Positions 1-64,000 of a stretch of 64,000 nucleotides of DNA are shown here, piece by piece (the first letter of the stretch is position 1; every line of letters starts with the position of its first letter). The position numbers were made by a program, and so were the translations under genes. The notes below the pieces were generated by a model that ran no database searches, had not been told where the DNA came from, and was given only the letters and a program-made list of their open reading frames with translations. Source of the DNA: Oscillospiraceae bacterium (GTDB taxonomy: Bacteria > Bacillota > Clostridia > Oscillospirales > CAG-272); contig SVQP01000007.1 of assembly GCA_015065285.1 (NCBI GenBank), positions 7,520-71,519 of the forward strand. The letters are read 5' to 3'.

Positions 1-84
1 GGCAGCATTTCGGTGCCCTCTGTGGGTGAGATCATCCGCGATATTGCGCAAGCCGGGGGCGAGATCGTGATTACAAATCAGTAA
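1..84 (+). CDS. 3' end of a gene truncated by the window edge
   Basis: Open frame 1 GSISVPSVGEIIRDIAQAGGEIVITNQ ending in TAA, followed directly by a terminator hairpin. Confidence 0.6.
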   Translation, partial: GSISVPSVGEIIRDIAQAGGEIVITNQ

Positions 85-88
85 AATG

Positions 89-117
89 AAAAACAGCCCC
101 CATGGGGCTGTTTTTTT
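89..117. terminator. Bidirectional intrinsic terminator
   Basis: AAAAACAGCCCC-cat-GGGGCTGTTTTTTT between convergent ORFs. Confidence 0.85.
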
Positions 118-352
118 AGCACATCATGCAATTTTCCGTATCATCCTCGCATTCGGCTCCCGAAAGCAGCTGCAAAGCCGAGCCGAATTTATAAAGCCCA
201 CGGCTGACCGATCGCATATTGGCGCGGATCTTGGCGGTCTGCCTGTGCAGCATAATGCCTGCTGCCACCACCACCGCCGCGCACAGCACCACGCCGCCTG
301 CCGCCATGATCAAGGTTTTCTTATCAAACACGTCCATCCACCTCTCTTTCAA
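116..352 (-). CDS. Small hypothetical membrane-anchored protein
   Basis: 78-aa ORF with one hydrophobic segment (LIMAAGGVVLCAAVVVAAGIML); the internal ATG/GTG preceded by GAGAGGTG may be the true start. Confidence 0.6.
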   Translation of the reverse strand: MKERWMDVFDKKTLIMAAGGVVLCAAVVVAAGIMLHRQTAKIRANMRSVSRGLYKFGSALQLLSGAECEDDTENCMMC

Positions 353-393
353 GAGTATTTTGGACGCGCGCGGAAAATTTTATGCAAAAGGAC

Positions 394-422
394 TTGCAAA
401 ATCTTTGCCTGCGTGCTATAAT
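394..422 (+). promoter_or_regulatory. Sigma-A promoter for queT
   Basis: TTGCAA-17 bp-TATAAT with an extended -10 TG. Confidence 0.7.
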
Positions 423-445
423 GTGGTGCGTTGCCAGTGGCAACA

Positions 446-488
446 CGGTGAGTTCGTGACCATCCTCACCGCAAAAACAAAACTACGG
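446..488 (+). ncRNA. preQ1 class I riboswitch
   Basis: Stem CGGTGAG/CTCACCG enclosing loop TTCGTGACCAT, then A-rich tail CAAAAACAAAACTACGG; matches the preQ1-I consensus and lies directly upstream of a QueT gene. Confidence 0.85.
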
Positions 489-504
489 AAAGGGTTCCCC
501 AAAA

Positions 505-1035
505 ATGAAAAGAAACGTTCAATCTTCAAAGCGACTTGCGCTGTATCTTGCGCAGGGAGGACTGATTGCCGCCATGTACGTGGTGCTGACCATGCTGGCA
601 AATGCCGTAGGGCTTGCCAATTACCCCATTCAGCTGCGCCTTTCCGAGGCGCTGTGCATTCTGCCCGTGTTCACCCCCGCCGCCATTCCGGGGCTGTATA
701 TCGGCTGTCTGTTGGCAAATCTGCTCAGCAATTGCATCTGGCAGGACGTGGTGTTCGGCTCGCTGGCAACGCTGGCAGGCGCGCTTGGCGCGTATCTGAT
801 CGGCAAGTGGCTGGGCGATAATCCGCGCCTTTGCGCATGGAGCGCAGGTGTTCCTACGGTGATCGCCAACGTATTGATCGTACCGCCCGTACTCAAGTTT
901 GCCTACGGCATTCCCGGCAGCATCTGGTATTTTTACCTGACTGTGTGCGCAGGTGAGGTTTTGTCCGCATGGCTGCTCGGTGCTTTGCTGTACCTGGCGC
1001 TTTATAAAAGAAAAGACAAGATTTTTAAGACGTAA
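505..1035 (+). CDS. queT: QueT family queuosine-precursor transporter (ECF S-component type)
   Basis: IAAMYVVLT...IQLRLSEALCILP...GLYIGCLLAN...DVVFGSLAT motifs; preQ1 riboswitch upstream. Confidence 0.9.
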   Translation: MKRNVQSSKRLALYLAQGGLIAAMYVVLTMLANAVGLANYPIQLRLSEALCILPVFTPAAIPGLYIGCLLANLLSNCIWQDVVFGSLATLAGALGAYLIGKWLGDNPRLCAWSAGVPTVIANVLIVPPVLKFAYGIPGSIWYFYLTVCAGEVLSAWLLGALLYLALYKRKDKIFKT

Positions 1036-1066
1036 AAAAGAGACCGAGCATGCTCGGTCTCTTTTA
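1033..1066. terminator. Bidirectional terminator
   Basis: AAAAGAGACCGAGC-at-GCTCGGTCTCTTTT. Confidence 0.85.
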
Positions 1067-1069
1067 ATT

Positions 1070-4030
1070 TTATTTTCTCTTTTTCTTGTTTGCAATGGCA
1101 GCACCTGCGGCAGCCATGGCAATGACGGGGATTGCGCCAAGCGCGGATTTGCAGCCGCCCTCGCTCTTGCCCTCGCTCTCACTCTCACTCTCACTCTTAC
1201 CTTCGGTCTGCTGCTCGCTGCTCTCGGTCTCGGGAGCATTCGTTTCGGGCTGAGTCGTTTCGGTTTGGTCGGGCGTGTAGGGGGTGTTATCCACCTTGTT
1301 GTCGTCCTCGCGCATGATCAGCACCGCGCAATAAGCGGGCAGATCGATCGAAACGCTGCTGCCGCTTCCGCTGACGATCATGCCGTCGTGCGGATAGTAA
1401 ACGGTGTAAGCGCCCGCATAGCCATCGGTAAATTCCAGCGTTGCCTTGCCGTTTTGGTCAGTAGAGTTTGCGATGTAAGCAATGTCGTGCGCCTCGTCCA
1501 TAAACTCACCGTACAGAACGGTCTGAGAGGTCAAGGTATCAAGTGCGGTCAGCTTCATAAAGTGGTTTGCCATCTTGGAGATGCGCGTCGCTGCCACGGA
1601 GGACTTGAACTGGTCGCAATCCGCCAAAGATGCCATAGCGGCACTGACGCGTGCGTCACCGTCAACGTCGGTTGCCTTGTAGTCGTCGTAGGCGGTTGCC
1701 ACGAATACCACGTTGCCGCCTGCCTTTTTGAACAGCGCCAGCTTTTCTGCCGCATCAGCCGAAATGTATTCGCCAAATGCCAGCACAATGGTGCGGTAAG
1801 AGCCGTTGCCGATCACCAGTCTGCCGTCCGCGGTCACGGTTGCAGCGCAAATGCTCTGATCGTCAATGATGGTGTAGAGCACGCGTCTTTGCAAAAGCTC
1901 GAGGCAGAAGTTGGTGTAGTTATCGTTGAGCGTCACAGCCTCGGTGCCCTCGCCAAATGCCGAGGAATGCACGTCGTCTGCGTTGTGCAGTGCCTGCACG
2001 GTGGCAATGGGATAGAAGATTGCAAGGTCGCCTGCCTCCACCGTTCCGTCAAGAATGGTGTTGAGTCTGCCTACGTAGGTGTTGATCTGATTGATCTCCT
2101 TGCTTGTGTAGTCCCTTTGCGGGTTGATGACGTTATAAATCGTGGTGCCGAACAGTCTGGTCAGGGTTGCGCCACCGATCGAAGCGCCCATCTTGTCGTT
2201 CTGGAAGCTTTCGGTCGGGACAGCCGAGGGGTTGTATTCAATCATCACGTCGCTCTTGCCTGCATTGCGCGCAGCACTTGCCACAAAGCGAATGCCCAGG
2301 TGGTTGCCCACGAAGCACTGGGAGAGCAGATCGTTGGGATGAATATGCAGCACGTCTACACCGGGGATGGTCATGCCGCCAATAATCTGCATGAAATCGC
2401 CACCGTAGGTTTCTACGTGGTCGTTCATGTTTTCCTCAAACAGCAAGTGTCCCGAGGAAGCCATACCGTTTGCCTGGCACCAAGCATCGATCTGGTCAAT
2501 ATAGGACTGTTTGAACAGAGAAGCAACCAGGGAATAGTAGTGGATGCGCATGCGCTCCGCCTTGGCGTCGCGACCCTCGAACAATAAGGGCAGCTCCAGC
2601 TCATAGCCATAGGTTTCCTTGAACTTTTGGTCCAAGCCCTCGGTCCAAACGATATAATTCTCAATATCGCGGTTGCCTTGACTCGGCTCGTCGGTAAAGA
2701 ATGCCTCGACCATGGAGAAATCCTTGCCAAACGAGGTCTTGTAGTGGTTGTGCGTCAGCTCAATAAAGCGCGCAACCGAATCGGGGCGCAGCGTGTCTAC
2801 GTGATACAGGGTGGAGAAATCGTTTCTGTCCTGCTCGTGATCGTCGGTATAACGCAGCACGTAAATGTCCAAGAGGCACTCGCCCGAGATCTCACCCGTC
2901 AGGTCAAAGGAAAGGGTCGCACCGTCTGCTTGGGGGGTCCAGACCTTGCCGGATTGCTTGACGGTTGCCAGCATGATCTCAATATCCAACCCTGCGCGAG
3001 GGATATAGGTGTATTTTGCTCTGTCCAAAAGAATCTGAATATGCTCAATGCCGGTGGCACGCCAAGCCTCGTTGGTGTCCAGCACCTGACCAAAGGCGGA
3101 GCCGCTGGGCCACTGATATTCGTCATAGATCCAAAGCGTCATGTCTTTGCTGTCGGCATACAGGTAGGTGTCCTTAAGCAGCGCAAATTCCGCTTCGTCC
3201 TTGAGGTACTGCGGGGTGAAATTGACGTTGGAGACAATGCCGCCGTAGCCTTGGCTCAAAAGATCCTCCACCTGCGTTTTGTAGGTGCCGTTAAAGCCGT
3301 AGGCTACCCAGTTCATGCGGTAAGCGTTGAGAGGGGAGAAGAAATTTTCGCCTCTGTAGAATGCGTTGTAATCAATGTCAGGCTTCACGGGACCGTTTAC
3401 AACCTCGCTTTCAAAATGGATAAAGGTCTGTGCGTCGCTGGCATTATCGTACAAGCCGTATGCCTTGATAAAGTATTGCACATCGGGGGTGCAGAAGTTA
3501 TCGAACATGTCAATGCGCAAATTGGTCAAGCCGCCTGCGATCTGCATGCCGGGAGGGAACGCACCCGCCTTGGATACGTCGGTCAGGTCAATCACCACTA
3601 CCTGCCAGTCGTCGGTGTTTTGGTAGGTGAAGTTGAAAAAGGGGTACTGGTCAGCCGTGGTGGTGGAGCGCAGGCGCATCTGACCGCCCTTGCCGGTATA
3701 ATCGGATTTGATCAGCAGCGCCAGATAGTGGTATTTGCCAATATCCACCATGCCACTTGGCAGGGTAAGCCCCAGGTAGGGGTCAACGCAATAGCCCGGC
3801 TGCGTTTCTTCAAATCGAACCTGCATCGCCTGCTCCTGATTGCTGTGTGCTAAGGAGCAGTAAAACACGTCGTACGTGTGCGCGATGTTGTCGGAATCGT
3901 TGAAATCCACCAGATATGCAGGGGCTACGTAGCCCTCCTTGGCGGCAAGCGAGGGAAGGGCGAGCGCAGTGACTGTGCAAGCCAATGTCGCAAGCACGAT
4001 CGTAAGGATCAGAATTTTCTTTTTGCTCAT
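1070..4030 (-). CDS. Secreted, surface-anchored glycoside hydrolase (GH106/GH42-like TIM barrel)
   Basis: Signal peptide; WIYDEYQWPSG and FFTDEPS motifs; C-terminal class-I GATase-like trimerisation region; T/E/S-rich linker; GGCKS-TM-KKKRK tail. Confidence 0.7.
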   Translation of the reverse strand: MSKKKILILTIVLATLACTVTALALPSLAAKEGYVAPAYLVDFNDSDNIAHTYDVFYCSLAHSNQEQAMQVRFEETQPGYCVDPYLGLTLPSGMVDIGKYHYLALLIKSDYTGKGGQMRLRSTTTADQYPFFNFTYQNTDDWQVVVIDLTDVSKAGAFPPGMQIAGGLTNLRIDMFDNFCTPDVQYFIKAYGLYDNASDAQTFIHFESEVVNGPVKPDIDYNAFYRGENFFSPLNAYRMNWVAYGFNGTYKTQVEDLLSQGYGGIVSNVNFTPQYLKDEAEFALLKDTYLYADSKDMTLWIYDEYQWPSGSAFGQVLDTNEAWRATGIEHIQILLDRAKYTYIPRAGLDIEIMLATVKQSGKVWTPQADGATLSFDLTGEISGECLLDIYVLRYTDDHEQDRNDFSTLYHVDTLRPDSVARFIELTHNHYKTSFGKDFSMVEAFFTDEPSQGNRDIENYIVWTEGLDQKFKETYGYELELPLLFEGRDAKAERMRIHYYSLVASLFKQSYIDQIDAWCQANGMASSGHLLFEENMNDHVETYGGDFMQIIGGMTIPGVDVLHIHPNDLLSQCFVGNHLGIRFVASAARNAGKSDVMIEYNPSAVPTESFQNDKMGASIGGATLTRLFGTTIYNVINPQRDYTSKEINQINTYVGRLNTILDGTVEAGDLAIFYPIATVQALHNADDVHSSAFGEGTEAVTLNDNYTNFCLELLQRRVLYTIIDDQSICAATVTADGRLVIGNGSYRTIVLAFGEYISADAAEKLALFKKAGGNVVFVATAYDDYKATDVDGDARVSAAMASLADCDQFKSSVAATRISKMANHFMKLTALDTLTSQTVLYGEFMDEAHDIAYIANSTDQNGKATLEFTDGYAGAYTVYYPHDGMIVSGSGSSVSIDLPAYCAVLIMREDDNKVDNTPYTPDQTETTQPETNAPETESSEQQTEGKSESESESEGKSEGGCKSALGAIPVIAMAAAGAAIANKKKRK

Positions 4031-5247
4031 GAGTTTTGTCCTTTCTTGTAGGCGTTCACGTCAGCCCACCAGGGGGATTGATCGCCAAGTAAAAAGCATT
4101 TGATCTGCTCTGCTTCGGCACGTGCCGAGGCGCAGGCAGCGGGATCGGGGTGCTTTTTGCGTACACCGCGCAAAAGTACGTTCTTAGGGGTCTCCTCGGG
4201 GTCAATCAGCTCAAGTGCCGCAGTGGTATATCCGTGTGCCTCCAGAATTTTGAGGCGCAGCGCGTCGGTGGCTGCATCGCAAAGCTTCTGCCGCAGCATG
4301 GAGTGCTTGGCAATAAAGTCCAGCGAGGGGCAGGCAAGGGAGGGGCTCATGGCGTGGTGGCAGCAGGGCGTGGAGAGAATCACGTCTGCCTCCCAAGCAA
4401 GCGCACGAGAGAGCACAAGGTCGGTGGCAATATCGCATGCGTGCAGGGAAATGACCAGATTGACGTGGTCGTCGGTGTCGTATTTTCCCACGTCACCGCA
4501 TAAAAATTCCAGCCCGTCAAAGCCAAGGTCGCGCGCGGTTGCCGAGCAGAAATCAATCACGTCCTGCTTGAGATCCACACCGGTCATGCGCACCTGCCTT
4601 TGCTTGATGACGGCAAAATAGTGATATACGGCAAAGGAAAGGTAGGATTTGCCGCAGCACAAATCGCAAATACGTAAGGTGCCCGTGGCGGGCAGCTTAT
4701 CCTCTACGTCGCGCACCAGCTCCAAAAAGCGATTGATCTGTCTGAACTTGGCGCGCTTCTTGTCGTGTACGCGCCCGTTTTTGTCACTGACCTCCAGCTT
4801 GATCAGAAAGGGCTCGTTACCGCTGAGAATGTATTGCTTTTCACGGTTGTTGAACAAGGTTGCCACAGTGGGAGCGGCAGGGGATGCGCCCTGCAGGCGC
4901 TTGAGCAGCGCCTCACCGCCCAGCAGAGCGGTCTTGCCGGATTTACTTGTGCGGTATTCGCTCTCACCAAGCGTAGTCAGAATATTGATCTGCCCTGCGG
5001 TAGAGAGCAGCGCAAGCAACGCGTCCGCGTCACCAATCTCCAGGTTCTTGTGCTTGGCTTTGTTGTCTTTATGTAAGGATTCGGCTTGCAGGCAGGGTCT
5101 GCCGCCAATTGAGCGCACGGTCAGCGTGGTTTTGATCGCGTCGCCCTCGGTATGGCGGGATAATACCGCCTTTTTGAGCAGGCTTGCGCGTGCCGCCAGC
5201 GTGATCAGCTGCGCAGCTGATTGCAAATGCGCGTTGGCTTCCATCAT
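4027..5247 (-). CDS. SAM-dependent methyltransferase (Methyltransf_32-like)
   Basis: KFRQINRF, DLCCGKSYLSF, SLHACDIATD, PCC and TPKN motifs. Confidence 0.85.
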   Translation of the reverse strand: MMEANAHLQSAAQLITLAARASLLKKAVLSRHTEGDAIKTTLTVRSIGGRPCLQAESLHKDNKAKHKNLEIGDADALLALLSTAGQINILTTLGESEYRTSKSGKTALLGGEALLKRLQGASPAAPTVATLFNNREKQYILSGNEPFLIKLEVSDKNGRVHDKKRAKFRQINRFLELVRDVEDKLPATGTLRICDLCCGKSYLSFAVYHYFAVIKQRQVRMTGVDLKQDVIDFCSATARDLGFDGLEFLCGDVGKYDTDDHVNLVISLHACDIATDLVLSRALAWEADVILSTPCCHHAMSPSLACPSLDFIAKHSMLRQKLCDAATDALRLKILEAHGYTTAALELIDPEETPKNVLLRGVRKKHPDPAACASARAEAEQIKCFLLGDQSPWWADVNAYKKGQNS

Positions 5248-6017
5248 TGCTCCTCCTGCTTCTTTTTCTTTTTTCCAAATTCCAGTCGGGGCTCCTGACG
5301 CTCCATCATAGCGCGGATATTCTTCCAGTGCGTGAACAGCATCACAGCCACCACGCCTACCGAAAGCAGCACTAAGGTGGGGTTGAAGGCATTCATGAAA
5401 GCCGAGGCGATCAGGGGATAGAGCAGCACGGGGAACAGTCTTGCTGCGGTGGAATAGCGCATGCCGATCAGCACGATCAGATAGATGACAAGCAGAACGG
5501 CAAACACCAAGGGTGCCAGAATGCAGACCGTAATAGCGGCAATTTCAAAGCCGCGCGTGCCGCGCATTTTGTGCCATACGGGCATGGCATCACCGAGAAT
5601 GCAGAAAAAGGCTGCAATGGCAGCACCGTCCGCGCCTGCGCCTCTGCCCAGCGTAAAGTAGCCAAGCGCAAGGCAAACGAGCACCTTGAGAAATTCCAGT
5701 GCAAAGCATGCCACGGCATGTCCCTTGCCCACGTGGCGCCACACGTCCAAAAGCTCACCCTTTTGCCCACCGATGGCGTAAATATCCACGCCTTTGACGC
5801 GGCGGCAGTAAAAGCGGGGAACCGAAATCGAGCCCAACAGGTAGGGGATCACGGCAGCACCGATCAGAAGCAGGATCAGGTGCAGCGCCTGCGCAGCAAC
5901 GCCCGTGTATTCCAGCGTGAAGAAATTCTCTTCAATCTCCTTCCACGAAGCAAGATTCAGCCAAACGATCAGGTCGGGCAAGCCAACGATATATTGGCTC
6001 AATATATCCAGATACAT
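5244..6017 (-). CDS. PlsY-like glycerol-3-phosphate acyltransferase family membrane protein (degenerate motifs)
   Basis: YLLGSI...GVDI and HWKNIR...EP motifs; ATG at 6017 with GGAAAGAGAG RBS; the GSGN-GATN and GH/GGKG motifs are altered. Confidence 0.7.
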   Translation of the reverse strand: MYLDILSQYIVGLPDLIVWLNLASWKEIEENFFTLEYTGVAAQALHLILLLIGAAVIPYLLGSISVPRFYCRRVKGVDIYAIGGQKGELLDVWRHVGKGHAVACFALEFLKVLVCLALGYFTLGRGAGADGAAIAAFFCILGDAMPVWHKMRGTRGFEIAAITVCILAPLVFAVLLVIYLIVLIGMRYSTAARLFPVLLYPLIASAFMNAFNPTLVLLSVGVVAVMLFTHWKNIRAMMERQEPRLEFGKKKKKQEEQ

Positions 6018-6118
6018 GTAAACACTCTCTTTCCGGGGCATTTCGCCCAATACTTATCTATTTTATATTATAACACAGCTCGCATGATCTTGCAATAGCC
6101 CAAGTGTAAAGTTTTTGC

Positions 6119-6147
6119 TTGACAAAGAAAGGGGGGCATGCTATAAT
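6119..6147 (+). promoter_or_regulatory. Consensus sigma-A promoter driving the membrane-protein array
   Basis: TTGACA-17 bp-TATAAT with TG extension. Confidence 0.8.
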
Positions 6148-6191
6148 GCAGGTGTATACCCTCGAATATTGTAATGAAATGGAGAATGACA

Positions 6192-6980
6192 ATGGAAGAA
6201 GCAAGCTACTCATTTTTAGAATGGTTAATCCAGCTCCTGATCGATTCGGGATTGCTGAGCGCACTGGGCGATGAAGCCTCCGACATGATCTCGCAGATCT
6301 TTATTGAGATCGGCAACTGGGCAATTGCCATGTTCTGGGAATTGATCAAAACCAGCACCGTTTTCTTGGTCGGCGTCATTATTGCGCTGGTTGTAGCAGT
6401 GCTTGTTATGATTGCAGGTATTGTGATCTACATTTTGCACGCGATCGGCTTGATGCGCATGGCAAAAAAGCTGGGTGTCAAGCACAGATGGCTGGCATGG
6501 ATCCCCTATGGCAGAGAATTTCTGACCGGTGCATGCGCTGAAAAGTGCATTGAAAGAAACGGCAAAAAGCCCGCTAAGTGGTCTGCGATCCTGTTCCTTG
6601 GTTATCTTGCCACCACCATTGGTAAGTATATCATTCAGATCGTCATTATGGTGGTACTGTCCGTACTCCCCGGCTTGAACGCACTTCTGACGCTGGCATT
6701 TGAGCTGCTGCCGTTTGTCTTTATTGGCTTGTATGCATATTGTACCTGGCGCCTGTTCAAGGAGTTCGTGGGCTCTTCGGGCTCTACGATTATGACGATT
6801 GCTATGATTCTGACCGTTTGGTTTGAAGGCTTGTTCTTCTTTATCGCCAGCTGCTTCAAGCTGCGCGACCTTGAGTCTGCTGAGCAGACCAAAGCAGCAG
6901 AAGTAGCAGAAGCAGCAGAAGTAGCAGAAGCAGCAGAAGTAGCAGAAGCAGTCGTACCCGCTCAAAACACAGAAGCTTAA
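6192..6980 (+). CDS. Membrane protein, paralog 1 of tandem array (DUF5684-like AWIP motif)
   Basis: GLMRMAKKLG...WLAWIP motif; several TM segments; GGAG RBS before ATG 6192. Confidence 0.75.
   Translation: MEEASYSFLEWLIQLLIDSGLLSALGDEASDMISQIFIEIGNWAIAMFWELIKTSTVFLVGVIIALVVAVLVMIAGIVIYILHAIGLMRMAKKLGVKHRWLAWIPYGREFLTGACAEKCIERNGKKPAKWSAILFLGYLATTIGKYIIQIVIMVVLSVLPGLNALLTLAFELLPFVFIGLYAYCTWRLFKEFVGSSGSTIMTIAMILTVWFEGLFFFIASCFKLRDLESAEQTKAAEVAEAAEVAEAAEVAEAVVPAQNTEA
6894..6947 (+). repeat. 18-bp tandem repeat x3 encoding AAEVAE
   Basis: GCAGCAGAAGTAGCAGAA repeated three times in frame. Confidence 0.95.
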
Positions 6981-7053
6981 GAGGACCCCTTCGCAGTCTG
7001 ACGTCTTGGAATTTTTTGAACAAGAAAATTTTTGAACAAGGAAGGTAATCATT

Positions 7054-7713
7054 ATGGGAGGCTTTGGACCTTTTGAACTCTTTGATGTTTTTGAAGAGCT
7101 TTTTAATGGCATCATTGATATTTTTGAAGACGGCGTATTCACCGTCGGAGGCATCGTTGCGCTTGTGCTTCTGCTGGTTGCAGGGCTTAGTTCGATGATC
7201 GGCTCGCTTACGGGACTTGTGTTCTACGTGATGTACAGCCTTGGCATTCACCGCATGGCAAAGCGACTGGATGCTTGCCATCCCGTGCTTGCATGGCTGC
7301 CCTTTGCCCAGTATTTTGCTCTTGGTAAGGTGACGGAAAAGTGCGATGAGCGCAGAGATCTGCCGGTCAAGGCATGGGGCAAGACGCTGCTCTGGTGCAG
7401 CATTGGCGGTATCGTGGGCGTGCTGGTGCTCAGCGTGCTGGCAGCCTTGTGCTACCTTACCATTGGCTTGCTTGGCATCATCAGCCTGCTTGGCGCGCTC
7501 TTGTTTGAACTGCTGGCGGTTGCCGTCTCTGTGATCCCGCAGATTCTGAGCTTTGTGTGTCTTTGGAAGATTTTCAGAGAATTCTATCCCTCGCCCTTCA
7601 ATATCATTCTGTTTATCGTGTCGCTGTTGCTGAGCATTCAGCCCATCACGGTGCTGATCGCAAGTTTCCGTACCCCTTCGCCTGCTGCTGAGCAGGAGGA
7701 CGTGTTTGCCTGA
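7054..7713 (+). CDS. Membrane protein, paralog 2
   Basis: GIHRMAKRL...LAWLP...GKVTEKC...IASFRTP; AGGAAGG RBS. Confidence 0.75.
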   Translation: MGGFGPFELFDVFEELFNGIIDIFEDGVFTVGGIVALVLLLVAGLSSMIGSLTGLVFYVMYSLGIHRMAKRLDACHPVLAWLPFAQYFALGKVTEKCDERRDLPVKAWGKTLLWCSIGGIVGVLVLSVLAALCYLTIGLLGIISLLGALLFELLAVAVSVIPQILSFVCLWKIFREFYPSPFNIILFIVSLLLSIQPITVLIASFRTPSPAAEQEDVFA

Positions 7714-7738
7714 TCCGATTGCCTGAAAGGAGTTTTGT

Positions 7739-8347
7739 ATGGGTGTTTTGATTCCTTTGATCTATCTATTGATGCTCGTGATCTTTTTCGGCATCTTTGG
7801 TATCGTGTTTTTGTGTGCGATGGTGCTTGATTACGCGATTTCGGGCTTTGCGCTTTACAGGATCGCCAAGCAGACGGGCGCGTGCAAGCCGGGGTTTGCG
7901 TGGATTCCCGTCGTGCAGGCATGGGTGCGCGGTAAGTGTGCCGAGGCATGCGAGGTGCGCTGCGCTCAAAAGCAGCATAACTGGGGCAAGATTGCGCTGA
8001 TCCTTCAGATCGTGCATCTTTGCTGTGTGATCTTTATTATGCCCATCGGCATGATTCTTTCCATTTTCGGCGGCGGCTTTTTGCTCAACCTGTTGTCTTA
8101 TCTGGCGATTGCCGTGAGCGTTGTGACCTGGGTATGTACTTATAAGATCTACCACTACTACGTCAGCGATCCCATTGACATCGTGCTGACGCTTTTGCAC
8201 ACGCAGCTTGGCTATACGGATGCAGGACTTCTGATCGCGTCGTTTATCAAGCCCCGCGGTGCATCACAAGAGGAGATGCCGAGCGCAGAGGCTTGTGAGA
8301 AAACGGATGACGCTGCGCAGGATGGCGCTGTGATCGATGTGGAATAA
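7739..8347 (+). CDS. Membrane protein, paralog 3
   Basis: ALYRIAKQTG...FAWIP...GKCAEAC...IASFIKP; AAGGAG RBS. Confidence 0.75.
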   Translation: MGVLIPLIYLLMLVIFFGIFGIVFLCAMVLDYAISGFALYRIAKQTGACKPGFAWIPVVQAWVRGKCAEACEVRCAQKQHNWGKIALILQIVHLCCVIFIMPIGMILSIFGGGFLLNLLSYLAIAVSVVTWVCTYKIYHYYVSDPIDIVLTLLHTQLGYTDAGLLIASFIKPRGASQEEMPSAEACEKTDDAAQDGAVIDVE

Positions 8348-9134
8348 GATAGCCGCCACCACCTCAAGCGGGGATGGCGCGCAGTGGGAACTTCCTGAAT
8401 TTTTTGACGATATTTCAAGGTTTCTCGCAGATCTGATCGAGGATCTGGGGCAGGAGGATCTGATCTTTTTGCTCTCTGTTTGCGTCATTGTTGCGCTCTT
8501 GTGCATGATTGCCGGTCTTGTGGGCTACGTGCTGCAAAGCACCGCTCTTGGAAGGATTGCCAAGGGGCAGGGGGCGATCAAAACGATTTCCCGCCTTGTA
8601 TGGGTTCCCTATGCGCGGTATTATGCAATTGGCAAGCTGGGTGAGCGGTGCGAGGCGCGACGCGCCAAGCACGCACGTGTGCGCGGAAAGCCGATGGTTG
8701 CCATCTGCACGCCGCTCTCTGTCCTTGCTGCAATTTGTGCCGTTGCCTCGTTTGTGCTGATCGTGTTGCCCCTTTTGCTGCTGCTGCTGATCCGGCTGCT
8801 GAATTCGGACGAATTGCCCGGCATTCTGCAAATCATTGCATACGTTTTCGCTTTCGCAATATTTTTGTTTGCGTTGGTTGTAGAGGATGGCGCACTGCTT
8901 TTGATCGGGCTGTGCTTTATGCTTGGCATTTTGCTGCTTGTGGCATCGCTTGCGCTTTCCCTGGCTGCCCGCATTCCTCAATACGTGTGCTTTGCCAAGA
9001 TCCTGCGCGAGTATTTTGAGCCGCCTCTATGTTACGTGCTGACCGTGCTGTCGGTGCTGCTTGGCGCATTCCCTGTTGCGCTGCTGATTGCAAGCTTCAG
9101 AAATCCCGTGCCGGCTGCGGCATATCAAGAATAA
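8337..9134 (+). CDS. Membrane protein, paralog 4
   Basis: ALGRIAKGQG...LVWVP...GKLGERC...IASFRNP; overlaps the previous stop. Confidence 0.7.
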   Translation: MWNKIAATTSSGDGAQWELPEFFDDISRFLADLIEDLGQEDLIFLLSVCVIVALLCMIAGLVGYVLQSTALGRIAKGQGAIKTISRLVWVPYARYYAIGKLGERCEARRAKHARVRGKPMVAICTPLSVLAAICAVASFVLIVLPLLLLLLIRLLNSDELPGILQIIAYVFAFAIFLFALVVEDGALLLIGLCFMLGILLLVASLALSLAARIPQYVCFAKILREYFEPPLCYVLTVLSVLLGAFPVALLIASFRNPVPAAAYQE

Positions 9135-9147
9135 ATGCATAAAAAAG

Positions 9148-9531
9148 AAAACGTCGCTTCCCAATGTGTGATGTCCTTATCGGAGAAATAAGATAGGGGT
9201 ATGGGCGCAGCCGATGCATTTGTAAAACAAATGCGAAACTGGCAATAAATACAGAAAGAGAGAGTAACACGGTTACAAAATTCCGTGAAGCTCTCTCTTC
9301 TTCGCTTTTTTAGTGATATTCTTTGCTTTCGCAAAGAGTGATATTGCCCTTGCGAGCAGTGATATTGTTCGGCTACGCCTCACAGTGATATTCTATTCGC
9401 CCATAAACTCGCGAAGCGAATAACACTCGGCGTAAGCCGAATATCACTGCGTAGCAATATCACTCGCCAAAGGCGAATAGAACTGGCGTGATACTCCGTT
9501 AAGAGTATCACGCCAAGGGAAGCGACGTTTT
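9148..9531. repeat. Intergenic element bounded by 15-bp inverted repeats and containing an AGTGATATT hairpin-spacer array
   Basis: AAAACGTCGCTTCCC (9148-9162) / GGGAAGCGACGTTTT (9517-9531); AGTGATATT at 9312, 9337, 9358, 9384; inverted copies at 9419, 9440, 9456. Confidence 0.85.
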
Positions 9532-9541
9532 TTTGTTGATC

Positions 9542-10864
9542 TTAGAAAATGGGATAGCCTGCAGCCTCGTGAGCAGCGCGCAGCTCATCGCACATTGCAA
9601 CGATCTCGTCGGTGGAAAGCTGGCTGCCGGTGTGGGGATCCAGCATAGCTGCCTGATAAACGTGCTCCATGTTACCGGTTACGGCTGCCTCAATGGTCAG
9701 CAGCTGCACGTTGATGTTGGTCATGTTCATAGCGGCAAGCTGAACGGGCAGGCGACCTGCGTAGGTGGGATGCACGCCGGTGCGGTCAACCATGCAGGAA
9801 ACCTCAACGCAAGCCTCGTCGGGCAGGTTGGGGATCAGACCGTTGTTGAGCACGTTACCGCCAATGCGGTAGGGCACGTCGGTCAGGATCGCTTCCATGA
9901 TGTGAGAAGCGTACTCGCGGGAGCGGGTATGGGTGATCTGACCGCCTGCCATGAGCTCTTCCTTCTGGCGCTCCCAGTGTGCGATCTGGTTGACGCAGCG
10001 ACGGGGATATTCATCCAGCGGAATGTTGAACTTTTCAATCAGCTCAGGACGGTTTTCCTTGATGTAGAGGTAGTTGTATTCAGCGTTATGCTCGCTGGAT
10101 TCGGTGCAGTAGTAGCCAAGCTTGTCGATGTAGTCGAAGCGGACCATATCGTAGTGCTTTTCGGTGGCATTCTTTTCCTTTGCGCGCTTCTTGATCTCGG
10201 GATAGAGGTCATTGCCGTCCTTATCCTGAATCTCAAGCAGCCAAGCCATGTGGTTGATGCCGGCAATCTTTTCGCGTCTGCCTTCCAGCTTGTCCTCCAT
10301 GCCCAGGTGGCGCAGAAGACCCTCGGAGCAGACCTGAACGCTGTGGCAAAGACCAACGGTCTTGATCTTGGTGTATCTCTGCATGTAGCCGGAGAGCATT
10401 GCCATGGGGTTTGTATAGTTCAAGAACCATGCGTCGGGGCAAACCTCTTCCATGTCTGCAGCAAATTCCTTGAGCACGACAATGGTACGCAGCGCGCGGA
10501 AGATACCGCCGATGCCCAGCGTGTCGCCAATGGTCTGGCGCAGACCGTACTTCTTGGGAACTTCAAAGTCAATGATGGTGCAGGGGTCGTAAAGACCAAC
10601 CTGAATCGCATCCACTACGAAGTCAGCGCCGCGCAGCGCATCCTTGCGGTTTTCCACGCCAAGGTACTTGCCAATCTTTGCGCGACCCTCGTTGATGTTC
10701 TCATTGAGCTTGGTGATCATCAGATAGGATTCGTCCAATCTGTTGGGGTCAATGTCATAAAGCGCAATTTCTGCGTCATGCAGGCAAGGGGTCATCATCG
10801 CGTCGCCCAGTACGTTCTTGGCGAAAACGGTGCTGCCCGCACCCATAAAAGTGATTTTTGCCAT
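9542..10864 (-). CDS. melA: GH4 alpha-galactosidase/alpha-glucosidase (NAD+/Mn-dependent)
   Basis: KITFMGAGSTVF Rossmann motif, NYTNPM, GLCHS, AGINHMAW, TESSEH; true start ATG 10864 with AGGAG RBS. Confidence 0.9.
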   Translation of the reverse strand: MAKITFMGAGSTVFAKNVLGDAMMTPCLHDAEIALYDIDPNRLDESYLMITKLNENINEGRAKIGKYLGVENRKDALRGADFVVDAIQVGLYDPCTIIDFEVPKKYGLRQTIGDTLGIGGIFRALRTIVVLKEFAADMEEVCPDAWFLNYTNPMAMLSGYMQRYTKIKTVGLCHSVQVCSEGLLRHLGMEDKLEGRREKIAGINHMAWLLEIQDKDGNDLYPEIKKRAKEKNATEKHYDMVRFDYIDKLGYYCTESSEHNAEYNYLYIKENRPELIEKFNIPLDEYPRRCVNQIAHWERQKEELMAGGQITHTRSREYASHIMEAILTDVPYRIGGNVLNNGLIPNLPDEACVEVSCMVDRTGVHPTYAGRLPVQLAAMNMTNINVQLLTIEAAVTGNMEHVYQAAMLDPHTGSQLSTDEIVAMCDELRAAHEAAGYPIF

Positions 10865-11039
10865 AATGGTTCTCCTTTGCATTATCTGGATGATTTCATT
10901 ATACTGTTTTTTGCCCAAAAAATCAATAGATAAGGCGTACTTTTCATGGATTTTTTTGCATGAGTTTTTGCGCCTATACTCTTTTATTGTGAGCAAAAGT
11001 ATGATATAATAAAAATAGTTTGACGAATGGAGCAGGGCG

Positions 11040-12452
11040 ATGAAAAAGGGATTTCTGAAACGAATGCAATGGGGGCTGTTGCCCACTGTGGTGGCACTGG
11101 CTGTGCCCACCATGCTTGAGCAGCTGATGCACACGGCGGTGCAATACATCGATACTGCCATGGTCGGCTCTCTGGGCACGCAGGCATCTGCCGCGGTTGG
11201 CTCAACAAGCACGGTTGGCTGGCTGGTCGGCAGCTCGCTCTCTGCCTTGGGCGTGGGCTTTTTGTCCTTTATTGCACGCGCCAACGGAGCAGGGGATAAA
11301 GCTTTGTGCCGTCGCGCCTCTGCACAGGCGGTGCTGGCAGTGCTGGTTTCGGGCATTCTGTTTACTATCCTGACGCTTTCGCTCTCTCCCGTCGTGCCCG
11401 TGCTGATGCAGGTGGATCCCGATATCCGCGATACCACAAGCACGTATTTCTTTATTTTGTATACGCCTATGCTGTTCCGCGCGGCATCCATCATCTTCGG
11501 TGCCGTGTTGCGCGGCGCGGGGGATACCAAAACCCCCATGCGCGCAGGCATTATTGTCAACGTCGTCAATGTTGTGCTCAACTTTTTCCTGATCTATCCT
11601 ACAAGAACGGTCGAGCTACCGTGGTTTTCGGACGGTATTTTACTGGTCACCATCCGCGGAGCGGGACTTGGTGTTGTGGGTGCGGCTCTGGCAAGTGCCA
11701 TTGCCTTTGCCGTGGGCGGTGTGGTCATGACCGTGACGCTGTGGCGTCATCCGCTTGTTTCTCCCCGTGGGCAGAGATTTCGCCCCGATCGCGAGGTGCT
11801 CTTTCCCTGCTTGAAGGTTGCCATGCCCAACATGGCGCAAAGATTTGCCACCTCGCTTGGCTACGTGGTATTTGCCTCCATGATCAATTCGCTTGGTGAC
11901 GTTTCCACCGCAGCGCACAACTTTGCAAACACCGTGGAAAGTGCGTTTTATATCCCCGGCTACGGCATGCAGGCGGCTGCCGCTACGCTGGCAGGCAACT
12001 GCGTAGGCGCCAAGGATAAGAATCGGCTGGACGATCTTGGCAGACTGATGTTGTTTTGCGAGGTGCTGCTCATGATCGCCTCGGGTGGTCTTTTGTTCTT
12101 GCTGGCACCGTATATGCTGCGCCTGTTCTCGTCTGATCCCGCAGTCATTGATCTTGCCACGATCGTGCTGCGCATGGTGGCGGTATCCGAGCCCTTCTAC
12201 GGTGTCACCATTATCACCGAGGGCATGATGCAGGGCGTGGGAAATACCAAAACACCGTTTGTTTTCAACGTCATCGGCATGTGGGGCTTACGCATTTTCG
12301 GAACGCTGCTTTGCACCCTGCTTGCGCCCGAAATGTCGCTGGTCTATGCCTGGGCATGTATGATCGCGCATAATCTTGCGCTTTTCTGCATGTTTTCGGT
12401 GTATTACAAAAAGGGAAAATGGAGCCCCTTGCACACACAGCCACCGGGATGA
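11040..12452 (+). CDS. MATE family efflux transporter
   Basis: LAVP...IDTAMVGSLG, LRGAGDTKTPM, GLGVVGAALAS; about 12 TM segments. Confidence 0.9.
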   Translation: MKKGFLKRMQWGLLPTVVALAVPTMLEQLMHTAVQYIDTAMVGSLGTQASAAVGSTSTVGWLVGSSLSALGVGFLSFIARANGAGDKALCRRASAQAVLAVLVSGILFTILTLSLSPVVPVLMQVDPDIRDTTSTYFFILYTPMLFRAASIIFGAVLRGAGDTKTPMRAGIIVNVVNVVLNFFLIYPTRTVELPWFSDGILLVTIRGAGLGVVGAALASAIAFAVGGVVMTVTLWRHPLVSPRGQRFRPDREVLFPCLKVAMPNMAQRFATSLGYVVFASMINSLGDVSTAAHNFANTVESAFYIPGYGMQAAAATLAGNCVGAKDKNRLDDLGRLMLFCEVLLMIASGGLLFLLAPYMLRLFSSDPAVIDLATIVLRMVAVSEPFYGVTIITEGMMQGVGNTKTPFVFNVIGMWGLRIFGTLLCTLLAPEMSLVYAWACMIAHNLALFCMFSVYYKKGKWSPLHTQPPG

Positions 12453-12460
12453 AAAATTTA

Positions 12461-12489
12461 TTGACAAGTGTGCCATAATATGATAAAAT
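12461..12489 (+). promoter_or_regulatory. Sigma-A promoter
   Basis: TTGACA-17 bp-TAAAAT. Confidence 0.65.
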
Positions 12490-12521
12490 AAAATCAAATA
12501 GGCGTTTTTCGGAGGATTTTG

Positions 12522-13181
12522 ATGATCACCTACGAGCAGCTTCGGCAAAGCCCGGAGATCAGAACCTATATTACCCGCGCAGATGAGTCTCTGCGCGCGC
12601 TCGGCTTTACCGAGCACAGCTTTGCACACGTCACGCGCGTGTCTGAAACGGCAGCATATATTCTGGGCGAGCTGGGATATGACGCGCACGAGATCGAGCT
12701 TGCCAAAATTGCGGGATACCTGCATGATATCGGCAACTTAGTCAACCGCGTGGAGCACTCGCAAAGCGGTGCAGTCATGGCATTCCGTATTCTGGATCAT
12801 ATGGACATGCCGCCCGAAGATATTGCCACAATCGTCACCGCCATCGGGAATCACGATGAGGGCACGGGCGTACCGGTCAACGGTGTGGCTGCCGCGCTGA
12901 TCTTAGCCGACAAATCCGACGTGCGACGCAGCCGCGTGCGCAACGAGGACTTTGCGACGTTCGACATTCACGACCGCGTCAATTATTCGGTCACCGATTC
13001 GGCACTGGTGCTGGATACGCAGAAAAAGACCGTGACGCTGACGCTGACCATCGATCCCGAGGTTGCACCGGTCATGAACTATTTTGAAATCTTTCTTGGC
13101 AGAATGATCATGTGCCGCAAGGCTGCGGACAAGCTCGGACTGCAATTCAAGCTGGATATAAACGGACAGACGTTGATTTGA
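12522..13181 (+). CDS. HD-domain phosphohydrolase
   Basis: GFTEH...H, LHDIGN, NHDE, LILADKSD; GGAGG RBS. Confidence 0.9.
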   Translation: MITYEQLRQSPEIRTYITRADESLRALGFTEHSFAHVTRVSETAAYILGELGYDAHEIELAKIAGYLHDIGNLVNRVEHSQSGAVMAFRILDHMDMPPEDIATIVTAIGNHDEGTGVPVNGVAAALILADKSDVRRSRVRNEDFATFDIHDRVNYSVTDSALVLDTQKKTVTLTLTIDPEVAPVMNYFEIFLGRMIMCRKAADKLGLQFKLDINGQTLI

Positions 13182-13194
13182 AAGGAGAAAAGAC

Positions 13195-15018
13195 ATGCAA
13201 GAACTACTGCACAATTTTCAAGCGGTTGTAACACACGAGAGCGTTGACATTTTTATGGTGCTCAATCTGCTTTTGGGTCTGGCACTGTTCTTGTTCGGTA
13301 TGGACGTCATGGGCGATGCCTTGAAAAAGAGCGCGGGCAATAAGCTCAAGATCATTCTGGGTAAATTGACTTCCAATCGCTTTAAGGGCTTTTTGCTGGG
13401 CCTTGGCGTGACAGCCATCATTCAGTCCTCGTCTGCTACCACGGTTATGGTCGTGGGCTTTGTTAACTCCGCGACAATGACGCTCTCTCAGGCTGTGGGC
13501 GTGATTCTGGGTGCAAACGTAGGTACGGCGGTGACGGCATGGCTGACCGCTATGACAGGCATGGAGGTTGACGGTGCAGAGGGCGCAATGAATATTTTGC
13601 AGTACCTCAAGCCGGATTTCTGGATGCCTATTCTGGCACTGATCGGCATTGTGTTCTGCATGTTCGCAAAAAAGAACAGATACAAGCAGGTCGGCTTTAT
13701 TCTGCTCGGCTTTGGCGTGCTGATGACCGGTATGAATATCATGTCGGATGCGGTTGCGGTCTTTAAGTCGATTCCCGAGTTCGGTGAGATCCTGGTCATG
13801 TTTGAAAACCCCTTCTTGGGTATTCTGGCAGGTACTGTGCTGACCGCAATCGTGCAGTCCTCCTCCGCTTCCGTGGGTATTTTGCAGGCACTGACCATGT
13901 CGGGCGCAATTTCGTACGGTATCGCGATCCCGATCGTTATGGGTCAGAACATCGGTACTTGCGTGACCGCGATGCTGTCCTCCATGGGCTCGTCCAAGAA
14001 CGGTAAGAGAGCCGCGCTTGTACACTTGTACTTTAATATTATTTCGGTAGTCGTGGTGTTGAGCGGTTACTATATTCTGGATGCGATCATCGGCTTTGGC
14101 CTCAACAGCATGATTGCCGACATGTGGTCTATTGCGATTATTCACACGGTATTCAAGATCATCGCAGTTGTTCTGATGTTCCCGTTCACCAATCTCTTGG
14201 TCAAGCTGGCTACCGTATCGGTGCCCGAAAAGTCCAAGAAAAAGAAGGACGAGCAAGGCATTATCCTGGACGAGCGTTTGTTCATCACCCCTGCGGTTGC
14301 AGTGGAGCAGGCAGAGGCTGCCGCACGTAAGATGGCGGTCGTGTCCTGTGACGCGTTGGACCGTGCGCTGATGTTGCTTAGTAATTATGACTCCAAATCC
14401 GCGGATCTGGTACGCAAATACGAGGATGACGTGGATAAGATGGAGGATAAGATCGGCTCGTACTTAGTCAAGCTGGCTGCAAAGAACAGCTCGGGCGAGG
14501 GCTCGCGTGAGATTACAAAGCTCTTGCACCTGATCGGTGACTTTGAGCGTATTTCGGACCATGCGGTCAATATTGCCGAGTCTGCCGAAGAGATGAGAGA
14601 TAAGCAGATCCAATTCTCTCCTGCGGCGCAAAAGGAGATCAACACCATGGTTGCCGCTGTGCGCGAGGTGCTTTGGAATGCACGTGAGGGCTTTGTCAAC
14701 GACGACTTTAACATAGCTGCTTCGGTTGAACCGCTGGAGGAGGTCATTGACGATCTGCGCGATGCCATCAAGCTGCATCATATCGTGCGTCTGCAGAACA
14801 ACGAGTGCACCATGGAAATGGGCTTTATCCTGTCCGACCTTTTGACCAACTGCGAGCGCGTGGCAGACCACTGCTCCAATATCGCAGGCTGCATGCTGGA
14901 GCTTTCTACGGAAAAGTCGCTGGATATGCATAAGTACCTGTACGATCTCAAGCACGGGAACCCCGAGTTCGATCGCAGATATCAGGAATACAAGGAAAAG
15001 TATCCCATCGAGGATTGA
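13195..15018 (+). CDS. Na+/Pi cotransporter with C-terminal PhoU domains
   Basis: Two QSSSA repeats, GANVGT/GQNIGT, ERISDHAVNI and ERVADHCSNI. Confidence 0.92.
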   Translation: MQELLHNFQAVVTHESVDIFMVLNLLLGLALFLFGMDVMGDALKKSAGNKLKIILGKLTSNRFKGFLLGLGVTAIIQSSSATTVMVVGFVNSATMTLSQAVGVILGANVGTAVTAWLTAMTGMEVDGAEGAMNILQYLKPDFWMPILALIGIVFCMFAKKNRYKQVGFILLGFGVLMTGMNIMSDAVAVFKSIPEFGEILVMFENPFLGILAGTVLTAIVQSSSASVGILQALTMSGAISYGIAIPIVMGQNIGTCVTAMLSSMGSSKNGKRAALVHLYFNIISVVVVLSGYYILDAIIGFGLNSMIADMWSIAIIHTVFKIIAVVLMFPFTNLLVKLATVSVPEKSKKKKDEQGIILDERLFITPAVAVEQAEAAARKMAVVSCDALDRALMLLSNYDSKSADLVRKYEDDVDKMEDKIGSYLVKLAAKNSSGEGSREITKLLHLIGDFERISDHAVNIAESAEEMRDKQIQFSPAAQKEINTMVAAVREVLWNAREGFVNDDFNIAASVEPLEEVIDDLRDAIKLHHIVRLQNNECTMEMGFILSDLLTNCERVADHCSNIAGCMLELSTEKSLDMHKYLYDLKHGNPEFDRRYQEYKEKYPIED

Positions 15019-15112
15019 TCCGGGAACCGAAATTTTTAACCGAATATAAGAGTGGGGAAAGTTGTCCTGCCGCATGGCGGGACGCTTTTCCCGTGCTTGT
15101 TTTGAAGGGGGG

Positions 15113-15808
15113 ATGACCGTGAGACAAACAAAAGCGCAAAAGGCTGTCAAGCAGCGGTTTTGCGAGGCTGCCAAGCGCCTGGAGGCGCTGTATCCGGGCG
15201 CGGAATGCGCACTGGAATGGCGGACCGATGCACCTTGTGCGGCGGACGACGGGTGGCGACTTCTGATCATGGGTCGTCTTTCTGCGCAGTGCACCGATGC
15301 AAGAGTGAATATCGTGTGCCGCGAGCTGTTTGCCGCGTATCCGAGCGCGCAAGCCATTGCAAATGCCCCCATCGAAGAGCTGGAAAGGCTGGTACACTCC
15401 TGCGGATTCTACCGTGCCAAGGCGCAGAACATCAAGGATTGCTGCCGCATGCTGGTAGAGGACTTTGATGGGCGCGTGCCTGCCGATCGCGAGGTGCTGT
15501 TGACCTTCCCGGGCGTAGGGCGCAAGATCGCCAACCTTCTTTTGGGAGATCTGTACGGCATTCCCGGCATTGTGGCGGATACGCATCTGATCTGCATTGG
15601 CGGCAGACTGGGCGCATATCCCACCACACTCAAGGACCCGCACAAGGTCGAAAAAATACTTGATACACTGATTGACCCCGCATCGCAAAGTGATTTTTGT
15701 CACCGCGCGGTGCAATTCGGCAGAGATTATTGCACGGCAAGGTCGCCTCACTGCGACGCATGCCCCTTGGCGGATATCTGCCCTTACGATAAAGGAAAGA
15801 AATCATGA
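15113..15808 (+). CDS. nth: Endonuclease III
   Basis: LSAQCTDARVN, HhH motif PGVGRKIAN, VADTH, 4Fe-4S motif CTARSPHCDACPLADIC. Confidence 0.92.
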   Translation: MTVRQTKAQKAVKQRFCEAAKRLEALYPGAECALEWRTDAPCAADDGWRLLIMGRLSAQCTDARVNIVCRELFAAYPSAQAIANAPIEELERLVHSCGFYRAKAQNIKDCCRMLVEDFDGRVPADREVLLTFPGVGRKIANLLLGDLYGIPGIVADTHLICIGGRLGAYPTTLKDPHKVEKILDTLIDPASQSDFCHRAVQFGRDYCTARSPHCDACPLADICPYDKGKKS

Positions 15809-17652
15809 AAACGAAAAACGTACAACGAAAAACGTATGGCAATGCCGCGCGGCTTTGGCAGTTTTTAAGAAAGAGCCGCTGGTGGTTTGCCTTGGGCATT
15901 CTGTTTGCCTTTGCCATGACGGGACTGGAAATGATCGCACCGCAGATCGTTGCCTTTACGGTGGATAATCTGCTGGGGGATGAAGCATTGGAGCTGCCTG
16001 CATGGTTGTTGCAGCACGTGGATCTTGATGCCGTCATCGGGTATCTGCGGGATCGACTGTGGCTGGTGGCAGTTGCCGTGATTGTCACGGGCGGCTTGTC
16101 GGTGCTTTGCCGCTTTTCCAATATGTACTTCAACAATCTTGGCGGTGAGACGCTGGTCAAAACCATCCGAGACGATCTGTTCTCGCACATCGGTCGCCTG
16201 CCGCAAAGCTTCTATTCGCAAAATAAGACGGGAGATCTGATCCAGCGATCCACCTCAGACGTGGAAATGGTCAAAAATTTCGTGGCAGAGCAGTTGGTGC
16301 CCTTGTTCCGCGTCATCATTTTGCTCACGGTTTCACTGACCGTCATGTTTATGATGAATCCGCTCTTGGCTTCGGTTTCTGCGGCATTTGTGCCCATTGT
16401 GCTGACCTATTCGCTGGTGTTCCGCCACTTTATCAGCAAGCACTTCGAGGCTTGTGACGTATGCGAGGCGGAGCTTTCCTCGATCACGCAGGAAAACCTG
16501 ACCGGCGTACGCGTGGTGCGCGCGTTTGGCAGAGAGAGAAGCGAGATTGAAAAATTCGACCGCAAAAACACCGAATACGGTGACCGAAACGTGCGCCTGA
16601 CCTGGCTGTTCACGTGGTTCTGGATCATCGGTGACTTTTTCTCCGGCATGCAGGTGCTGGCAGTGCTGGGCTTTGGCACGTACCTGTGCGTTACGCAGGG
16701 CATGGAGCTTGGCGATCTGCTTGCGTTTGTCACCTATAACGCCATGATGCTGTGGCCGGTGCGCTCTCTTGGCAGAATCGTGTCCGAGATGAGTAAGGCG
16801 GGCGTAGCACTTGGCAGAATCAATCATATTCTCAATACACAGCCCGAGCTGCAAAAGGAGCAGGTCACAGCACCCGATTATGCGGGCGACGTGGTGTTTG
16901 ATCACGTCAGCTTTCGCTACGAAGCGGACGGTGCACAGATTCTGGACGACGTCAGCTTTTCGGTCAAGGGCGGCAGCGTGATCGGTATCATGGGCGGTAC
17001 GGGATCAGGCAAAAGCACCCTGATGGGGCTTTTGGACCGTCTTTACGAGCTGGATGAGGGCAGCATTACCATTGGCGGCGTGCCCATCGGTCAGATCGAC
17101 CGTGCCGAGCTGCATAAGCACGTGGGATACGTGCTGCAGGATACGTATTTGTTCTCGGGCACCATTGCTGAGAATATCTGCATGGGAATTGATGCTTTGG
17201 ATATGGAAAAGGTTGAGCATGCTGCACGTGTGGCTTGCTTTGAAGGCGCGGTATCCGAGTTCAAGGAAGGATACGAGACCTTTGTAGGTGAGCGCGGTGT
17301 GACGCTTTCGGGCGGTCAGAAGCAGCGTTGCTCGATTGCCAGAATGCTTGCCACCAAGCCGGATATTATGATTTTTGACGATTCTCTCTCTGCGGTAGAC
17401 AGCGAGACCGATGCTGCCATTCGTCACGCGTTGCGCCACGAATTCGAGGGCAGCACGGTGATTCTGATCTCACACCGCATCACCACGCTCTCGCATGCCG
17501 ACCACATTGTGGTGCTGGACGAGGGACGCGTGGCAGAGCAGGGCACGCATGCGCAGCTGCTTGCCGCGGGCGGCATTTACAGCCGCGTGTGCGCAATGCA
17601 GGGCAGAGATGATGCGATAAAGGCGATCGCAGCAGGGGAGGTGACGGCATGA
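15805..17652 (+). CDS. ABC exporter, fused permease/ATPase (heterodimer subunit A)
   Basis: TM domain; GGTGSGKST, LSGGQKQR, FDDSLSAVD (degenerate Walker B). Confidence 0.9.
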   Translation: MKTKNVQRKTYGNAARLWQFLRKSRWWFALGILFAFAMTGLEMIAPQIVAFTVDNLLGDEALELPAWLLQHVDLDAVIGYLRDRLWLVAVAVIVTGGLSVLCRFSNMYFNNLGGETLVKTIRDDLFSHIGRLPQSFYSQNKTGDLIQRSTSDVEMVKNFVAEQLVPLFRVIILLTVSLTVMFMMNPLLASVSAAFVPIVLTYSLVFRHFISKHFEACDVCEAELSSITQENLTGVRVVRAFGRERSEIEKFDRKNTEYGDRNVRLTWLFTWFWIIGDFFSGMQVLAVLGFGTYLCVTQGMELGDLLAFVTYNAMMLWPVRSLGRIVSEMSKAGVALGRINHILNTQPELQKEQVTAPDYAGDVVFDHVSFRYEADGAQILDDVSFSVKGGSVIGIMGGTGSGKSTLMGLLDRLYELDEGSITIGGVPIGQIDRAELHKHVGYVLQDTYLFSGTIAENICMGIDALDMEKVEHAARVACFEGAVSEFKEGYETFVGERGVTLSGGQKQRCSIARMLATKPDIMIFDDSLSAVDSETDAAIRHALRHEFEGSTVILISHRITTLSHADHIVVLDEGRVAEQGTHAQLLAAGGIYSRVCAMQGRDDAIKAIAAGEVTA

Positions 17653-19469
17653 AGCAGCAAAAGAAAACGCGCAAGGGATTGCCGTACCCCAAGGTCCTTG
17701 CCTTCTTCAAGCCCTATTTATGGGTGTTTGCCGTGATTTTGGTGCTGGGCATTTTCAGTGGTGTGGTAGATATCTGCCTGCCCTTGTTCCAGCAATATGC
17801 CATTGACAATTTTATCATCCCGGATACCGTTTCGGGACTTGGTATGTTCTGCTTGTGCTACGCGCTGTTTTTGCTCTCGCGTATCGTAGCGGATTTCATC
17901 TCGTCCTACCAGACCGGCAGGATCGAGGTGCTGATCGCAAGAGATATGCGCAGTGCGTGCTTCAAGCACCTGCAAACGCTTTCCTTCTCGTTCTTTAATC
18001 AGAACAGTGTGGGATATCTGCACTCGCGCATTATGAGTGACACCAGCCGCATCGGCGGCGTGGTGGCATGGGATTTTATGAGCGGTGTGTGGAATCTTTC
18101 ATACCTGATCGGTGCAGCAATCGTGATGTTCGTGCTGGACTGGAAGCTTGCCTTGTGCGTCATGGTCATCGTACCGGTCATTGCACTGGGAGCTGCGCTG
18201 TTTGAGCGCAAGCTGCGCGGGCTCAATCAAGAGGTCAGAGAGCTCAATTCGCAAATCTCGGGCAAGTTCAACGAAAGCATTACCGGCTCGCGCACGGTTC
18301 GCGTGCTGGGTGCGGAAGAAAAAATGCGCACAGGCTTTGTTTCGCTGACAGGTAAGATGCGCAAGACCGCCGTGCTGACCGCACGTGTGCGTGCAAGCTT
18401 TATTTGCCTGATCGCGTTCTCCACCTCCATGGCACTGGCACTGGTGCTGTGGCGTGGCGGTATCATCGCGCGCGAGAATGTGGAATTCCTTGGCAAGCTC
18501 TCTGTGTTCATGACCTATGCCATGAACATGATGGAGCAGGTGCAGTGGGTGGTCAACGCCATGGCGGACATGATCTTTGTGCGCGTCAATATGGAGCGCG
18601 TATCCAAGATCCTGGAGACCGAATCCGACGTACCGGACAGCCCCGAGGTAGTGGAGAGGTACGGAGATACCTTCCATCCCAAAAAGGAGAACTGGGAGCC
18701 CTTGCATGGAGATATCACCTTCAAGGACGTTTCGTTTATGTACCCGGACGGCAACGAATGGGTGCTGGAGAATTTTGATCTGCACGTGCCGCGCGGCACA
18801 AACGTTGCCATTGTAGGTGAGACGGGCGCGGGCAAATCCACGCTGGTCAATCTGGTGTGCAGATTCTACGATCCCACCAAGGGTCAGGTGCTGATCGACG
18901 GCAGAGATGCCCGAGAAAGAAGCCAGCTCTGGCTGCATTCCTCGCTTGGCTACGTGCTGCAAACACCGCATCTGTTTTCGGGCAGTATTGCCGAAAATTT
19001 GCGCTACGGTAACCCGAGCGCCACCGAGCAGGAGATGGAGGCAGCGCTGCGCGAAATCGATGCATGGCGCATTGTGGAGCGCATGGGCAAGGGTCTTGAG
19101 AGTGACGTGGGCGAGGGCGGAGATCTGCTGTCCACGGGCGAAAAGCAGCTGCTTTCGTTTGCGCGCGTTATGCTTGCAAACCCCTCGATTCTGGTGCTGG
19201 ATGAGGCAACCTCCTCGGTTGACAGCCACACCGAGCAGCTGATCCAGCGCGCAACCGAGCGCGTCAGCCAAGGGCGCACCTGCTTTGTCATTGCGCACCG
19301 TCTGTCCACCATCAGGCAAGCGGATATCATTCTCGCGGTCAAGGATGGCAAGATCATTGAACGCGGTAGCCACGCAGAGCTGATGGCAGCAAAGGGCTAT
19401 TATTACCGCCTGTATACACGTCAGTATGAGGACGAGCAGACCCAGATCGTGCTGGATAAAAAGGAATAA
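17649..19469 (+). CDS. ABC exporter, fused permease/ATPase (heterodimer subunit B)
   Basis: GETGAGKST, LSTGEKQL, LDEATSSVD, IAHRLST. Confidence 0.9.
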   Translation: MKQQKKTRKGLPYPKVLAFFKPYLWVFAVILVLGIFSGVVDICLPLFQQYAIDNFIIPDTVSGLGMFCLCYALFLLSRIVADFISSYQTGRIEVLIARDMRSACFKHLQTLSFSFFNQNSVGYLHSRIMSDTSRIGGVVAWDFMSGVWNLSYLIGAAIVMFVLDWKLALCVMVIVPVIALGAALFERKLRGLNQEVRELNSQISGKFNESITGSRTVRVLGAEEKMRTGFVSLTGKMRKTAVLTARVRASFICLIAFSTSMALALVLWRGGIIARENVEFLGKLSVFMTYAMNMMEQVQWVVNAMADMIFVRVNMERVSKILETESDVPDSPEVVERYGDTFHPKKENWEPLHGDITFKDVSFMYPDGNEWVLENFDLHVPRGTNVAIVGETGAGKSTLVNLVCRFYDPTKGQVLIDGRDARERSQLWLHSSLGYVLQTPHLFSGSIAENLRYGNPSATEQEMEAALREIDAWRIVERMGKGLESDVGEGGDLLSTGEKQLLSFARVMLANPSILVLDEATSSVDSHTEQLIQRATERVSQGRTCFVIAHRLSTIRQADIILAVKDGKIIERGSHAELMAAKGYYYRLYTRQYEDEQTQIVLDKKE

Positions 19470-19478
19470 ATAATCAAA

Positions 19479-19514
19479 AAGGAATCCCCCAATAAGGGGA
19501 TTCCTTGCTTTTTT
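19479..19514. terminator. Bidirectional terminator
   Basis: AAGGAATCCCC-caataa-GGGGATTCCTT followed by a T run. Confidence 0.8.
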
Positions 19515-19516
19515 AT

Positions 19517-20251
19517 TTATTCCATGTTCTTAAGATACAATTCTGATTCCATGCAGGTCTGCCCGTTCTGATTGACCAGACGGAACAAATACCCGTTCTC
19601 GCTCTCTGCACGCAGAATGGTCAAAACGTCACCGTAGGCAGCCTCGTGCAGATAGGAAAGGGAAAAGCCACTGACAAACTTGCCAAGCATATCCGGCACG
19701 TAATCGCACAGCATGTCGGGGTATTTGGTATTGTTCATGTGCATGTTATAGTCCAGATCCGAGTAACGTACCTCGCGCTTGCCAACCTCTTGCAGCTGTG
19801 CCGAGGAGGTAATGCGCGCACGACGGGGCAGCTCACTGCGATCGATCTGCTCGTCCACGGGGAAGAGCGATGCAGCGGGAAAATCCTCCGCCTTGATAAA
19901 TCTTTTGTCCTCCAGGTGCACCAGCGCCCATTCCGAGGAGGCGCGGGCGTAAACCTTGCCCTCGTATTCGATCTCAAAGCAACGGTTAAAGGAATAGGAG
20001 CGGGAGGGCGGGCACCAGGTATTGACCCAGATGCGGATGTATGGGGGGAGCGGCGCGTCAATGCTGACCTGAATGCGGCTCATGATAAAGCCGATGCCGT
20101 CGCGCTGGTGGATCTCGTCAAGGTCCAGGTCGGCCGCGCGGCACTGGCGGTTGGCGCATTCCTGCATGTACATCAGCACCTGCGAGGGGCGGATGATCAG
20201 ATCAGGGTCGGTATCGTGCCACTTGGTTAAAAAATGCTCTGTGTGTTTCAT
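19517..20251 (-). CDS. Acyl-ACP thioesterase
   Basis: Double hotdog fold; VRYSDLDYNMHMNNTKY and YLHEA motifs. Confidence 0.88.
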   Translation of the reverse strand: MKHTEHFLTKWHDTDPDLIIRPSQVLMYMQECANRQCRAADLDLDEIHQRDGIGFIMSRIQVSIDAPLPPYIRIWVNTWCPPSRSYSFNRCFEIEYEGKVYARASSEWALVHLEDKRFIKAEDFPAASLFPVDEQIDRSELPRRARITSSAQLQEVGKREVRYSDLDYNMHMNNTKYPDMLCDYVPDMLGKFVSGFSLSYLHEAAYGDVLTILRAESENGYLFRLVNQNGQTCMESELYLKNME

Positions 20252-20262
20252 GGATTTCCTCC

Positions 20263-20298
20263 AAAAAGCGGAGCTGATTTGAAGTAAGTCAGCTCCGC
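20263..20298 (-). terminator. Terminator after fba
   Basis: GCGGAGCTGA...TCAGCTCCGC followed by TTTTT on the minus strand. Confidence 0.7.
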
Positions 20299-20365
20299 GG
20301 ATGGGTAAGAGTGAAGGAGCGTCGGAAGATGCGAAAATGCATCGTCGTCGGCAATCCGGCTAAGA

Positions 20366-21301
20366 TTAAAGGGTGTTAGAGGAGCCCAGCACGTTCTTGA
20401 TCTTGTGCTGAACCATCTTCTTGACCTCGCTGCGTGCAACGGTCAGGTAGCCTCTGGGGTCAAAGATCTCGGGGGACTCGTTGAATACGCGGCGAATGCC
20501 TGCGGTCATAGCCAGACGGATATCCGAGTCGATGTTGATCTTGCAAACTGCCATGGAAGCAGCCTTGCGCAGCATTTCCTCGGGAATGCCGATCGCGTCG
20601 GGCATCTTGCCGCCCAGTGCGTTGATCTCGCGAACGTATTCCTGGGGAACAGAGGAAGCACCGTGCAAAACGATGGGGAACTCGGGCAATCTCTTGGAGA
20701 TCTCCTCCAGCACGTTGAATGCAAGCTGAGGCTTGGTGCCGGGCTTGAACTTATATGCGCCGTGGCTAGTGCCGATCGCAATTGCCAGAGAGTCAACACC
20801 GGTGCGGGAAACGAATTCCTCAACCTCGTCGGGGTTGGTGAACATTGCGTCCTCAGCGGAAACGTTGACGTCATCCTCAATGCCTGCCAGCTGGCCAAGC
20901 TCACCTTCTACCACAACGCCGTGTGCGTGTGCGTATTCCACAACCTTGCGAGTCAGGGCAATGTTGTCCTCAAAGGAGTGGTGAGAGCCGTCGATCATAA
21001 CAGAGGTAAAGCCGCCGTCAATGCAAGCCTTGCAGATCTCAAAGTCTGCGCCGTGGTCCAGGTGCAGTGCCAGGTCAATATCGGTATCGCGGATCGCAGC
21101 CTGCGCCAGAGCCATCAGATATTCGTGCTTTGCGTACTTACGTGCGCCTGCGGAAACCTGCAGAATAACGGGAGACTGCTCTTCCTTAGCTGCCTCGGTG
21201 ATTGCCTGAATAATTTCCATGTTGTTGATGTTGAAAGCACCGATGGCGTAGCCGCCGCGGTAAGCCTTTTTGAACATTTCAGTCGTTGTTACAAGTGCCA
21301 T
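20366..21301 (-). CDS. fba: Class II fructose-1,6-bisphosphate aldolase
   Basis: AIGAFN, LHLDHG, SVMIDGS, AIGTSHGAYK, VLHGASS. Confidence 0.95.
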   Translation of the reverse strand: MALVTTTEMFKKAYRGGYAIGAFNINNMEIIQAITEAAKEEQSPVILQVSAGARKYAKHEYLMALAQAAIRDTDIDLALHLDHGADFEICKACIDGGFTSVMIDGSHHSFEDNIALTRKVVEYAHAHGVVVEGELGQLAGIEDDVNVSAEDAMFTNPDEVEEFVSRTGVDSLAIAIGTSHGAYKFKPGTKPQLAFNVLEEISKRLPEFPIVLHGASSVPQEYVREINALGGKMPDAIGIPEEMLRKAASMAVCKINIDSDIRLAMTAGIRRVFNESPEIFDPRGYLTVARSEVKKMVQHKIKNVLGSSNTL

Positions 21302-21389
21302 TTGGAATTCCTCCGGATAAAAAATACTACAATTATTTTATCATAAAGTGTGCCCAAAATCAATAGGAAATCCGTATTTTACCAAATTT

Positions 21390-21791
21390 TTATCCAAGCG
21401 TTTGATTGTGCTCGTCACCGTTCGAAGCAACGGCGGCATCGTGTCCGCCAAGCCCGAAGCTGACCGCAATGGCATTGTCCACGCGCTGCATGACCGATTC
21501 GTCCAAATGTCCCATTTTCTCCTTCAAGCGGCGTTTGTCCAGTGTGCGGATCTGTTCCAGCAGGATAACGGAATCCTTGGAAAGCCCCGCCTTGTCGGCA
21601 TATATGTCAATATGGGTGGGCAGGCGTGTCTTGCCCATGCGCGAGGTAATGGCAGCGGCAATCACGGTGGGGCTGTAGCGATTGCCAACGTCGTTTTGTA
21701 TGATCAGGACGGGGCGCAAGCCCCCTTGCTCCGAGCCCACAACGGGCGAAAGATCTGCATAGTAAATATCTCCGCGTTTCACGGTCATCAT
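21390..21791 (-). CDS. mazF: MazF/PemK (EndoA-like) mRNA interferase toxin
   Basis: [34 protein letters not shown]...LPTH...[13 protein letters not shown]. Confidence 0.93.
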
Positions 21792-21992
21792 GGTATATAG
21801 CCTCCCTTATGTGTTTGTAAAGCAGTATTGCCACGCACGTCGGCGCTTTAGTCATTCTTTTTATATTGCAGTATATACAAAAGTTCGACAAAATGCCCAA
21901 CCTAAAAATCAGCAAAAAGATGCGACGGGTGCTTTACAAAGGCAAGGTGTGTGTGGTATAATAAAAGCAGAATATAAAAGTGGAGGCGTTTT

Positions 21993-23405
21993 ATGCGCAA
22001 AACGAAAATTATTTGTACCATCGGACCTGCAACGCAAAGCGAGGAGACCCTGCGCGGACTTTGCAAGGCAGGCATGAACGTAGCAAGACTCAACTTTTCC
22101 CATAATACACACGAGGATCATCTGCAGAGAATCGAGAGCATCAAAAAGGTCAGAGCGGAGCTGGATATGCCCATCGCCATTATGCTGGATACCAAGGGCC
22201 CCGAGTACCGTATCAAGACCTTTGAGCACGACAGCGTGACGCTGGAGGAAGGGCAGGAATTCACCTTTACCACCGAAGAGGTGCAGGGCAACGAGAGCAT
22301 CGTATCGGTCAGCTATGCAGATCTTGTACACGAGCTGGTTCCCGGTGACACCATTCTGCTCAACAACGGCTTGCTGATCTTCCGCGTAGAGGAGATCGAG
22401 GGCAAGAATATACACTGCCGCGTTACTTGCGGTGGCGAGCTTTCCAACCGCAAGAGCATGAGCTTCCCCGGCAAGGTGATGAAGCAAAAGTATCTGTCGG
22501 ATCAGGATAAGAGCGATATTGCCTTCGGTATCAAACACGGGGTGGACTTTATTGCCTGCTCGTTCGTGTCCTGTAAGCAGGATCTGATCGACGTGCGCAA
22601 TTATCTTGCCGAGATTGGTGGAGAGGGCGTGGACCTGATCGCCAAGATCGAAAACCAGTCGGGCTACGACCACATTGAGGAGATCTGCGAGGTGTGCGAC
22701 GGTATTATGGTCGCGCGCGGAGATATGGGCGTTGAGGTGCCCTTCGAGCAGTTGCCTGCTATGCAGAAAACGCTGATCACCAAGTGCAGAATGCTTGGTA
22801 AGCGCGTCATCACCGCAACCGAGATGCTGGAGAGCATGATCTACAATCCCAGACCCACCAGAGCTGAGATTTCGGACGTGGCAAATGCCGTGTACGACGG
22901 CACCAGTGCCATCATGCTGTCGGGCGAGACTGCAATGGGCAAGTACCCCGTGCAGACCGTGCAGGTCATGTCCAAAATTGCCGAGACTGCAGAGAACAGC
23001 ATTGATTATACTGACATTTTCTATGGTACCGAGTTCAAGATCAAGAACACGGTAGACGCCATTTCACACGCAACCTGCGCCGTCGCCATTGACATTGGCG
23101 CAAAGGCAATTGTCGCATGCTCGCTGTCAGGCATGACTGCGCGCATGGTATCGCGCTTCCGTTGCCCCGTGGATATCATTGGTCTGACTACCGATGAGAG
23201 CACCTACCGTAAGCTGGCGCTTTCCTGGGGCGTGACTCCCGCGCTGTGCGAAAAGTATCCCTCGACCGACGTGCTGTTCTACACCGCTACCAAAATGGCG
23301 CCCAAGCTGCTGCCCATGGAAAAGGGCGACAGCATCGTCATCACGGGCGGTGACACCACCGGCGTTTCCGGCAAGACCAGTCTGATCAAGGTAGAGCAAA
23401 TTTAA
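21993..23405 (+). CDS. pyk: Pyruvate kinase (short form, no PEP-utilising extension)
   Basis: RKTKIICTIGP, ARLNFSH, DTKGPE, AKIEN, MVARGDMGVE, MLSGETA. Confidence 0.96.
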   Translation: MRKTKIICTIGPATQSEETLRGLCKAGMNVARLNFSHNTHEDHLQRIESIKKVRAELDMPIAIMLDTKGPEYRIKTFEHDSVTLEEGQEFTFTTEEVQGNESIVSVSYADLVHELVPGDTILLNNGLLIFRVEEIEGKNIHCRVTCGGELSNRKSMSFPGKVMKQKYLSDQDKSDIAFGIKHGVDFIACSFVSCKQDLIDVRNYLAEIGGEGVDLIAKIENQSGYDHIEEICEVCDGIMVARGDMGVEVPFEQLPAMQKTLITKCRMLGKRVITATEMLESMIYNPRPTRAEISDVANAVYDGTSAIMLSGETAMGKYPVQTVQVMSKIAETAENSIDYTDIFYGTEFKIKNTVDAISHATCAVAIDIGAKAIVACSLSGMTARMVSRFRCPVDIIGLTTDESTYRKLALSWGVTPALCEKYPSTDVLFYTATKMAPKLLPMEKGDSIVITGGDTTGVSGKTSLIKVEQI

Positions 23406-23422
23406 AATTGAAAATTTGGCAC

Positions 23423-23460
23423 AAAAAAGCCGTCACGGAACGTGGCGGCTTTTCGTTTTT
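23423..23460 (+). terminator. Terminator after pyk
   Basis: AAAAGCCGTCACG-gaa-CGTGGCGGCTTTT then T run. Confidence 0.75.
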
Positions 23461-23495
23461 CACAGCATCCTTGTCATGTGGCGATCTGATGAGTT

Positions 23496-24389
23496 GCAGC
23501 TCCCCATCTGTGTCATCCTGCCTGCGGCAACAAATCCGGTAGGGGGCGGCGCCCTCGACGCCCCGTCTTGCAAACGGTTTATGATCATGTCACCCGAACG
23601 CTGATCCGTTATCACCGCGTGCGGGAGGCGAAACGCCTCCCCTACACAAAATTACTTTGGCGCAGCCTCCCTCTATGTGTCATCCTGAGCGAGAAAACAT
23701 CCCTGTGCGGATGTTTTCGAGTCGAACTTTCAAAAATCTGCAACGAATTGCTGATTTTTGAAAGTCAAAGTGCAAGGATTGCACTTTGAGGATCCAGCAA
23801 ACGATTTACAACACGCGAAAAAAGCCTCCCCTTTAGGGGAGGGGGACCGCAGTGAAGCGGCGCAGCGTGCCGCTTCGCGATTGCGGTGGAGGGGTTGCCT
23901 CCCTTTTAAGGGAGGTGGCAAATGCTTCGGCATTTGCCGAAGGGTTCTCTTTTCCAATCATATAGGATCGGAAAATTGGTGAAAGAGCGTCCTTACGGTG
24001 ACCCACTCCACCGCTGTTCGCTTACGCTCACTGCGGTCCCCCTCTGCCCGGCGGGAGAGGCTTAGTTACTCCGGCTAAACAGACATCTTGCAAACCCATC
24101 GCAGATCCCGCTGCGCGCTACCGCACTTGCGCTTTTGCTCGCTCAATTTCGCGGCTCTGCCGCGAAATATTCGACCCGCAAAAGTTCGACTGCGCGCGTA
24201 CACCACAACGCGGTGTCCGCGCTCCGCTCAGGATGACACATAGTGGGGAGCGCGTCTGAGGCGGTTTGTGATGTGCCATGTAGGGGAGGATATCATCCTC
24301 CCGCACGCGATGATAACGGATCAGTATTCGGGTAAAAAAATCATAAATCGTTTGCGAAACGGGTCGTCGAGGGTGCCGACCCCTGCCGG
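23496..24389. repeat. Nested inverted-repeat / REP-like palindrome mosaic
   Basis: Outer ~110-bp IR 23536-23645 / 24280-24389 with GTAG-ended hairpins; perfect 19-bp IR 23673-23691 / 24225-24243; inner IR 23822-23895 / 24002-24063. Confidence 0.85.
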
Positions 24390-24432
24390 GGTTGTTGACG
24401 CGGGCAGGAGGACAGATGGCGGTTACCGGCAG

Positions 24433-24470
24433 CAGAAAAGGCAGAGAGCTTTGTGCTCTCTGCCTTTTCT
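24433..24470 (-). terminator. Terminator at end of the opp operon
   Basis: AGAAAAGGCAGAGAG-ctttgtg-CTCTCTGCCTTTTCT. Confidence 0.8.
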
Positions 24471-24471
24471 C

Positions 24472-24735
24472 TTATCTTGCCAGTGTAAAGAAGATCCACG
24501 TGACCAAAAAGGACACGAAAATGATGCCCAGTGTGACCATCATAGGCCAGAACATCAGCTTGACTGCCGCAAAATACGTGCGGAATTGCTCGCGCAGCGT
24601 ACCCTTAGCACCGGGATCTCTTGGCTTTTCGCCCGGGCGGCGACGGCTGTCCTGCAGCGGCTGCATATCAACCACGGTCGAGCCGTCGTCCACGTAGCGG
24701 ATCTTTTGCTTTTTTTCCTTATTCTTGTTCGCCAT
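24472..24735 (-). CDS. Small membrane protein, last gene of the opp operon
   Basis: MANKNKEKKQKIRYVDDGSTVVDM...; C-terminal TM; GAGG RBS; overlaps the oppF 3' end. Confidence 0.7.
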   Translation of the reverse strand: MANKNKEKKQKIRYVDDGSTVVDMQPLQDSRRRPGEKPRDPGAKGTLREQFRTYFAAVKLMFWPMMVTLGIIFVSFLVTWIFFTLAR

Positions 24736-25858
24736 TGCTTGCGTCCTCTGCATACATGTGGCAGGCTGCAAAGTGACCCGGCTCAACCTCGCGGTACGCG
24801 GGGGTCACGTGCTTGCAAATCTCTTTGGCATAGGGGCAGCGCGTATGGAAGCGGCAGCCCTTGGGGGGATTTGCGGGAGAGGGAATGTCTCCGCCCAGCA
24901 CCATGCGCTGCATCTTGGCATCGGGATCGGGATTGGGGATCGCCGAGAACAGTGCCTGCGTGTAGGGGTGCAGGGGATTGCCGAAGATATCCTTCTTGGC
25001 ACCGAACTCTACCATTGAGCCAAGGTACATCACACCGATCTTATCCGAGATAAACTTGACCACCGACAAATCGTGCGAGATGAACAGGTAAGTCAGGTTC
25101 ATGGATTTTTGCAGCTCCTTGAGCAGATTGATGATCTGCGCCTGAATGGAAACGTCCAGCGCGGATACGGGCTCGTCACAAATCACCAGCTTGGGCTTGA
25201 CCGAAAGCGCACGCGCAATGCAGATACGCTGACGCTGACCGCCCGAGAATTCGTGGGGATAGCGCTCATAGTAATAATCGCGCAGACCGCACTTTTCCAT
25301 CAGATCCAGCACGTAAGCCTTGACCTGTTTTTCGGGCACGATCTTGTGCACGCGCACGGGCTCGGAAAGAATGTCGCCAACCGTGCTTCTGGGGGGCAGG
25401 GAGGAATAGGGGTCCTGGAAAATGATCTGCATCTCGGTGCGCAGCTTACGCATCTTGGAAGGGGGATATTTGGTAATATCCTGACCGTCAAACAAAATCT
25501 GACCGCCGTTGGAGGGATGAAACTTGAGAATGGTTCTGCCCATGGTGGTCTTGCCACAGCCGGATTCACCAACGATACCCAGCGTTTCACCGGGGTTGAG
25601 CACAAAGGAAACATCATCCACTGCAATCAACTCCTGCTGCACCTTGCCCATCAGAGATTTCTTGATGGGGAAGGCTTTTCTTAAGTGGCGCACCTCCAAA
25701 AGGGCGTTGGGATCGGGCTGCTTGCCTGCATCCGTTTCAATTGCCGCAGCCTTTTTCTCTGCCAGCTCGGCAGCAAGCGCTGCGTCGTCAAAGGAGGTCT
25801 CGGTATCGGGCATGCTCTGCCAGCGCGCAAGTGCGCGCTCGTAAGTAATATCAGCCAT
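24719..25858 (-). CDS. oppF: Oligopeptide ABC transporter ATP-binding protein
   Basis: GESGCGKTT, FQDPYSSL, YPHEFSGGQRQR, CDEPVSALD, oligo_HPY and Cys-rich tail. Confidence 0.92.
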   Translation of the reverse strand: MADITYERALARWQSMPDTETSFDDAALAAELAEKKAAAIETDAGKQPDPNALLEVRHLRKAFPIKKSLMGKVQQELIAVDDVSFVLNPGETLGIVGESGCGKTTMGRTILKFHPSNGGQILFDGQDITKYPPSKMRKLRTEMQIIFQDPYSSLPPRSTVGDILSEPVRVHKIVPEKQVKAYVLDLMEKCGLRDYYYERYPHEFSGGQRQRICIARALSVKPKLVICDEPVSALDVSIQAQIINLLKELQKSMNLTYLFISHDLSVVKFISDKIGVMYLGSMVEFGAKKDIFGNPLHPYTQALFSAIPNPDPDAKMQRMVLGGDIPSPANPPKGCRFHTRCPYAKEICKHVTPAYREVEPGHFAACHMYAEDASNGEQE

Positions 25859-26996
25859 TTACCTCTTCCTCCTTATCGTAAAGGTGGCAGGACACAAAGT
25901 GGGTGGGGCTGACCTGAATCATATCGGGGTAGTCGCCGCCGCACTTGTCGCAGCATCTGTCGCATCTCTCCTTGAAGAAACAATGCGTGGGCATGTTCAC
26001 GGGGTTGGGAACGTTGCCGGGAATATTGAACAGCACGTCGCTGTCGCTTTGCATGGTGGGCTTGGATTTCTGAAGTCCGATGGTGTAGGGGTGCAGGGGA
26101 TTCTTGAAGATCTCCTGAACAGTGCCCTTTTCGATCACCTTTCCTGCATACATGACCACCACGTAATCCGCCATCTCGGCAATGACACCAAGGTCGTGCG
26201 TGATCAGCATGATCGAGCCGTTGATCTTGTCCTTCAGATCGCGCAAAAGGTCAAGGATCTGTGCCTGAATGGTCACATCCAGCGCGGTGGTGGGCTCGTC
26301 CGCAATGATCAGACGGGGATTGCACACCAGAGCCATGGAGATCATCACGCGCTGTCTCATACCGCCCGAAAGCTCGTGGGGATAGGAGTTGTACACGCGC
26401 TCGGGCGCGGCAATACCAACCAGCTTGAGCATCTCAATCGAGCGTGCCTGCGCCTCCTCGGCAGTTGCCTCGGGTCTGTGAATGTACGTTACCTCGTCAA
26501 GCTGGTCACCGATGGTGAAGATGGGGTTGAGCGAGGTCATGGGCTCCTGGAAGATCATGGCGATCTCCTTGCCGCGGATACGGTAGATCTCGCTGATCGG
26601 CATCTCGGCAATATCATAGGTCTTATCCTCGGCTGCAAAACGGATCGAGCCGGAGTAGATCTGACCGGTCGGACCCTGCAAAAGTCTCATGACTGACATG
26701 CTTGTCACGCTCTTGCCGCAGCCGGATTCGCCCACGATGCCCACGGTTTTGTTTTTGGGAATATCAAAGGAAACGCCGTTGACCGCCTTGACCACGCCCT
26801 GATCGGTGAAGAAGTAGGTGTGCAGGTCGTCAATCTCAAGGATGTTGTCTGCGTTCTTCATCTCGCAAACAAATTCCTCTTCCTTTGCTCTGCGGTGCTT
26901 TTTGGCTTCCAGAGCCATCATCACCTTTTTGTTCTGCTTGGCAATGGCACGGATCTCCTTGCCCGAGAGATAGGAGGATTTTTTCTTTTCTTTCAT
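25851..26996 (-). CDS. oppD: Oligopeptide ABC transporter ATP-binding protein
   Basis: [39 protein letters not shown]. Confidence 0.92.
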
Positions 26997-27009
26997 GGTC
27001 TCATCCTCC

Positions 27010-28071
27010 TTATCTTCTCATTTTGGGGTCAAGCGCGTCGCGCAAGCCGTCGCCCACAAAGTTGAAGCCCAGCACCGCCATGATGATGCAAAGACCGGGA
27101 GGGCCCCAGATATTGAAATAGTTTTGCAGAATGTTGGAGTCGTTGGCAGCGTTGATCATGGTACCCCATGCGGCAAACTGCTCGGGCGCACCCAGACCAA
27201 GGTAGGTCAGGGAAGCCTCGTAAAGGATCATGGAGCCAAGGCTGAGCGTCATGGAAACGATCAGCTGAGGCATGACGTTGGGCACCAGGTGCTTGAAGAT
27301 CTTGCGCACGGTGCTGTATCCCATTGCCTCTGCAGCCACCATGTATTCCTGCTCACGCAAGGAGAGGATCTGACCTCTGACAAGGCGAGCGGTGCCGGGC
27401 CAGGAGATCAGCGACAGGAATGCCATCAGGTAATAAATGCGGTGCTGCGGCTCAATCGGAATGGGAAAATCGGGCGTTTTGCTCCACGCATCCAACACCG
27501 TACCTACAACCAGCATGATCGGGATACCGGGCAGACACATCAGCACGTCGCACACACGCATGATAATGTTGTCGATCAAGCCACCAAAGTAGCCTGCAAT
27601 GCCACCGAATACCACGCCGATGGCAGCGATGACGAATACGGTCAAAAAGCTGATGGTCAGCGAGATTCTGCCGCCGTACATCAGTCTTGCCAGCACGTCC
27701 TTGCCCGTCTTGTCAGTGCCCAAGGGGTGCTCCCATGAGGGTTTGGCAAGCGTGTTGGTGTCCTCGCGGGTTTCCTCAAGCTGATAGTAGGAGTGCTCCA
27801 CGCCGTTTTCGTCCACGTAGGTGATCAGGGTCTGCACGTATTCCACTCTGCCGTTGTAGTCCACCTCGGTCTGATCCCACTGGGTATAGAACACGGGACC
27901 CAGCCAGCAGAAAGCGAACAGAAATACGATCAGCACAAGACCCAGTACGCTGAGCTTGGAGCGGAAGAAGCGGCGCACCACCATTCTACCCGGAGACATC
28001 AGGCGCACGTTCTTATCCAGTGGTTCTTCCTTTTCGGGGGCGTTTTGAATTTTGATTTCTTTTTCGCTCAT
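27010..28071 (-). CDS. oppC: Oligopeptide ABC transporter permease
   Basis: HPLGTDKTGKDVLARLMYGGRISL; EAA loop EYMVAAEAMG; GDGLRDALDP; ATG 28071 with AAGGAGG RBS. Confidence 0.92.
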   Translation of the reverse strand: MSEKEIKIQNAPEKEEPLDKNVRLMSPGRMVVRRFFRSKLSVLGLVLIVFLFAFCWLGPVFYTQWDQTEVDYNGRVEYVQTLITYVDENGVEHSYYQLEETREDTNTLAKPSWEHPLGTDKTGKDVLARLMYGGRISLTISFLTVFVIAAIGVVFGGIAGYFGGLIDNIIMRVCDVLMCLPGIPIMLVVGTVLDAWSKTPDFPIPIEPQHRIYYLMAFLSLISWPGTARLVRGQILSLREQEYMVAAEAMGYSTVRKIFKHLVPNVMPQLIVSMTLSLGSMILYEASLTYLGLGAPEQFAAWGTMINAANDSNILQNYFNIWGPPGLCIIMAVLGFNFVGDGLRDALDPKMRR

Positions 28072-28084
28072 ATCAATCGCCTCC

Positions 28085-29080
28085 TTAACCAAGCTTGACT
28101 CTGGGGTCAACCACAGCGTACATGATATCGGCGAGCAGCACGCCCACGATACTCAGCACAGCCAAGAACAGGTTGTAGCCCATGATAAAGGGAATATCGG
28201 CAACCAGTGTGGCTTGGTAAGCCATGTTACCGATGCCGGGCAGACCAAACACCTGCTCGGTGATGATCGCACCCGAGAACAGCGAGGGCAAAAGCCCTGC
28301 CAGGGAGGTGACCAGAGGAATGAGCGTGTTACGGAAGGCGTGCTTGTAAATCACCTTGGTCTCGCTCAGACCCTTGGCGCGTGCGGTACGGATGTAATCC
28401 GAGCCCAGCACCTCCAGCATATTGGTTCTGGTCATTCTCATTCTGCCGCCAATGCTCAGCACCACCACGGTCAACACGGGGATGACCAGATAGGAAACGT
28501 AGTCCAGTATCAGCCAGATGCCCGTGTAGTCCATGGTTGCCGATCCAAGACCTGAGGATGGGAACCATCCCAGCTGCATGGCAAGCATGTTTTTGAGTAT
28601 CTGCCCGAAGAAGAAGGATGGCAGGGAAATACCGATCATAACCAGTACCGTTACGAAGTAGTCACGGAAGGAATATTGGTGGGTTGCTGCCGTGATGCCA
28701 AGAGGAATGGCGATCATGAACTCAAACACGGTTGCAATGGCTGCGACCGCGAACGAGACCCACATGTTTTTGGCAATGACGTCCGCAACCGGCTGCTGGA
28801 ACTTGAAGCTTGTGCCAAAGTCCAGTCTGAGCGTTGCGCGCAGCCAGGTGAAATAACCGCGGAACATGCCGCCAAGCGTGCCGTCCGTACCGTATCCGTA
28901 TTCGCTCATCAGCGCCTGAACCGTTTCTTCGCTGACTGCCTCGCCCTTGGTTTCAATGGCGGCAATCTGCTGAGTAACGTAGTCCATAGGCATCAGCTGA
29001 ATCAGCACGAACATGATCACCGATACGCAGAACAGAATCAGAACCGACAGTGCAAGGCGCTTAATAATATATTTTATCAT
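28085..29080 (-). CDS. oppB: Oligopeptide ABC transporter permease
   Basis: MIKYIIKRL, DFGTSF, DYIRTARAKGL, KHAFRN, YAVVDPR. Confidence 0.92.
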   Translation of the reverse strand: MIKYIIKRLALSVLILFCVSVIMFVLIQLMPMDYVTQQIAAIETKGEAVSEETVQALMSEYGYGTDGTLGGMFRGYFTWLRATLRLDFGTSFKFQQPVADVIAKNMWVSFAVAAIATVFEFMIAIPLGITAATHQYSFRDYFVTVLVMIGISLPSFFFGQILKNMLAMQLGWFPSSGLGSATMDYTGIWLILDYVSYLVIPVLTVVVLSIGGRMRMTRTNMLEVLGSDYIRTARAKGLSETKVIYKHAFRNTLIPLVTSLAGLLPSLFSGAIITEQVFGLPGIGNMAYQATLVADIPFIMGYNLFLAVLSIVGVLLADIMYAVVDPRVKLG

Positions 29081-29098
29081 ATCTTTATACCGCCTTTC

Positions 29099-31669
29099 TT
29101 ACTGTGCAAATTCAATTTCCCAGATGTGCTCCAGGGGAGAGGTGTAGGGGTTGATCTCGGATGGCAGGGAGGATGCGTCAATCACGTTTGCGTTGTAAGC
29201 GTACAGGGTTTTTCTCTGATATACGGGCAATTCGATTGCCAGATCCAGTACGTAGCCCATCGCTTCCTTGTAAAGCTCTGTGCGCTCCTCTTGGTCGGTG
29301 GTTTCGCGTGCCATGTCGATGACCTCGCTGAGCATATCGAGAATGGCATTTTCCTCGGGATAAGCAGCGGGTGCTGCCAGAATCTCGCGGTATCCCCACG
29401 CCAGCGTGCTGGACGCGGTGGAATTCTTATGGTAGACCTGATACATATCGGGGTCAACCGTGGTGCCCCAAGCGGCAGCCCATACTGCCAAGGATCCTGT
29501 GGAGAGCTTGGTCAGCGCCTGCGTATCGGGCACGATCTCAATATCCCATCCGCATTCGTTGAGCAGTGCCTGCGCACTCTCAAATACCTTGTAGGCGGGG
29601 TGGTCGGTCAGGTCAGCGCCTGCGATGGTAAAGGTGATGGAAAGCTGACTGTCACCCTCGGAAACGCCTGCAGCTGCCATGTAATCCAGAATGGTCTGCT
29701 TTGCAATCTCACGGTTGAAGTTGATTGCGGGGTATTCGTGTCCGTTGTCGCGGCTGGGAATGCCATCCTCGGTGGGATATGCCCAGCTGACCGTGGACAT
29801 GGGCCAGTAAATGGTGCTTGCAGTACCCGTGCTGTAGTATTCCAGTGCAAGGTCAATGTTCATGGCACACATAATGGCTTTGCGCAGGTTGATGTCGGGC
29901 ACCTTGCCTGCATTGATGCCGATGTAACCGTAGCCAAGCTGGTCGGTATACGTGCTCTGAATGCCCTTGGCACCAAGATTGTTGATTCTCTCAATGTTTT
30001 CCTGCGTGTACTGGGGTGTGACGAAGTGCACCTCACCCTTCTCCAGCGTATCCAGCGCGTTGGTGGCGCTGACCACCTGATAACGCAGCTTTTCGATCTT
30101 GGGAGTGCCCATCATGAATTTGTCGTTTGCCTTGAAATACACGATGTTGTTGACGTAGAAATCTGCGCCCTTGGGGTTATCCTCGTTGTTTCTGTTGGTT
30201 GCCTTGTAAGGACCTGCGCCAACAGGCACCTTGGTCACCTCACTTGCGCGGATGGTGTTGGACATAAAGTCAAAGGAGCCGTAGTCCACGCCGAATTTGT
30301 TGTTGGGGATATCCACGGTGTAGCCCTGTCCGTAGTAGTGCTGGGGAGCAACCGAGAACGCGAAGTTCCAGATCGCCTTGGGGTCCACACCGTTGATGGT
30401 GATCTGCAGCACGTCGTATTCGTCTCTGTTGACGGGTGTGCCGTCGGGGTTGTGCTCGTGCGCTACGGTGTAGGTGCCGTTGTTCGCCTCTACCTCAAAG
30501 ACGTCGGTGGTGTGACCGAGCGAGACAATGCCCGCGATGTTGGGAACCAGAAGCGTGCCGTCCTCGGACATGTTTTCACGCAGGATGACTGTGGTAGCCT
30601 GCGCGCTGTATTCGGTCATCAGCGTGTTGGCGGTAGCCCAGTATTGCAGGATGATGTGCAGCTCTTGCTCAATCTTCTGGTTGTAAACGTACTCGATCGC
30701 CTTTTCCTTGGAGGTTACAACGTCGGAAGAGTAGTTGCGGGTCACCTTTTTGATCTGTGTTTTGATGTCCTTGTTGGTCACGGGGTCCTTTTCGAACTCG
30801 ATGGTCACAAAGCCCTCTGCGAACATGAAGGAGGTGATCTCGTCAAACTCACCGGTTTCCTTATAAGGCGTTTCGGTGTAAGCGCTCGATGCGGAGGTGT
30901 AGTCGGATTCCAGCTCCTTTTTGAACTCCTCAAGCGCCTTTTCGTAGTCCTTGCGCAGCTGATCGGTGGTAACAGACGCGTAGTCGCTCGAAATGGCTTC
31001 CTTGTAGCCCTTGGAAAGCCCTGCGGTCGCAATAGCAGCGATCATAGTGTCGTAATCGGCACTGTAAGAGCCTGCGGTATCGGTTCTGCCCACCTGCTTG
31101 TACAGGTTGATCAGCTCGTTGATGCGGTTTTTGGCGCGGGTGTTTGCCAGCTCTGCGATAATCTCGCTGGTATCGTCGGTACCCGAGCCCCTGGTCTGGG
31201 TTCTGTAGTTTTGCAGACCCACAATGTCGGTGGAGTACATGGTGGAGGAGCCGGTGTACACGGGGTCGAGGTAGACGTACATGTTAAACAGCACGTCCTC
31301 AATGGTCAGGGGCTCTCCGTCCGAGTACAGAATGTCGTTTTTGATGACGAAGGTGTAGGTGGTCGTGTCTGCGATGTCATCGTATTCGATGGCATAGTCC
31401 ATCGCCACGACTGCCTCTTCGGGACCGCAGGCAACCGTGACCTGACCGTTTTCATAGCCGGTGGTCAGCATGGCGATCTGGGTCATGGCAACAATGGTGC
31501 CGTCAGACGCGGTGGTGGAATAGAAGGGGTTGAATACGCCGTCCAGCGCGTCGGTCATCACAACCAGCGCATCGGGCTTTGTGGGACGCTGTCCGCAGCT
31601 GCCCAGTACGCTAAGCGTACCAAGCAGCATGGCAGCACAGAGAAGCATGCAAAGAATTCTTTTATTCAT
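29099..31669 (-). CDS. oppA: Oligopeptide-binding lipoprotein (SBP family 5), unusually long at 856 aa
   Basis: Lipobox LGSC; DGVFNPFY, YSDGEPLTIEDVLF, VGAGPYK, LRKAI motifs. Confidence 0.88.
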   Translation of the reverse strand: MNKRILCMLLCAAMLLGTLSVLGSCGQRPTKPDALVVMTDALDGVFNPFYSTTASDGTIVAMTQIAMLTTGYENGQVTVACGPEEAVVAMDYAIEYDDIADTTTYTFVIKNDILYSDGEPLTIEDVLFNMYVYLDPVYTGSSTMYSTDIVGLQNYRTQTRGSGTDDTSEIIAELANTRAKNRINELINLYKQVGRTDTAGSYSADYDTMIAAIATAGLSKGYKEAISSDYASVTTDQLRKDYEKALEEFKKELESDYTSASSAYTETPYKETGEFDEITSFMFAEGFVTIEFEKDPVTNKDIKTQIKKVTRNYSSDVVTSKEKAIEYVYNQKIEQELHIILQYWATANTLMTEYSAQATTVILRENMSEDGTLLVPNIAGIVSLGHTTDVFEVEANNGTYTVAHEHNPDGTPVNRDEYDVLQITINGVDPKAIWNFAFSVAPQHYYGQGYTVDIPNNKFGVDYGSFDFMSNTIRASEVTKVPVGAGPYKATNRNNEDNPKGADFYVNNIVYFKANDKFMMGTPKIEKLRYQVVSATNALDTLEKGEVHFVTPQYTQENIERINNLGAKGIQSTYTDQLGYGYIGINAGKVPDINLRKAIMCAMNIDLALEYYSTGTASTIYWPMSTVSWAYPTEDGIPSRDNGHEYPAINFNREIAKQTILDYMAAAGVSEGDSQLSITFTIAGADLTDHPAYKVFESAQALLNECGWDIEIVPDTQALTKLSTGSLAVWAAAWGTTVDPDMYQVYHKNSTASSTLAWGYREILAAPAAYPEENAILDMLSEVIDMARETTDQEERTELYKEAMGYVLDLAIELPVYQRKTLYAYNANVIDASSLPSEINPYTSPLEHIWEIEFAQ

Positions 31670-31691
31670 TTTTTAATCCTCCTCTGTAAAA

Positions 31692-34600
31692 TCAGTCTCG
31701 CACGGTGACGGTAATCTCACCGGTGTCGCGGTCGACGGTCAGTATCACTCTGTTCTTGTTGTCACCCGTTGCTTCTACGCGGATGTTGTCAAGGCTGATG
31801 CCTTGTGCGCTGCCCGAGCCGCACAGCATGCCGTAGGTGGCAAAGTCCATGTTCTCAAGGAGCAGCGAGGGATCGATGAGAAGTTTACCCGAGATGGTGA
31901 CGTTCTCAAGCGTTGCCTTGTCGGAAAGCGTACCGCACAAAAGTCCGAAGGTCGAGCCCTGAATTCTGGAGCCGGTTGCGGTGTAGGTGACGTTTTCAAA
32001 GTGCAGGTCGGTAATGGATGCGCCCTCACCGATGTAGCCGAACAAGCCGCCCTGCTGAGCGCCGTCGGGCTGGAGCACGGTAACGTTGGAAATCTTGTGG
32101 CCGTTACCGATGATCTGACCTGTAAACTGTGTCTGACCCTTATAAAGGTTGGTGGGCCAGATCGCACCCTTGACCGAGAAGTCAAGGTCTGCTTCAATGA
32201 TGTAGTTGCCGTCGGGTCTTGCGTGCTTGTAGAATTGCTTTGCCGAGCTGATCTTGAACCACTGACCCTCCCACAAGTCAACGTAAACGTCGATCGCGGG
32301 GGTGTTGGTGGTGCCGTTTTCATAATTGATCTCCAGCTTGATAGGCTCGGTGACCGGCTGCGTCATAGCCGCGTCGGAGTAAATGGCGTTGGGCGTGCCG
32401 TCCAGCTTGGGGAAGTTGCCGCCAAGCGAGATCGCGCCGTTTTTCCAGGTGGGAACGGACAGCTTGGAGCCGGTGTAGGTCTCTAACAGAACGGGGTTGT
32501 TGTTCTCATCCAGCTCGTTTGCATTGTAAATGTTGAATTGTACGTGAGGTACCCATGCCGCATAAAGCGTCAGCACTGCATCGGCACCGGTGGTCACGCT
32601 TTCGGGGTCAACCGCAACGGTGTCGGAATCAAAGGTCCAGCGACCGGAGTAGATCCAGCCCTGCTCTCTGCCCGAAACGCTGGTCAGCTCACCGTAAGCG
32701 TCCAGAGGATTGCCCTGTTCATCGGTCCTGGGCTGACGGTCGGTGTACCAGCCTGCCAGCACGTAGCCGGGGTTATCCACAATGTAAGCCTGCGCGCCGC
32801 GCAGCTTATCCTGCGGGTCAAGCAGCGGGATGTGCACCTTGCCGTCCTCACCGATCTCGTAATCGTCCAGTGAGAAGACGTCTACGACCGTGACGTCGCG
32901 GTTTGCAAACTTACCCTCGCCCGCATCGAATCGGATGCTGACCGAGTAGCCCTGCTTGTCAAACTGCTTGTAGGGGTCTTTCCACTGCGAGCCGGTAGAG
33001 GAGAACAGCGTAATTGCCATGAGCACAAGCGCTGCGCTGATCGAAATGACTGCGATAAAGGTAAAGATCTTGCCAAGCGGGACGCGCGCAGCCAGCTTTG
33101 CAAGCTTGCTTTGCTGACCCTGCTTGCCCATGCCTCTGGGCTTGTGGGGCTTGTTGAGCTTGATCGGCTTTTCTGCCTCTGCTCTCTTTTCTGCCTCCTT
33201 TGCTGCCTTTGCAGCCTCGGCAGCCGCTTTATTCTCAGCGGAGTATACCTTGGGAAGCATTGCCACACACAGCACGGCAAGAGCCAGTGAGATGATGCCA
33301 AGCACTGCCAGTGCGATCGAGAGCACAAAGGTCACGGAAACGCCCTTGGGTCCCTCGGGAACGGGCTCGGTCTCTCCCTGATTACCCGAAATGGCTTCCA
33401 GGTCGGAGATTCTGCGCTCTGCTGCGAGCAGCTTGTCATAGTTGTAAACCAGCGCCTGCTGCTCCTTGGTGGAAATTTTGTCGTAAGCGGCTCTTGCAGC
33501 CTGTACCAGTGCCTTGTCCGAAAGAGAAACGGTTTCGGGAAGCGCGTTGATGGCTTGAATTGCTGCCAGCGTGATCTCGTCAGCAGCTGCGCTGCCGTCA
33601 ATCATGGTGTCAAAGTACTGTGAGAAGATAAAGGAATCGTAATGGTTGCCGTTGACGGGTCTGACCATGGTAATGGGAGAGGTAACGTGACCGATGTAAT
33701 CCACAAAGGTTGCACCGTAGTAGGTGTTGTGGTAGCTGGTATCGGCATTCCACATGTAGTAGGGGATAATGCCAAGACCGGGCTTGGTCAGCGTCGATCC
33801 GTCTGCGGCGTAGAAGGAGTAATCGCCGGTTGCGGGGATGTTGTCAAAGCTTTCGTGGTACAGCGCGTCAAATTCCTCTTCCAGAATGGGCGCGTTGTAG
33901 GAGGAGAAGGTGACAAGTCTGAGAGAGTCACAGTCAAAGAACGCCTTGTGACCGATCGCGCGCAGCGTATAGGGCAGGATGACCTGCTTGACGGGCGTGC
34001 CCGCAAATGCCATAGCAGAGATGCGGACGGTGCCGTCTGCCACGTGCACGACGTCGTCACCGCTTGTGTACGTGATCAGCTCAAGACCCTTGGGCACGAC
34101 ACGGTAGATGTGACCGTCAATGACGCGGATGCTGTGGCTGACGTCATAGGTGTAGGTGATTGTCTCGTAATCCTTGCCGTTGAAGCTTTCTACCTCAACC
34201 GAGGAGAATTTTTCAAGGCGACACATTGCAAACGGGTTGTCACCCATGTCGGCAAGCGCTTCGCCCAGCACCACGGTAAAGTCGGCAACCGTATCCTTGT
34301 AGAATGCGTGGGTACCGATGTAGGTAGCAAAGCGCAGATCAGCGCCGGGCAGGATGGTGTATGCAAACGCATAATCGCCAACGTAGGAAAGGTTTTGCAT
34401 GCCAATCACGCTTGCAAGAGAAGTGTCGTATGCAAACGCACCCTCGCAAAGGGTGGTGTCGGCAGTGCCGAAGGTCACGGCTGCGAGCTGCTCGCAGTAA
34501 GCAAAGGCGTAAGTGCCGATGTGGGTGGCAGCGCCAAGATCTGCGCTTTGCAGCTTTGTGGTGTAGAAGGTGTTGCTGCCGATCTTTTCTACCTTGCCAA

Positions 34601-37600
34601 GATTGATATCGGAAAGGTTGCGGCAGTACAGGAAGGCTTTGTCGGGAATTTCGCTCACAGCGTCGCCAAGCGTCACCTTTTGCAGCAGCTGGCAGTAAGC
34701 AAATGCTTCTTCGCCAAGGGAGTAGAGACTGTCAAGGTGAACCTCTTTGAGCACGGGGGCAAAATATCTGTAAACGTATTCGCCGTTGACGTCAATGACG
34801 GGAGAGGTGAAGGCTTCGTCGTAGTAATCGTTGTAAACGTCACCCGAGAAAGCGCCCTTGCCGATCGAGACGACCTGCGAAAGATCGATATCCGAAAGAA
34901 CCGCTGCGTTGAAGAACGCATAGTCGCCAATCACAGCGCCCTTGCCAAGCGTTACGCTTTCCAGCTCGGCAGCGCCGTAGAAAGCGTAGTTGCCGATCTT
35001 GACGTCCTCGCCAATGGTCAGGGAGTGCAGGGGAGACTTGTAAACAACGTAGTAGAATGCGTTGAGCATGTCGGGGTTCATAAGGAACTCGCGATTGGTA
35101 AAGCTGTTGAGGTAGAATGCGTTGTCGCCCAGCGTGACGCCCTTGCCGATCGTTACGCTTTCCAGCTTGGTGCACTCTGCGAATGCGCCCTTGCCGGTGC
35201 TCATGCCGTCGGGCAGGGTCAGCGAGGTCAGGGCTGTGTTGGAAAAGGCGTAAGCGCCAATATAGTCCAGATGTGCAAACGAGGGGGTCTGCTTGAGTGC
35301 GGTGTTTGCAAATGCATAGTCACCGATCAGCGTCAGATCGCCAAGCGATACGCTTGTAAGCTTTTTGCAATCCGCAAATGCGTAAGGCTGCAGCTGCGTG
35401 ACGCTCGGCAGTACCACTGCCGTGATATTGGCGTTGCCCGAGAAGGCACCGGTGCCGATGGTGGTCACGTTCAAATCAGGCGCGAATACGCCCGAGGTTG
35501 CGGGAGCAACCAGAATCAGCGTGCTGCTGGTCTTGTCTACAACGTAGGAAAGATTTTCACCCGTCACAAAGCGGGTGTTTGCCGCGTCTACGTTGATGGA
35601 TTCCAGCTTTGTACCGCCAAAGGCGTTTTCATTGATGACTGCCACGTCCTTACCCAGTGTGATCTTGGTAAGCTTCTTGGCACCCTGGAATGCACCGGTC
35701 GGAATCACGGCTGCATTGATTGAGACCTCAGTCAGTGCTTCGCAGCCTGCAAAGGCGTATTTACCGATCTTGTAAATGGGTGCCTTGATGGTCAGGGTGC
35801 GCAGCGAAGAGTTGTTGGCAAAGGCGTGCATACCGATCGACTGAATGCTCTCGGAAAGCGTAACGCTTGTCAGAGAGGAGCAGCCTGCAAAGGCATAGTC
35901 GGCAATTGCCACTGCGCTCTTGAGGTTGATTGTGCCACTCATAGCCGAGCATCCCTCAAACGCGCCCTCGTTGATAAACTTGACGTGTTCAAGTCCTACC
36001 ACCGTCTTGAGTGCGGTACATCCGTAGAATGCGCCCCAGTCAATACGGGTCAGGGTGGAGGGCAGAACCACGCGCTCAAGCGCGGTCAGGTTTGCAAAGG
36101 CGTATGCGGAAATGGTCTCCACGCCCTCGGGAATGATGACCTCCTTGATGGTGTTCTCACCGATATACCAGATCTTGGTGCTTTCGGGATCCTCATCGGT
36201 AATTTCCTCGGGAGATTTGTCAATATAGTCGTAGTTGGAGAATGCGAATTGTCCGATCTCGGTAATGGAAAGGCTTTCGGGAATGACGACCGTGCCGCCA
36301 AGACCGAAATAGTTCTGCAGAATGGGACCCTGCGTGACGTAAGGATCCTTGACCTCAATGCTGATCGACTTGGAATAGTAGGTGGACTTGCCGTCCATCT
36401 CCACCATAGCCGAGATCGAGGCAAAGCCTTCCTTCTGGGCTGTGATGGTGCCGGTCTTTGCATCGACCGTCACGATATCGGGGTTGGAGGATTCGAATAC
36501 CACCTTGGTGGTCTCGGGGAAATATGCGTTGAGCTTGTAGCGTACCGTGATCGATTCGGAGGGGTACATTTCAAGCGCATAGTTGGTAGAGCCAAACTTG
36601 GCTTCGTCACCGGTCACGCCCAGTCCGCGGTCAGCCGAGTTGACAAAGTAGAACGCCTTGTCCACGCGATATCCGGTCAGCTCAAAGGAGTCGGTGACGG
36701 GCTTGTCGTATTCCACGTAGCCGGGCTCACCTTCGGAGAGCACCTTGACGCGGAATTCGTAGAAGTTCTTGTTGTCGTTGGGGTCGGTGATGCGGATACG
36801 CGTCAGCGTTCCGGGGGTAACGGGAACCAGCGTGTTGCCCACGATGGCAACGTTTTCGGGTCTGTAGGTATCGTAGATCAGCAGATCTGCCCAGGATTCT
36901 CCGGGATAGAGCACGGGATTGAGCTCGTAGATCTGATAGGGGGAGAGGTAGAGGGTGGGCATATCCTGCTCTGCGTCGGGCTCAAAGTCCGCAAATTCGG
37001 GCAGGTAGAAGTCCACGTATTCGTCGGGCAGACCAATCTCGTAGGTTGCCTCGTTCATGGCGTAGTCGTAGCAGGTCAGCGCAAAGGTGTTCTTGTGTGC
37101 CGAGCCCGACTTGATGTCGTCAATGTAATCGGTCAGCTCAATGATGACCTCGGTGGTGGAGTTGTACTCCGAATAAATGGCGGTTACGTACTTGCCAAAG
37201 GACTTGAATATGTAGCCGGATTCCTCCAGGGCAACGTAGCCTGCCTGCAAGCCCATCGCATAGTGGTTGTCGTAGATCTTGACCTTTGCGTACAGGCGGT
37301 TGATCTTCTCGGACTTGTCGTACTCGGTGTAGAACTCGGTGTCCGTGACAGCCGGAGCTTCAAAGTCGGTGTAGAGCGGGAAGGTCATGGTGTTGCGCAG
37401 GTTGGTATCCGCGCCGCCGTCACCGTAGTCAAGCAGACCCTTGATGGTCACGGTGTATTTGGTGTTGTTCTTGAGTTTTTGCTCAATGGCGGAGAAGCCC
37501 ACGTCCAGATTTGCGGGATAGATCGAAGCACCGCCGTCCGAATAGGACTTGCGGATCCATTGCTCGGTGCGCTCGAACACCACCTCGCCGGTGGAATCGT

Positions 37601-40418
37601 CGGTAATGGTGATCTGCATTTCCTTTGCACCGCGCAGCATACCCATCCAAACGTATTCCAGCGAGTTGATCGCGCCCTCCTGGTTGGAAAGCGAGATGTA
37701 ATCGCGGTTTGCGGAGATCTTCTTGGATGCGGGATCCTGAATGAAGTAGAAGGAACCAAGGTAGCTGACGTAGTCACCGTACAAGGAGCCGATGGGGCGG
37801 GAAGCGTACGCGTCGGGCATGGTCTTGTCTTCAAAGTCGATGGCGTCGTCCAACTCGTCCTTATTGGTCTCAAAGTATTCGATATCGAACATGGGTGCAC
37901 GGGTCCAGTCGCCGTAGAAAGCAAGGAAGGGGCAACCCAGATCCACCGTGCCCTCGCCCTGTGCGTCGAGCTGTACAAAGCCCTCAACGTACATGCCGTT
38001 GGCAAAGGAATCGTCCAGATACTTGCGATCCTGCTCGCTAAGCGTCAGGGTCAACTCCACGTCAGCCGTGCTGCCCGCAGCGACGGTCACGCTCTGAGAG
38101 TTTTGTTCTGCGCCCGCAACTGCGGTGACCTTGACGCCCACGCCCTCGAGCAGGTAGCCCTCCTCGGTGACGACGGTCTGACCGTCCACAGTCTTGGTCT
38201 CGCTGACGCCCTCGGTCATCACCGTGGCGGAAATATTGTATGTTAAGGCAGTAGAACCAAAGTTGACAATCGAGAATTTCAGAACGTACACGCCCACCTT
38301 ATCGGGGTCATCGCCAAGCTCGATCTTGGATTTGTCCATGATAGAGCCGTCGAGTCTGTTGTAGGTCTGAATATATGCGGTGGTCAGTGCGCATTCGTCC
38401 AGGTTGGCAAGTCCTGCACCCTGCTTTCTGACCGAGTAGGGGAGTCCGTTCTTGGCAAACACCACGTCGGAGGTGGACATCAAAAGGCGATTGACCAGCG
38501 CTGCAACCTCTTTGTCGTTATCTGCAATTTCGGGGAAGTTTTCCTTGACGTACTGACGCAGCAGCGCCACTACGCCGGACATGTTGGGGCAAGCCATCGA
38601 GGTGCCCGAAATGCGGTCGTAATCCTGACCGGGAACAGCCGAGAGGATCGAGCCACCGTGTGCGGTGATCTCGGGCTTGATCTCAAGGTCGGGGGTAGGA
38701 CCCCAGGAGGAGAAGCCGGACATGAAGGGACCGGAGGTCTGTGCGCGGCTGAAGGTAATGGTACCCTTGCCCGCAGCCTCCAGCATCTCACCGTCGTCCT
38801 GGCTGATTGAGCAGGAGGGAATGGTAGCGTCGCCCACGTTCATGCGGATCTCACCGGATACGTTGTTGTAAACGATCACGGCGGCAGCGCCCTTTGCCTG
38901 CGCCACGTTGACCTTTTCTTCAAAGGTGGTGGAGCCTCTGGCAACCAGCGCCACCTTGCCTGCAATATCAATGCCTGTATAGTCGGCAGATCGACCCGCA
39001 CCGGGAATGACCACGTATTCCAGCGTCAGGGAGTCTGTGCCCTCGGGCAGAATATCGTCGATCAGGTGCTTTTCCTTGCCCGCTCTGTTTGCCGAGTCGG
39101 TAAAGTAGATGATCTTGCCGTCATAGGTCATGTAAGGAGTCTTTGCGCCTTCAATCGAAGCCACGCAAAGCGCACCTGCGTAGGTGGAGGGAGAGCCGAC
39201 GGTTGCGGAGTCGGGGTTGCTGGTCAAGCCAAGGTTGCCGTTTTTCTCCGAGCCGTAGGTGGAGTTGTAGCTGTTGGAGGCTGCAACCACCAGGCTGATG
39301 CCCGCTTCGCGGATATGATCGTACACGCCTGCGATCTGTTCCTTGTCGTTCTCGGTGGAGAAGCCGCACGAAGTACCGATCGAGAGGTTGATGACGTCAA
39401 CGCCCAGTACTACGCAGTCCTCCAGCGCGCCCAGAATCCATGAGGTACGTGCGCTGGTCTCGGTATCCGAGAAGATCTTCATGGAAACCAGCTGCGCGTT
39501 GGGCGCAACGCCCGTGATGGTATCGTCGCGACCTGCGATGATGCCCGAGACGTGCGTGCCGTGGTCGGACTGAATGGGATATACGTCCGAGTCTCTGTCC
39601 GCGTAGTCAAAGCTGTAGGGAACCTTTTCGCTGATGTAAACGTCGGAGGCGGTAAGCCCGCTCTGAATGCCCGACGCCTCGGTCTTGCCAACCAAGCCCT
39701 CTACGTCGGAGAAGGTCATGCCAAGCTTATCTCTGTCTGCGGTAAAGTTCTCCACAGAGAACGCGGAGTGGTAGTAGTCAAGACCGGTGTCAAGCACAGC
39801 CACGACCATGCCGGTGCCGTCGTATGCAAAGTCGGAGCTGTCAAAAATACCGGTGTCGTAAACGTCAACCGTGTTTTCCACCAGCTTGGTCTCTGCGGGG
39901 AGGTAGACTTCGCCGACAATGGCGGTAGCCTTGCCGTCAAGCAGCTCGTCTACGCGTGCTAAGTCCTTTGCCTGCACCGTGATCTCAAAGCCGGAGAGAA
40001 CGGTGTTGTAGCAAAGGCCAAGGTCATAGTCGAGTCCCGATGCATCCAATTCTGCCAGCAGGGCTGCTTGCTTGTCGGCAATACTCTGCTTGATGGCAGC
40101 GGCGTCAGCGGAGCTTGCATACTCGGAAAGCGACAGGTCGGTGTCAGCTTTCTTGTAGGCGTCCATGACGCTGGGAAGATCGGTTCTGATGATCAACGAG
40201 ATAATGTCCGTGTCCGAAACCGTGTCGGGCAGCTTATGCACCACGTTGCTGTCAAGCAGGCTCTCGAGGTTTGTCTGAATATCCCCGTCGAACAGTCCGA
40301 TATATCCGGTCTGCTCTGTGCCCGAGACGGACAGGGAGGACATGGTCAGGAGCGTTGACACCACCATGGCAAGGGCAATGATGCACGTGATCACTTTTGC
40401 AATTGTTTTGCTCTTCAT
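31692..40418 (-). CDS. Giant cell-surface S8 subtilase with PA, Fn3-like, Ig-like and BspA-type LRR domains, two TM helices and a C-terminal extracellular region
   Basis: Catalytic triad VAVLDTG / HGTHVSG / SGTSMACP; PA domain GKVALVARG; many IGxxAFxxCxxLxxV repeats; start ATG 40418 (or TTG 40460). Confidence 0.88.
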   Translation of the reverse strand: MKSKTIAKVITCIIALAMVVSTLLTMSSLSVSGTEQTGYIGLFDGDIQTNLESLLDSNVVHKLPDTVSDTDIISLIIRTDLPSVMDAYKKADTDLSLSEYASSADAAAIKQSIADKQAALLAELDASGLDYDLGLCYNTVLSGFEITVQAKDLARVDELLDGKATAIVGEVYLPAETKLVENTVDVYDTGIFDSSDFAYDGTGMVVAVLDTGLDYYHSAFSVENFTADRDKLGMTFSDVEGLVGKTEASGIQSGLTASDVYISEKVPYSFDYADRDSDVYPIQSDHGTHVSGIIAGRDDTITGVAPNAQLVSMKIFSDTETSARTSWILGALEDCVVLGVDVINLSIGTSCGFSTENDKEQIAGVYDHIREAGISLVVAASNSYNSTYGSEKNGNLGLTSNPDSATVGSPSTYAGALCVASIEGAKTPYMTYDGKIIYFTDSANRAGKEKHLIDDILPEGTDSLTLEYVVIPGAGRSADYTGIDIAGKVALVARGSTTFEEKVNVAQAKGAAAVIVYNNVSGEIRMNVGDATIPSCSISQDDGEMLEAAGKGTITFSRAQTSGPFMSGFSSWGPTPDLEIKPEITAHGGSILSAVPGQDYDRISGTSMACPNMSGVVALLRQYVKENFPEIADNDKEVAALVNRLLMSTSDVVFAKNGLPYSVRKQGAGLANLDECALTTAYIQTYNRLDGSIMDKSKIELGDDPDKVGVYVLKFSIVNFGSTALTYNISATVMTEGVSETKTVDGQTVVTEEGYLLEGVGVKVTAVAGAEQNSQSVTVAAGSTADVELTLTLSEQDRKYLDDSFANGMYVEGFVQLDAQGEGTVDLGCPFLAFYGDWTRAPMFDIEYFETNKDELDDAIDFEDKTMPDAYASRPIGSLYGDYVSYLGSFYFIQDPASKKISANRDYISLSNQEGAINSLEYVWMGMLRGAKEMQITITDDSTGEVVFERTEQWIRKSYSDGGASIYPANLDVGFSAIEQKLKNNTKYTVTIKGLLDYGDGGADTNLRNTMTFPLYTDFEAPAVTDTEFYTEYDKSEKINRLYAKVKIYDNHYAMGLQAGYVALEESGYIFKSFGKYVTAIYSEYNSTTEVIIELTDYIDDIKSGSAHKNTFALTCYDYAMNEATYEIGLPDEYVDFYLPEFADFEPDAEQDMPTLYLSPYQIYELNPVLYPGESWADLLIYDTYRPENVAIVGNTLVPVTPGTLTRIRITDPNDNKNFYEFRVKVLSEGEPGYVEYDKPVTDSFELTGYRVDKAFYFVNSADRGLGVTGDEAKFGSTNYALEMYPSESITVRYKLNAYFPETTKVVFESSNPDIVTVDAKTGTITAQKEGFASISAMVEMDGKSTYYSKSISIEVKDPYVTQGPILQNYFGLGGTVVIPESLSITEIGQFAFSNYDYIDKSPEEITDEDPESTKIWYIGENTIKEVIIPEGVETISAYAFANLTALERVVLPSTLTRIDWGAFYGCTALKTVVGLEHVKFINEGAFEGCSAMSGTINLKSAVAIADYAFAGCSSLTSVTLSESIQSIGMHAFANNSSLRTLTIKAPIYKIGKYAFAGCEALTEVSINAAVIPTGAFQGAKKLTKITLGKDVAVINENAFGGTKLESINVDAANTRFVTGENLSYVVDKTSSTLILVAPATSGVFAPDLNVTTIGTGAFSGNANITAVVLPSVTQLQPYAFADCKKLTSVSLGDLTLIGDYAFANTALKQTPSFAHLDYIGAYAFSNTALTSLTLPDGMSTGKGAFAECTKLESVTIGKGVTLGDNAFYLNSFTNREFLMNPDMLNAFYYVVYKSPLHSLTIGEDVKIGNYAFYGAAELESVTLGKGAVIGDYAFFNAAVLSDIDLSQVVSIGKGAFSGDVYNDYYDEAFTSPVIDVNGEYVYRYFAPVLKEVHLDSLYSLGEEAFAYCQLLQKVTLGDAVSEIPDKAFLYCRNLSDINLGKVEKIGSNTFYTTKLQSADLGAATHIGTYAFAYCEQLAAVTFGTADTTLCEGAFAYDTSLASVIGMQNLSYVGDYAFAYTILPGADLRFATYIGTHAFYKDTVADFTVVLGEALADMGDNPFAMCRLEKFSSVEVESFNGKDYETITYTYDVSHSIRVIDGHIYRVVPKGLELITYTSGDDVVHVADGTVRISAMAFAGTPVKQVILPYTLRAIGHKAFFDCDSLRLVTFSSYNAPILEEEFDALYHESFDNIPATGDYSFYAADGSTLTKPGLGIIPYYMWNADTSYHNTYYGATFVDYIGHVTSPITMVRPVNGNHYDSFIFSQYFDTMIDGSAAADEITLAAIQAINALPETVSLSDKALVQAARAAYDKISTKEQQALVYNYDKLLAAERRISDLEAISGNQGETEPVPEGPKGVSVTFVLSIALAVLGIISLALAVLCVAMLPKVYSAENKAAAEAAKAAKEAEKRAEAEKPIKLNKPHKPRGMGKQGQQSKLAKLAARVPLGKIFTFIAVISISAALVLMAITLFSSTGSQWKDPYKQFDKQGYSVSIRFDAGEGKFANRDVTVVDVFSLDDYEIGEDGKVHIPLLDPQDKLRGAQAYIVDNPGYVLAGWYTDRQPRTDEQGNPLDAYGELTSVSGREQGWIYSGRWTFDSDTVAVDPESVTTGADAVLTLYAAWVPHVQFNIYNANELDENNNPVLLETYTGSKLSVPTWKNGAISLGGNFPKLDGTPNAIYSDAAMTQPVTEPIKLEINYENGTTNTPAIDVYVDLWEGQWFKISSAKQFYKHARPDGNYIIEADLDFSVKGAIWPTNLYKGQTQFTGQIIGNGHKISNVTVLQPDGAQQGGLFGYIGEGASITDLHFENVTYTATGSRIQGSTFGLLCGTLSDKATLENVTISGKLLIDPSLLLENMDFATYGMLCGSGSAQGISLDNIRVEATGDNKNRVILTVDRDTGEITVTVRD

Positions 40419-40496
40419 TTGGTGTTTCTTGCCTTTCGTGTTTTTGTTCTTTTTACTCAATCGAAGAAAAAGGTAAAAAAGTCGATATACATTATT

Positions 40497-40525
40497 ATTA
40501 TATCACATCTCGCGCGCGTGCGCAA
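40497..40525 (-). promoter_or_regulatory. Promoter for the protease-opp operon
   Basis: Minus strand TTGCGC-17 bp-TATAAT with TG extension. Confidence 0.55.
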
Positions 40526-40768
40526 GGGCGAGCGCGTATTTCTCTTTGGGCATGTAGCATAAAATAAGCATGTATTAAGTAAAGATTGCGTGGAATTGCT
40601 ACAAAATTATTATAGAAAAAAGCACAATAAAAGTAATGCTCTTGATTTTTGGGGCAGAATATGTTAGAATATGACTAACAATTACTATTTTACAATCGGA
40701 GAGTCTGCGCAAGTGTGATTTTCCGGCAAGACATTGCGATGAAAAATGTATGTAACAGGAGAAAACAG

Positions 40769-43552
40769 ATGAGAATTTTCAAAAAGACAACGGCACTGAT
40801 GCTCGTGTTGTTTTTGACTCTGAGCATGCTGCTGACTGCCTGCACCACGCCCGGTGAGGGTGAAGAGTCCACGTCGCAGGGCGGTTCGGATCAGACCACG
40901 CAGCAGGGCACGACACAGGCGCCCGATGATCAGCCCACAGGCGAGAAAAAGGCGTATACGGTTGAGGTCAAGACCGTGGGCGGCATGGCACTTGAGGGCG
41001 TGACCGTCAAGGTGTACACCGACAGCACCATGGCGGATCTGGTCAACTTCGGCACCACCGATGCCGATGGCAAGGCTGTGATCGAAATGCCTGCCAAGGA
41101 AGGCTACGTAGCAGAGCTTTCGGGTCTGCCCGCAGGCTATGAGTGCGAGCCCTATTATGAGTTTGTTGGCAACGGCGTCAGCATTTACGTAGTATCCCGC
41201 GTGATTGCGGATACCAATATCAACGGCGTTTCCTATAAGGTTGGCGACGTCATTCGTGATTTCACGGTTGTGGACAGCGACGGCACGTCTCACACCCTGT
41301 CCGAGATCCTGAAGGAAAAGGAACTGGTTGTGCTCAACTTCTGGTACACCACCTGCTCCTGGTGTGTAGAGGAATTCCCCTACCTGGAGGCGGCATACCA
41401 GAACTATGGCGACAAGGTCGAGGTTCTGGCGCTTGACCCCTACGGCACCGATTCCGAGAGTGCCATTGCCGAATTCAAGGCAAGCATGGGTCTTTCCTTC
41501 CCCATGATCAAGGATTATAACGCGCTGTACGCTGCATTCGGCGTTACCGCATTCCCCACCTCGGTATTTATTGACCGCTACGGTGTGATCTGCCTGATCG
41601 AGACAGGCGCGCTGATCGGTGATCAGCCCTTTACCGTGGCATTTGATCACTTTACCGGTGACGATTACGTACAGGGACTTTATTCCAGCGTGGACAGCCT
41701 GGTTCCCGAGGTTGAGGTCAACGTTTCCATGCCTGATCCTTCCGAGATCGCGGCTGCTGTGAACGGTGAGGGCTTCAACTGCACCTATCGCGCAGAGGAG
41801 AGCGAGGAGTTTGCTTCGATCACCTGGCCCTTCGTGCTTGGCGAAAAGGACGGCTATACCTGCCTGAAGCCTGCAAATTCGGGCGTGACCAACTCCTTCT
41901 CGATCATTTATATGGACGTTGAGCTTAAGGCGGGCGAGGCGCTCTGCTTTGATTTCTATTCCTCGAGCGAGGCGTATTGCGACGTGCTTTACACCATTGT
42001 CAACGGGGTGGACGTCAACAGCATCTCGGGCGAGATGGGCTGGAGAAGCTGCTATCCTTACGTTGCAACTGCGGACGGCACCTACGAGATCGCGCTGACC
42101 TACGTCAAGGACGGTGACAGTGACGTGGGTGAGGATACCGTTTATATCAGAAATCTGCGCATTGTGGATATGGAGAACATTGATTCTCCCACGTATATCC
42201 CCCGCTATGCGGCAACCGACAGAGCCGAGGACGGCTTTGGCTATAACAATTACGTCACCGTTGTGTTCAACGAGCAGGACGGCTACTACCACGTTGGTAC
42301 CGAGGATGGACCTCTGCTGCTTGCAGATTTGATGAACTACACGCAGTTCAGCCAGCAGACTGTGTTTGACATGGCGTATAACGGTTTGCTTGGCGATGAT
42401 TTCTATGATCTTGCTGTGGATTATTTCTCCTTTGCATCCAACTCTCAGCTTGTCGGTATCTGTACGGTCAACCAAGAGCTTGCGGAGCTGCTCAAGAGAG
42501 TGACCGCAACGCTTGGCTCCGAGGGTCACGATCAGGAATGGCTGCAGCTGTGCATGTATTATGATGCGTACGGCACAGAGTACCAGCTTGAGGACCCCAT
42601 CAAGGGTCTTGCTCCTTTCTGCGCGTACAAGGCTGAGCTTGGTGACAACAATGCCTTTGTTTATAACCGCGTGATCATGCCCAGAGGCTTGCTTGCCGAG
42701 TTTATTCCCACAGTTTCGGGTGTATATCGTATTACCTCGTACAGCGATCAGGACGTGGATGGCTGGATCTTTGACGAAAACCGCGTGGAGCTGCTGGTTT
42801 ACGAGCACTGCGAGAGAATGTATTTCGATATGAGCAACGTTTCCATGGTTCTCTACATGGAAGCGGGCACTCCTTATTATATCGACATTGCATACTGGGA
42901 CGTTTACGGTGCGGGCACCATTCCGTATTCCGTTGAATATATTGGCGAAAGCTATGAATATTTCCGCACCTGCGCGCCCGGTTATTTTACCTACTATGAG
43001 ACCGAGGACGAGAACGTGACCAACGAGATCGTCGGCGGCGGCATCAAGGTAGCCCTTGGTGAGGATGGCTACTACCATGAGCTGCGTGCGGACGGTAGCC
43101 TTGGCAGTATCGTTTACGCTGACTTTACAAGCGTTTCCTCCATCTTCAGTCACTCTTTGGTACAGATGATCGACATGAAGTCCTTCAATTTCAAGTACAG
43201 TGAGGGCGACTTGCTGATTCTGAGCTATTATGAGAGATATCAGGAAAACACCAAGGAAAAGCTGCAGGAGCTCTGGGGCGATGCTTATGAGGAGTATGCC
43301 GAGGAATATCAGCTGGACGAGGTGCTTGCAGGCACGTATCACGGTACGGGCGACGATATGACCGAGATCGCCAAGAAGTATGCGGCACTGGTTCTGCCCA
43401 CAAGCGAAGAGGCTCCCGAGCTGGAGGGCTGCGTGGCAGTCAATGCAGAGCTTGCGGATCTTTTGCAGAAGCTGATGGATAAGTACACGTTTGAGGGCGT
43501 GGATGATTCCTGGATCAAGCTGTGCTTCTACTACCAGCATCTGGGCGCATAA
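40769..43552 (+). CDS. Lipoprotein with Ig-like module, TlpA/ResA-type thioredoxin domain and repeated unknown domains
   Basis: Lipobox LTAC; LNFWYTTCSWCVEEFP (CxxC); cis-Pro AFPTSVFID; ACAGGAG RBS. Confidence 0.85.
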   Translation: MRIFKKTTALMLVLFLTLSMLLTACTTPGEGEESTSQGGSDQTTQQGTTQAPDDQPTGEKKAYTVEVKTVGGMALEGVTVKVYTDSTMADLVNFGTTDADGKAVIEMPAKEGYVAELSGLPAGYECEPYYEFVGNGVSIYVVSRVIADTNINGVSYKVGDVIRDFTVVDSDGTSHTLSEILKEKELVVLNFWYTTCSWCVEEFPYLEAAYQNYGDKVEVLALDPYGTDSESAIAEFKASMGLSFPMIKDYNALYAAFGVTAFPTSVFIDRYGVICLIETGALIGDQPFTVAFDHFTGDDYVQGLYSSVDSLVPEVEVNVSMPDPSEIAAAVNGEGFNCTYRAEESEEFASITWPFVLGEKDGYTCLKPANSGVTNSFSIIYMDVELKAGEALCFDFYSSSEAYCDVLYTIVNGVDVNSISGEMGWRSCYPYVATADGTYEIALTYVKDGDSDVGEDTVYIRNLRIVDMENIDSPTYIPRYAATDRAEDGFGYNNYVTVVFNEQDGYYHVGTEDGPLLLADLMNYTQFSQQTVFDMAYNGLLGDDFYDLAVDYFSFASNSQLVGICTVNQELAELLKRVTATLGSEGHDQEWLQLCMYYDAYGTEYQLEDPIKGLAPFCAYKAELGDNNAFVYNRVIMPRGLLAEFIPTVSGVYRITSYSDQDVDGWIFDENRVELLVYEHCERMYFDMSNVSMVLYMEAGTPYYIDIAYWDVYGAGTIPYSVEYIGESYEYFRTCAPGYFTYYETEDENVTNEIVGGGIKVALGEDGYYHELRADGSLGSIVYADFTSVSSIFSHSLVQMIDMKSFNFKYSEGDLLILSYYERYQENTKEKLQELWGDAYEEYAEEYQLDEVLAGTYHGTGDDMTEIAKKYAALVLPTSEEAPELEGCVAVNAELADLLQKLMDKYTFEGVDDSWIKLCFYYQHLGA

Positions 43553-43564
43553 ATTCCGAATTTT

Positions 43565-43596
43565 TTGCCGAACCCTTTGCAAAAAGGGTTCGGCAA
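43565..43596. terminator. Intercistronic hairpin
   Basis: TTGCCGAACCCTTT-gcaa-AAAGGGTTCGGCAA. Confidence 0.6.
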
Positions 43597-43687
43597 TGCC
43601 GTCTTTTGCTTGTATTTTCGGTGGCACCGAAAAATCAACCGGGGATGGAAAATTTAACAAACGATAATGAAATCGAGGCTTTTTATC

Positions 43688-45040
43688 ATGCTTTTTGCAA
43701 AAAACAAAGCGATTATCGCACTGCTTTGCCTGCTTTTATGCCTTGGCATATTGCTTGCTGCATGTGAGAACGGGCAGGAAAATGTGCCCGACGGCAGCGA
43801 ATCAACAAGCGCGGAGCAAAGCGAATCTGTCGGTACCGAGAGCGAATCGGATGCCGAGGATGACGTGACCGGGCAGGGCAGCGACACGGACTCCGAGAGC
43901 GAGAGCGAGACCCAGCCCGCAATCGAAACGCTGGCTTATACCGTGACCGTCATCGGCTCGGATGGTAACCCTCGTCAAGGCGCAATGGTGGTGATCCTTA
44001 AGAATGGTGAGGCGATCGTTACCTCTCCCACGTTGGCTGACGGCACACTGACAGCCGAGCTCGAGGTGGGCGAGTATGAGGTCAAGCTGCTCAATTTGTT
44101 GGGCGAGGCATATCGCACAGAGGGCTGTGTGCTGACTCCCGAATCCACCGCCTTGACCATTTCACTCTGCGGTCTTCCCACTGCAGGCGAGGAGATCTTT
44201 GCGTACAGTGCGTCTGCTGACGACTATATTGCATATGACGCCAAGAGAGTGGTGGAAGGGCGCACGATGGTGACACTGAGCGCTGACGACATGACCTATT
44301 ATCTGTTCGTCTCCTCTCGTGGCGGCACCTTCAAGCTGTCCATGGACGAGGATCTGCCGGTTTCGATCGGCTATTTCGGCTCTACCTCGTACGTCATGAC
44401 CGAGTCGATTGCGACGGAGCAGGACAACGCCATTTGCGTGGACGTTTATGACGATATGGTGTTCAATTATGCTTTCGTCATTGGCATTCGTGCCGAGGAT
44501 GCATCGCTTAAGGAGTGCGAGCTGACCGTAGAATACGTGTCCGAGCGTGAGACTACCGAGCATGATCTGCCCTGGAATGATCTGATGCCGGATCACGAGC
44601 TGCTCAAGTACACCATGGGCGCGGGCACGGTGACGAATTTTGCCGTAGACAGTGCCGAAATTGTGCTGGTATACAGCGAGTCCGACGGCTATTATCACGT
44701 GGGCAGCGAAAGCGGTCCTGTGGTGTTGGTCAATCTGAATAACAATTCGAAGTATATGGATGCGCTGACCACGGTTTGCTCCAACATGCGTCTGGGTGTT
44801 TACGTGTACGACGAGGATGGCAAGCTGGTATCCAAGGATAGCTATAACGAGCTGATCTGGGCGTACAACGAGGTGGCGGACGGCGGCTATTATCCGCTGG
44901 ATGATACCTTGCTGGATATGCTCAAGACGGTGGGCGACTATATGGGCTGGTACGATCCCGCATCTCCCATGTATTTGTTTGAGGGTGTGGCGCTCGAGCC
45001 TGCCAACGCGTATTTGTTCGCGTGTGTTTATTTGCAGTAA
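43688..45040 (+). CDS. Lipoprotein with Ig-like module and a domain shared with the upstream lipoprotein
   Basis: Lipobox LAAC; acidic S/E linker; YTVTVIGSDGNP module; DGYYHVGSESGP...YLFACVY. Confidence 0.8.
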   Translation: MLFAKNKAIIALLCLLLCLGILLAACENGQENVPDGSESTSAEQSESVGTESESDAEDDVTGQGSDTDSESESETQPAIETLAYTVTVIGSDGNPRQGAMVVILKNGEAIVTSPTLADGTLTAELEVGEYEVKLLNLLGEAYRTEGCVLTPESTALTISLCGLPTAGEEIFAYSASADDYIAYDAKRVVEGRTMVTLSADDMTYYLFVSSRGGTFKLSMDEDLPVSIGYFGSTSYVMTESIATEQDNAICVDVYDDMVFNYAFVIGIRAEDASLKECELTVEYVSERETTEHDLPWNDLMPDHELLKYTMGAGTVTNFAVDSAEIVLVYSESDGYYHVGSESGPVVLVNLNNNSKYMDALTTVCSNMRLGVYVYDEDGKLVSKDSYNELIWAYNEVADGGYYPLDDTLLDMLKTVGDYMGWYDPASPMYLFEGVALEPANAYLFACVYLQ

Positions 45041-45068
45041 TTTTTTGAAAATATAAGGAGAATTGATT

Positions 45069-45512
45069 ATGAACTTCAAGAGAATCGCACTGCTGCTGGC
45101 AGCAGTTCTTGTGCTTGGCGCTATGATGAGCTTTGTCGCATGCGACGGCGGTGAGGGCGAGCAGACCACCGAGGCTGCAACCGAGGCGCCCGAGCAGACT
45201 ACTGCGGGCACGCAGACGCCTGCCACCGAGCAGACCACCGAGGCAGAGACCGAGAGCGGCAAGGTAACGTACACTGTTACCGTTGTGGATGCAAACGGTG
45301 CGCCCGTTAAGGACGTAGCCGTTCAGTTCTGTGATGATAACGGTTGCCGCATGCCGGTTGCCACCAACGCACAGGGCGTCGTAACCTTGACTGAAGCAGA
45401 GAGTAACTTCCACGTCACGCTGGCAAGCGTTCCCGCAGGCTATGCGGCAGATGCTACCGAATATTATTTCGATGGCGCGCTTGAGCTGACCATCACCCTG
45501 CAGGCTGAGTAA
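45069..45512 (+). CDS. Small lipoprotein with a single Ig-like module carrying CxxxxC
   Basis: Lipobox FVAC; T/E-rich linker; YTVTVVDANGAPVKDVAVQFCDDNGC; AAGGAG RBS. Confidence 0.8.
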   Translation: MNFKRIALLLAAVLVLGAMMSFVACDGGEGEQTTEAATEAPEQTTAGTQTPATEQTTEAETESGKVTYTVTVVDANGAPVKDVAVQFCDDNGCRMPVATNAQGVVTLTEAESNFHVTLASVPAGYAADATEYYFDGALELTITLQAE

Positions 45513-45580
45513 TCCCTTTGCCAAAAAAGAAAAAGCAGCCCAATGAGGCTGACAAATTAGCGGAGATTTTCGCAAAAATC

Positions 45581-45621
45581 AAGGACTGTATCGTTTTGAT
45601 GCAGTCCTTATTTGCTTTTTT
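45581..45621 (+). terminator. Terminator
   Basis: AAGGACTGTATC-gtttt-GATGCAGTCCTT then T-rich run. Confidence 0.65.
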
Positions 45622-45640
45622 ATGAATAGTTGCCGCAAAA

Positions 45641-45749
45641 GCGGGCGATCACTGATCGCCCCTACAAGTGTCTGTGCTGTGGCTTTAATACGTAAAACCC
45701 AAACAAAAACAGCCGTAGGGGCGATCTGTGATCGCCCGCCCCTACGGCT
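45641..45749. repeat. GTAG-type REP-like palindrome pair
   Basis: GCGGGCGATCACTGATCGCCCCTAC and GTAGGGGCGATCTGTGATCGCCCGC in inverted orientation. Confidence 0.75.
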
Positions 45750-45825
45750 ATTACTATTTGAAAGTATTGGTTTTTGATAATTTTACCGTTATTTACGCAG
45801 CCCCATCGGCAGCTTTTTTCTTTTT

Positions 45826-47928
45826 TTATTGCACGTTTGCTTTGCCTGTCACAATGACGGTCTGCAGCGCATCCATGGTGAAGGTGGCGCTCCATATCTG
45901 CTCGTCGACCTGCTCAAAGGTGGCGGACAGGGTCTTTTGCGTAAAGGGATCGTACAAAACGGGGTCGGGCAATTTGCCGCGCAGCGTGACTTGTACGGTC
46001 TGCTCGGACTCCCGGGCATTGACAAACAGGTATCTCTTGCCGCCTGCGCCCGTGGTGCACTTGCAAACCACACCGTTCGTGGGCTGCGAAGCGAAGCAGG
46101 GAAGCGCGTGGGTGGGGAGCTTTTCAAATAATTCCGCCTCGTTTTGGGTCACGGTGGCGAAGCTGTACTTGGAAATGGCGGGGAACATATTGCTTTGTGG
46201 GGAAAGAACGGTCAGCCCCTGATCTGCAAGCTTTTGCAGAACGGCACGTGCGCGATCGCAAAGCTCCATGGGTGGCAGGAGCAGCGCGCTGTAGAGGTAG
46301 CCGGTGGGGGTATTCAGATATCCGTCCGTCATATGGCACTTTTCCAAGTATTCGCAGTCGGTAAAATCAAAGTCGATCTGGCGGTCAAGCAGTCCGTAGA
46401 ACAGGCTGCGCAAGCCGTCTGCACAGGTATTTTCCTCTGCGCAATACGCGCCGTAGGGCTGATCCGAGCCCTTGTGGTGCATCTGGAAGGTCTCGATGGG
46501 GTAGTAGAGCATAATGCCTGCCTGATGTCTGCCCTTTGTGATCGCATCGGCTCTGCCCAGCGCCTCGTTGATCTGCTTGTAAAGTGCGGGCTCTGCCTGC
46601 TGCTCGCTGTAATACGAGGTAAAGATATCTACGCCCAGCGCATACTGCAGGCTCATGGAGGCATACATCTGCATAGGTGTCACGTTTCCGCCCTGCGCGT
46701 GTGCCGAAACCTCACTCATGACGTGCGGCCTGCCGTAAGCGTGCGCAATCGAGGAGACCAGCTTGGGTGTAAAGGCGTCGTTGTGCACCTTCATGGGAAT
46801 CGAGTGCAGCATATCAATGCCGGGGGTGTGCATATGGCGCAAAAGCGAGAAGTAATTTCCCTCAAAAACCGTGTGGTAGCGGATGTCATCCTCAAGCAGG
46901 ATGTGACCCGAGAAGGGCAGACCGTGCGCGCAGCACCAGTTGGAGAGCTGCGCAAAGTAGCTTTGCTCGTAAAGATCCGAGATCAGGCGGTAATAATCGT
47001 ATCTGACCTGCTTTGCCCGGTCGTTCTCGCCAAAGAACAGGTATACAAGGTTGGGGGCGAGCGGATAGCCGTAGCGCGCGGAGAACTGGTTTTCTACGTC
47101 GCGACCAAAGCTGACCACGGGATAGAGCGGCAGCGTGTCGTCATACGCGTCGTGCGCGCGAGGCGGATAGAGTCCGAAATTGATATAGCAGCCCATCAGA
47201 GAGGGCTCGTCGGTGAACATGGCTTCGATCTTGCCGTCTCCCTCTGCCAAGTGGTGCTTGGTGTAGTCGTAGCAGGGCTTGTAGGTGTTGCGAATGAATT
47301 CGCGAACAGCGTCGGGATTGGTTACGTCAATGTAGCGGCGTGCATCACACACGTTGTGCTGCGCGTGTGTGCCCTCGTAAAGGCGCTTTTTGAGAAAGAA
47401 GCAGGCAAGGGCGGGGGCGTCGGAGGGGTTCTCCAGCGTCACGGGCTGCGTCGATTTGCCAAATACGGCGTGCAGGCAGGAAAAATCGGTGATCTTACCC
47501 TCGGCATAGGGGTAGGTGGCGGCGAACATAAAGCATTCGTGTCCGCGCGGCAACTCCCGCGTCACGCTCTCGCCGGGGGCAAGCTCGCAGGTCATCATGG
47601 CAATGCCCAGCGCCTCATAGTCGGGGTCTGCATCCACGGTAAGTCCTCCCGCGCCACCGCTGGGGTAGCCCTTTTCGTCGTACAACCAAACGCGCATACC
47701 CATCTCGCAGGCGGTATCAATGGCAAGCGCCATCTTTCTCCATTCCTCGGGATCGGTGGCGTAGTTTCTCCAGGAAACGTTGGTCACCACGCCGCCAAAG
47801 CCGCGGTCGGCAAGGTATTGCAGGTGGCGGCGCACCGATTCCTTGAGTGCTGCATCGTCAAGATTTGGGTCGTGTACCAGCTCGTGCGTGATCTTGAGCG
47901 GCAGGTGCATGTTATCAATTGCTTTCAT
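45826..47928 (-). CDS. Cytoplasmic GH106/GH42-like glycoside hydrolase
   Basis: GFGGVVTNV, WLYDEKGYPSGGAGG, MFTDEPS, PGIDML; homologous to 1070-4030; GGAGAG RBS before ATG 47928. Confidence 0.72.
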   Translation of the reverse strand: MKAIDNMHLPLKITHELVHDPNLDDAALKESVRRHLQYLADRGFGGVVTNVSWRNYATDPEEWRKMALAIDTACEMGMRVWLYDEKGYPSGGAGGLTVDADPDYEALGIAMMTCELAPGESVTRELPRGHECFMFAATYPYAEGKITDFSCLHAVFGKSTQPVTLENPSDAPALACFFLKKRLYEGTHAQHNVCDARRYIDVTNPDAVREFIRNTYKPCYDYTKHHLAEGDGKIEAMFTDEPSLMGCYINFGLYPPRAHDAYDDTLPLYPVVSFGRDVENQFSARYGYPLAPNLVYLFFGENDRAKQVRYDYYRLISDLYEQSYFAQLSNWCCAHGLPFSGHILLEDDIRYHTVFEGNYFSLLRHMHTPGIDMLHSIPMKVHNDAFTPKLVSSIAHAYGRPHVMSEVSAHAQGGNVTPMQMYASMSLQYALGVDIFTSYYSEQQAEPALYKQINEALGRADAITKGRHQAGIMLYYPIETFQMHHKGSDQPYGAYCAEENTCADGLRSLFYGLLDRQIDFDFTDCEYLEKCHMTDGYLNTPTGYLYSALLLPPMELCDRARAVLQKLADQGLTVLSPQSNMFPAISKYSFATVTQNEAELFEKLPTHALPCFASQPTNGVVCKCTTGAGGKRYLFVNARESEQTVQVTLRGKLPDPVLYDPFTQKTLSATFEQVDEQIWSATFTMDALQTVIVTGKANVQ

Positions 47929-48148
47929 CGCTCTCTCCTTTTTCCTCGTACAGTGCAAGGTCAATCCTGGCAAGCTCCGCGGGGGAGATCCTGCCCTTGG
48001 TTTTTTCATAGTAGGCGATATTGTTGCGCAGCATGAAAAGGAACTGGTTGTTGGGGCTTCTGCCCTCCTTTTCGCTGATCAGGATAAACTTGCGCAGCAT
48101 GTCCTCGGACATGTGCAGTGTGAATTCTTTTTGGTTTTTCTGTGCCAT
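47915..48148 (-). CDS. Arc/ribbon-helix-helix-like DNA-binding protein
   Basis: EFTLHMSEDMLRKF...EGRSPNNQ...IAYYEK pattern. Confidence 0.65.
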   Translation of the reverse strand: MAQKNQKEFTLHMSEDMLRKFILISEKEGRSPNNQFLFMLRNNIAYYEKTKGRISPAELARIDLALYEEKGESDESN

Positions 48149-48155
48149 GCTGTCC

Positions 48156-48677
48156 TCATTTCTCGGTCGGAACCACTACGGTGCCGATGTTGTAGTATTT
48201 CATGATCTTCAGAGCCTTTTGGGTTGCCTCAAAGTACACCACGCACTTCTCGTCGCCCAGCATAAAAATACCGTAGTAAAGGTCGGGCGCCTGCAGCGAG
48301 GACATGCATTGGAAATCTCGCTTGCATTTCTGCGCACTCACGTAAGCCTCGGCAGCCTCGTCGTAAGGGGCGATCTTCTGAAAATCGCGGATGTTGATGG
48401 TAAAAAGCTTCTTTCTGGTCTTGCCACCCCAGATGGTGGTAAAGGTGATCTCGCCTGAAAGGGTGGAGTACTCGTATTCGGGGCAAACAAAGCGCCAGGT
48501 AAAATAGATCAGCGCCCAGTCAAGCAGCGGCAAAAAGGTGATGACCCAGGGAAAGGTGAGAAGAAAGGCGGACAGGTAAGCCACGTTGAATATCACGTAA
48601 AGCGCGATCATCATAAAGCGGCGCCATCTCCACTTGCCCTCGTTTTTTTGTTTGACGATATATTCGTATTGATTCAT
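48156..48677 (-). CDS. Two-TM membrane protein with PH-like C-terminus (DUF6106-like)
   Basis: YEYIVK, two TMs, PEYEYS...I...RKK; GGAGG RBS before ATG 48677. Confidence 0.65.
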   Translation of the reverse strand: MNQYEYIVKQKNEGKWRWRRFMMIALYVIFNVAYLSAFLLTFPWVITFLPLLDWALIYFTWRFVCPEYEYSTLSGEITFTTIWGGKTRKKLFTINIRDFQKIAPYDEAAEAYVSAQKCKRDFQCMSSLQAPDLYYGIFMLGDEKCVVYFEATQKALKIMKYYNIGTVVVPTEK

Positions 48678-48841
48678 GGTGACCTCCACGCATTTTCTGT
48701 TTAAATTATACCATACGGCAGGCGTGATTTCAACCGATTTGTGCGATTTTTTGCGTGAATTCTTGCTGCCCCCTCTTGCAACGCGCGCGTAATTATAGTA
48801 TAATAATTTATAATCAATTAAAGTGTACACGGAGGTGTGAC

Positions 48842-49111
48842 ATGAAAGCAGTAATTACTGTAACCGGTAAGGACAGCATGGGCATTATCGCGGGCGTGGC
48901 AGGCAAGTGCGCAGAGCTCGGCGCCAACATTGTGGATATTTCGCAAAGCGTTCTGCAGGAGTATTTCGCCATGATCATGCTGGCGGATATTGACCATCTG
49001 CAGGTGGATTTCGCGCAGTTTGTAGATGAGCTGGAGGCGTTTGGCAAGGAGAAGGGTCTGAGCGTTCAGACCATGCACGAGGATATTTTCAACACCATGC
49101 ACCATATCTGA
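48842..49111 (+). CDS. ACT domain protein (UPF0237)
   Basis: MKAVITVTGKD..GIIA...NIVDISQ...FAMIM...HEDIFNTMH; GGAGG RBS. Confidence 0.9.
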   Translation: MKAVITVTGKDSMGIIAGVAGKCAELGANIVDISQSVLQEYFAMIMLADIDHLQVDFAQFVDELEAFGKEKGLSVQTMHEDIFNTMHHI

Positions 49112-49126
49112 CGCGAGGGCTTTATC

Positions 49127-50485
49127 ATGATTGAAACCAGAGATATTTTAGAAACCATCAACATGATACGCGAAGAAAATCTGGATATCCGCACGGTCAC
49201 CATGGGCATCTCGCTTTTGGATTGCGTCAGTGACGACGTGGACGTGCTGTGCACGCGTATCTATGATAAGATCACGACCAAGGCTGAGCGCTTGGTCGAG
49301 ACCGGCAATAAAATCGAGAAAAAATACGGTATTCCGATCGTCAACAAGCGTGTCTCGGTCACGCCCGTGTCGCTGATCGGCGGCAGGGCGAATCGCGAGG
49401 GCTACCTTAAGATTGCGCATACGCTGCAAAGAGCGGCAGAGCAGACCGGCATCAACTTTATCGGCGGCTATTCTGCGCTGGTACATAAGGGCATGACGCC
49501 GGGCGAGAGAGAGATGATCGCCTCGATCCCCGAAGCGCTTGCACAAACGCAAATGGTGTGCTCCTCGGTCAACGTGGCGACAACCAAGGCGGGCATCAAT
49601 ATGGATGCCATTGCGCTGATGGGAAAAACCATCAAAGAGGCAGCGTATCTGACGCGTGACAATCAGTCCATCGGCTGTGCAAAGCTGGTGGTGTTTGCCA
49701 ACGTGCCCGAGGATAACCCCTTTATGGCGGGTGCGTTCCACGGAACGGGCGAGCCGGATACGGTCATCAACGTGGGCGTTTCGGGGCCCGGTGTGGTATC
49801 CAGCGCCATTGCAAGAGCAGGGGATTGCGATCTTTCTGCGCTTGCGGACGTGATCAAAAAGACCGCGTTCAAGATCACGCGCGTCGGTCAGCTGGTGGCA
49901 AGCGAGGCATCTGCCGCGCTGGACGTACCCTTTGGCATTGTAGACCTTTCCTTGGCGCCCACGCCTGCCGTGGGTGACTCGGTCGCACATATTCTGGAGG
50001 GCATGGGGCTTGAGAGCACCGGCGCGCACGGCACCACTGCATGCCTTGCCATGCTCAATGATGCGGTCAAAAAGGGCGGTGTCATGGCGTCCTCGCACGT
50101 GGGCGGCTTATCGGGCGCATTTATTCCGGTGTCCGAGGATGCGGGCATGATCGCGGCGGTCGAAAAGGGTGCTTTGTCGATCGAAAAGCTGGAGGCAATG
50201 ACGGCGGTGTGCTCGGTCGGACTTGATATGATTGCAGTGCCGGGAGACACCGATGAAGCGGTGATCTGCGGTGTGATCGCAGATGAAATTTCTATCGGAG
50301 TGGTGAATAATAAGACCACTGCGGTGCGTATTATCCCTGCTTATGGTAAGAAAGTGGGGGATAGCGTTGATTTTGGCGGACTTTTGGGCACAGCTCCCAT
50401 TATGCCGCTGCGCGAGTACTCGCCTGCTAAGTTTATCGGGCGCGGCGGACGCATTCCTGCGCCTATTCATAGTCTGCGTAACTGA
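49127..50485 (+). CDS. PFL-like family protein (UPF0210/DUF711)
   Basis: [41 protein letters not shown]; typical pairing with an ACT gene. Confidence 0.9.
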
Positions 50486-50508
50486 TATTTTGATAAAAGG
50501 AGTGTCTT

Positions 50509-50988
50509 ATGAAATTTGAAAAAGACACGGGCGGCATTGACAAAGTGGTGGATGCAGCCACGAAATGCGTTAATACTGCCGATAAAGTGGTGAATATATT
50601 CTCTAAAGCTGACAATGTTGGTCGGAAAGTGGGAGGAATGAAGACGGGCACAAAGGTTGGACTGCTTGTCGGAAGCGCGCTGGCGCTTTCTCTCTTCCCG
50701 TTGCGGCTTGCTTACGACAGCGAAAGCGGCGAGGGCGAATATAAATCCCTTTTGGTGGGCGTCAAGCGTACGCAGCGCCCCGAACGCACCACACAAGGAA
50801 AAACACACAGTGTTTCCTGGGAAATGTTCCCCACCGTGCGTGTAAAACCTTCGGATATTGATCCTTCTGCGCTGCCGCCTGCAAGCAAAAAAGCCCCCAT
50901 CAAGGCAGTGCCCATGCAGGTGCACCACGTGCAAAAGGCAAAGCCGTGCGTGCCGGTAAAGCTGTGTGTACAGGAGGATGAGGCATGA
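50509..50988 (+). CDS. Hypothetical protein
   Basis: AAGGAG RBS; coupled to neighbours; one hydrophobic segment. Confidence 0.65.
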   Translation: MKFEKDTGGIDKVVDAATKCVNTADKVVNIFSKADNVGRKVGGMKTGTKVGLLVGSALALSLFPLRLAYDSESGEGEYKSLLVGVKRTQRPERTTQGKTHSVSWEMFPTVRVKPSDIDPSALPPASKKAPIKAVPMQVHHVQKAKPCVPVKLCVQEDEA

Positions 50989-51542
50989 CGCCCGCACAAA
51001 TCGAACTGACGGGGCAGATCGTCGGCGTCGCGGCAATGGCGCTGATCATTCTTTCGTTCCAATTCAAGCGTCGTTCCATGTATTATATCATGCAAATCAG
51101 CGGCAACGTGCTGTTTGCCGTCAGCTTTTTGCTGCTTGGCAACGTGGCTGCATGCCTGATGAACGCCATCGGCATTGTGCGCGGTATTATTATGATTTTG
51201 CTTGGAAACAAGCGAAAGACCTGGGCACTGGTGCTGATCAACGCATTGTTTGTTGCGGGTACGGTGTTTGCGGGCACGGTCGGAGGCGGCGGTTGGGGCT
51301 GCGTAGTCTCGCTGATCCCTCAGGTTGCGGGCACGTTTTCCATGTGGTATGGATCGGACAACGCCATTCGCTGGATCCAGCTGTGCATCATTTCCCCGTT
51401 GTGGCTGGTCAATAATATCTTTATCTCGCTGTCTTACGGCGGAATTATTTGTGAAGCGTTCTGTATGGTTTCGGCTGCACTTTACCTTATCCGCATGACC
51501 GATTGGAAAAAAATGCGCGAAGGGCTTGCAAAACGGAAGTAA
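50985..51542 (+). CDS. YgjV-like inner membrane protein
   Basis: QIVG...SFQFK...N.IGIVRG...IRW...SPLWL.NN...GII.E pattern. Confidence 0.7.
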   Translation: MTPAQIELTGQIVGVAAMALIILSFQFKRRSMYYIMQISGNVLFAVSFLLLGNVAACLMNAIGIVRGIIMILLGNKRKTWALVLINALFVAGTVFAGTVGGGGWGCVVSLIPQVAGTFSMWYGSDNAIRWIQLCIISPLWLVNNIFISLSYGGIICEAFCMVSAALYLIRMTDWKKMREGLAKRK

Positions 51543-51592
51543 ACGATGTATAATGGTATTCAATACCACGAAAAATCGTAAGGAGAACGAAA

Positions 51593-52246
51593 ATGGAAGC
51601 ACAAAAGTTTCAAGAAATGATCGAGTCGGCTGTAAAAGATGCGGATCTGGTCAGCACCGAGATTCCTTCCATCGATTTGTATCTGGAACAGATTTTGTCG
51701 CTCGTTGCCGATAAAAATAAAGAGGGAAGCGCTACGGCAGACCGTACGCTGACCAAAAATATGATCAACAATTACTCCAAGGACGGGCTGATCACCCCGG
51801 TCAAGGGTAAAAAATATTCCAAGGAGCAGATCGTGCAGATGCTGGTGGTGTATTCACTCAAGAATACGCTGTCCATCGATGAGATCAAGCGCGCCATGCA
51901 GGCAGTATATGCCAAGGAAGATTATTCCGGGCAAAAGCTGATTGAGGCGTATGATCACGCCATGGAGATCAAGCAGTCGCAAAAGCACCGCTGCCCCGAG
52001 ATCGTACAGGAAATGCTGGCGGCAGAGGGACTGGACGTGCAACAGGGCGAGGATTATTTCGTCGCACTTCTGACCGTGGCGTCGCTGTCGGTGTATTTCC
52101 GCAACATCGCCAAGGCAATGCTGGAGGAATATCCGCAGCTGGAGAGCGATGAGGAGAAAAGGCAGCGCGAAAAGGAAGAAAAGCGCGAGAGAAAGGCAAG
52201 AAAAAAGGCGGAGAGCACTGAAGCTGCCGCAAAGGAGCAGGAATGA
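51593..52246 (+). CDS. DUF1836 domain protein
   Basis: IPSIDLYLEQI...LTKNMINNYSKDGLI.PVKGKKYS. Confidence 0.8.
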   Translation: MEAQKFQEMIESAVKDADLVSTEIPSIDLYLEQILSLVADKNKEGSATADRTLTKNMINNYSKDGLITPVKGKKYSKEQIVQMLVVYSLKNTLSIDEIKRAMQAVYAKEDYSGQKLIEAYDHAMEIKQSQKHRCPEIVQEMLAAEGLDVQQGEDYFVALLTVASLSVYFRNIAKAMLEEYPQLESDEEKRQREKEEKRERKARKKAESTEAAAKEQE

Positions 52247-52623
52247 AGCCGGTCAATGAACTCACAACTCCCGCACTGGCGTATCTGGGTGACGCGGTCA
52301 TCGAGCTGTACGTGCGCGAGCGATTGGTTGCAGCGGGGTATTCCACCTCTGCGTCTTTGAATCAGAAATCGTTGGATTTTGTCCGCGCAGGCGCGCAGGC
52401 AGAAGCAATGCAAAAAATTCTGCCGCTTCTGAGCCAAGAGGAAATGGGCGTGTTCCGCCGAGGCAGAAATATGGGGCATGGAAACGTGCCCAAGGGCGCA
52501 ACGGTTGCGCAGTACAGAGCCGCTACCGGCATGGAGGTCTTGGCAGGGTATCTGCACGTGCTTGGCAGAGAGCAAAGACTTTATGAGCTGCTGGATGCGG
52601 GCTATGCACAGGAAGATATATAA
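52243..52623 (+). CDS. mrnC: Mini-ribonuclease III
   Basis: LAYLGDAVIELYVR, AQA, RRGRN, YRAATGMEVLAGYL. Confidence 0.9.
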   Translation: MKPVNELTTPALAYLGDAVIELYVRERLVAAGYSTSASLNQKSLDFVRAGAQAEAMQKILPLLSQEEMGVFRRGRNMGHGNVPKGATVAQYRAATGMEVLAGYLHVLGREQRLYELLDAGYAQEDI

Positions 52624-52645
52624 TAAAGGAAAGGATCAGATAGAA

Positions 52646-53146
52646 ATGAGCAATCCAAAGGTTATTTTGCATATTAAGGAATACGGTGATATCACCGTAG
52701 AGTTGTATCCCGATAAGGCGCCCGAAACGGTTGCCAACTTTGTTGGGCTGGTAAGTGAGGGCTTTTATTCGGGCCTGATCTTCCATCGCGTCATCCGCGG
52801 ATTCATGATCCAGGGCGGCGGCATGGATGAGGGCTTTAATCAGAAGCCCGCAAAGTCGATCAAGGGAGAGTTCCGTTCCAACGGCTTTGCGCAGAACGAT
52901 CTGCACCACGCCAAGGGCGTAATTTCCATGGCAAGAACGCAGGTCAAGAACTCGGCTTCCTCTCAGTTCTTTATCATGCACGCAGATGCAGGATATCTGG
53001 ACGGTGAGTATGCCGCATTCGGCGCTGTTGTCGAGGGAATCGAGGTCGTGGACGCCATTGCCGCAACCAAGACCCGCAGCGTGGGCTGGTATGATGACGT
53101 GCCGGTCTCTCCCATCGTCATTGAAAGCGCAGAGGTTATTGCCTGA
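52646..53146 (+). CDS. Cyclophilin-type peptidyl-prolyl isomerase
   Basis: APETVANF, FHRVIRGFMIQGG, ISMAR, SQFFI, LDGEYAAFG. Confidence 0.93.
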   Translation: MSNPKVILHIKEYGDITVELYPDKAPETVANFVGLVSEGFYSGLIFHRVIRGFMIQGGGMDEGFNQKPAKSIKGEFRSNGFAQNDLHHAKGVISMARTQVKNSASSQFFIMHADAGYLDGEYAAFGAVVEGIEVVDAIAATKTRSVGWYDDVPVSPIVIESAEVIA

Positions 53147-53159
53147 ACGCAATGAAAAC

Positions 53160-53192
53160 GCCCCGCAGGGTAGTCTTGCGGGGCATTCTTTT
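53160..53192 (+). terminator. Terminator
   Basis: GCCCCGCAGG-gtagt-CTTGCGGGGC then ATTCTTTT. Confidence 0.75.
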
Positions 53193-53253
53193 CGCTTTTG
53201 GCACTTTTCATAAAAATAATGTGGAAAAATTGTAGAAAAATTTCAAAAAACTA

Positions 53254-53283
53254 TTGACAAGCCCTTGCATTTGGTGGTATAAT
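53254..53283 (+). promoter_or_regulatory. Sigma-A promoter of the rpmG-secE-nusG operon
   Basis: TTGACA-18 bp-TATAAT with upstream A-rich element. Confidence 0.7.
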
Positions 53284-53434
53284 AGCCGTACCTCTGCAAA
53301 AGGGCTTTTTTATTGCGCCCATTTTGCGCCGCCCGAAAGGGCAATGGACGCTTCCGTTTTCAGAGGGAGGTACACGGGTTTTTTCGTGTATAACGGAAAA
53401 AACCAAATAAATTTTAATGGGAGGTGCCGAACAA

Positions 53435-53596
53435 ATGGCTAATGACGTAAGAGTCAAGGTAACTCTGGCATGCACCGAGTGCAAGCAGAGAAACTACAAC
53501 ACCAAGAAGAACAAGAAGAACGACCCTGACAGACTCGAGCTCAAGAAGTACTGCAAATTCTGCCGCAAGCACACTCTTCACAGAGAAACAAAGTAA
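53435..53596 (+). CDS. rpmG: 50S ribosomal protein L33 (Zn-ribbon C+ form)
   Basis: Translated by hand: [53 protein letters not shown]; GGAGG RBS; below the ORF-track cutoff. Confidence 0.95.
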
Positions 53597-53612
53597 TCTG
53601 GGGGGAGAGATA

Positions 53613-54215
53613 ATGACTGCTTTTAACACAAGAAGAAACCTCTTAGCTCTTTTGCTTGCAGTTGTTCTCGCTTGCTCTCTGTTCACCGTAGGCGTTTTCG
53701 CAGGTGAGGAATCCACCACCACCGCCGCAGAGGAAACTACCACTGCAGCAGAGGAAACCACTACCGAAGCAGAGACCACTGAGGGTGAAACTACCGAGGC
53801 AGGATCTACCGAAGGAACCACCGCACAGGGTACTACCGAAAAGGAGTCTGAAGAGACTACCGAAGAGGATCCCTGGTATGTATCTATGTGGCTCGACAAT
53901 AACAACAAGCTGAACGTACCCAAGATTATCGTTTGGGCGCTGGTTGTTCTCGGTCTGATCGCAGGCGTTGTATTCTGCATTATCAAGAGAGAAAAGGTTG
54001 GCGAATTCCTGCGCGCTCTGAAGAGCGAGAACAAGAGAATCGTATGGAGCTCTTGGAAGGACACCCGCAAGAACACTCTGGTTGTTCTGGCTGTGGTTAT
54101 CGCAATCACTCTGATCATCGCACTGTTCAACTTTGCACTTGAGATGATTCTGGGTGGATCTAAGGCAAGCTTCGGAACAAGCCTGCTTGACCTGATCGTA
54201 TCTCTTTTCAAGTAA
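53613..54215 (+). CDS. secE: Preprotein translocase subunit SecE with long N-terminal extension
   Basis: EFLRALKSENKRIVWSSWKDTRKNTLVVL core; position between rpmG and nusG. Confidence 0.88.
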   Translation: MTAFNTRRNLLALLLAVVLACSLFTVGVFAGEESTTTAAEETTTAAEETTTEAETTEGETTEAGSTEGTTAQGTTEKESEETTEEDPWYVSMWLDNNNKLNVPKIIVWALVVLGLIAGVVFCIIKREKVGEFLRALKSENKRIVWSSWKDTRKNTLVVLAVVIAITLIIALFNFALEMILGGSKASFGTSLLDLIVSLFK

Positions 54216-54231
54216 GCGGCGGTATTGAGCG

Positions 54232-54774
54232 ATGAGCGATATCGATGCTATGAACGTTGGCCCAAGATGGTATGTGGCGCACACCTATTCGGGTTACGAA
54301 AACAAAGTTAAGACCAGCCTTGAAAAAATCGTTGAAAACCGCGGCTTGGGAGATCTGATTTTTGATGTCAGAGTTCCTGTAGAAACCGTCGTGGAAAAGA
54401 GCGGAAGCGAAGAAAAGATCACCGAGGTCAAGATCTTCCCCAGCTACGTGCTGATCAAAATGGTCATGACCGATGAATCCTGGCACGCTGTCCGCAACAT
54501 CACCGGAGTCACCGGCTTTGTCGGACCCGGATCCCGTCCTACTCCTCTGACCCCTGAAGAGGTCGAGGCGCTGAACATTGAAGAGGTCAAGGTAAAGCTG
54601 TCCTTCAACGTAGGCGACACAGTAGAGGTTGTCAACGGCCTGTTCGAAGGCTACAGTGGCGTTGTCCAGTCTATCTCGGACGACCTGAAAAACGTTACGG
54701 TACTCGTTAAGAGAGGTCGCCGTGACATGCCTGTCGAGCTTGATGCATCCATGATCAAGCCGGCAAATCAGTGA
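54232..54774 (+). CDS. nusG: Transcription termination/antitermination factor NusG
   Basis: WYVAHTYSGYENKVK, FPSYVLIKM, VRNITGVTGFVG, KOW domain. Confidence 0.95.
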   Translation: MSDIDAMNVGPRWYVAHTYSGYENKVKTSLEKIVENRGLGDLIFDVRVPVETVVEKSGSEEKITEVKIFPSYVLIKMVMTDESWHAVRNITGVTGFVGPGSRPTPLTPEEVEALNIEEVKVKLSFNVGDTVEVVNGLFEGYSGVVQSISDDLKNVTVLVKRGRRDMPVELDASMIKPANQ

Positions 54775-54816
54775 TCCGATCAAGGATCAAAGCTGTCCTA
54801 TGATAGGGCAGGAACA

Positions 54817-54860
54817 GTGGGAGGGAGAAAAATTCTGCAATTCTCCCGCACAAGTACCAC
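54817..54860 (+). promoter_or_regulatory. Putative L1-binding leader of rplK-rplA
   Basis: GTGGGAGG...TACCAC hairpin just upstream of the rplK RBS, the usual Firmicute L1 autoregulatory site. Confidence 0.6.
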
Positions 54861-54879
54861 ATATGGAGGTTAAGTAAAA

Positions 54880-55305
54880 ATGGCAAAGAAAGTATTAGGG
54901 TATATCAAGTTGCAGCTGCCCGCAGGTAAGGCTACTCCTCAGCCTCCCGTAGGTCCCGCTCTGGGTCAGTACGGTGTTGCAATTCCCGTATTTACAAAAG
55001 AGTTCAACGAAAGAACCAAGAATGACATCGGTCTGACGATCCCCGTTGTTATTACCGTATATGCAGACCGTTCCTTCACCTTTATCACCAAGACTCCTCC
55101 CGCACCCGTTCTGATCAAGAAGGCTTGCGGTCTGGAATCCGGTTCGGCTAAGCCCAACAAGGATAAGGTTGCAAAGATCACCAAGGAACAGGTCAGAAAG
55201 ATCGCAGAGACCAAGATGCCCGACCTGAACGCTGCTGACATCGAAGCTGCTATGAGCATGATCGCCGGCACCGCACGCAGCATGGGCGTTGTGGTTGAAG
55301 ACTAA
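54880..55305 (+). CDS. rplK: 50S ribosomal protein L11
   Basis: [36 protein letters not shown]. Confidence 0.97.
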
Positions 55306-55322
55306 GAAGGAGGTATGGCGTA

Positions 55323-56018
55323 ATGGCAAAGATGGGTAAAAAGTATTCCGATAGCGTAAAGCTGATCGAGAAGTCCAAGTTGTATGATACCGCAGAAGCT
55401 CTTGCATTGGTATGCCAGACTTCCAAGGCAAAGTTTGACGAGACTGTAGAAGTACACGTTCGTCTGGGTGTTGACTCCCGTCACGCTGACCAGCAGGTCA
55501 GAGGTGCAGTAGTTCTGCCCAACGGTACCGGTAAGACCGTAAGAACCCTGGTATTCGCTAAGGGTGACAACGTTCAGGCTGCTATTGATGCAGGCGCTGA
55601 TTACGTTGGCGGCGCTGAGTACGCTGAAAAGATCCAGAAGGAAAACTGGTTTGATTTTGACGTTGTAATCGCATCTCCCGATATGATGGGCGTTATCGGC
55701 CGTCTGGGTAAGGTTCTGGGTCCTAAGGGCCTGATGCCTTCTCCTAAGGCAGGCACCGTTACCCCTGACGTAGCTCGCGCAGTTCGCGAGGCTAAGGCCG
55801 GTAAGATCGAGTACCGTCTTGACAAGACCAACATCATCCACTGCCCCATTGGCAAGGCATCCTTCGGCGCTGAGAAGCTGCAGGAGAACTTTGACACTCT
55901 GCTGGGTGCCATTATCAAGGCAAAGCCCGCAGCAGCAAAGGGTCAGTATATCAAGAGCTGTGTTGTGGCTTCCACCATGGGCCCCGGCATCAAGATCAAC
56001 GGCGCAAAGCTGAGCTGA
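55323..56018 (+). CDS. rplA: 50S ribosomal protein L1
   Basis: [38 protein letters not shown]. Confidence 0.97.
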
Positions 56019-56035
56019 TTTTAGCTTTTGGATAG

Positions 56036-56072
56036 AAAAAACGCACGATGCATTTGCATCGTGCGTTTTTTT
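56036..56072 (+). terminator. rplA terminator
   Basis: AAAAAACGCACGATGC-attt-GCATCGTGCGTTTTTTT. Confidence 0.9.
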
Positions 56073-56098
56073 GTTTACTTCATAACATTTTTTCATCC

Positions 56099-56146
56099 GT
56101 AGGGGAGACCTGTGGTCTCCCGCGGGCGAACACAGTTCGCCCCTAC
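56099..56146. repeat. GTAG-type REP doublet
   Basis: GTAGGGGAGACCTGTGGTCTCCCGC-GGGCGAACACAGTTCGCCCCTAC. Confidence 0.75.
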
Positions 56147-56223
56147 CGTGTGGTTTAGGTAAATGTTTCGTATTTTTCCGATAAGAACATCACCCATTTG
56201 CATCGTGCGTTTTTTTGTTGTGA

Positions 56224-56321
56224 AGTGATATTTGCCCTTTGGGCAGTGATATTTTGGCTTTGCCAAAGTGATATTGAAGCCTTGCGGCTTCAGTGATATT
56301 CTGTTCGCCGCGGGCGAACAG
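56224..56321. repeat. Second AGTGATATT hairpin-spacer array
   Basis: AGTGATATT at 56224, 56245, 56267, 56292 separated by palindromic spacers. Confidence 0.85.
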
Positions 56322-56342
56322 AGTTGGCATACTGTTCCGATT

Positions 56343-57233
56343 TTATCGGAACAGTATGCCATACCCCCAGCCAACTCTGCCACCGCTTTTCAGACGCTGT
56401 ACAAACGCGCGTCGCAGCGAGGTATTTGTGGGCAGACGATCGGGGTTGCGCTCTGCCGTGTCAAACAAGCACCAAAGGCTCTCACCGTCCGAATCGTCCC
56501 AGGAAAGAATCTCAAATTCCTTCATAAAGCGAAGCACGTTGCTGCGCTCGGATACAAATTCGGTCATGCGAGGGTACAGCAGCCAGGAATGGCACACAAA
56601 CGGTACTTTCCCGTCCGGACACTGATCCGGGGGCAGCTGTTTTTGGAAGAATGCCTTGGCGCGGGCAAACGAGTCCTCGTACAATTCCTTTGAAAGCGGC
56701 AGACCGCTTCGGGGAATGTGCATGTTGAGCACCTTGCTCTCTTTGCCAAGTGTGATGCCGTCCTTTTGATATTCGCGCCCGAAATCCACAATCTCAAATT
56801 GAAGGCGCCCCAGCGCAAAGCGGGTCATTTTGAACCAGCCCGGCATCCAGAATGCCACAAACATGCCGCGCACACCGCGCACGAGCTTGCATTCCTCCAA
56901 TTTGTATTTGAGGTCCAGCACAGTGTCGTGCCAGATGGCGTCGTCAATGCCGCGCTGCGCGTAAAGCTCGCGCAGGTGCTTTGAAAGGCAAATGAACAGC
57001 AAAAGGTCGGTGGTGTGGTTGTGTATGCTTGCAAGCCGCGCCGCCTTTTTGCTTTGCGCGGTCAGCGCGTTATAATCGCAGTTGATGTCGGCTTCATAGG
57101 TCGCAATCGCGCCTTCAAGCAGCGCGGCTGCTTCGGGATTTGCCATGAGCTTATCATAGGCAGCCAGAAGTGCTGCGGAGTCTGCCGCATCATAGGAAAA
57201 ATTTGCAAAGAACCAACTCAAATAGTCTTTCAT
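56343..57233 (-). CDS. Acyltransferase-domain protein (NAT_N + GNAT_C / DUF5596-like), paralog 1
   Basis: GID..IW.DT..DL..K..EC, RFALGRLQFE, NMHIP, FVCHSWLL, TSLRR; start ATG 57233 or TTG 57248. Confidence 0.78.
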   Translation of the reverse strand: MKDYLSWFFANFSYDAADSAALLAAYDKLMANPEAAALLEGAIATYEADINCDYNALTAQSKKAARLASIHNHTTDLLLFICLSKHLRELYAQRGIDDAIWHDTVLDLKYKLEECKLVRGVRGMFVAFWMPGWFKMTRFALGRLQFEIVDFGREYQKDGITLGKESKVLNMHIPRSGLPLSKELYEDSFARAKAFFQKQLPPDQCPDGKVPFVCHSWLLYPRMTEFVSERSNVLRFMKEFEILSWDDSDGESLWCLFDTAERNPDRLPTNTSLRRAFVQRLKSGGRVGWGYGILFR

Positions 57234-57244
57234 AGCCGCCTCTG

Positions 57245-58120
57245 TCAACGGAACAGAATGCCAAAGCCAAAGCCCACTCTGCCGCCCTTTTTCAAATGCT
57301 CGGCATACGCGCGACGCAGCGAGGTATCTGCGGGCAGGCGATCGGGATGCTGCTCCATGGTATCAAACAAGCGCCACAGATCCTCTCCGTTGTTGTAGCT
57401 CCATTCCATCAGGTCAAATTCCGACATAAACTTGCGCACGTTGGATTTTTCGTGCAAGAACTCAGCCTGCTCGGGGAAGAGCAGCCAGGAATGGCACACA
57501 AAGGGTACGAGCGTGCCGGGGCACTGCTCCTTGTAAAACGCCTTTGCGCGTGCAAAAGCATCCTCGTAAAGCGCAGGGGAGAGTGGCTGGCCCGAGCGAG
57601 GGATATGCATGTTAATGGCTTTGGTGCCTTTGGCAAGCGAGATCTCGCCCTTCTGATAGTCGCGGTCAAGATCCCACAGCTCAAATTGCAGCCTGCCCAG
57701 CGCAAAGCGCGTCAGATTGAAAAATCCGGGGAACCAACCTGCCACAAAGGTGCCGCAGATGTCATAGACCACGCGGCATTCCTCCAATTTGTACTTCAGG
57801 TCCAGCATGGAATCGTGCCAGATGGCAAGGTCAATGCCGTGCTCGGCGTACAGCTCGCGCAATCTTTTGGAGAGCATGATGAACAAAAGCAGATCTGTGG
57901 TAAAGTTGTGCACGCCCACAAGCTTGCCTGCTTCTTGCGTTTGGCGTATTAAAGCGCCCCAGTCGCAGTTGCAATCTGCCGCGTAAGTCGCGTAAGCCTG
58001 CTCGAAGGGAATGCGCGCTGCGTCGCAGGCGCAGATCTTATCAAATGCGTTCAAAAGGACAGTCGTATCCTTTTCGGAGTATTCAAATTCCGCAAAAAAG
58101 CGCTCAAAATACTGTCGCAT
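57245..58120 (-). CDS. Acyltransferase-domain protein, paralog 2
   Basis: Same motif set; colinear with paralog 1. Confidence 0.78.
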   Translation of the reverse strand: MRQYFERFFAEFEYSEKDTTVLLNAFDKICACDAARIPFEQAYATYAADCNCDWGALIRQTQEAGKLVGVHNFTTDLLLFIMLSKRLRELYAEHGIDLAIWHDSMLDLKYKLEECRVVYDICGTFVAGWFPGFFNLTRFALGRLQFELWDLDRDYQKGEISLAKGTKAINMHIPRSGQPLSPALYEDAFARAKAFYKEQCPGTLVPFVCHSWLLFPEQAEFLHEKSNVRKFMSEFDLMEWSYNNGEDLWRLFDTMEQHPDRLPADTSLRRAYAEHLKKGGRVGFGFGILFR

Positions 58121-58135
58121 AGTACGCTGCCTTTC

Positions 58136-58447
58136 TTAAATGAATTTTACTGCCGTACCGTAAGCCATGATCTCGGCAGCACCGTCCATGACTGCGGAGG
58201 AGGCATAACGCACGCAGATAATGGCGTCCGCGCCCATCGCTTCCGCTTTTTCGATCATACGCTCCGTGGCTTTTTTGCGTGCCTCGTTCATCATTTCGGT
58301 GTATCCCTTGAGCTCTCCGCCCACAATGGTTTTGAAGCTTGCGGCAATGTCTCGCCCGATGTGCTTGCTTTGCACCGTGCTGCCCTCTACCAGCCCCAGG
58401 GTCTCGATCTGCTTACCGGAAACGTAGTCGGTCGTATAAATTTTCAT
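58136..58447 (-). CDS. YbjQ/UPF0145 family protein
   Basis: LGLVEG...GRDIAA..K.IVGGELKGYT...AR..A..RM...GADAI...AYGTAV; AGGAGG RBS. Confidence 0.9.
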   Translation of the reverse strand: MKIYTTDYVSGKQIETLGLVEGSTVQSKHIGRDIAASFKTIVGGELKGYTEMMNEARKKATERMIEKAEAMGADAIICVRYASSAVMDGAAEIMAYGTAVKFI

Positions 58448-58499
58448 AGGATCATCCTCCTTATAAGTGTTTGATTTGATTGTAGCACAACCGGACGCT

Positions 58500-58707
58500 T
58501 TTGTCAATAAAAAGCCCCGATTCATGCCTGGAGGCAGCATGGATCGGGGCAGGAAAATGGCGATTATTCGATTGTTGCCTTTCCAAGGATCAGACGACGG
58601 CACAGACGGTAGAACCAGTAAGCACCGATGACGAACGCAACGTCAAGGCAGGTGACGACCAGCACGTACAAAATCTGCGTTGGCACGTAACCAATGGCGT
58701 CACTCAC
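58500..58707. repeat. 208-bp direct repeat, copy 1 (orphan 3' fragment of the YwaF-like gene, terminator and -35 box)
   Basis: Identical to 60125-60332 except at 3 positions. Confidence 0.95.
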
Positions 58708-58710
58708 TCC

Positions 58711-60075
58711 TTATACCGAAAAGTATTTTTTGATCATGGCTGGGATTTGCCCCTTCATAGCGGCAAGTACGTCAATGGCTTGCTTGTCGCCTGCAACGTA
58801 GCGGTTCATAAAGTAGCCCTCGGTCAGGCAAGCTCTGTCGTGCAGAGGGTAATAATTCTCCATCAGGAAGCAGGCGTATTTGACCAGACGGTAATCACCG
58901 ACCAATCGGTATTCCTTGCTGATGGTATCGACTGCGACAGAATATTTTTGCTTGATGGAATTGATCAGTGCACGGTCAGTGTTCTCGGGCGCAAATACAA
59001 TGGTGGAGCAGATCAGTGCATTGCGGTTATGCTCGGCAATGGAGCTGTGGCTGTCGGTACTGCCTACAACGGGGGGATCTATGCCCTGTTGCTTCATCTC
59101 ATAATAAAGTGCGGTCTGGAAGCCGTTGTGCGAGAAGGGATTCTCGCCACCCAGCACCTCAAAGGCGTCAAAGGGGGCTTTTTTGTAAATATAATACGTG
59201 TAGTCCTCAGGCAGCTGCATCATGTCAAAGAGCCAGTAGGGGTGGGGGAAGATGCCCAAGCCGCCTGCTGCCTGCACCTGCTCATATGTCCATTCCAGCA
59301 CGGCAAAGCTCATTCTCTCGGATTCCTTATCAAGATCGGTGATCTTGGCGGCGCGCTCCTTGATCATAGCGGAAAATTGCTCGTGGGTCATGGGATCGGG
59401 AGCCTTGCCGTCCAGCGATCGCCAGGCAAGATCATCACCTGCCTTTTCGGTGTTGGGGCGAGGGGAGACCAGCGCGTTGACGCTGAAGGTACCACCGAAA
59501 TTCACGTAATGCACGTCGTTGTAAGGCAGATGGATCTCTTCACCCTGCACAATGTTGAGGTCGGTCAGATCCTTCCAATATGCCTGTGCCTCCAGCGAGG
59601 GGTAGTATCTTTCATGGTCGGAGATAACCGTAAAGTCGTAGCCGTGGCCGCGGTAATTGGCGCAAACCACTTCGGGAGCCTGCGCACCGTCCGAGCGGGT
59701 GGTATGCAGATGAAGATCTCCGCGGTAAGGATACCTACCTGCCATATCCTCGGCAAGCGAATAGACCGAGAGCTGCACCAAAGGACGCGCATCGGGGGAG
59801 TCACAAATGCGCAGGTAATGCTCTCCCTCGCCCTCAAAATACGCGGTGAAGCGCAGACACCCATCCGCGTCCGGAGTGGCTGTGAGGGTTGAACGACCCG
59901 AATATTCGGGATAGAGGTGAGGGGAAGAGTTTGCCACCTTGCGGACGTGCACGGTATAGACGTGATCTGCCTTAAAGGCGGCATGTCCACCGAGCGGCTG
60001 TACAGTCACAGTGGTTTCGCGATCCCCCAGGAAAGCCTTGGGAAAAATGTCATAGTTGTAAAGCGCAGGATGCAT
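58711..60075 (-). CDS. PHP-domain metallohydrolase (CehA/McbA-like)
   Basis: GDLHLHTTRSDG, ISDH, GEE, HPYW, FEVLGG, GSTDSH; AAGGAGG RBS before ATG 60075. Confidence 0.82.
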   Translation of the reverse strand: MHPALYNYDIFPKAFLGDRETTVTVQPLGGHAAFKADHVYTVHVRKVANSSPHLYPEYSGRSTLTATPDADGCLRFTAYFEGEGEHYLRICDSPDARPLVQLSVYSLAEDMAGRYPYRGDLHLHTTRSDGAQAPEVVCANYRGHGYDFTVISDHERYYPSLEAQAYWKDLTDLNIVQGEEIHLPYNDVHYVNFGGTFSVNALVSPRPNTEKAGDDLAWRSLDGKAPDPMTHEQFSAMIKERAAKITDLDKESERMSFAVLEWTYEQVQAAGGLGIFPHPYWLFDMMQLPEDYTYYIYKKAPFDAFEVLGGENPFSHNGFQTALYYEMKQQGIDPPVVGSTDSHSSIAEHNRNALICSTIVFAPENTDRALINSIKQKYSVAVDTISKEYRLVGDYRLVKYACFLMENYYPLHDRACLTEGYFMNRYVAGDKQAIDVLAAMKGQIPAMIKKYFSV

Positions 60076-60124
60076 TTGAAACCTCCTTGGTTGTTCTAAC
60101 ACAATTTTAGCACAAGGGCGCGCA

Positions 60125-60332
60125 TTTGTCAATGAAAAGCCCCGATTCATGCCTGGAGGCAGCATGGATCGGGGCAGGAAAATGGCGATTATTCGATTGT
60201 TGCCTTTCCAAGGATCAGGCGGCGGCACAGACGGTAGAACCAGTAAGCACCGATGACGAACGCAACGTCAAGGCAGGTGACGACCAGCACGTACAAAATC
60301 TGCGTTGGCACGTAACCAATGGCGTCACTCAC
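60125..60332. repeat. 208-bp direct repeat, copy 2
   Basis: Covers the 3' end of 60189-60953, its terminator and the downstream -35 box. Confidence 0.95.
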
Positions 60333-60953
60333 CGCCATGCGCACGTTTTCCAGAGGGGCGATATTGCAGCGGTAAAGATTGTTGTAATTGGTGCTCAGTA
60401 CGTGTGAGGCAATGCCTGCTATGATGCAGTAGACTGCCACGAAAGCCGAGCAGGCGCGCACCTCACCCTTGCCCGGGTTGTGCAGACCGAGCGCGGGAAT
60501 GAGCATGTAGGCAAACAGCGCCAGATTGTGGAAGGTGACTGTGTGGAAGGCAAAGTAGTTTTGGAAGTAATTTTCAATGTCCCAAGCCGAGTAGATCAGA
60601 TCGGGGTAGATGACAGTCAGCAGAAATACTGCAGCTGCCAGCGCGCTTGCAACGCCCGAGACAAGGCGTGCGTGCTTGCCGCGATAGAATGCCAGTGCAG
60701 GAAGCGCTACCAACATCAAAGAGCAAAAGTGCAGGGGAATATGATAAAGGTCATACCCGTCGGGGCGCAGGAAGGAGGAGACCTGCTTGCCAACCTCCAG
60801 CAAAAGGAGAATGACGGCAACGACCTGCAAGGGGATCATGCGGATATGTAGGGGCTTGTGCCTCAGCCACAGGTGCAGGATGACCGTTACGATCACCATG
60901 ACAACAAGAGCCGGGAGCAGGGTTTTGAGATGCGCGGGTGTCCAGAGCTGCAT
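60189..60953 (-). CDS. YwaF-like integral membrane protein
   Basis: H near N-terminus, LEVGK, IPLHFCS, FH...H, TNY motifs; GGAGG RBS. Confidence 0.75.
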   Translation of the reverse strand: MQLWTPAHLKTLLPALVVMVIVTVILHLWLRHKPLHIRMIPLQVVAVILLLLEVGKQVSSFLRPDGYDLYHIPLHFCSLMLVALPALAFYRGKHARLVSGVASALAAAVFLLTVIYPDLIYSAWDIENYFQNYFAFHTVTFHNLALFAYMLIPALGLHNPGKGEVRACSAFVAVYCIIAGIASHVLSTNYNNLYRCNIAPLENVRMAVSDAIGYVPTQILYVLVVTCLDVAFVIGAYWFYRLCRRLILGKATIE

Positions 60954-61068
60954 GCCGTGTTCCTCCAAGTGTTTACTGCTTTTATCATAGCACAAGCCCA
61001 AAATCAAGTCAAGAAAACGGGAAACGAATTAAGATATTAAGATTGGGACAGCAGCACTTTATCGCACG

Positions 61069-61100
61069 AAAAAAGCCCCCGACCGAGTGCGGTCGGGGGC
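61069..61100 (-). terminator. Terminator after ABC operon
   Basis: GCCCCCGACCG-cact-CGGTCGGGGGC followed by TTTTTT on the minus strand. Confidence 0.85.
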
Positions 61101-61105
61101 AAGTG

Positions 61106-61900
61106 TCAGCTAAGCAGCGCGCGGTCGTTGGCAAATTCCTGACCGCTGGTCAAAGAAAACTTCTGAATCAGCGCGTCCACGGTCAGCGCCTTTTTTTCCT
61201 CTCCCGAAACGTCGAAAATGATGCGACCCTCGTGCATCATAATCAGGCGGTTGCCGTAGGCAATGGCGTCCTTCATGTTATGGGTGACCATCATAGCGGT
61301 CAGATTGTTCTCGGAGATCAGTTTTTGCGATATTTCCAGCACCTTGGCAGCCGTTTTGGGGTCAAGGGCTGCCGTGTGCTCGTCCAAAAGCAGCAGCTTG
61401 GGCTTTTTGATCGAAGCCATCAGCAGCGTCAGCGCCTGTCTCTGTCCGCCCGACAGCAGACCTACCTTGGCGGTCATGCGGTCCTCAAGCCCCAGATCAA
61501 GGATCTTGAGCATTTCGCGGTATTGCTCCTTTTCCTTGCGCGAGATGCCCCAGCGTAAGCCGCGCAGCTGTCCGCGCCGCGCCGCAATTGCCAGGTTTTC
61601 CTGAATCTCCATGGTGGCTGCGGTGCCGGTCATAGGGTCCTGAAATACGCGTCCGAGGTATTTGGCGCGCTTGTGCTCGGTCAGCTTGTTGACGCGTACA
61701 CCGTCGATGATAATATCGCCCTCGTCGATGGGCCAAACGCCTGCCACCGCGTTGAGCGTGGTGGATTTGCCCGCACCGTTGCCGCCTATGATGGTGACGA
61801 AATCACCGGGGGCGAGGTGCAGGTTGACGCCGCAAAGCGCGCGTTTTTCATTGATCGTGCCTGCGTTGAAGGTTTTTTGAACGTTGTTCAGCTCAAGCAT
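61106..61900 (-). CDS. ABC transporter ATP-binding protein (putative Trp/Tyr uptake)
   Basis: GGNGAGKST, VFQDPMTGTA, LSGGQRQALTL, LDEHTAALDP. Confidence 0.9.
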   Translation of the reverse strand: MLELNNVQKTFNAGTINEKRALCGVNLHLAPGDFVTIIGGNGAGKSTTLNAVAGVWPIDEGDIIIDGVRVNKLTEHKRAKYLGRVFQDPMTGTAATMEIQENLAIAARRGQLRGLRWGISRKEKEQYREMLKILDLGLEDRMTAKVGLLSGGQRQALTLLMASIKKPKLLLLDEHTAALDPKTAAKVLEISQKLISENNLTAMMVTHNMKDAIAYGNRLIMMHEGRIIFDVSGEEKKALTVDALIQKFSLTSGQEFANDRALLS

Positions 61901-62849
61901 TTGCACCGCCCTCCTTTGCATCCGATTTTACTTTTTTGTGATGTGGCTTGGAAAAATAGGTCTTTTTCAGATAGGGGACTGCAAGGAAAATTGCCACCAC
62001 CACTGCTGAGAGCATCTTGAGGTAGTTGGAATCCAAGCCCATATAGATGACGGTGGAGTATACGATAAAGTAGGTGATGCCACCCAGTACCACGGTAATC
62101 AGCTTGAGCGCAAAGTTGTTGCGCGCGATCCAGCCGAACAGCGCCTCACCAATGATCACGGCAGCAAGACCGATCACGATTGCGCCCTTACCCATGTTGA
62201 CGTCGGCGTTGCCCTGATACTGCGCCAGCAGCGCGCCTGCAAAGGCAACGATGCCGTTGGAGAGCACCAAGCCAAAGATCTTGGTGGCGTTTGTATTGAT
62301 GCCCTGCGCGCGGCTCATGTTCAGATTGGCGCCGGTTGCGCGGATGCTGGCACCGAATTCGGTGCCGAAGAACCAGTAAAGCAGCGCAATCAGGACCACA
62401 CAGATGACCTCAAGCACGATCAGGGATTTGTTCATGTCCAGCATGGTGACCAAGGTGTTGAAATTTCTGGAAGAGAGCGAGAGGTTAGCTGCGCTGTCCT
62501 TACCCACGGCAAATCCCAGAACCTTGAGATTGACCGACCATAGGATCAGCTGGGTCAGAATGCCCGAGAGAATGGCAGGGATGCCCATAAAGGTATGGAA
62601 CACACCGGTCAGCAGTCCTGCCAAAAGACCTGCTATAAAGGCACAAAGCATTGCCACAGGCATAGGCACGCCCACGGTCATAAGGGCGGCACAAACAACA
62701 GCACCCAAGCAGATGCTGCCATCCACAGTCAGATCGGAGAAATCCAGCACCTTGAAGGTGATATAAACGCCAATCGCCATGATTCCCCAGATCATACCCT
62801 GCGCCACGGCACCGGGCAGAGAGGAAATATAATTGACAAGTGTGGTCAT
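61893..62849 (-). CDS. ABC transporter permease (BPD_transp_2 type)
   Basis: GVYITFKVLDFSDLTVDGS, IRATGAN, GAIVIGLAAVIIGE. Confidence 0.9.
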   Translation of the reverse strand: MTTLVNYISSLPGAVAQGMIWGIMAIGVYITFKVLDFSDLTVDGSICLGAVVCAALMTVGVPMPVAMLCAFIAGLLAGLLTGVFHTFMGIPAILSGILTQLILWSVNLKVLGFAVGKDSAANLSLSSRNFNTLVTMLDMNKSLIVLEVICVVLIALLYWFFGTEFGASIRATGANLNMSRAQGINTNATKIFGLVLSNGIVAFAGALLAQYQGNADVNMGKGAIVIGLAAVIIGEALFGWIARNNFALKLITVVLGGITYFIVYSTVIYMGLDSNYLKMLSAVVVAIFLAVPYLKKTYFSKPHHKKVKSDAKEGGANA

Positions 62850-62930
62850 AACAGTCTCCTTAAAAATGATAAGATGTAAGAGCGCGGGCGGAGATTGTCC
62901 GCCCGCAAAAATTCAGTTTGGCTTTGCCGG

Positions 62931-63908
62931 TCAGCTCAGCGGAACGTATCCTGCTGCCTCCAGGGCTGCCGTATCAATGCCCAGATCTGCGCAGATCGCA
63001 GGATTGTAGCTCTTGGTTTCCTTGGGGGCATACGCGATGGGCATGGTCTGAATGTCAGCCGCACCACTCAGGATATCGGCTGCCATCTCACCGGTCTTGT
63101 AGCCAAGATCGTAGTAGCTGATCGAAAGGGTTGCCACGCCGCAGCCACCGCAAATGCCTGCTTCGCCTGCGATGATCGGCTTCTTGTTGTCGCCCATAGC
63201 GCCGTAAATGGTCTGGGCGCATGCAGCAGCGGTGTTATCGGTAGGGATGTAGATCACGTCGCACTCTGCAGCTGCCTTCTGGGTAACGGTAGAGACGTCG
63301 TTGGAATCGGAGAATTCATAGTTTGTGCAGGTAATGCCCTTGGCAGTCAGGTATTGGCTGACTTTTTTGACCTGATAGTCGGAGTTTGCTTCGCTGGAGC
63401 AGTACAGCATGCCAACCTTCTGTGCTTCGGGGAAGAGATCCAGGATCATCTGTGCCTGGTTGTCAAGCGACGCAAGGTCGGAGGTGCCGGAGACGTTGGT
63501 GCCAACCGTACCCGAGAAATTCTCAATGCCCAGAGCCACGCCGTATTCGGTAACCGAGGTGCCAAGGATCGGGATGGTGGTGGTTGCATTATAAGCTGCC
63601 TGCAGCGCGGGGGTTGCGTTTGCCATAATCAGGTCAACCTTTTTGGTCACAAAGGTATTGGCAATGGTTGCGCAGGTATCGGTGGAGTTAGCGGCATTCT
63701 GAATGTCAATCACTACGTTTTCCTCGCCAAGCTTTGCCTTAAGTGCGTCAACAAAGCCTTCGGTCGCTGCGTCAAGCGCGGGGTGCGCTACCAGCTGGAT
63801 TACGCCAACCGTATATTTGCCGTCGTCCTGCTCGTCGCAGGAGGCAAGCGTCATGCAGCAGCCGAGGCAAAGAATGAGGGCTAAGATAAGTGACAGTGTT
63901 TTTTTCAT
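62931..63908 (-). CDS. ABC substrate-binding lipoprotein (ABC_sub_bind, aromatic amino acid type)
   Basis: Lipobox LASC; QLVAHPALD, ATPALQA, NVSGTSD, SEANS, IPTDN. Confidence 0.88.
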   Translation of the reverse strand: MKKTLSLILALILCLGCCMTLASCDEQDDGKYTVGVIQLVAHPALDAATEGFVDALKAKLGEENVVIDIQNAANSTDTCATIANTFVTKKVDLIMANATPALQAAYNATTTIPILGTSVTEYGVALGIENFSGTVGTNVSGTSDLASLDNQAQMILDLFPEAQKVGMLYCSSEANSDYQVKKVSQYLTAKGITCTNYEFSDSNDVSTVTQKAAAECDVIYIPTDNTAAACAQTIYGAMGDNKKPIIAGEAGICGGCGVATLSISYYDLGYKTGEMAADILSGAADIQTMPIAYAPKETKSYNPAICADLGIDTAALEAAGYVPLS

Positions 63909-64000
63909 GATTCGTTCTCCTTGATTCGAATTGCATTTTTACCTTGCGAAAAATGCTTGACTTTTCCGTGTGTATAGTATATAATACATCCAAGCATTAG

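Follow-up and report, generated by a model that had tools for sequence, protein, structure and literature searches.

A gut-clostridial gene cluster linking a giant leucine-rich-repeat subtilase, an Opp peptide importer and thiol-redox lipoproteins

Introduction

Cell-surface proteolysis coupled to peptide uptake is established for lactic acid bacteria, in which the surface S8 protease PrtP/lactocepin, whose architecture includes an inserted PA domain and an Fn3-like domain, is accompanied by PrtM, a PrsA-like foldase, and by OppABCDF. In Lactococcus lactis SK11, one plasmid carries prtP/prtM and another oppABCDF2 (PMC2827410). Related S8 enzymes are the streptococcal C5a peptidase (ScpA/ScpB) and SpyCEP, LPXTG-anchored virulence proteases of 1000-1650 aa. 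Extracytoplasmic thioredoxin folds with a CxxC motif are represented by ResA, TlpA and CcmG, which are found with CcdA or DsbD in the context of cytochrome c or spore maturation. DipZ of Mycobacterium tuberculosis joins its C-terminal domains to a membrane domain of the CcdA type. The single-domain pneumococcal lipoproteins Etrx1 and Etrx2, associated with CcdA and MsrAB2, are described as working with a methionine sulfoxide reductase (PMC3914529). Proteolysis and thiol chemistry meet in keratinolysis, where, according to reviews of the field, S8 keratinases depend on the reduction of disulfides to break down cross-linked proteins.

Here we describe a locus within a window of 64,000 nt, meaning the whole stretch of DNA analysed, whose positions are used as coordinates throughout. 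The reading that we favour, with a probability of roughly 0.55, is that the locus digests proteins at the cell surface and imports the resulting peptides, with linked thiol-redox lipoproteins opening disulfides for the protease. The cluster itself, which brings these lipoproteins together with a giant surface protease and a dedicated peptide importer, is widely conserved yet unstudied.

Gene organization of the locus

All gene positions claimed in the first-pass annotation were borne out by ORF calls and Pfam (Table 1). The minus-strand run encodes an S8/PA/Fn3 subtilase with a leucine-rich repeat (LRR) array, an oversized OppA, OppBCDF and a small membrane protein, the genes overlapping or being separated by gaps of 22, 18 and 13 bp. 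A divergent spacer of 350 bp, with 35.4% GC compared to 53.6% in the window, lies between this operon and the three plus-strand lipoprotein genes LpRdx, Lp2 and Lp3. Promoter-like blocks stand back to back in the spacer and are kept across the 8 genomes of alignment A4: the plus-strand candidate corresponds to the conserved block CTTGATTT...TGTGATACAAT, and the minus-strand candidate, which is absent from the consensus-scan output, is conserved in the same alignment. Both units end in hairpins, and T/A runs flank the palindrome behind the protease-opp operon on both sides.

Table 1. Features of the locus in window coordinates.
Feature	Position	Strand	Basis
Hairpin, 16-bp stem, likely terminator of protease-opp operon	24434..24470	.	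16 pairs, 8 GC; directly after last minus-strand gene
Small membrane protein, 104-aa ORF, one hydrophobic helix	24472..24786	-	overlaps oppF end
OppF ATPase	24719..25858	-	ABC_tran 9.5e-33, oligo_HPY 1.5e-21
OppD ATPase	25851..26996	-	ABC_tran 8.3e-28, oligo_HPY 2.6e-17
OppC permease	27010..28110	-	BPD_transp_1 1.1e-31, OppC_N 1.2e-09
OppB permease	28085..29080	-	BPD_transp_1 6e-35
Oversized OppA lipoprotein, 856 aa, lipobox LGSC	29099..31669	-	SBP_bac_5 3.4e-27 on residues 469-751
Whole fused protease gene, 2908 aa from ATG at 40418	31692..40418	-	ORF calling and sequence
C-terminal extracellular module, GLUG-like, ~445 aa	31692..33026	-	aligns to separate ORFs in G017, G031
Membrane anchor region (fusion joint)	33027..33350	-	hydropathy scan and sequence
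BspA-type LRR array and helical tail	33399..36068	-	LRR_5 3.2e-109, 7 stretches
Cell-envelope-proteinase core: S8 with inserted PA, then Fn3-like domain	37926..39818	-	Pfam, motifs
Candidate promoter, protease operon: TTGCGC, 17 nt, TATAAT, TG upstream	40497..40525	-	read by eye
Candidate promoter, lipoprotein operon: TTGATT, 17 nt, TAGAAT, with TG	40642..40670	+	consensus scan
LpRdx: Ig-like domain, ResA-like thioredoxin domain (CSWC), two beta-sandwich + helical modules	40769..43552	+	Redoxin 1.1e-15
Lp2: Ig-like domain, PPC/collagen-binding-like beta-sandwich, C-terminal domain	43667..45040	+	lipobox; model
Lp3: single Ig-like domain, invariant Cys pair C90, C95	45063..45512	+	lipobox; sequence comparison
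Terminator-like hairpin after Lp3	45581..45609	+	13 pairs

A giant subtilase born from gene fusion

The open frame of the protease (31692-40460, minus strand) spans 2922 aa, translation probably starting at the ATG given in Table 1. Pfam assigns Peptidase_S8 to residues 215-683 (4.8e-41), with PA at 487-560, followed by fn3_5 at 727-845, and further matches to Big_2 and LRR_5; the S8 motifs DTG, HGTH and GTSMA are found at 224, 300 and 619. C5a peptidase (7edd, 3.3e-61) and SpyCEP are the best solved-structure matches over S8, PA and Fn3 (E 3.3e-61 to 1e-53), with cell-envelope proteinases also among the nearest structures. The LRR array is 46-76% identical in 28 relatives, contains many of the 25 Cys of the protein and matches the NCBIfam HupY/LrrG adhesin family at 1.8e-35, below its cut-off. 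A hydrophobic helix, a linker of ~50 aa rich in Lys, Glu and Ala and a second hydrophobic helix form the anchor, and the giant protein has no LPXTG-type motif anywhere.

The C-terminal module, which matches Peptidase_M26_N (the IgA1-protease N-terminal region) weakly and below cut-off (E 0.002), is a separate lipoprotein gene of 436-456 aa in most relatives. Among 31 loci, the protease and its ~440-aa lipoprotein neighbour form one gene in 12 and two genes in 19; the giant ORF is a clade-specific fusion. The first-pass annotation had listed a 2900-aa protease; such a frame is present, with open frames of 2918-3001 aa in the 9 same-genus genomes that have it complete and one cut at 1895 aa in G002, but as a single gene it does not extend to the majority of relatives.

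A dedicated Opp transporter with a large OppA

OppA has ~280 extra residues ahead of the part that matches SBP_bac_5. Its nearest solved structure is AppA (1xoc, 1.1e-11), and the NCBIfam Opp4A match (5.7e-31) is below cut-off. The large size is kept in relatives, with 854 aa in G017 and full coverage in L044, L070 and L087. A homologue of the small membrane gene adjoins oppF in all four loci with a close oppF (L044, L070, L079 and L087); the 104-aa protein itself has no match to a Pfam or NCBIfam family.

Lipoproteins with protease-accessory-like modules

Three lipoprotein genes, one of them with a CxxC motif, had been recognized from the sequence alone; this description stands, and we can add that all three share a homologous N-terminal Ig-like domain, LpRdx and Lp2 having a further module in common. 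The predicted model of LpRdx (927 aa, pLDDT 89.5) places its thioredoxin domain close to ResA (2f9s, Z 19.6, rmsd 1.7, 136 aligned); residues 320-470 match the C-domain of the secreted protease VesC (6bqm, Z 14.8), and the top Foldseek match of LpRdx is to the DipZ C-terminal domains (E 7e-12). The CxxC is invariant across 50 sequences and is followed by acidic residues and FP, as in ResA, TlpA and CcmG.

For Lp2, the model (pLDDT 88.7) suggests a CnaB/transthyretin-like domain at residues 86-170 (Z 10-12) and, at residues 168-291, a fold like that of the PPC/collagen-binding domains of collagenases (ColH 3jqw Z 8.9, 5sv5 Z 8.4, 1nqd Z 8.1), a PPC-like match whose Z of 8.1-8.9 is of middling level; its C-terminal domain has no match among the structures listed. 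As modelled, the beta-sandwich domains of these lipoproteins resemble accessory domains of secreted proteases. The set is expanded and variable in relatives, with six related genes in G017.

Conservation and synteny

The first-pass annotation tied the idea of a joint system to synteny of the lipoprotein trio with the protease-opp genes in relatives, and such synteny was found. Close homologues of LpRdx, protease and OppA occur together in 14 of 41 related genomes and are all missing from the other 27. Within an order-wide sample of 151 genomes, the LpRdx module is present in 3, and the same 3 hold close protease orthologues. We surveyed 80 loci from animal-gut MAGs, 64 of which encode Lp2 and 55 Lp3. 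Protease or opp lies at most 10 kb from LpRdx in 45 of them (divergent in 24, co-directional and downstream in 17, co-directional and upstream in 3, convergent in 1), and in all five further loci tested the protease begins at the flank end or just past it. In L070, L087 and G017 the S8 gene, the C-terminal-module gene, oppABCDF, the small gene and LpRdx form co-directional runs. The available flanks of 24 loci show no protease, opp or NapH-thioredoxin, many of them ending at contig ends; among the 5 such loci whose flanks are complete on either side, a protease match is wholly absent from one genome.

Chance does not account for the linkage, since many species-level genomes show it and it takes four orientations; functional coupling of the protease-opp genes with the lipoproteins is well supported. 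In one gut RNA library, short contigs that are nearly identical span both operons, which, as DNA may be present in such libraries, is weak evidence for co-expression. Carrier records are titled Oscillospiraceae, Faecousia, Acutalibacteraceae or unclassified Eubacteriales, and the locus belongs to the conserved accessory genes of Clostridia from animal guts.

A candidate source of reducing power

Of the 80 loci, 28 encode a membrane protein in which a NapH-like FeS part is joined to a thioredoxin (Redoxin) domain. In the present genome its gene is unlinked to the locus (contig C18), and G009, G011 and G015, which are of the same genus and lack the locus, have it as 526-aa frames; its presence is therefore not confined to this system. 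DsbD_TM (CcdA/DsbD) gave no match in any of six carrier genomes, five of which are at least 95% complete and one, that of the window, 76%, while the search was positive in 10 of 14 control genomes. The ResA-like fold leaves the direction of the redox reaction unfixed.

Proposed function and alternatives

In the mechanism that we propose, the membrane-anchored subtilase, with its PA insert, Fn3-like domain and BspA-type LRR, would cut extracellular protein; in this clade it would do so joined through two membrane helices to the GLUG-like surface module. The peptides would then be imported, presumably for nutrition, by the same-operon Opp transporter with its unusually large OppA. The divergent operon would place at the same surface, conceivably in a physical complex, LpRdx as a CxxC reductase flanked by protease-accessory-like modules, Lp2 as a PPC-like binding protein and Lp3 as a small Cys-pair Ig protein. 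Most likely these bind substrate proteins and open their disulfides, enabling degradation by the protease, with reducing power probably delivered by the outward CGPC thioredoxin domain of the NapH-like protein. An integrated machine for capture, reduction, cleavage and import had been put forward before: its linkage and co-occurrence hold (14 of 41 genomes, 45 of 80 loci); capture by the LRR array and substrate reduction by the redoxin are putative roles. To that earlier picture the present analysis adds the gene fusion, the NapH-thioredoxin membrane partner and the lack of a CcdA/DsbD match in the six carrier genomes.

The same data also fit a role of the lipoproteins in maturation or maintenance. 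They might help the giant, Cys-containing LRR protease to fold and mature or keep it intact, or they might repair surface proteins that have become oxidised. Parallels would be PrtM, the lipoprotein that matures lactococcal PrtP, and Etrx1/2. Tight linkage and co-occurrence with the protease, its 25 Cys and the match of the solved Etrx2 lipoprotein to the LpRdx thioredoxin domain (Z 15.6) agree with such a service, as does the companionship of PrtP and PrtM in Lactococcus (PMC2827410). However, none of the three lipoproteins matches a parvulin/PrsA-type family in Pfam, no Msr family match was seen among the window ORFs scanned, the modelled domains of LpRdx and Lp2 resemble substrate-binding accessory domains, and an expanded, variable set is what diversifying substrates would produce rather more than what a dedicated maturase would. 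We regard this explanation as a tentative second choice.

Less probable still is a purpose other than nutrition, in which the protease would be an adhesin, attack host factors (immunoglobulin, chemokine, mucus) or process signalling peptides that Opp imports. The closest solved relatives are specific virulence proteases, the LRR array resembles an adhesin, an IgA1-protease-like region is weakly matched and every record title that names a source points to animal guts or faeces. Against this, a full five-gene Opp in the protease operon fits bulk peptide uptake best, ORFs and Pfam reveal no regulator or peptide-pheromone gene in the locus, and neither the LRR nor the M26_N match reaches its family cut-off. 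That the operons are mere neighbours of unrelated function is already disfavoured and very improbable: each is transcribed as a unit of its own, from its own promoter-like site to its own terminator, and 24 of 80 loci lack a visible partner, but co-occurrence is perfect in 41 and in 151 genomes and linkage survives four orientations, including co-directional runs.

Comparison with known systems

The first-pass annotation knew of no described system with this composition. Our literature searches likewise found no description of protease, Opp and redoxin lipoproteins together, and public names for LpRdx are generic ('TlpA family protein disulfide reductase' or 'redoxin family protein'). Keratinolysis offers a parallel in concept; in the papers surveyed its enzymes are secreted by aerobic bacilli, actinomycetes or fungi, and the titles and abstracts describe no conserved locus of protease, reductase and importer. 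LpRdx shares the thioredoxin fold, the CxxC and membrane tethering outside the cell with ResA, TlpA and CcmG, but its domain sits inside a large lipoprotein with Ig and two beta-sandwich/helical modules, its gene context is proteolysis and no DsbD_TM/CcdA was found in the six carrier genomes. Like Etrx1/2 it is a surface-exposed thioredoxin-family lipoprotein of a Gram-positive, in this case with no Msr or CcdA found. The thioredoxin domain followed by a beta-sandwich domain recalls DipZ, whose solved entries cover the C-terminal domains only; LpRdx is instead a lipoprotein with additional modules, and an rmsd of ~18 indicates a different domain arrangement.

ScpA/ScpB and SpyCEP share the protease core and lack the LRR array, the Opp operon and the redox lipoproteins. 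The lactic-acid-bacteria system has the same surface S8 architecture; there too an accessory lipoprotein is encoded beside the protease, and OppABCDF takes up the peptides. Unlike the arrangement in SK11, protease and opp share one operon here; the anchor is a membrane helix rather than LPXTG, an LRR array of ~900 aa and a fused GLUG-like module are added to the protease, and the accessory lipoproteins, in contrast to PrtM, are of the thioredoxin and beta-sandwich types.

Organization of the locus

A predicted surface subtilase of the cell-envelope type and a complete Opp importer are encoded in one operon and are genetically coupled to surface lipoproteins. Among these are a ResA-like CxxC protein and, in two cases, sandwiches resembling protease accessory domains. 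Open reading frame calls and Pfam matches confirm the coordinates and gene content that the first-pass annotation had assigned to the locus, with seven minus-strand genes running from 40418 down to 24472 and three lipoprotein genes (LpRdx, Lp2 and Lp3) diverging from them. Genes of the minus-strand run overlap or are separated by gaps of 22, 18 or 13 bp, and the start chosen for the protease is the first ATG in the giant frame and opens a signal-like helix. The divergent spacer measures 350 bp and has a GC content of 35.4%, against 53.6% window-wide; its alignment across eight genomes of the genus conserves two promoter-like blocks facing apart, of which the protease-facing one is absent from the consensus-scan list.

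Features of the locus and of the associated NapH-thioredoxin gene pairs
Feature	Position	Strand	Description
Giant protease	start ATG 40418	-	2908 aa; open frame of 2922 codons from TTG at 40460
OppA-type gene	minus-strand operon	-	856-aa family-5 binding lipoprotein
Two permeases	minus-strand operon	-	BPD_transp_1
Two ATPases	minus-strand operon	-	oligopeptide-transporter tail (oligo_HPY)
Small protein	last minus-strand gene, ends 24472	-	104 aa, one helix
Hairpin	24434-24470		16-bp stem, 3' of last minus-strand gene
LpRdx	40769-43552	+	lipobox protein
Lp2	43667-45040	+	lipobox protein
Lp3	45063-45512	+	lipobox protein
Hairpin	45581-45609	+	closes lipoprotein gene run
Candidate lipoprotein promoter	spacer	+	TTGATT, 17 nt, TAGAAT, TG upstream
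Candidate protease promoter	spacer	-	TTGCGC, 17 nt, TATAAT, TG; read by eye
NapH-thioredoxin gene pair	C18:750-3061 (own genome, contig outside the window); L013:2821-5112 and L015:7846-10103 (loci of relatives)

One gut RNA run (X1, share 0.09), consisting of contigs only, contains short pieces on oppA, the protease, the spacer and LpRdx that differ from the locus by 0-3 letters. Because contigs hide strand, level and co-transcription, and DNA carry-over is possible, we do not count this run as co-expression.

Ordinary chromosomal genes flank the locus, pyruvate kinase on the upstream side and a GH106-like gene on the other, and Rfam and tRNA scans returned nothing within it. Where the opp operon ends, the stretch towards pyruvate kinase contains a 136-nt inverted repeat with 82% complementarity (arms 23511-23646 and 24279-24414), which encloses about 630 bp of non-coding DNA. 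The arm is dispersed, giving 46 blastn hits over many contigs of the 2.1-Mb genome, and several copies are 91-95% identical over the full 136 nt, so that the repeat looks like a REP- or MITE-like element. Elsewhere in the window, a MazF/PemK-type toxin gene (21390-21791, minus strand, 2.5e-37) sits between fructose-bisphosphate aldolase and pyruvate kinase. A Gut-1 RNA (RF01706; 9415-9485, minus strand), scoring 50.7 bits against a gathering score of 50, directly follows a gene for a GH4 glycosidase (9542-11581, minus strand). In the longest ORF of this gene, about 240 additional N-terminal residues precede the Pfam match. Two large proteins show weak matches to GH106 (alpha-L-rhamnosidase), both on the minus strand: that at 1070-4030 falls below the Pfam cut-off, and that at 45826-48009, the next gene past the lipoprotein operon and on the opposite strand from it, is just above with 36.3 bits.

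Conservation of the gene association

The distribution of the genes was followed in a panel of 41 genomes, comprising the window's own, 15 of the genus, nine of the family and 16 of the order. Full-length LpRdx, a close protease and a close OppA occur in exactly the same 14 genomes (G000, the window's own; G001, G002, G004, G006, G007, G008, G010, G012, G013 and G014 of the same genus; and the wider relatives G017, G019 and G031). Same-genus genomes that miss one of the three genes miss all three (5 of 15: G003, 71% complete; G005, 91%; G009, 96%; G011, 96%; G015, 71%). Similarly, when 151 genomes were sampled evenly across the order, three had the LpRdx modules, and protease orthologues of at least 56% identity were present in the same three; eight other genomes contain S8 proteins only 32-37% identical to the protease. 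Kin are not independent, and therefore these co-occurrence counts overstate the statistical weight.

A scan of contigs from one genome per species with a 12-sequence LpRdx alignment yielded 226 relatives, and all titles naming a source refer to animal-gut or faecal MAGs. The best 80 of these were analyzed by local tblastn with 10-kb flanks where the contig allowed. The first-pass annotation had proposed that lipoproteins and protease-opp operon form one system, and their synteny does hold up in relatives: the protease or close opp genes lie near LpRdx in 45 of the 80 loci, in four orientations (24 share the divergent layout of the window, 17 have the protease co-directional and downstream, three have protease-opp co-directional and upstream, and one is convergent). 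Lp2 is near LpRdx in 64 loci, Lp3 in 55, the module that forms the C-terminal part of the giant protease in 32, and a gene for a NapH-like protein fused to thioredoxin in 28. The co-directional order in L070, L087 and G017 is S8, module, oppABCDF, small gene, LpRdx. Eleven further loci stop at the NapH-thioredoxin gene, and in the five tested the protease start was found at or just past the flank end. In 24 of the 80 loci, many of them cut by contig ends, the sequence covered shows no protease, opp or NapH-thioredoxin gene. Five of these have the full 10 kb on both sides, and four of the five genomes carry the protease elsewhere; the remaining one gave no protease match. In L060 the protease is on the same contig as LpRdx, about 7 kb past the flank, the sole copy that can be placed relative to LpRdx, and in the genome of L092 it is present as two fragments only, at contig ends. 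Linkage that outlasts so much rearrangement, together with the fusion described below, argues for a shared function of the protease-opp and lipoprotein genes.

The giant protease and the importer

Residues 215-845 of the protease form a cell-envelope-proteinase core by Pfam: Peptidase_S8 (4.8e-41) spans 215-683 with a PA insert at 487-560, and an Fn3-like domain (fn3_5) follows at 727-845. The catalytic Asp, His and Ser stand in subtilase order in DTG 224, HGTH 300 and GTSMA 619. Best among solved relatives are C5a peptidase (3.3e-61, with alignments spanning residues 193-845), SpyCEP and the cell-envelope proteinases of lactic acid bacteria. The core is followed by a Big_2 domain and then by tandem LRR_5 repeats (3.2e-109, seven stretches) that form a BspA-type LRR array. 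Two complex predictions that paired the 890 aa of this array (alignment A5) with residues 62-149 of Lp3, its Ig domain (alignment A6), both scored 0.00, which speaks neither for nor against an interaction.

The whole protease contains no LPxT[GAS], NPxTG or LPxAG motif of the sortase or S-layer wall-anchor kind, and it scores 227 bits with the NCBIfam LPXTG-anchored serine peptidase family, for which the cut-off is 1400. In place of LPXTG there are two hydrophobic helices (residues 2357-2394 and 2446-2464 of the 2908-aa protein), between which lies a Lys-, Glu- and Ala-rich linker of some 50 aa; about 445 residues follow the second. The proteases of G017 and G031 stop past the first helix, at 2422 and 2414 aa, and the C-terminal part is there a lipoprotein gene of its own (436-456 aa) overlapping or abutting the protease gene. 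Among the 31 loci that hold both parts, these are fused in 12, namely nine of the window's genus and L030-L032, and split in 19. Since they are fused only in this set and split in relatives, the giant ORF is a clade-specific in-frame fusion. An internal start for the module at ATG 33131 was rejected, as AGAGG 1 nt upstream makes a poor ribosome site; the ORF is therefore read as one fused protein, whose topology would leave its two large parts extracellular. For the fused module the sole match is a weak one (E 0.002), with the N-terminal region of IgA1 metalloproteases, and GLUG motifs are found in related genes of G019. The locus of that genome (L017:1-12747) has GLUG-motif proteins of 1410 and 801 aa between opp and LpRdx.

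The importer gene set is complete for the Opp/Dpp type by Pfam. OppA has the lipobox LGSC and is atypical in size, and its nearest solved structure is the oligopeptide binder AppA (1.1e-11), in a family that also comprises nickel and opine binders. By analogy with lactic acid bacteria, Opp would bring in the products of the protease.

The surface lipoproteins

LpRdx (927 aa, mature precursor) was modeled on a 50-sequence alignment with a mean pLDDT of 89.5. Its parts are, in order, a disordered linker, an Ig-like domain, a thioredoxin domain and two modules each made of a beta-sandwich and a helical subdomain. The thioredoxin domain superimposes on ResA (2f9s) with Z 19.6 and rmsd 1.7 over 136 aligned residues and also matches TlpA, CcmG, StoA, SdbA and pneumococcal Etrx2; its CxxC (C196, C199) is kept without exception across the 50 sequences. 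A signal peptide and the lipobox LTAC, with a nearly invariant Cys, predict an extracytoplasmic, membrane-tethered protein. The first sandwich (320-470) resembles the C-terminal domain of the secreted protease VesC (Z 14.8), in a wide structure search that was filled by thioredoxin matches and covered LpRdx to residue 470. Foldseek ranks first the C-terminal part of DipZ, which consists of two domains (E 7e-12). Database names of LpRdx relatives are generic and the family is large: of 7999 candidates scored, 1094 were hits at 90% clustering; 274 of the clusters at 50% identity found for its unknown modules reach E 1e-30 or better.

Lp2 (pLDDT 88.7) has three parts. Its Ig-like domain is of the same CnaB/transthyretin-like kind as that of LpRdx (Z 10-12), and its sandwich (168-291) resembles, at a middling level, the PPC/collagen-binding domains of clostridial collagenases (Z 8.1-8.9). 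No match is listed for the C-terminal domain, residues 300-457 being barely covered by the wide structure search. Foldseek returned generic Ig, pilin and CBM matches (TM <0.33), and Protein Atlas unnamed clusters and weak PPC hints (scores 0.89-0.91). A conserved 'DGYYH' segment of Lp2 is common to both LpRdx modules. Lp3 consists of one Ig-like domain on a linker, in which a Gln and a Cys-x4-Cys pair (Q88, C90, C95) are invariant in 37 aligned homologues; these residues are lacking from the Ig-like domains of LpRdx and Lp2. The Cys pair may be redox-active or a structural disulfide. None of the three lipoproteins matches PrsA/parvulin-type or rotamase families in Pfam or NCBIfam.

The lipoprotein set varies among relatives. 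In G017 it is expanded to six related genes. The locus of that genome (L014:5087-11126) encodes two additional short lipoproteins with redoxin domains, of 284 and 390 aa, as well as an Lp2-like protein of 785 aa and an unknown protein of 346 aa. In G031 a dockerin-bearing 275-aa protein adjoins Lp3 (L015:6967-7794).

A candidate electron supply

CcdA/DsbD is the classical electron donor for proteins of the ResA/TlpA type. Its family (PF02683) is absent from the search results of the window's genome, a MAG that is 76% complete, and was not found in five other carriers of 95-99% completeness (G008, G010, G012, G017 and G031); the same search was positive in 10 of 14 control genomes. In G017, G031 and the 28 loci counted above, the protease or the lipoproteins are adjoined by the NapH-thioredoxin protein of about 490 aa, accompanied by a smaller protein (about 270 aa) with four helices and a terminal CXXC, which scores 29 bits, just under the cut-off of 32, for an NCBIfam CD1871A-family domain. 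The larger protein comprises NapH-like helices, three CX3CP, two 4Fe-4S motifs, an extra helix and a WCGPC thioredoxin domain. It matches Fer4_5 (8.7e-18) and reaches 75 bits with TIGR02163 (napH), below the cut-off of 213, and is therefore related to NapH and not an equivalog; NapH itself lacks the extra membrane helix and the CGPC thioredoxin domain. Because CcdA/DsbD was not found in carrier genomes, we infer that the NapH-thioredoxin protein passes electrons to the surface, and the pair may thus supply reducing power outside the cytoplasm independently of CcdA. Its presence in the same-genus genomes G009, G011 and G015, which are without the locus, counts against a dedicated role.

Functional interpretation

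By analogy with lactic acid bacteria, the protease would cut extracellular protein; the lipoproteins probably bind substrates and reduce their disulfides at the surface. The main rival to such an action on the substrate is that the lipoproteins mature or maintain the protease, which contains Cys. Parallels are PrtM, which matures PrtP (PMC2827410), and the pneumococcal Etrx proteins (PMC3914529). An Msr partner as in Etrx-CcdA-MsrAB was not found among the 54 window ORFs scanned. The extra domains of LpRdx and Lp2, however, resemble substrate-binding domains of secreted proteases, and relatives differ in their lipoproteins and have more of them, with six related genes in G017; for these reasons we have a modest preference for action on the substrate.

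Taken as a whole, substrate action may be part of a machine for 'reductive proteolysis', to which, with all steps holding jointly, we give a probability of roughly one in four. Electrons from cytoplasmic iron-sulfur chemistry would cross the membrane through the NapH-thioredoxin protein without CcdA/DsbD, and its outward thioredoxin domain would hand them to LpRdx and Lp3. Through their protease-type binding domains, these would retain host or dietary proteins cross-linked by disulfides and unlock them, candidate substrates being mucins, immunoglobulins, plant storage proteins and protease inhibitors. The giant LRR subtilase would then degrade the unlocked proteins and the enlarged OppA collect long peptides. 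If true, the locus would be a Gram-positive protein counterpart of a polysaccharide-utilisation locus.

How strictly anaerobic gut Clostridia gain amino acids from intact host or dietary protein is poorly understood compared with their use of polysaccharides. The locus is common: LpRdx has 226 relatives in the contig scan, and its unknown modules match 1036 clusters at 50% identity. As a concrete unit open to testing, it combines protease, importer and surface reductase with what may be a new electron route across the membrane. Should disulfide reduction be coupled to proteolysis, this would bear on the turnover of mucus, immunoglobulins and disulfide-rich feed proteins in ruminant and poultry guts, on enzymes against recalcitrant proteins, and on extracytoplasmic thiol chemistry in bacteria that lack CcdA/DsbD.

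Relation to known systems

Every component falls in a known family, and the pairing of a proteinase with Opp is a textbook idea for lactic acid bacteria. Regarding the combination, full-text literature searches found no paper describing such a locus, in agreement with the initial view that no system of this composition is known to have been described. The locus differs from the lactic-acid-bacterial proteinase and Opp in coupling the two in a single operon, in its membrane-helix anchor, fusion, LRR array and enlarged OppA, and in its conserved redox lipoproteins with protease-type binding modules. Compared with ResA, TlpA and CcmG, the fold, the CxxC and the predicted tether are alike, whereas CcdA is apparently replaced by the NapH-thioredoxin fusion.
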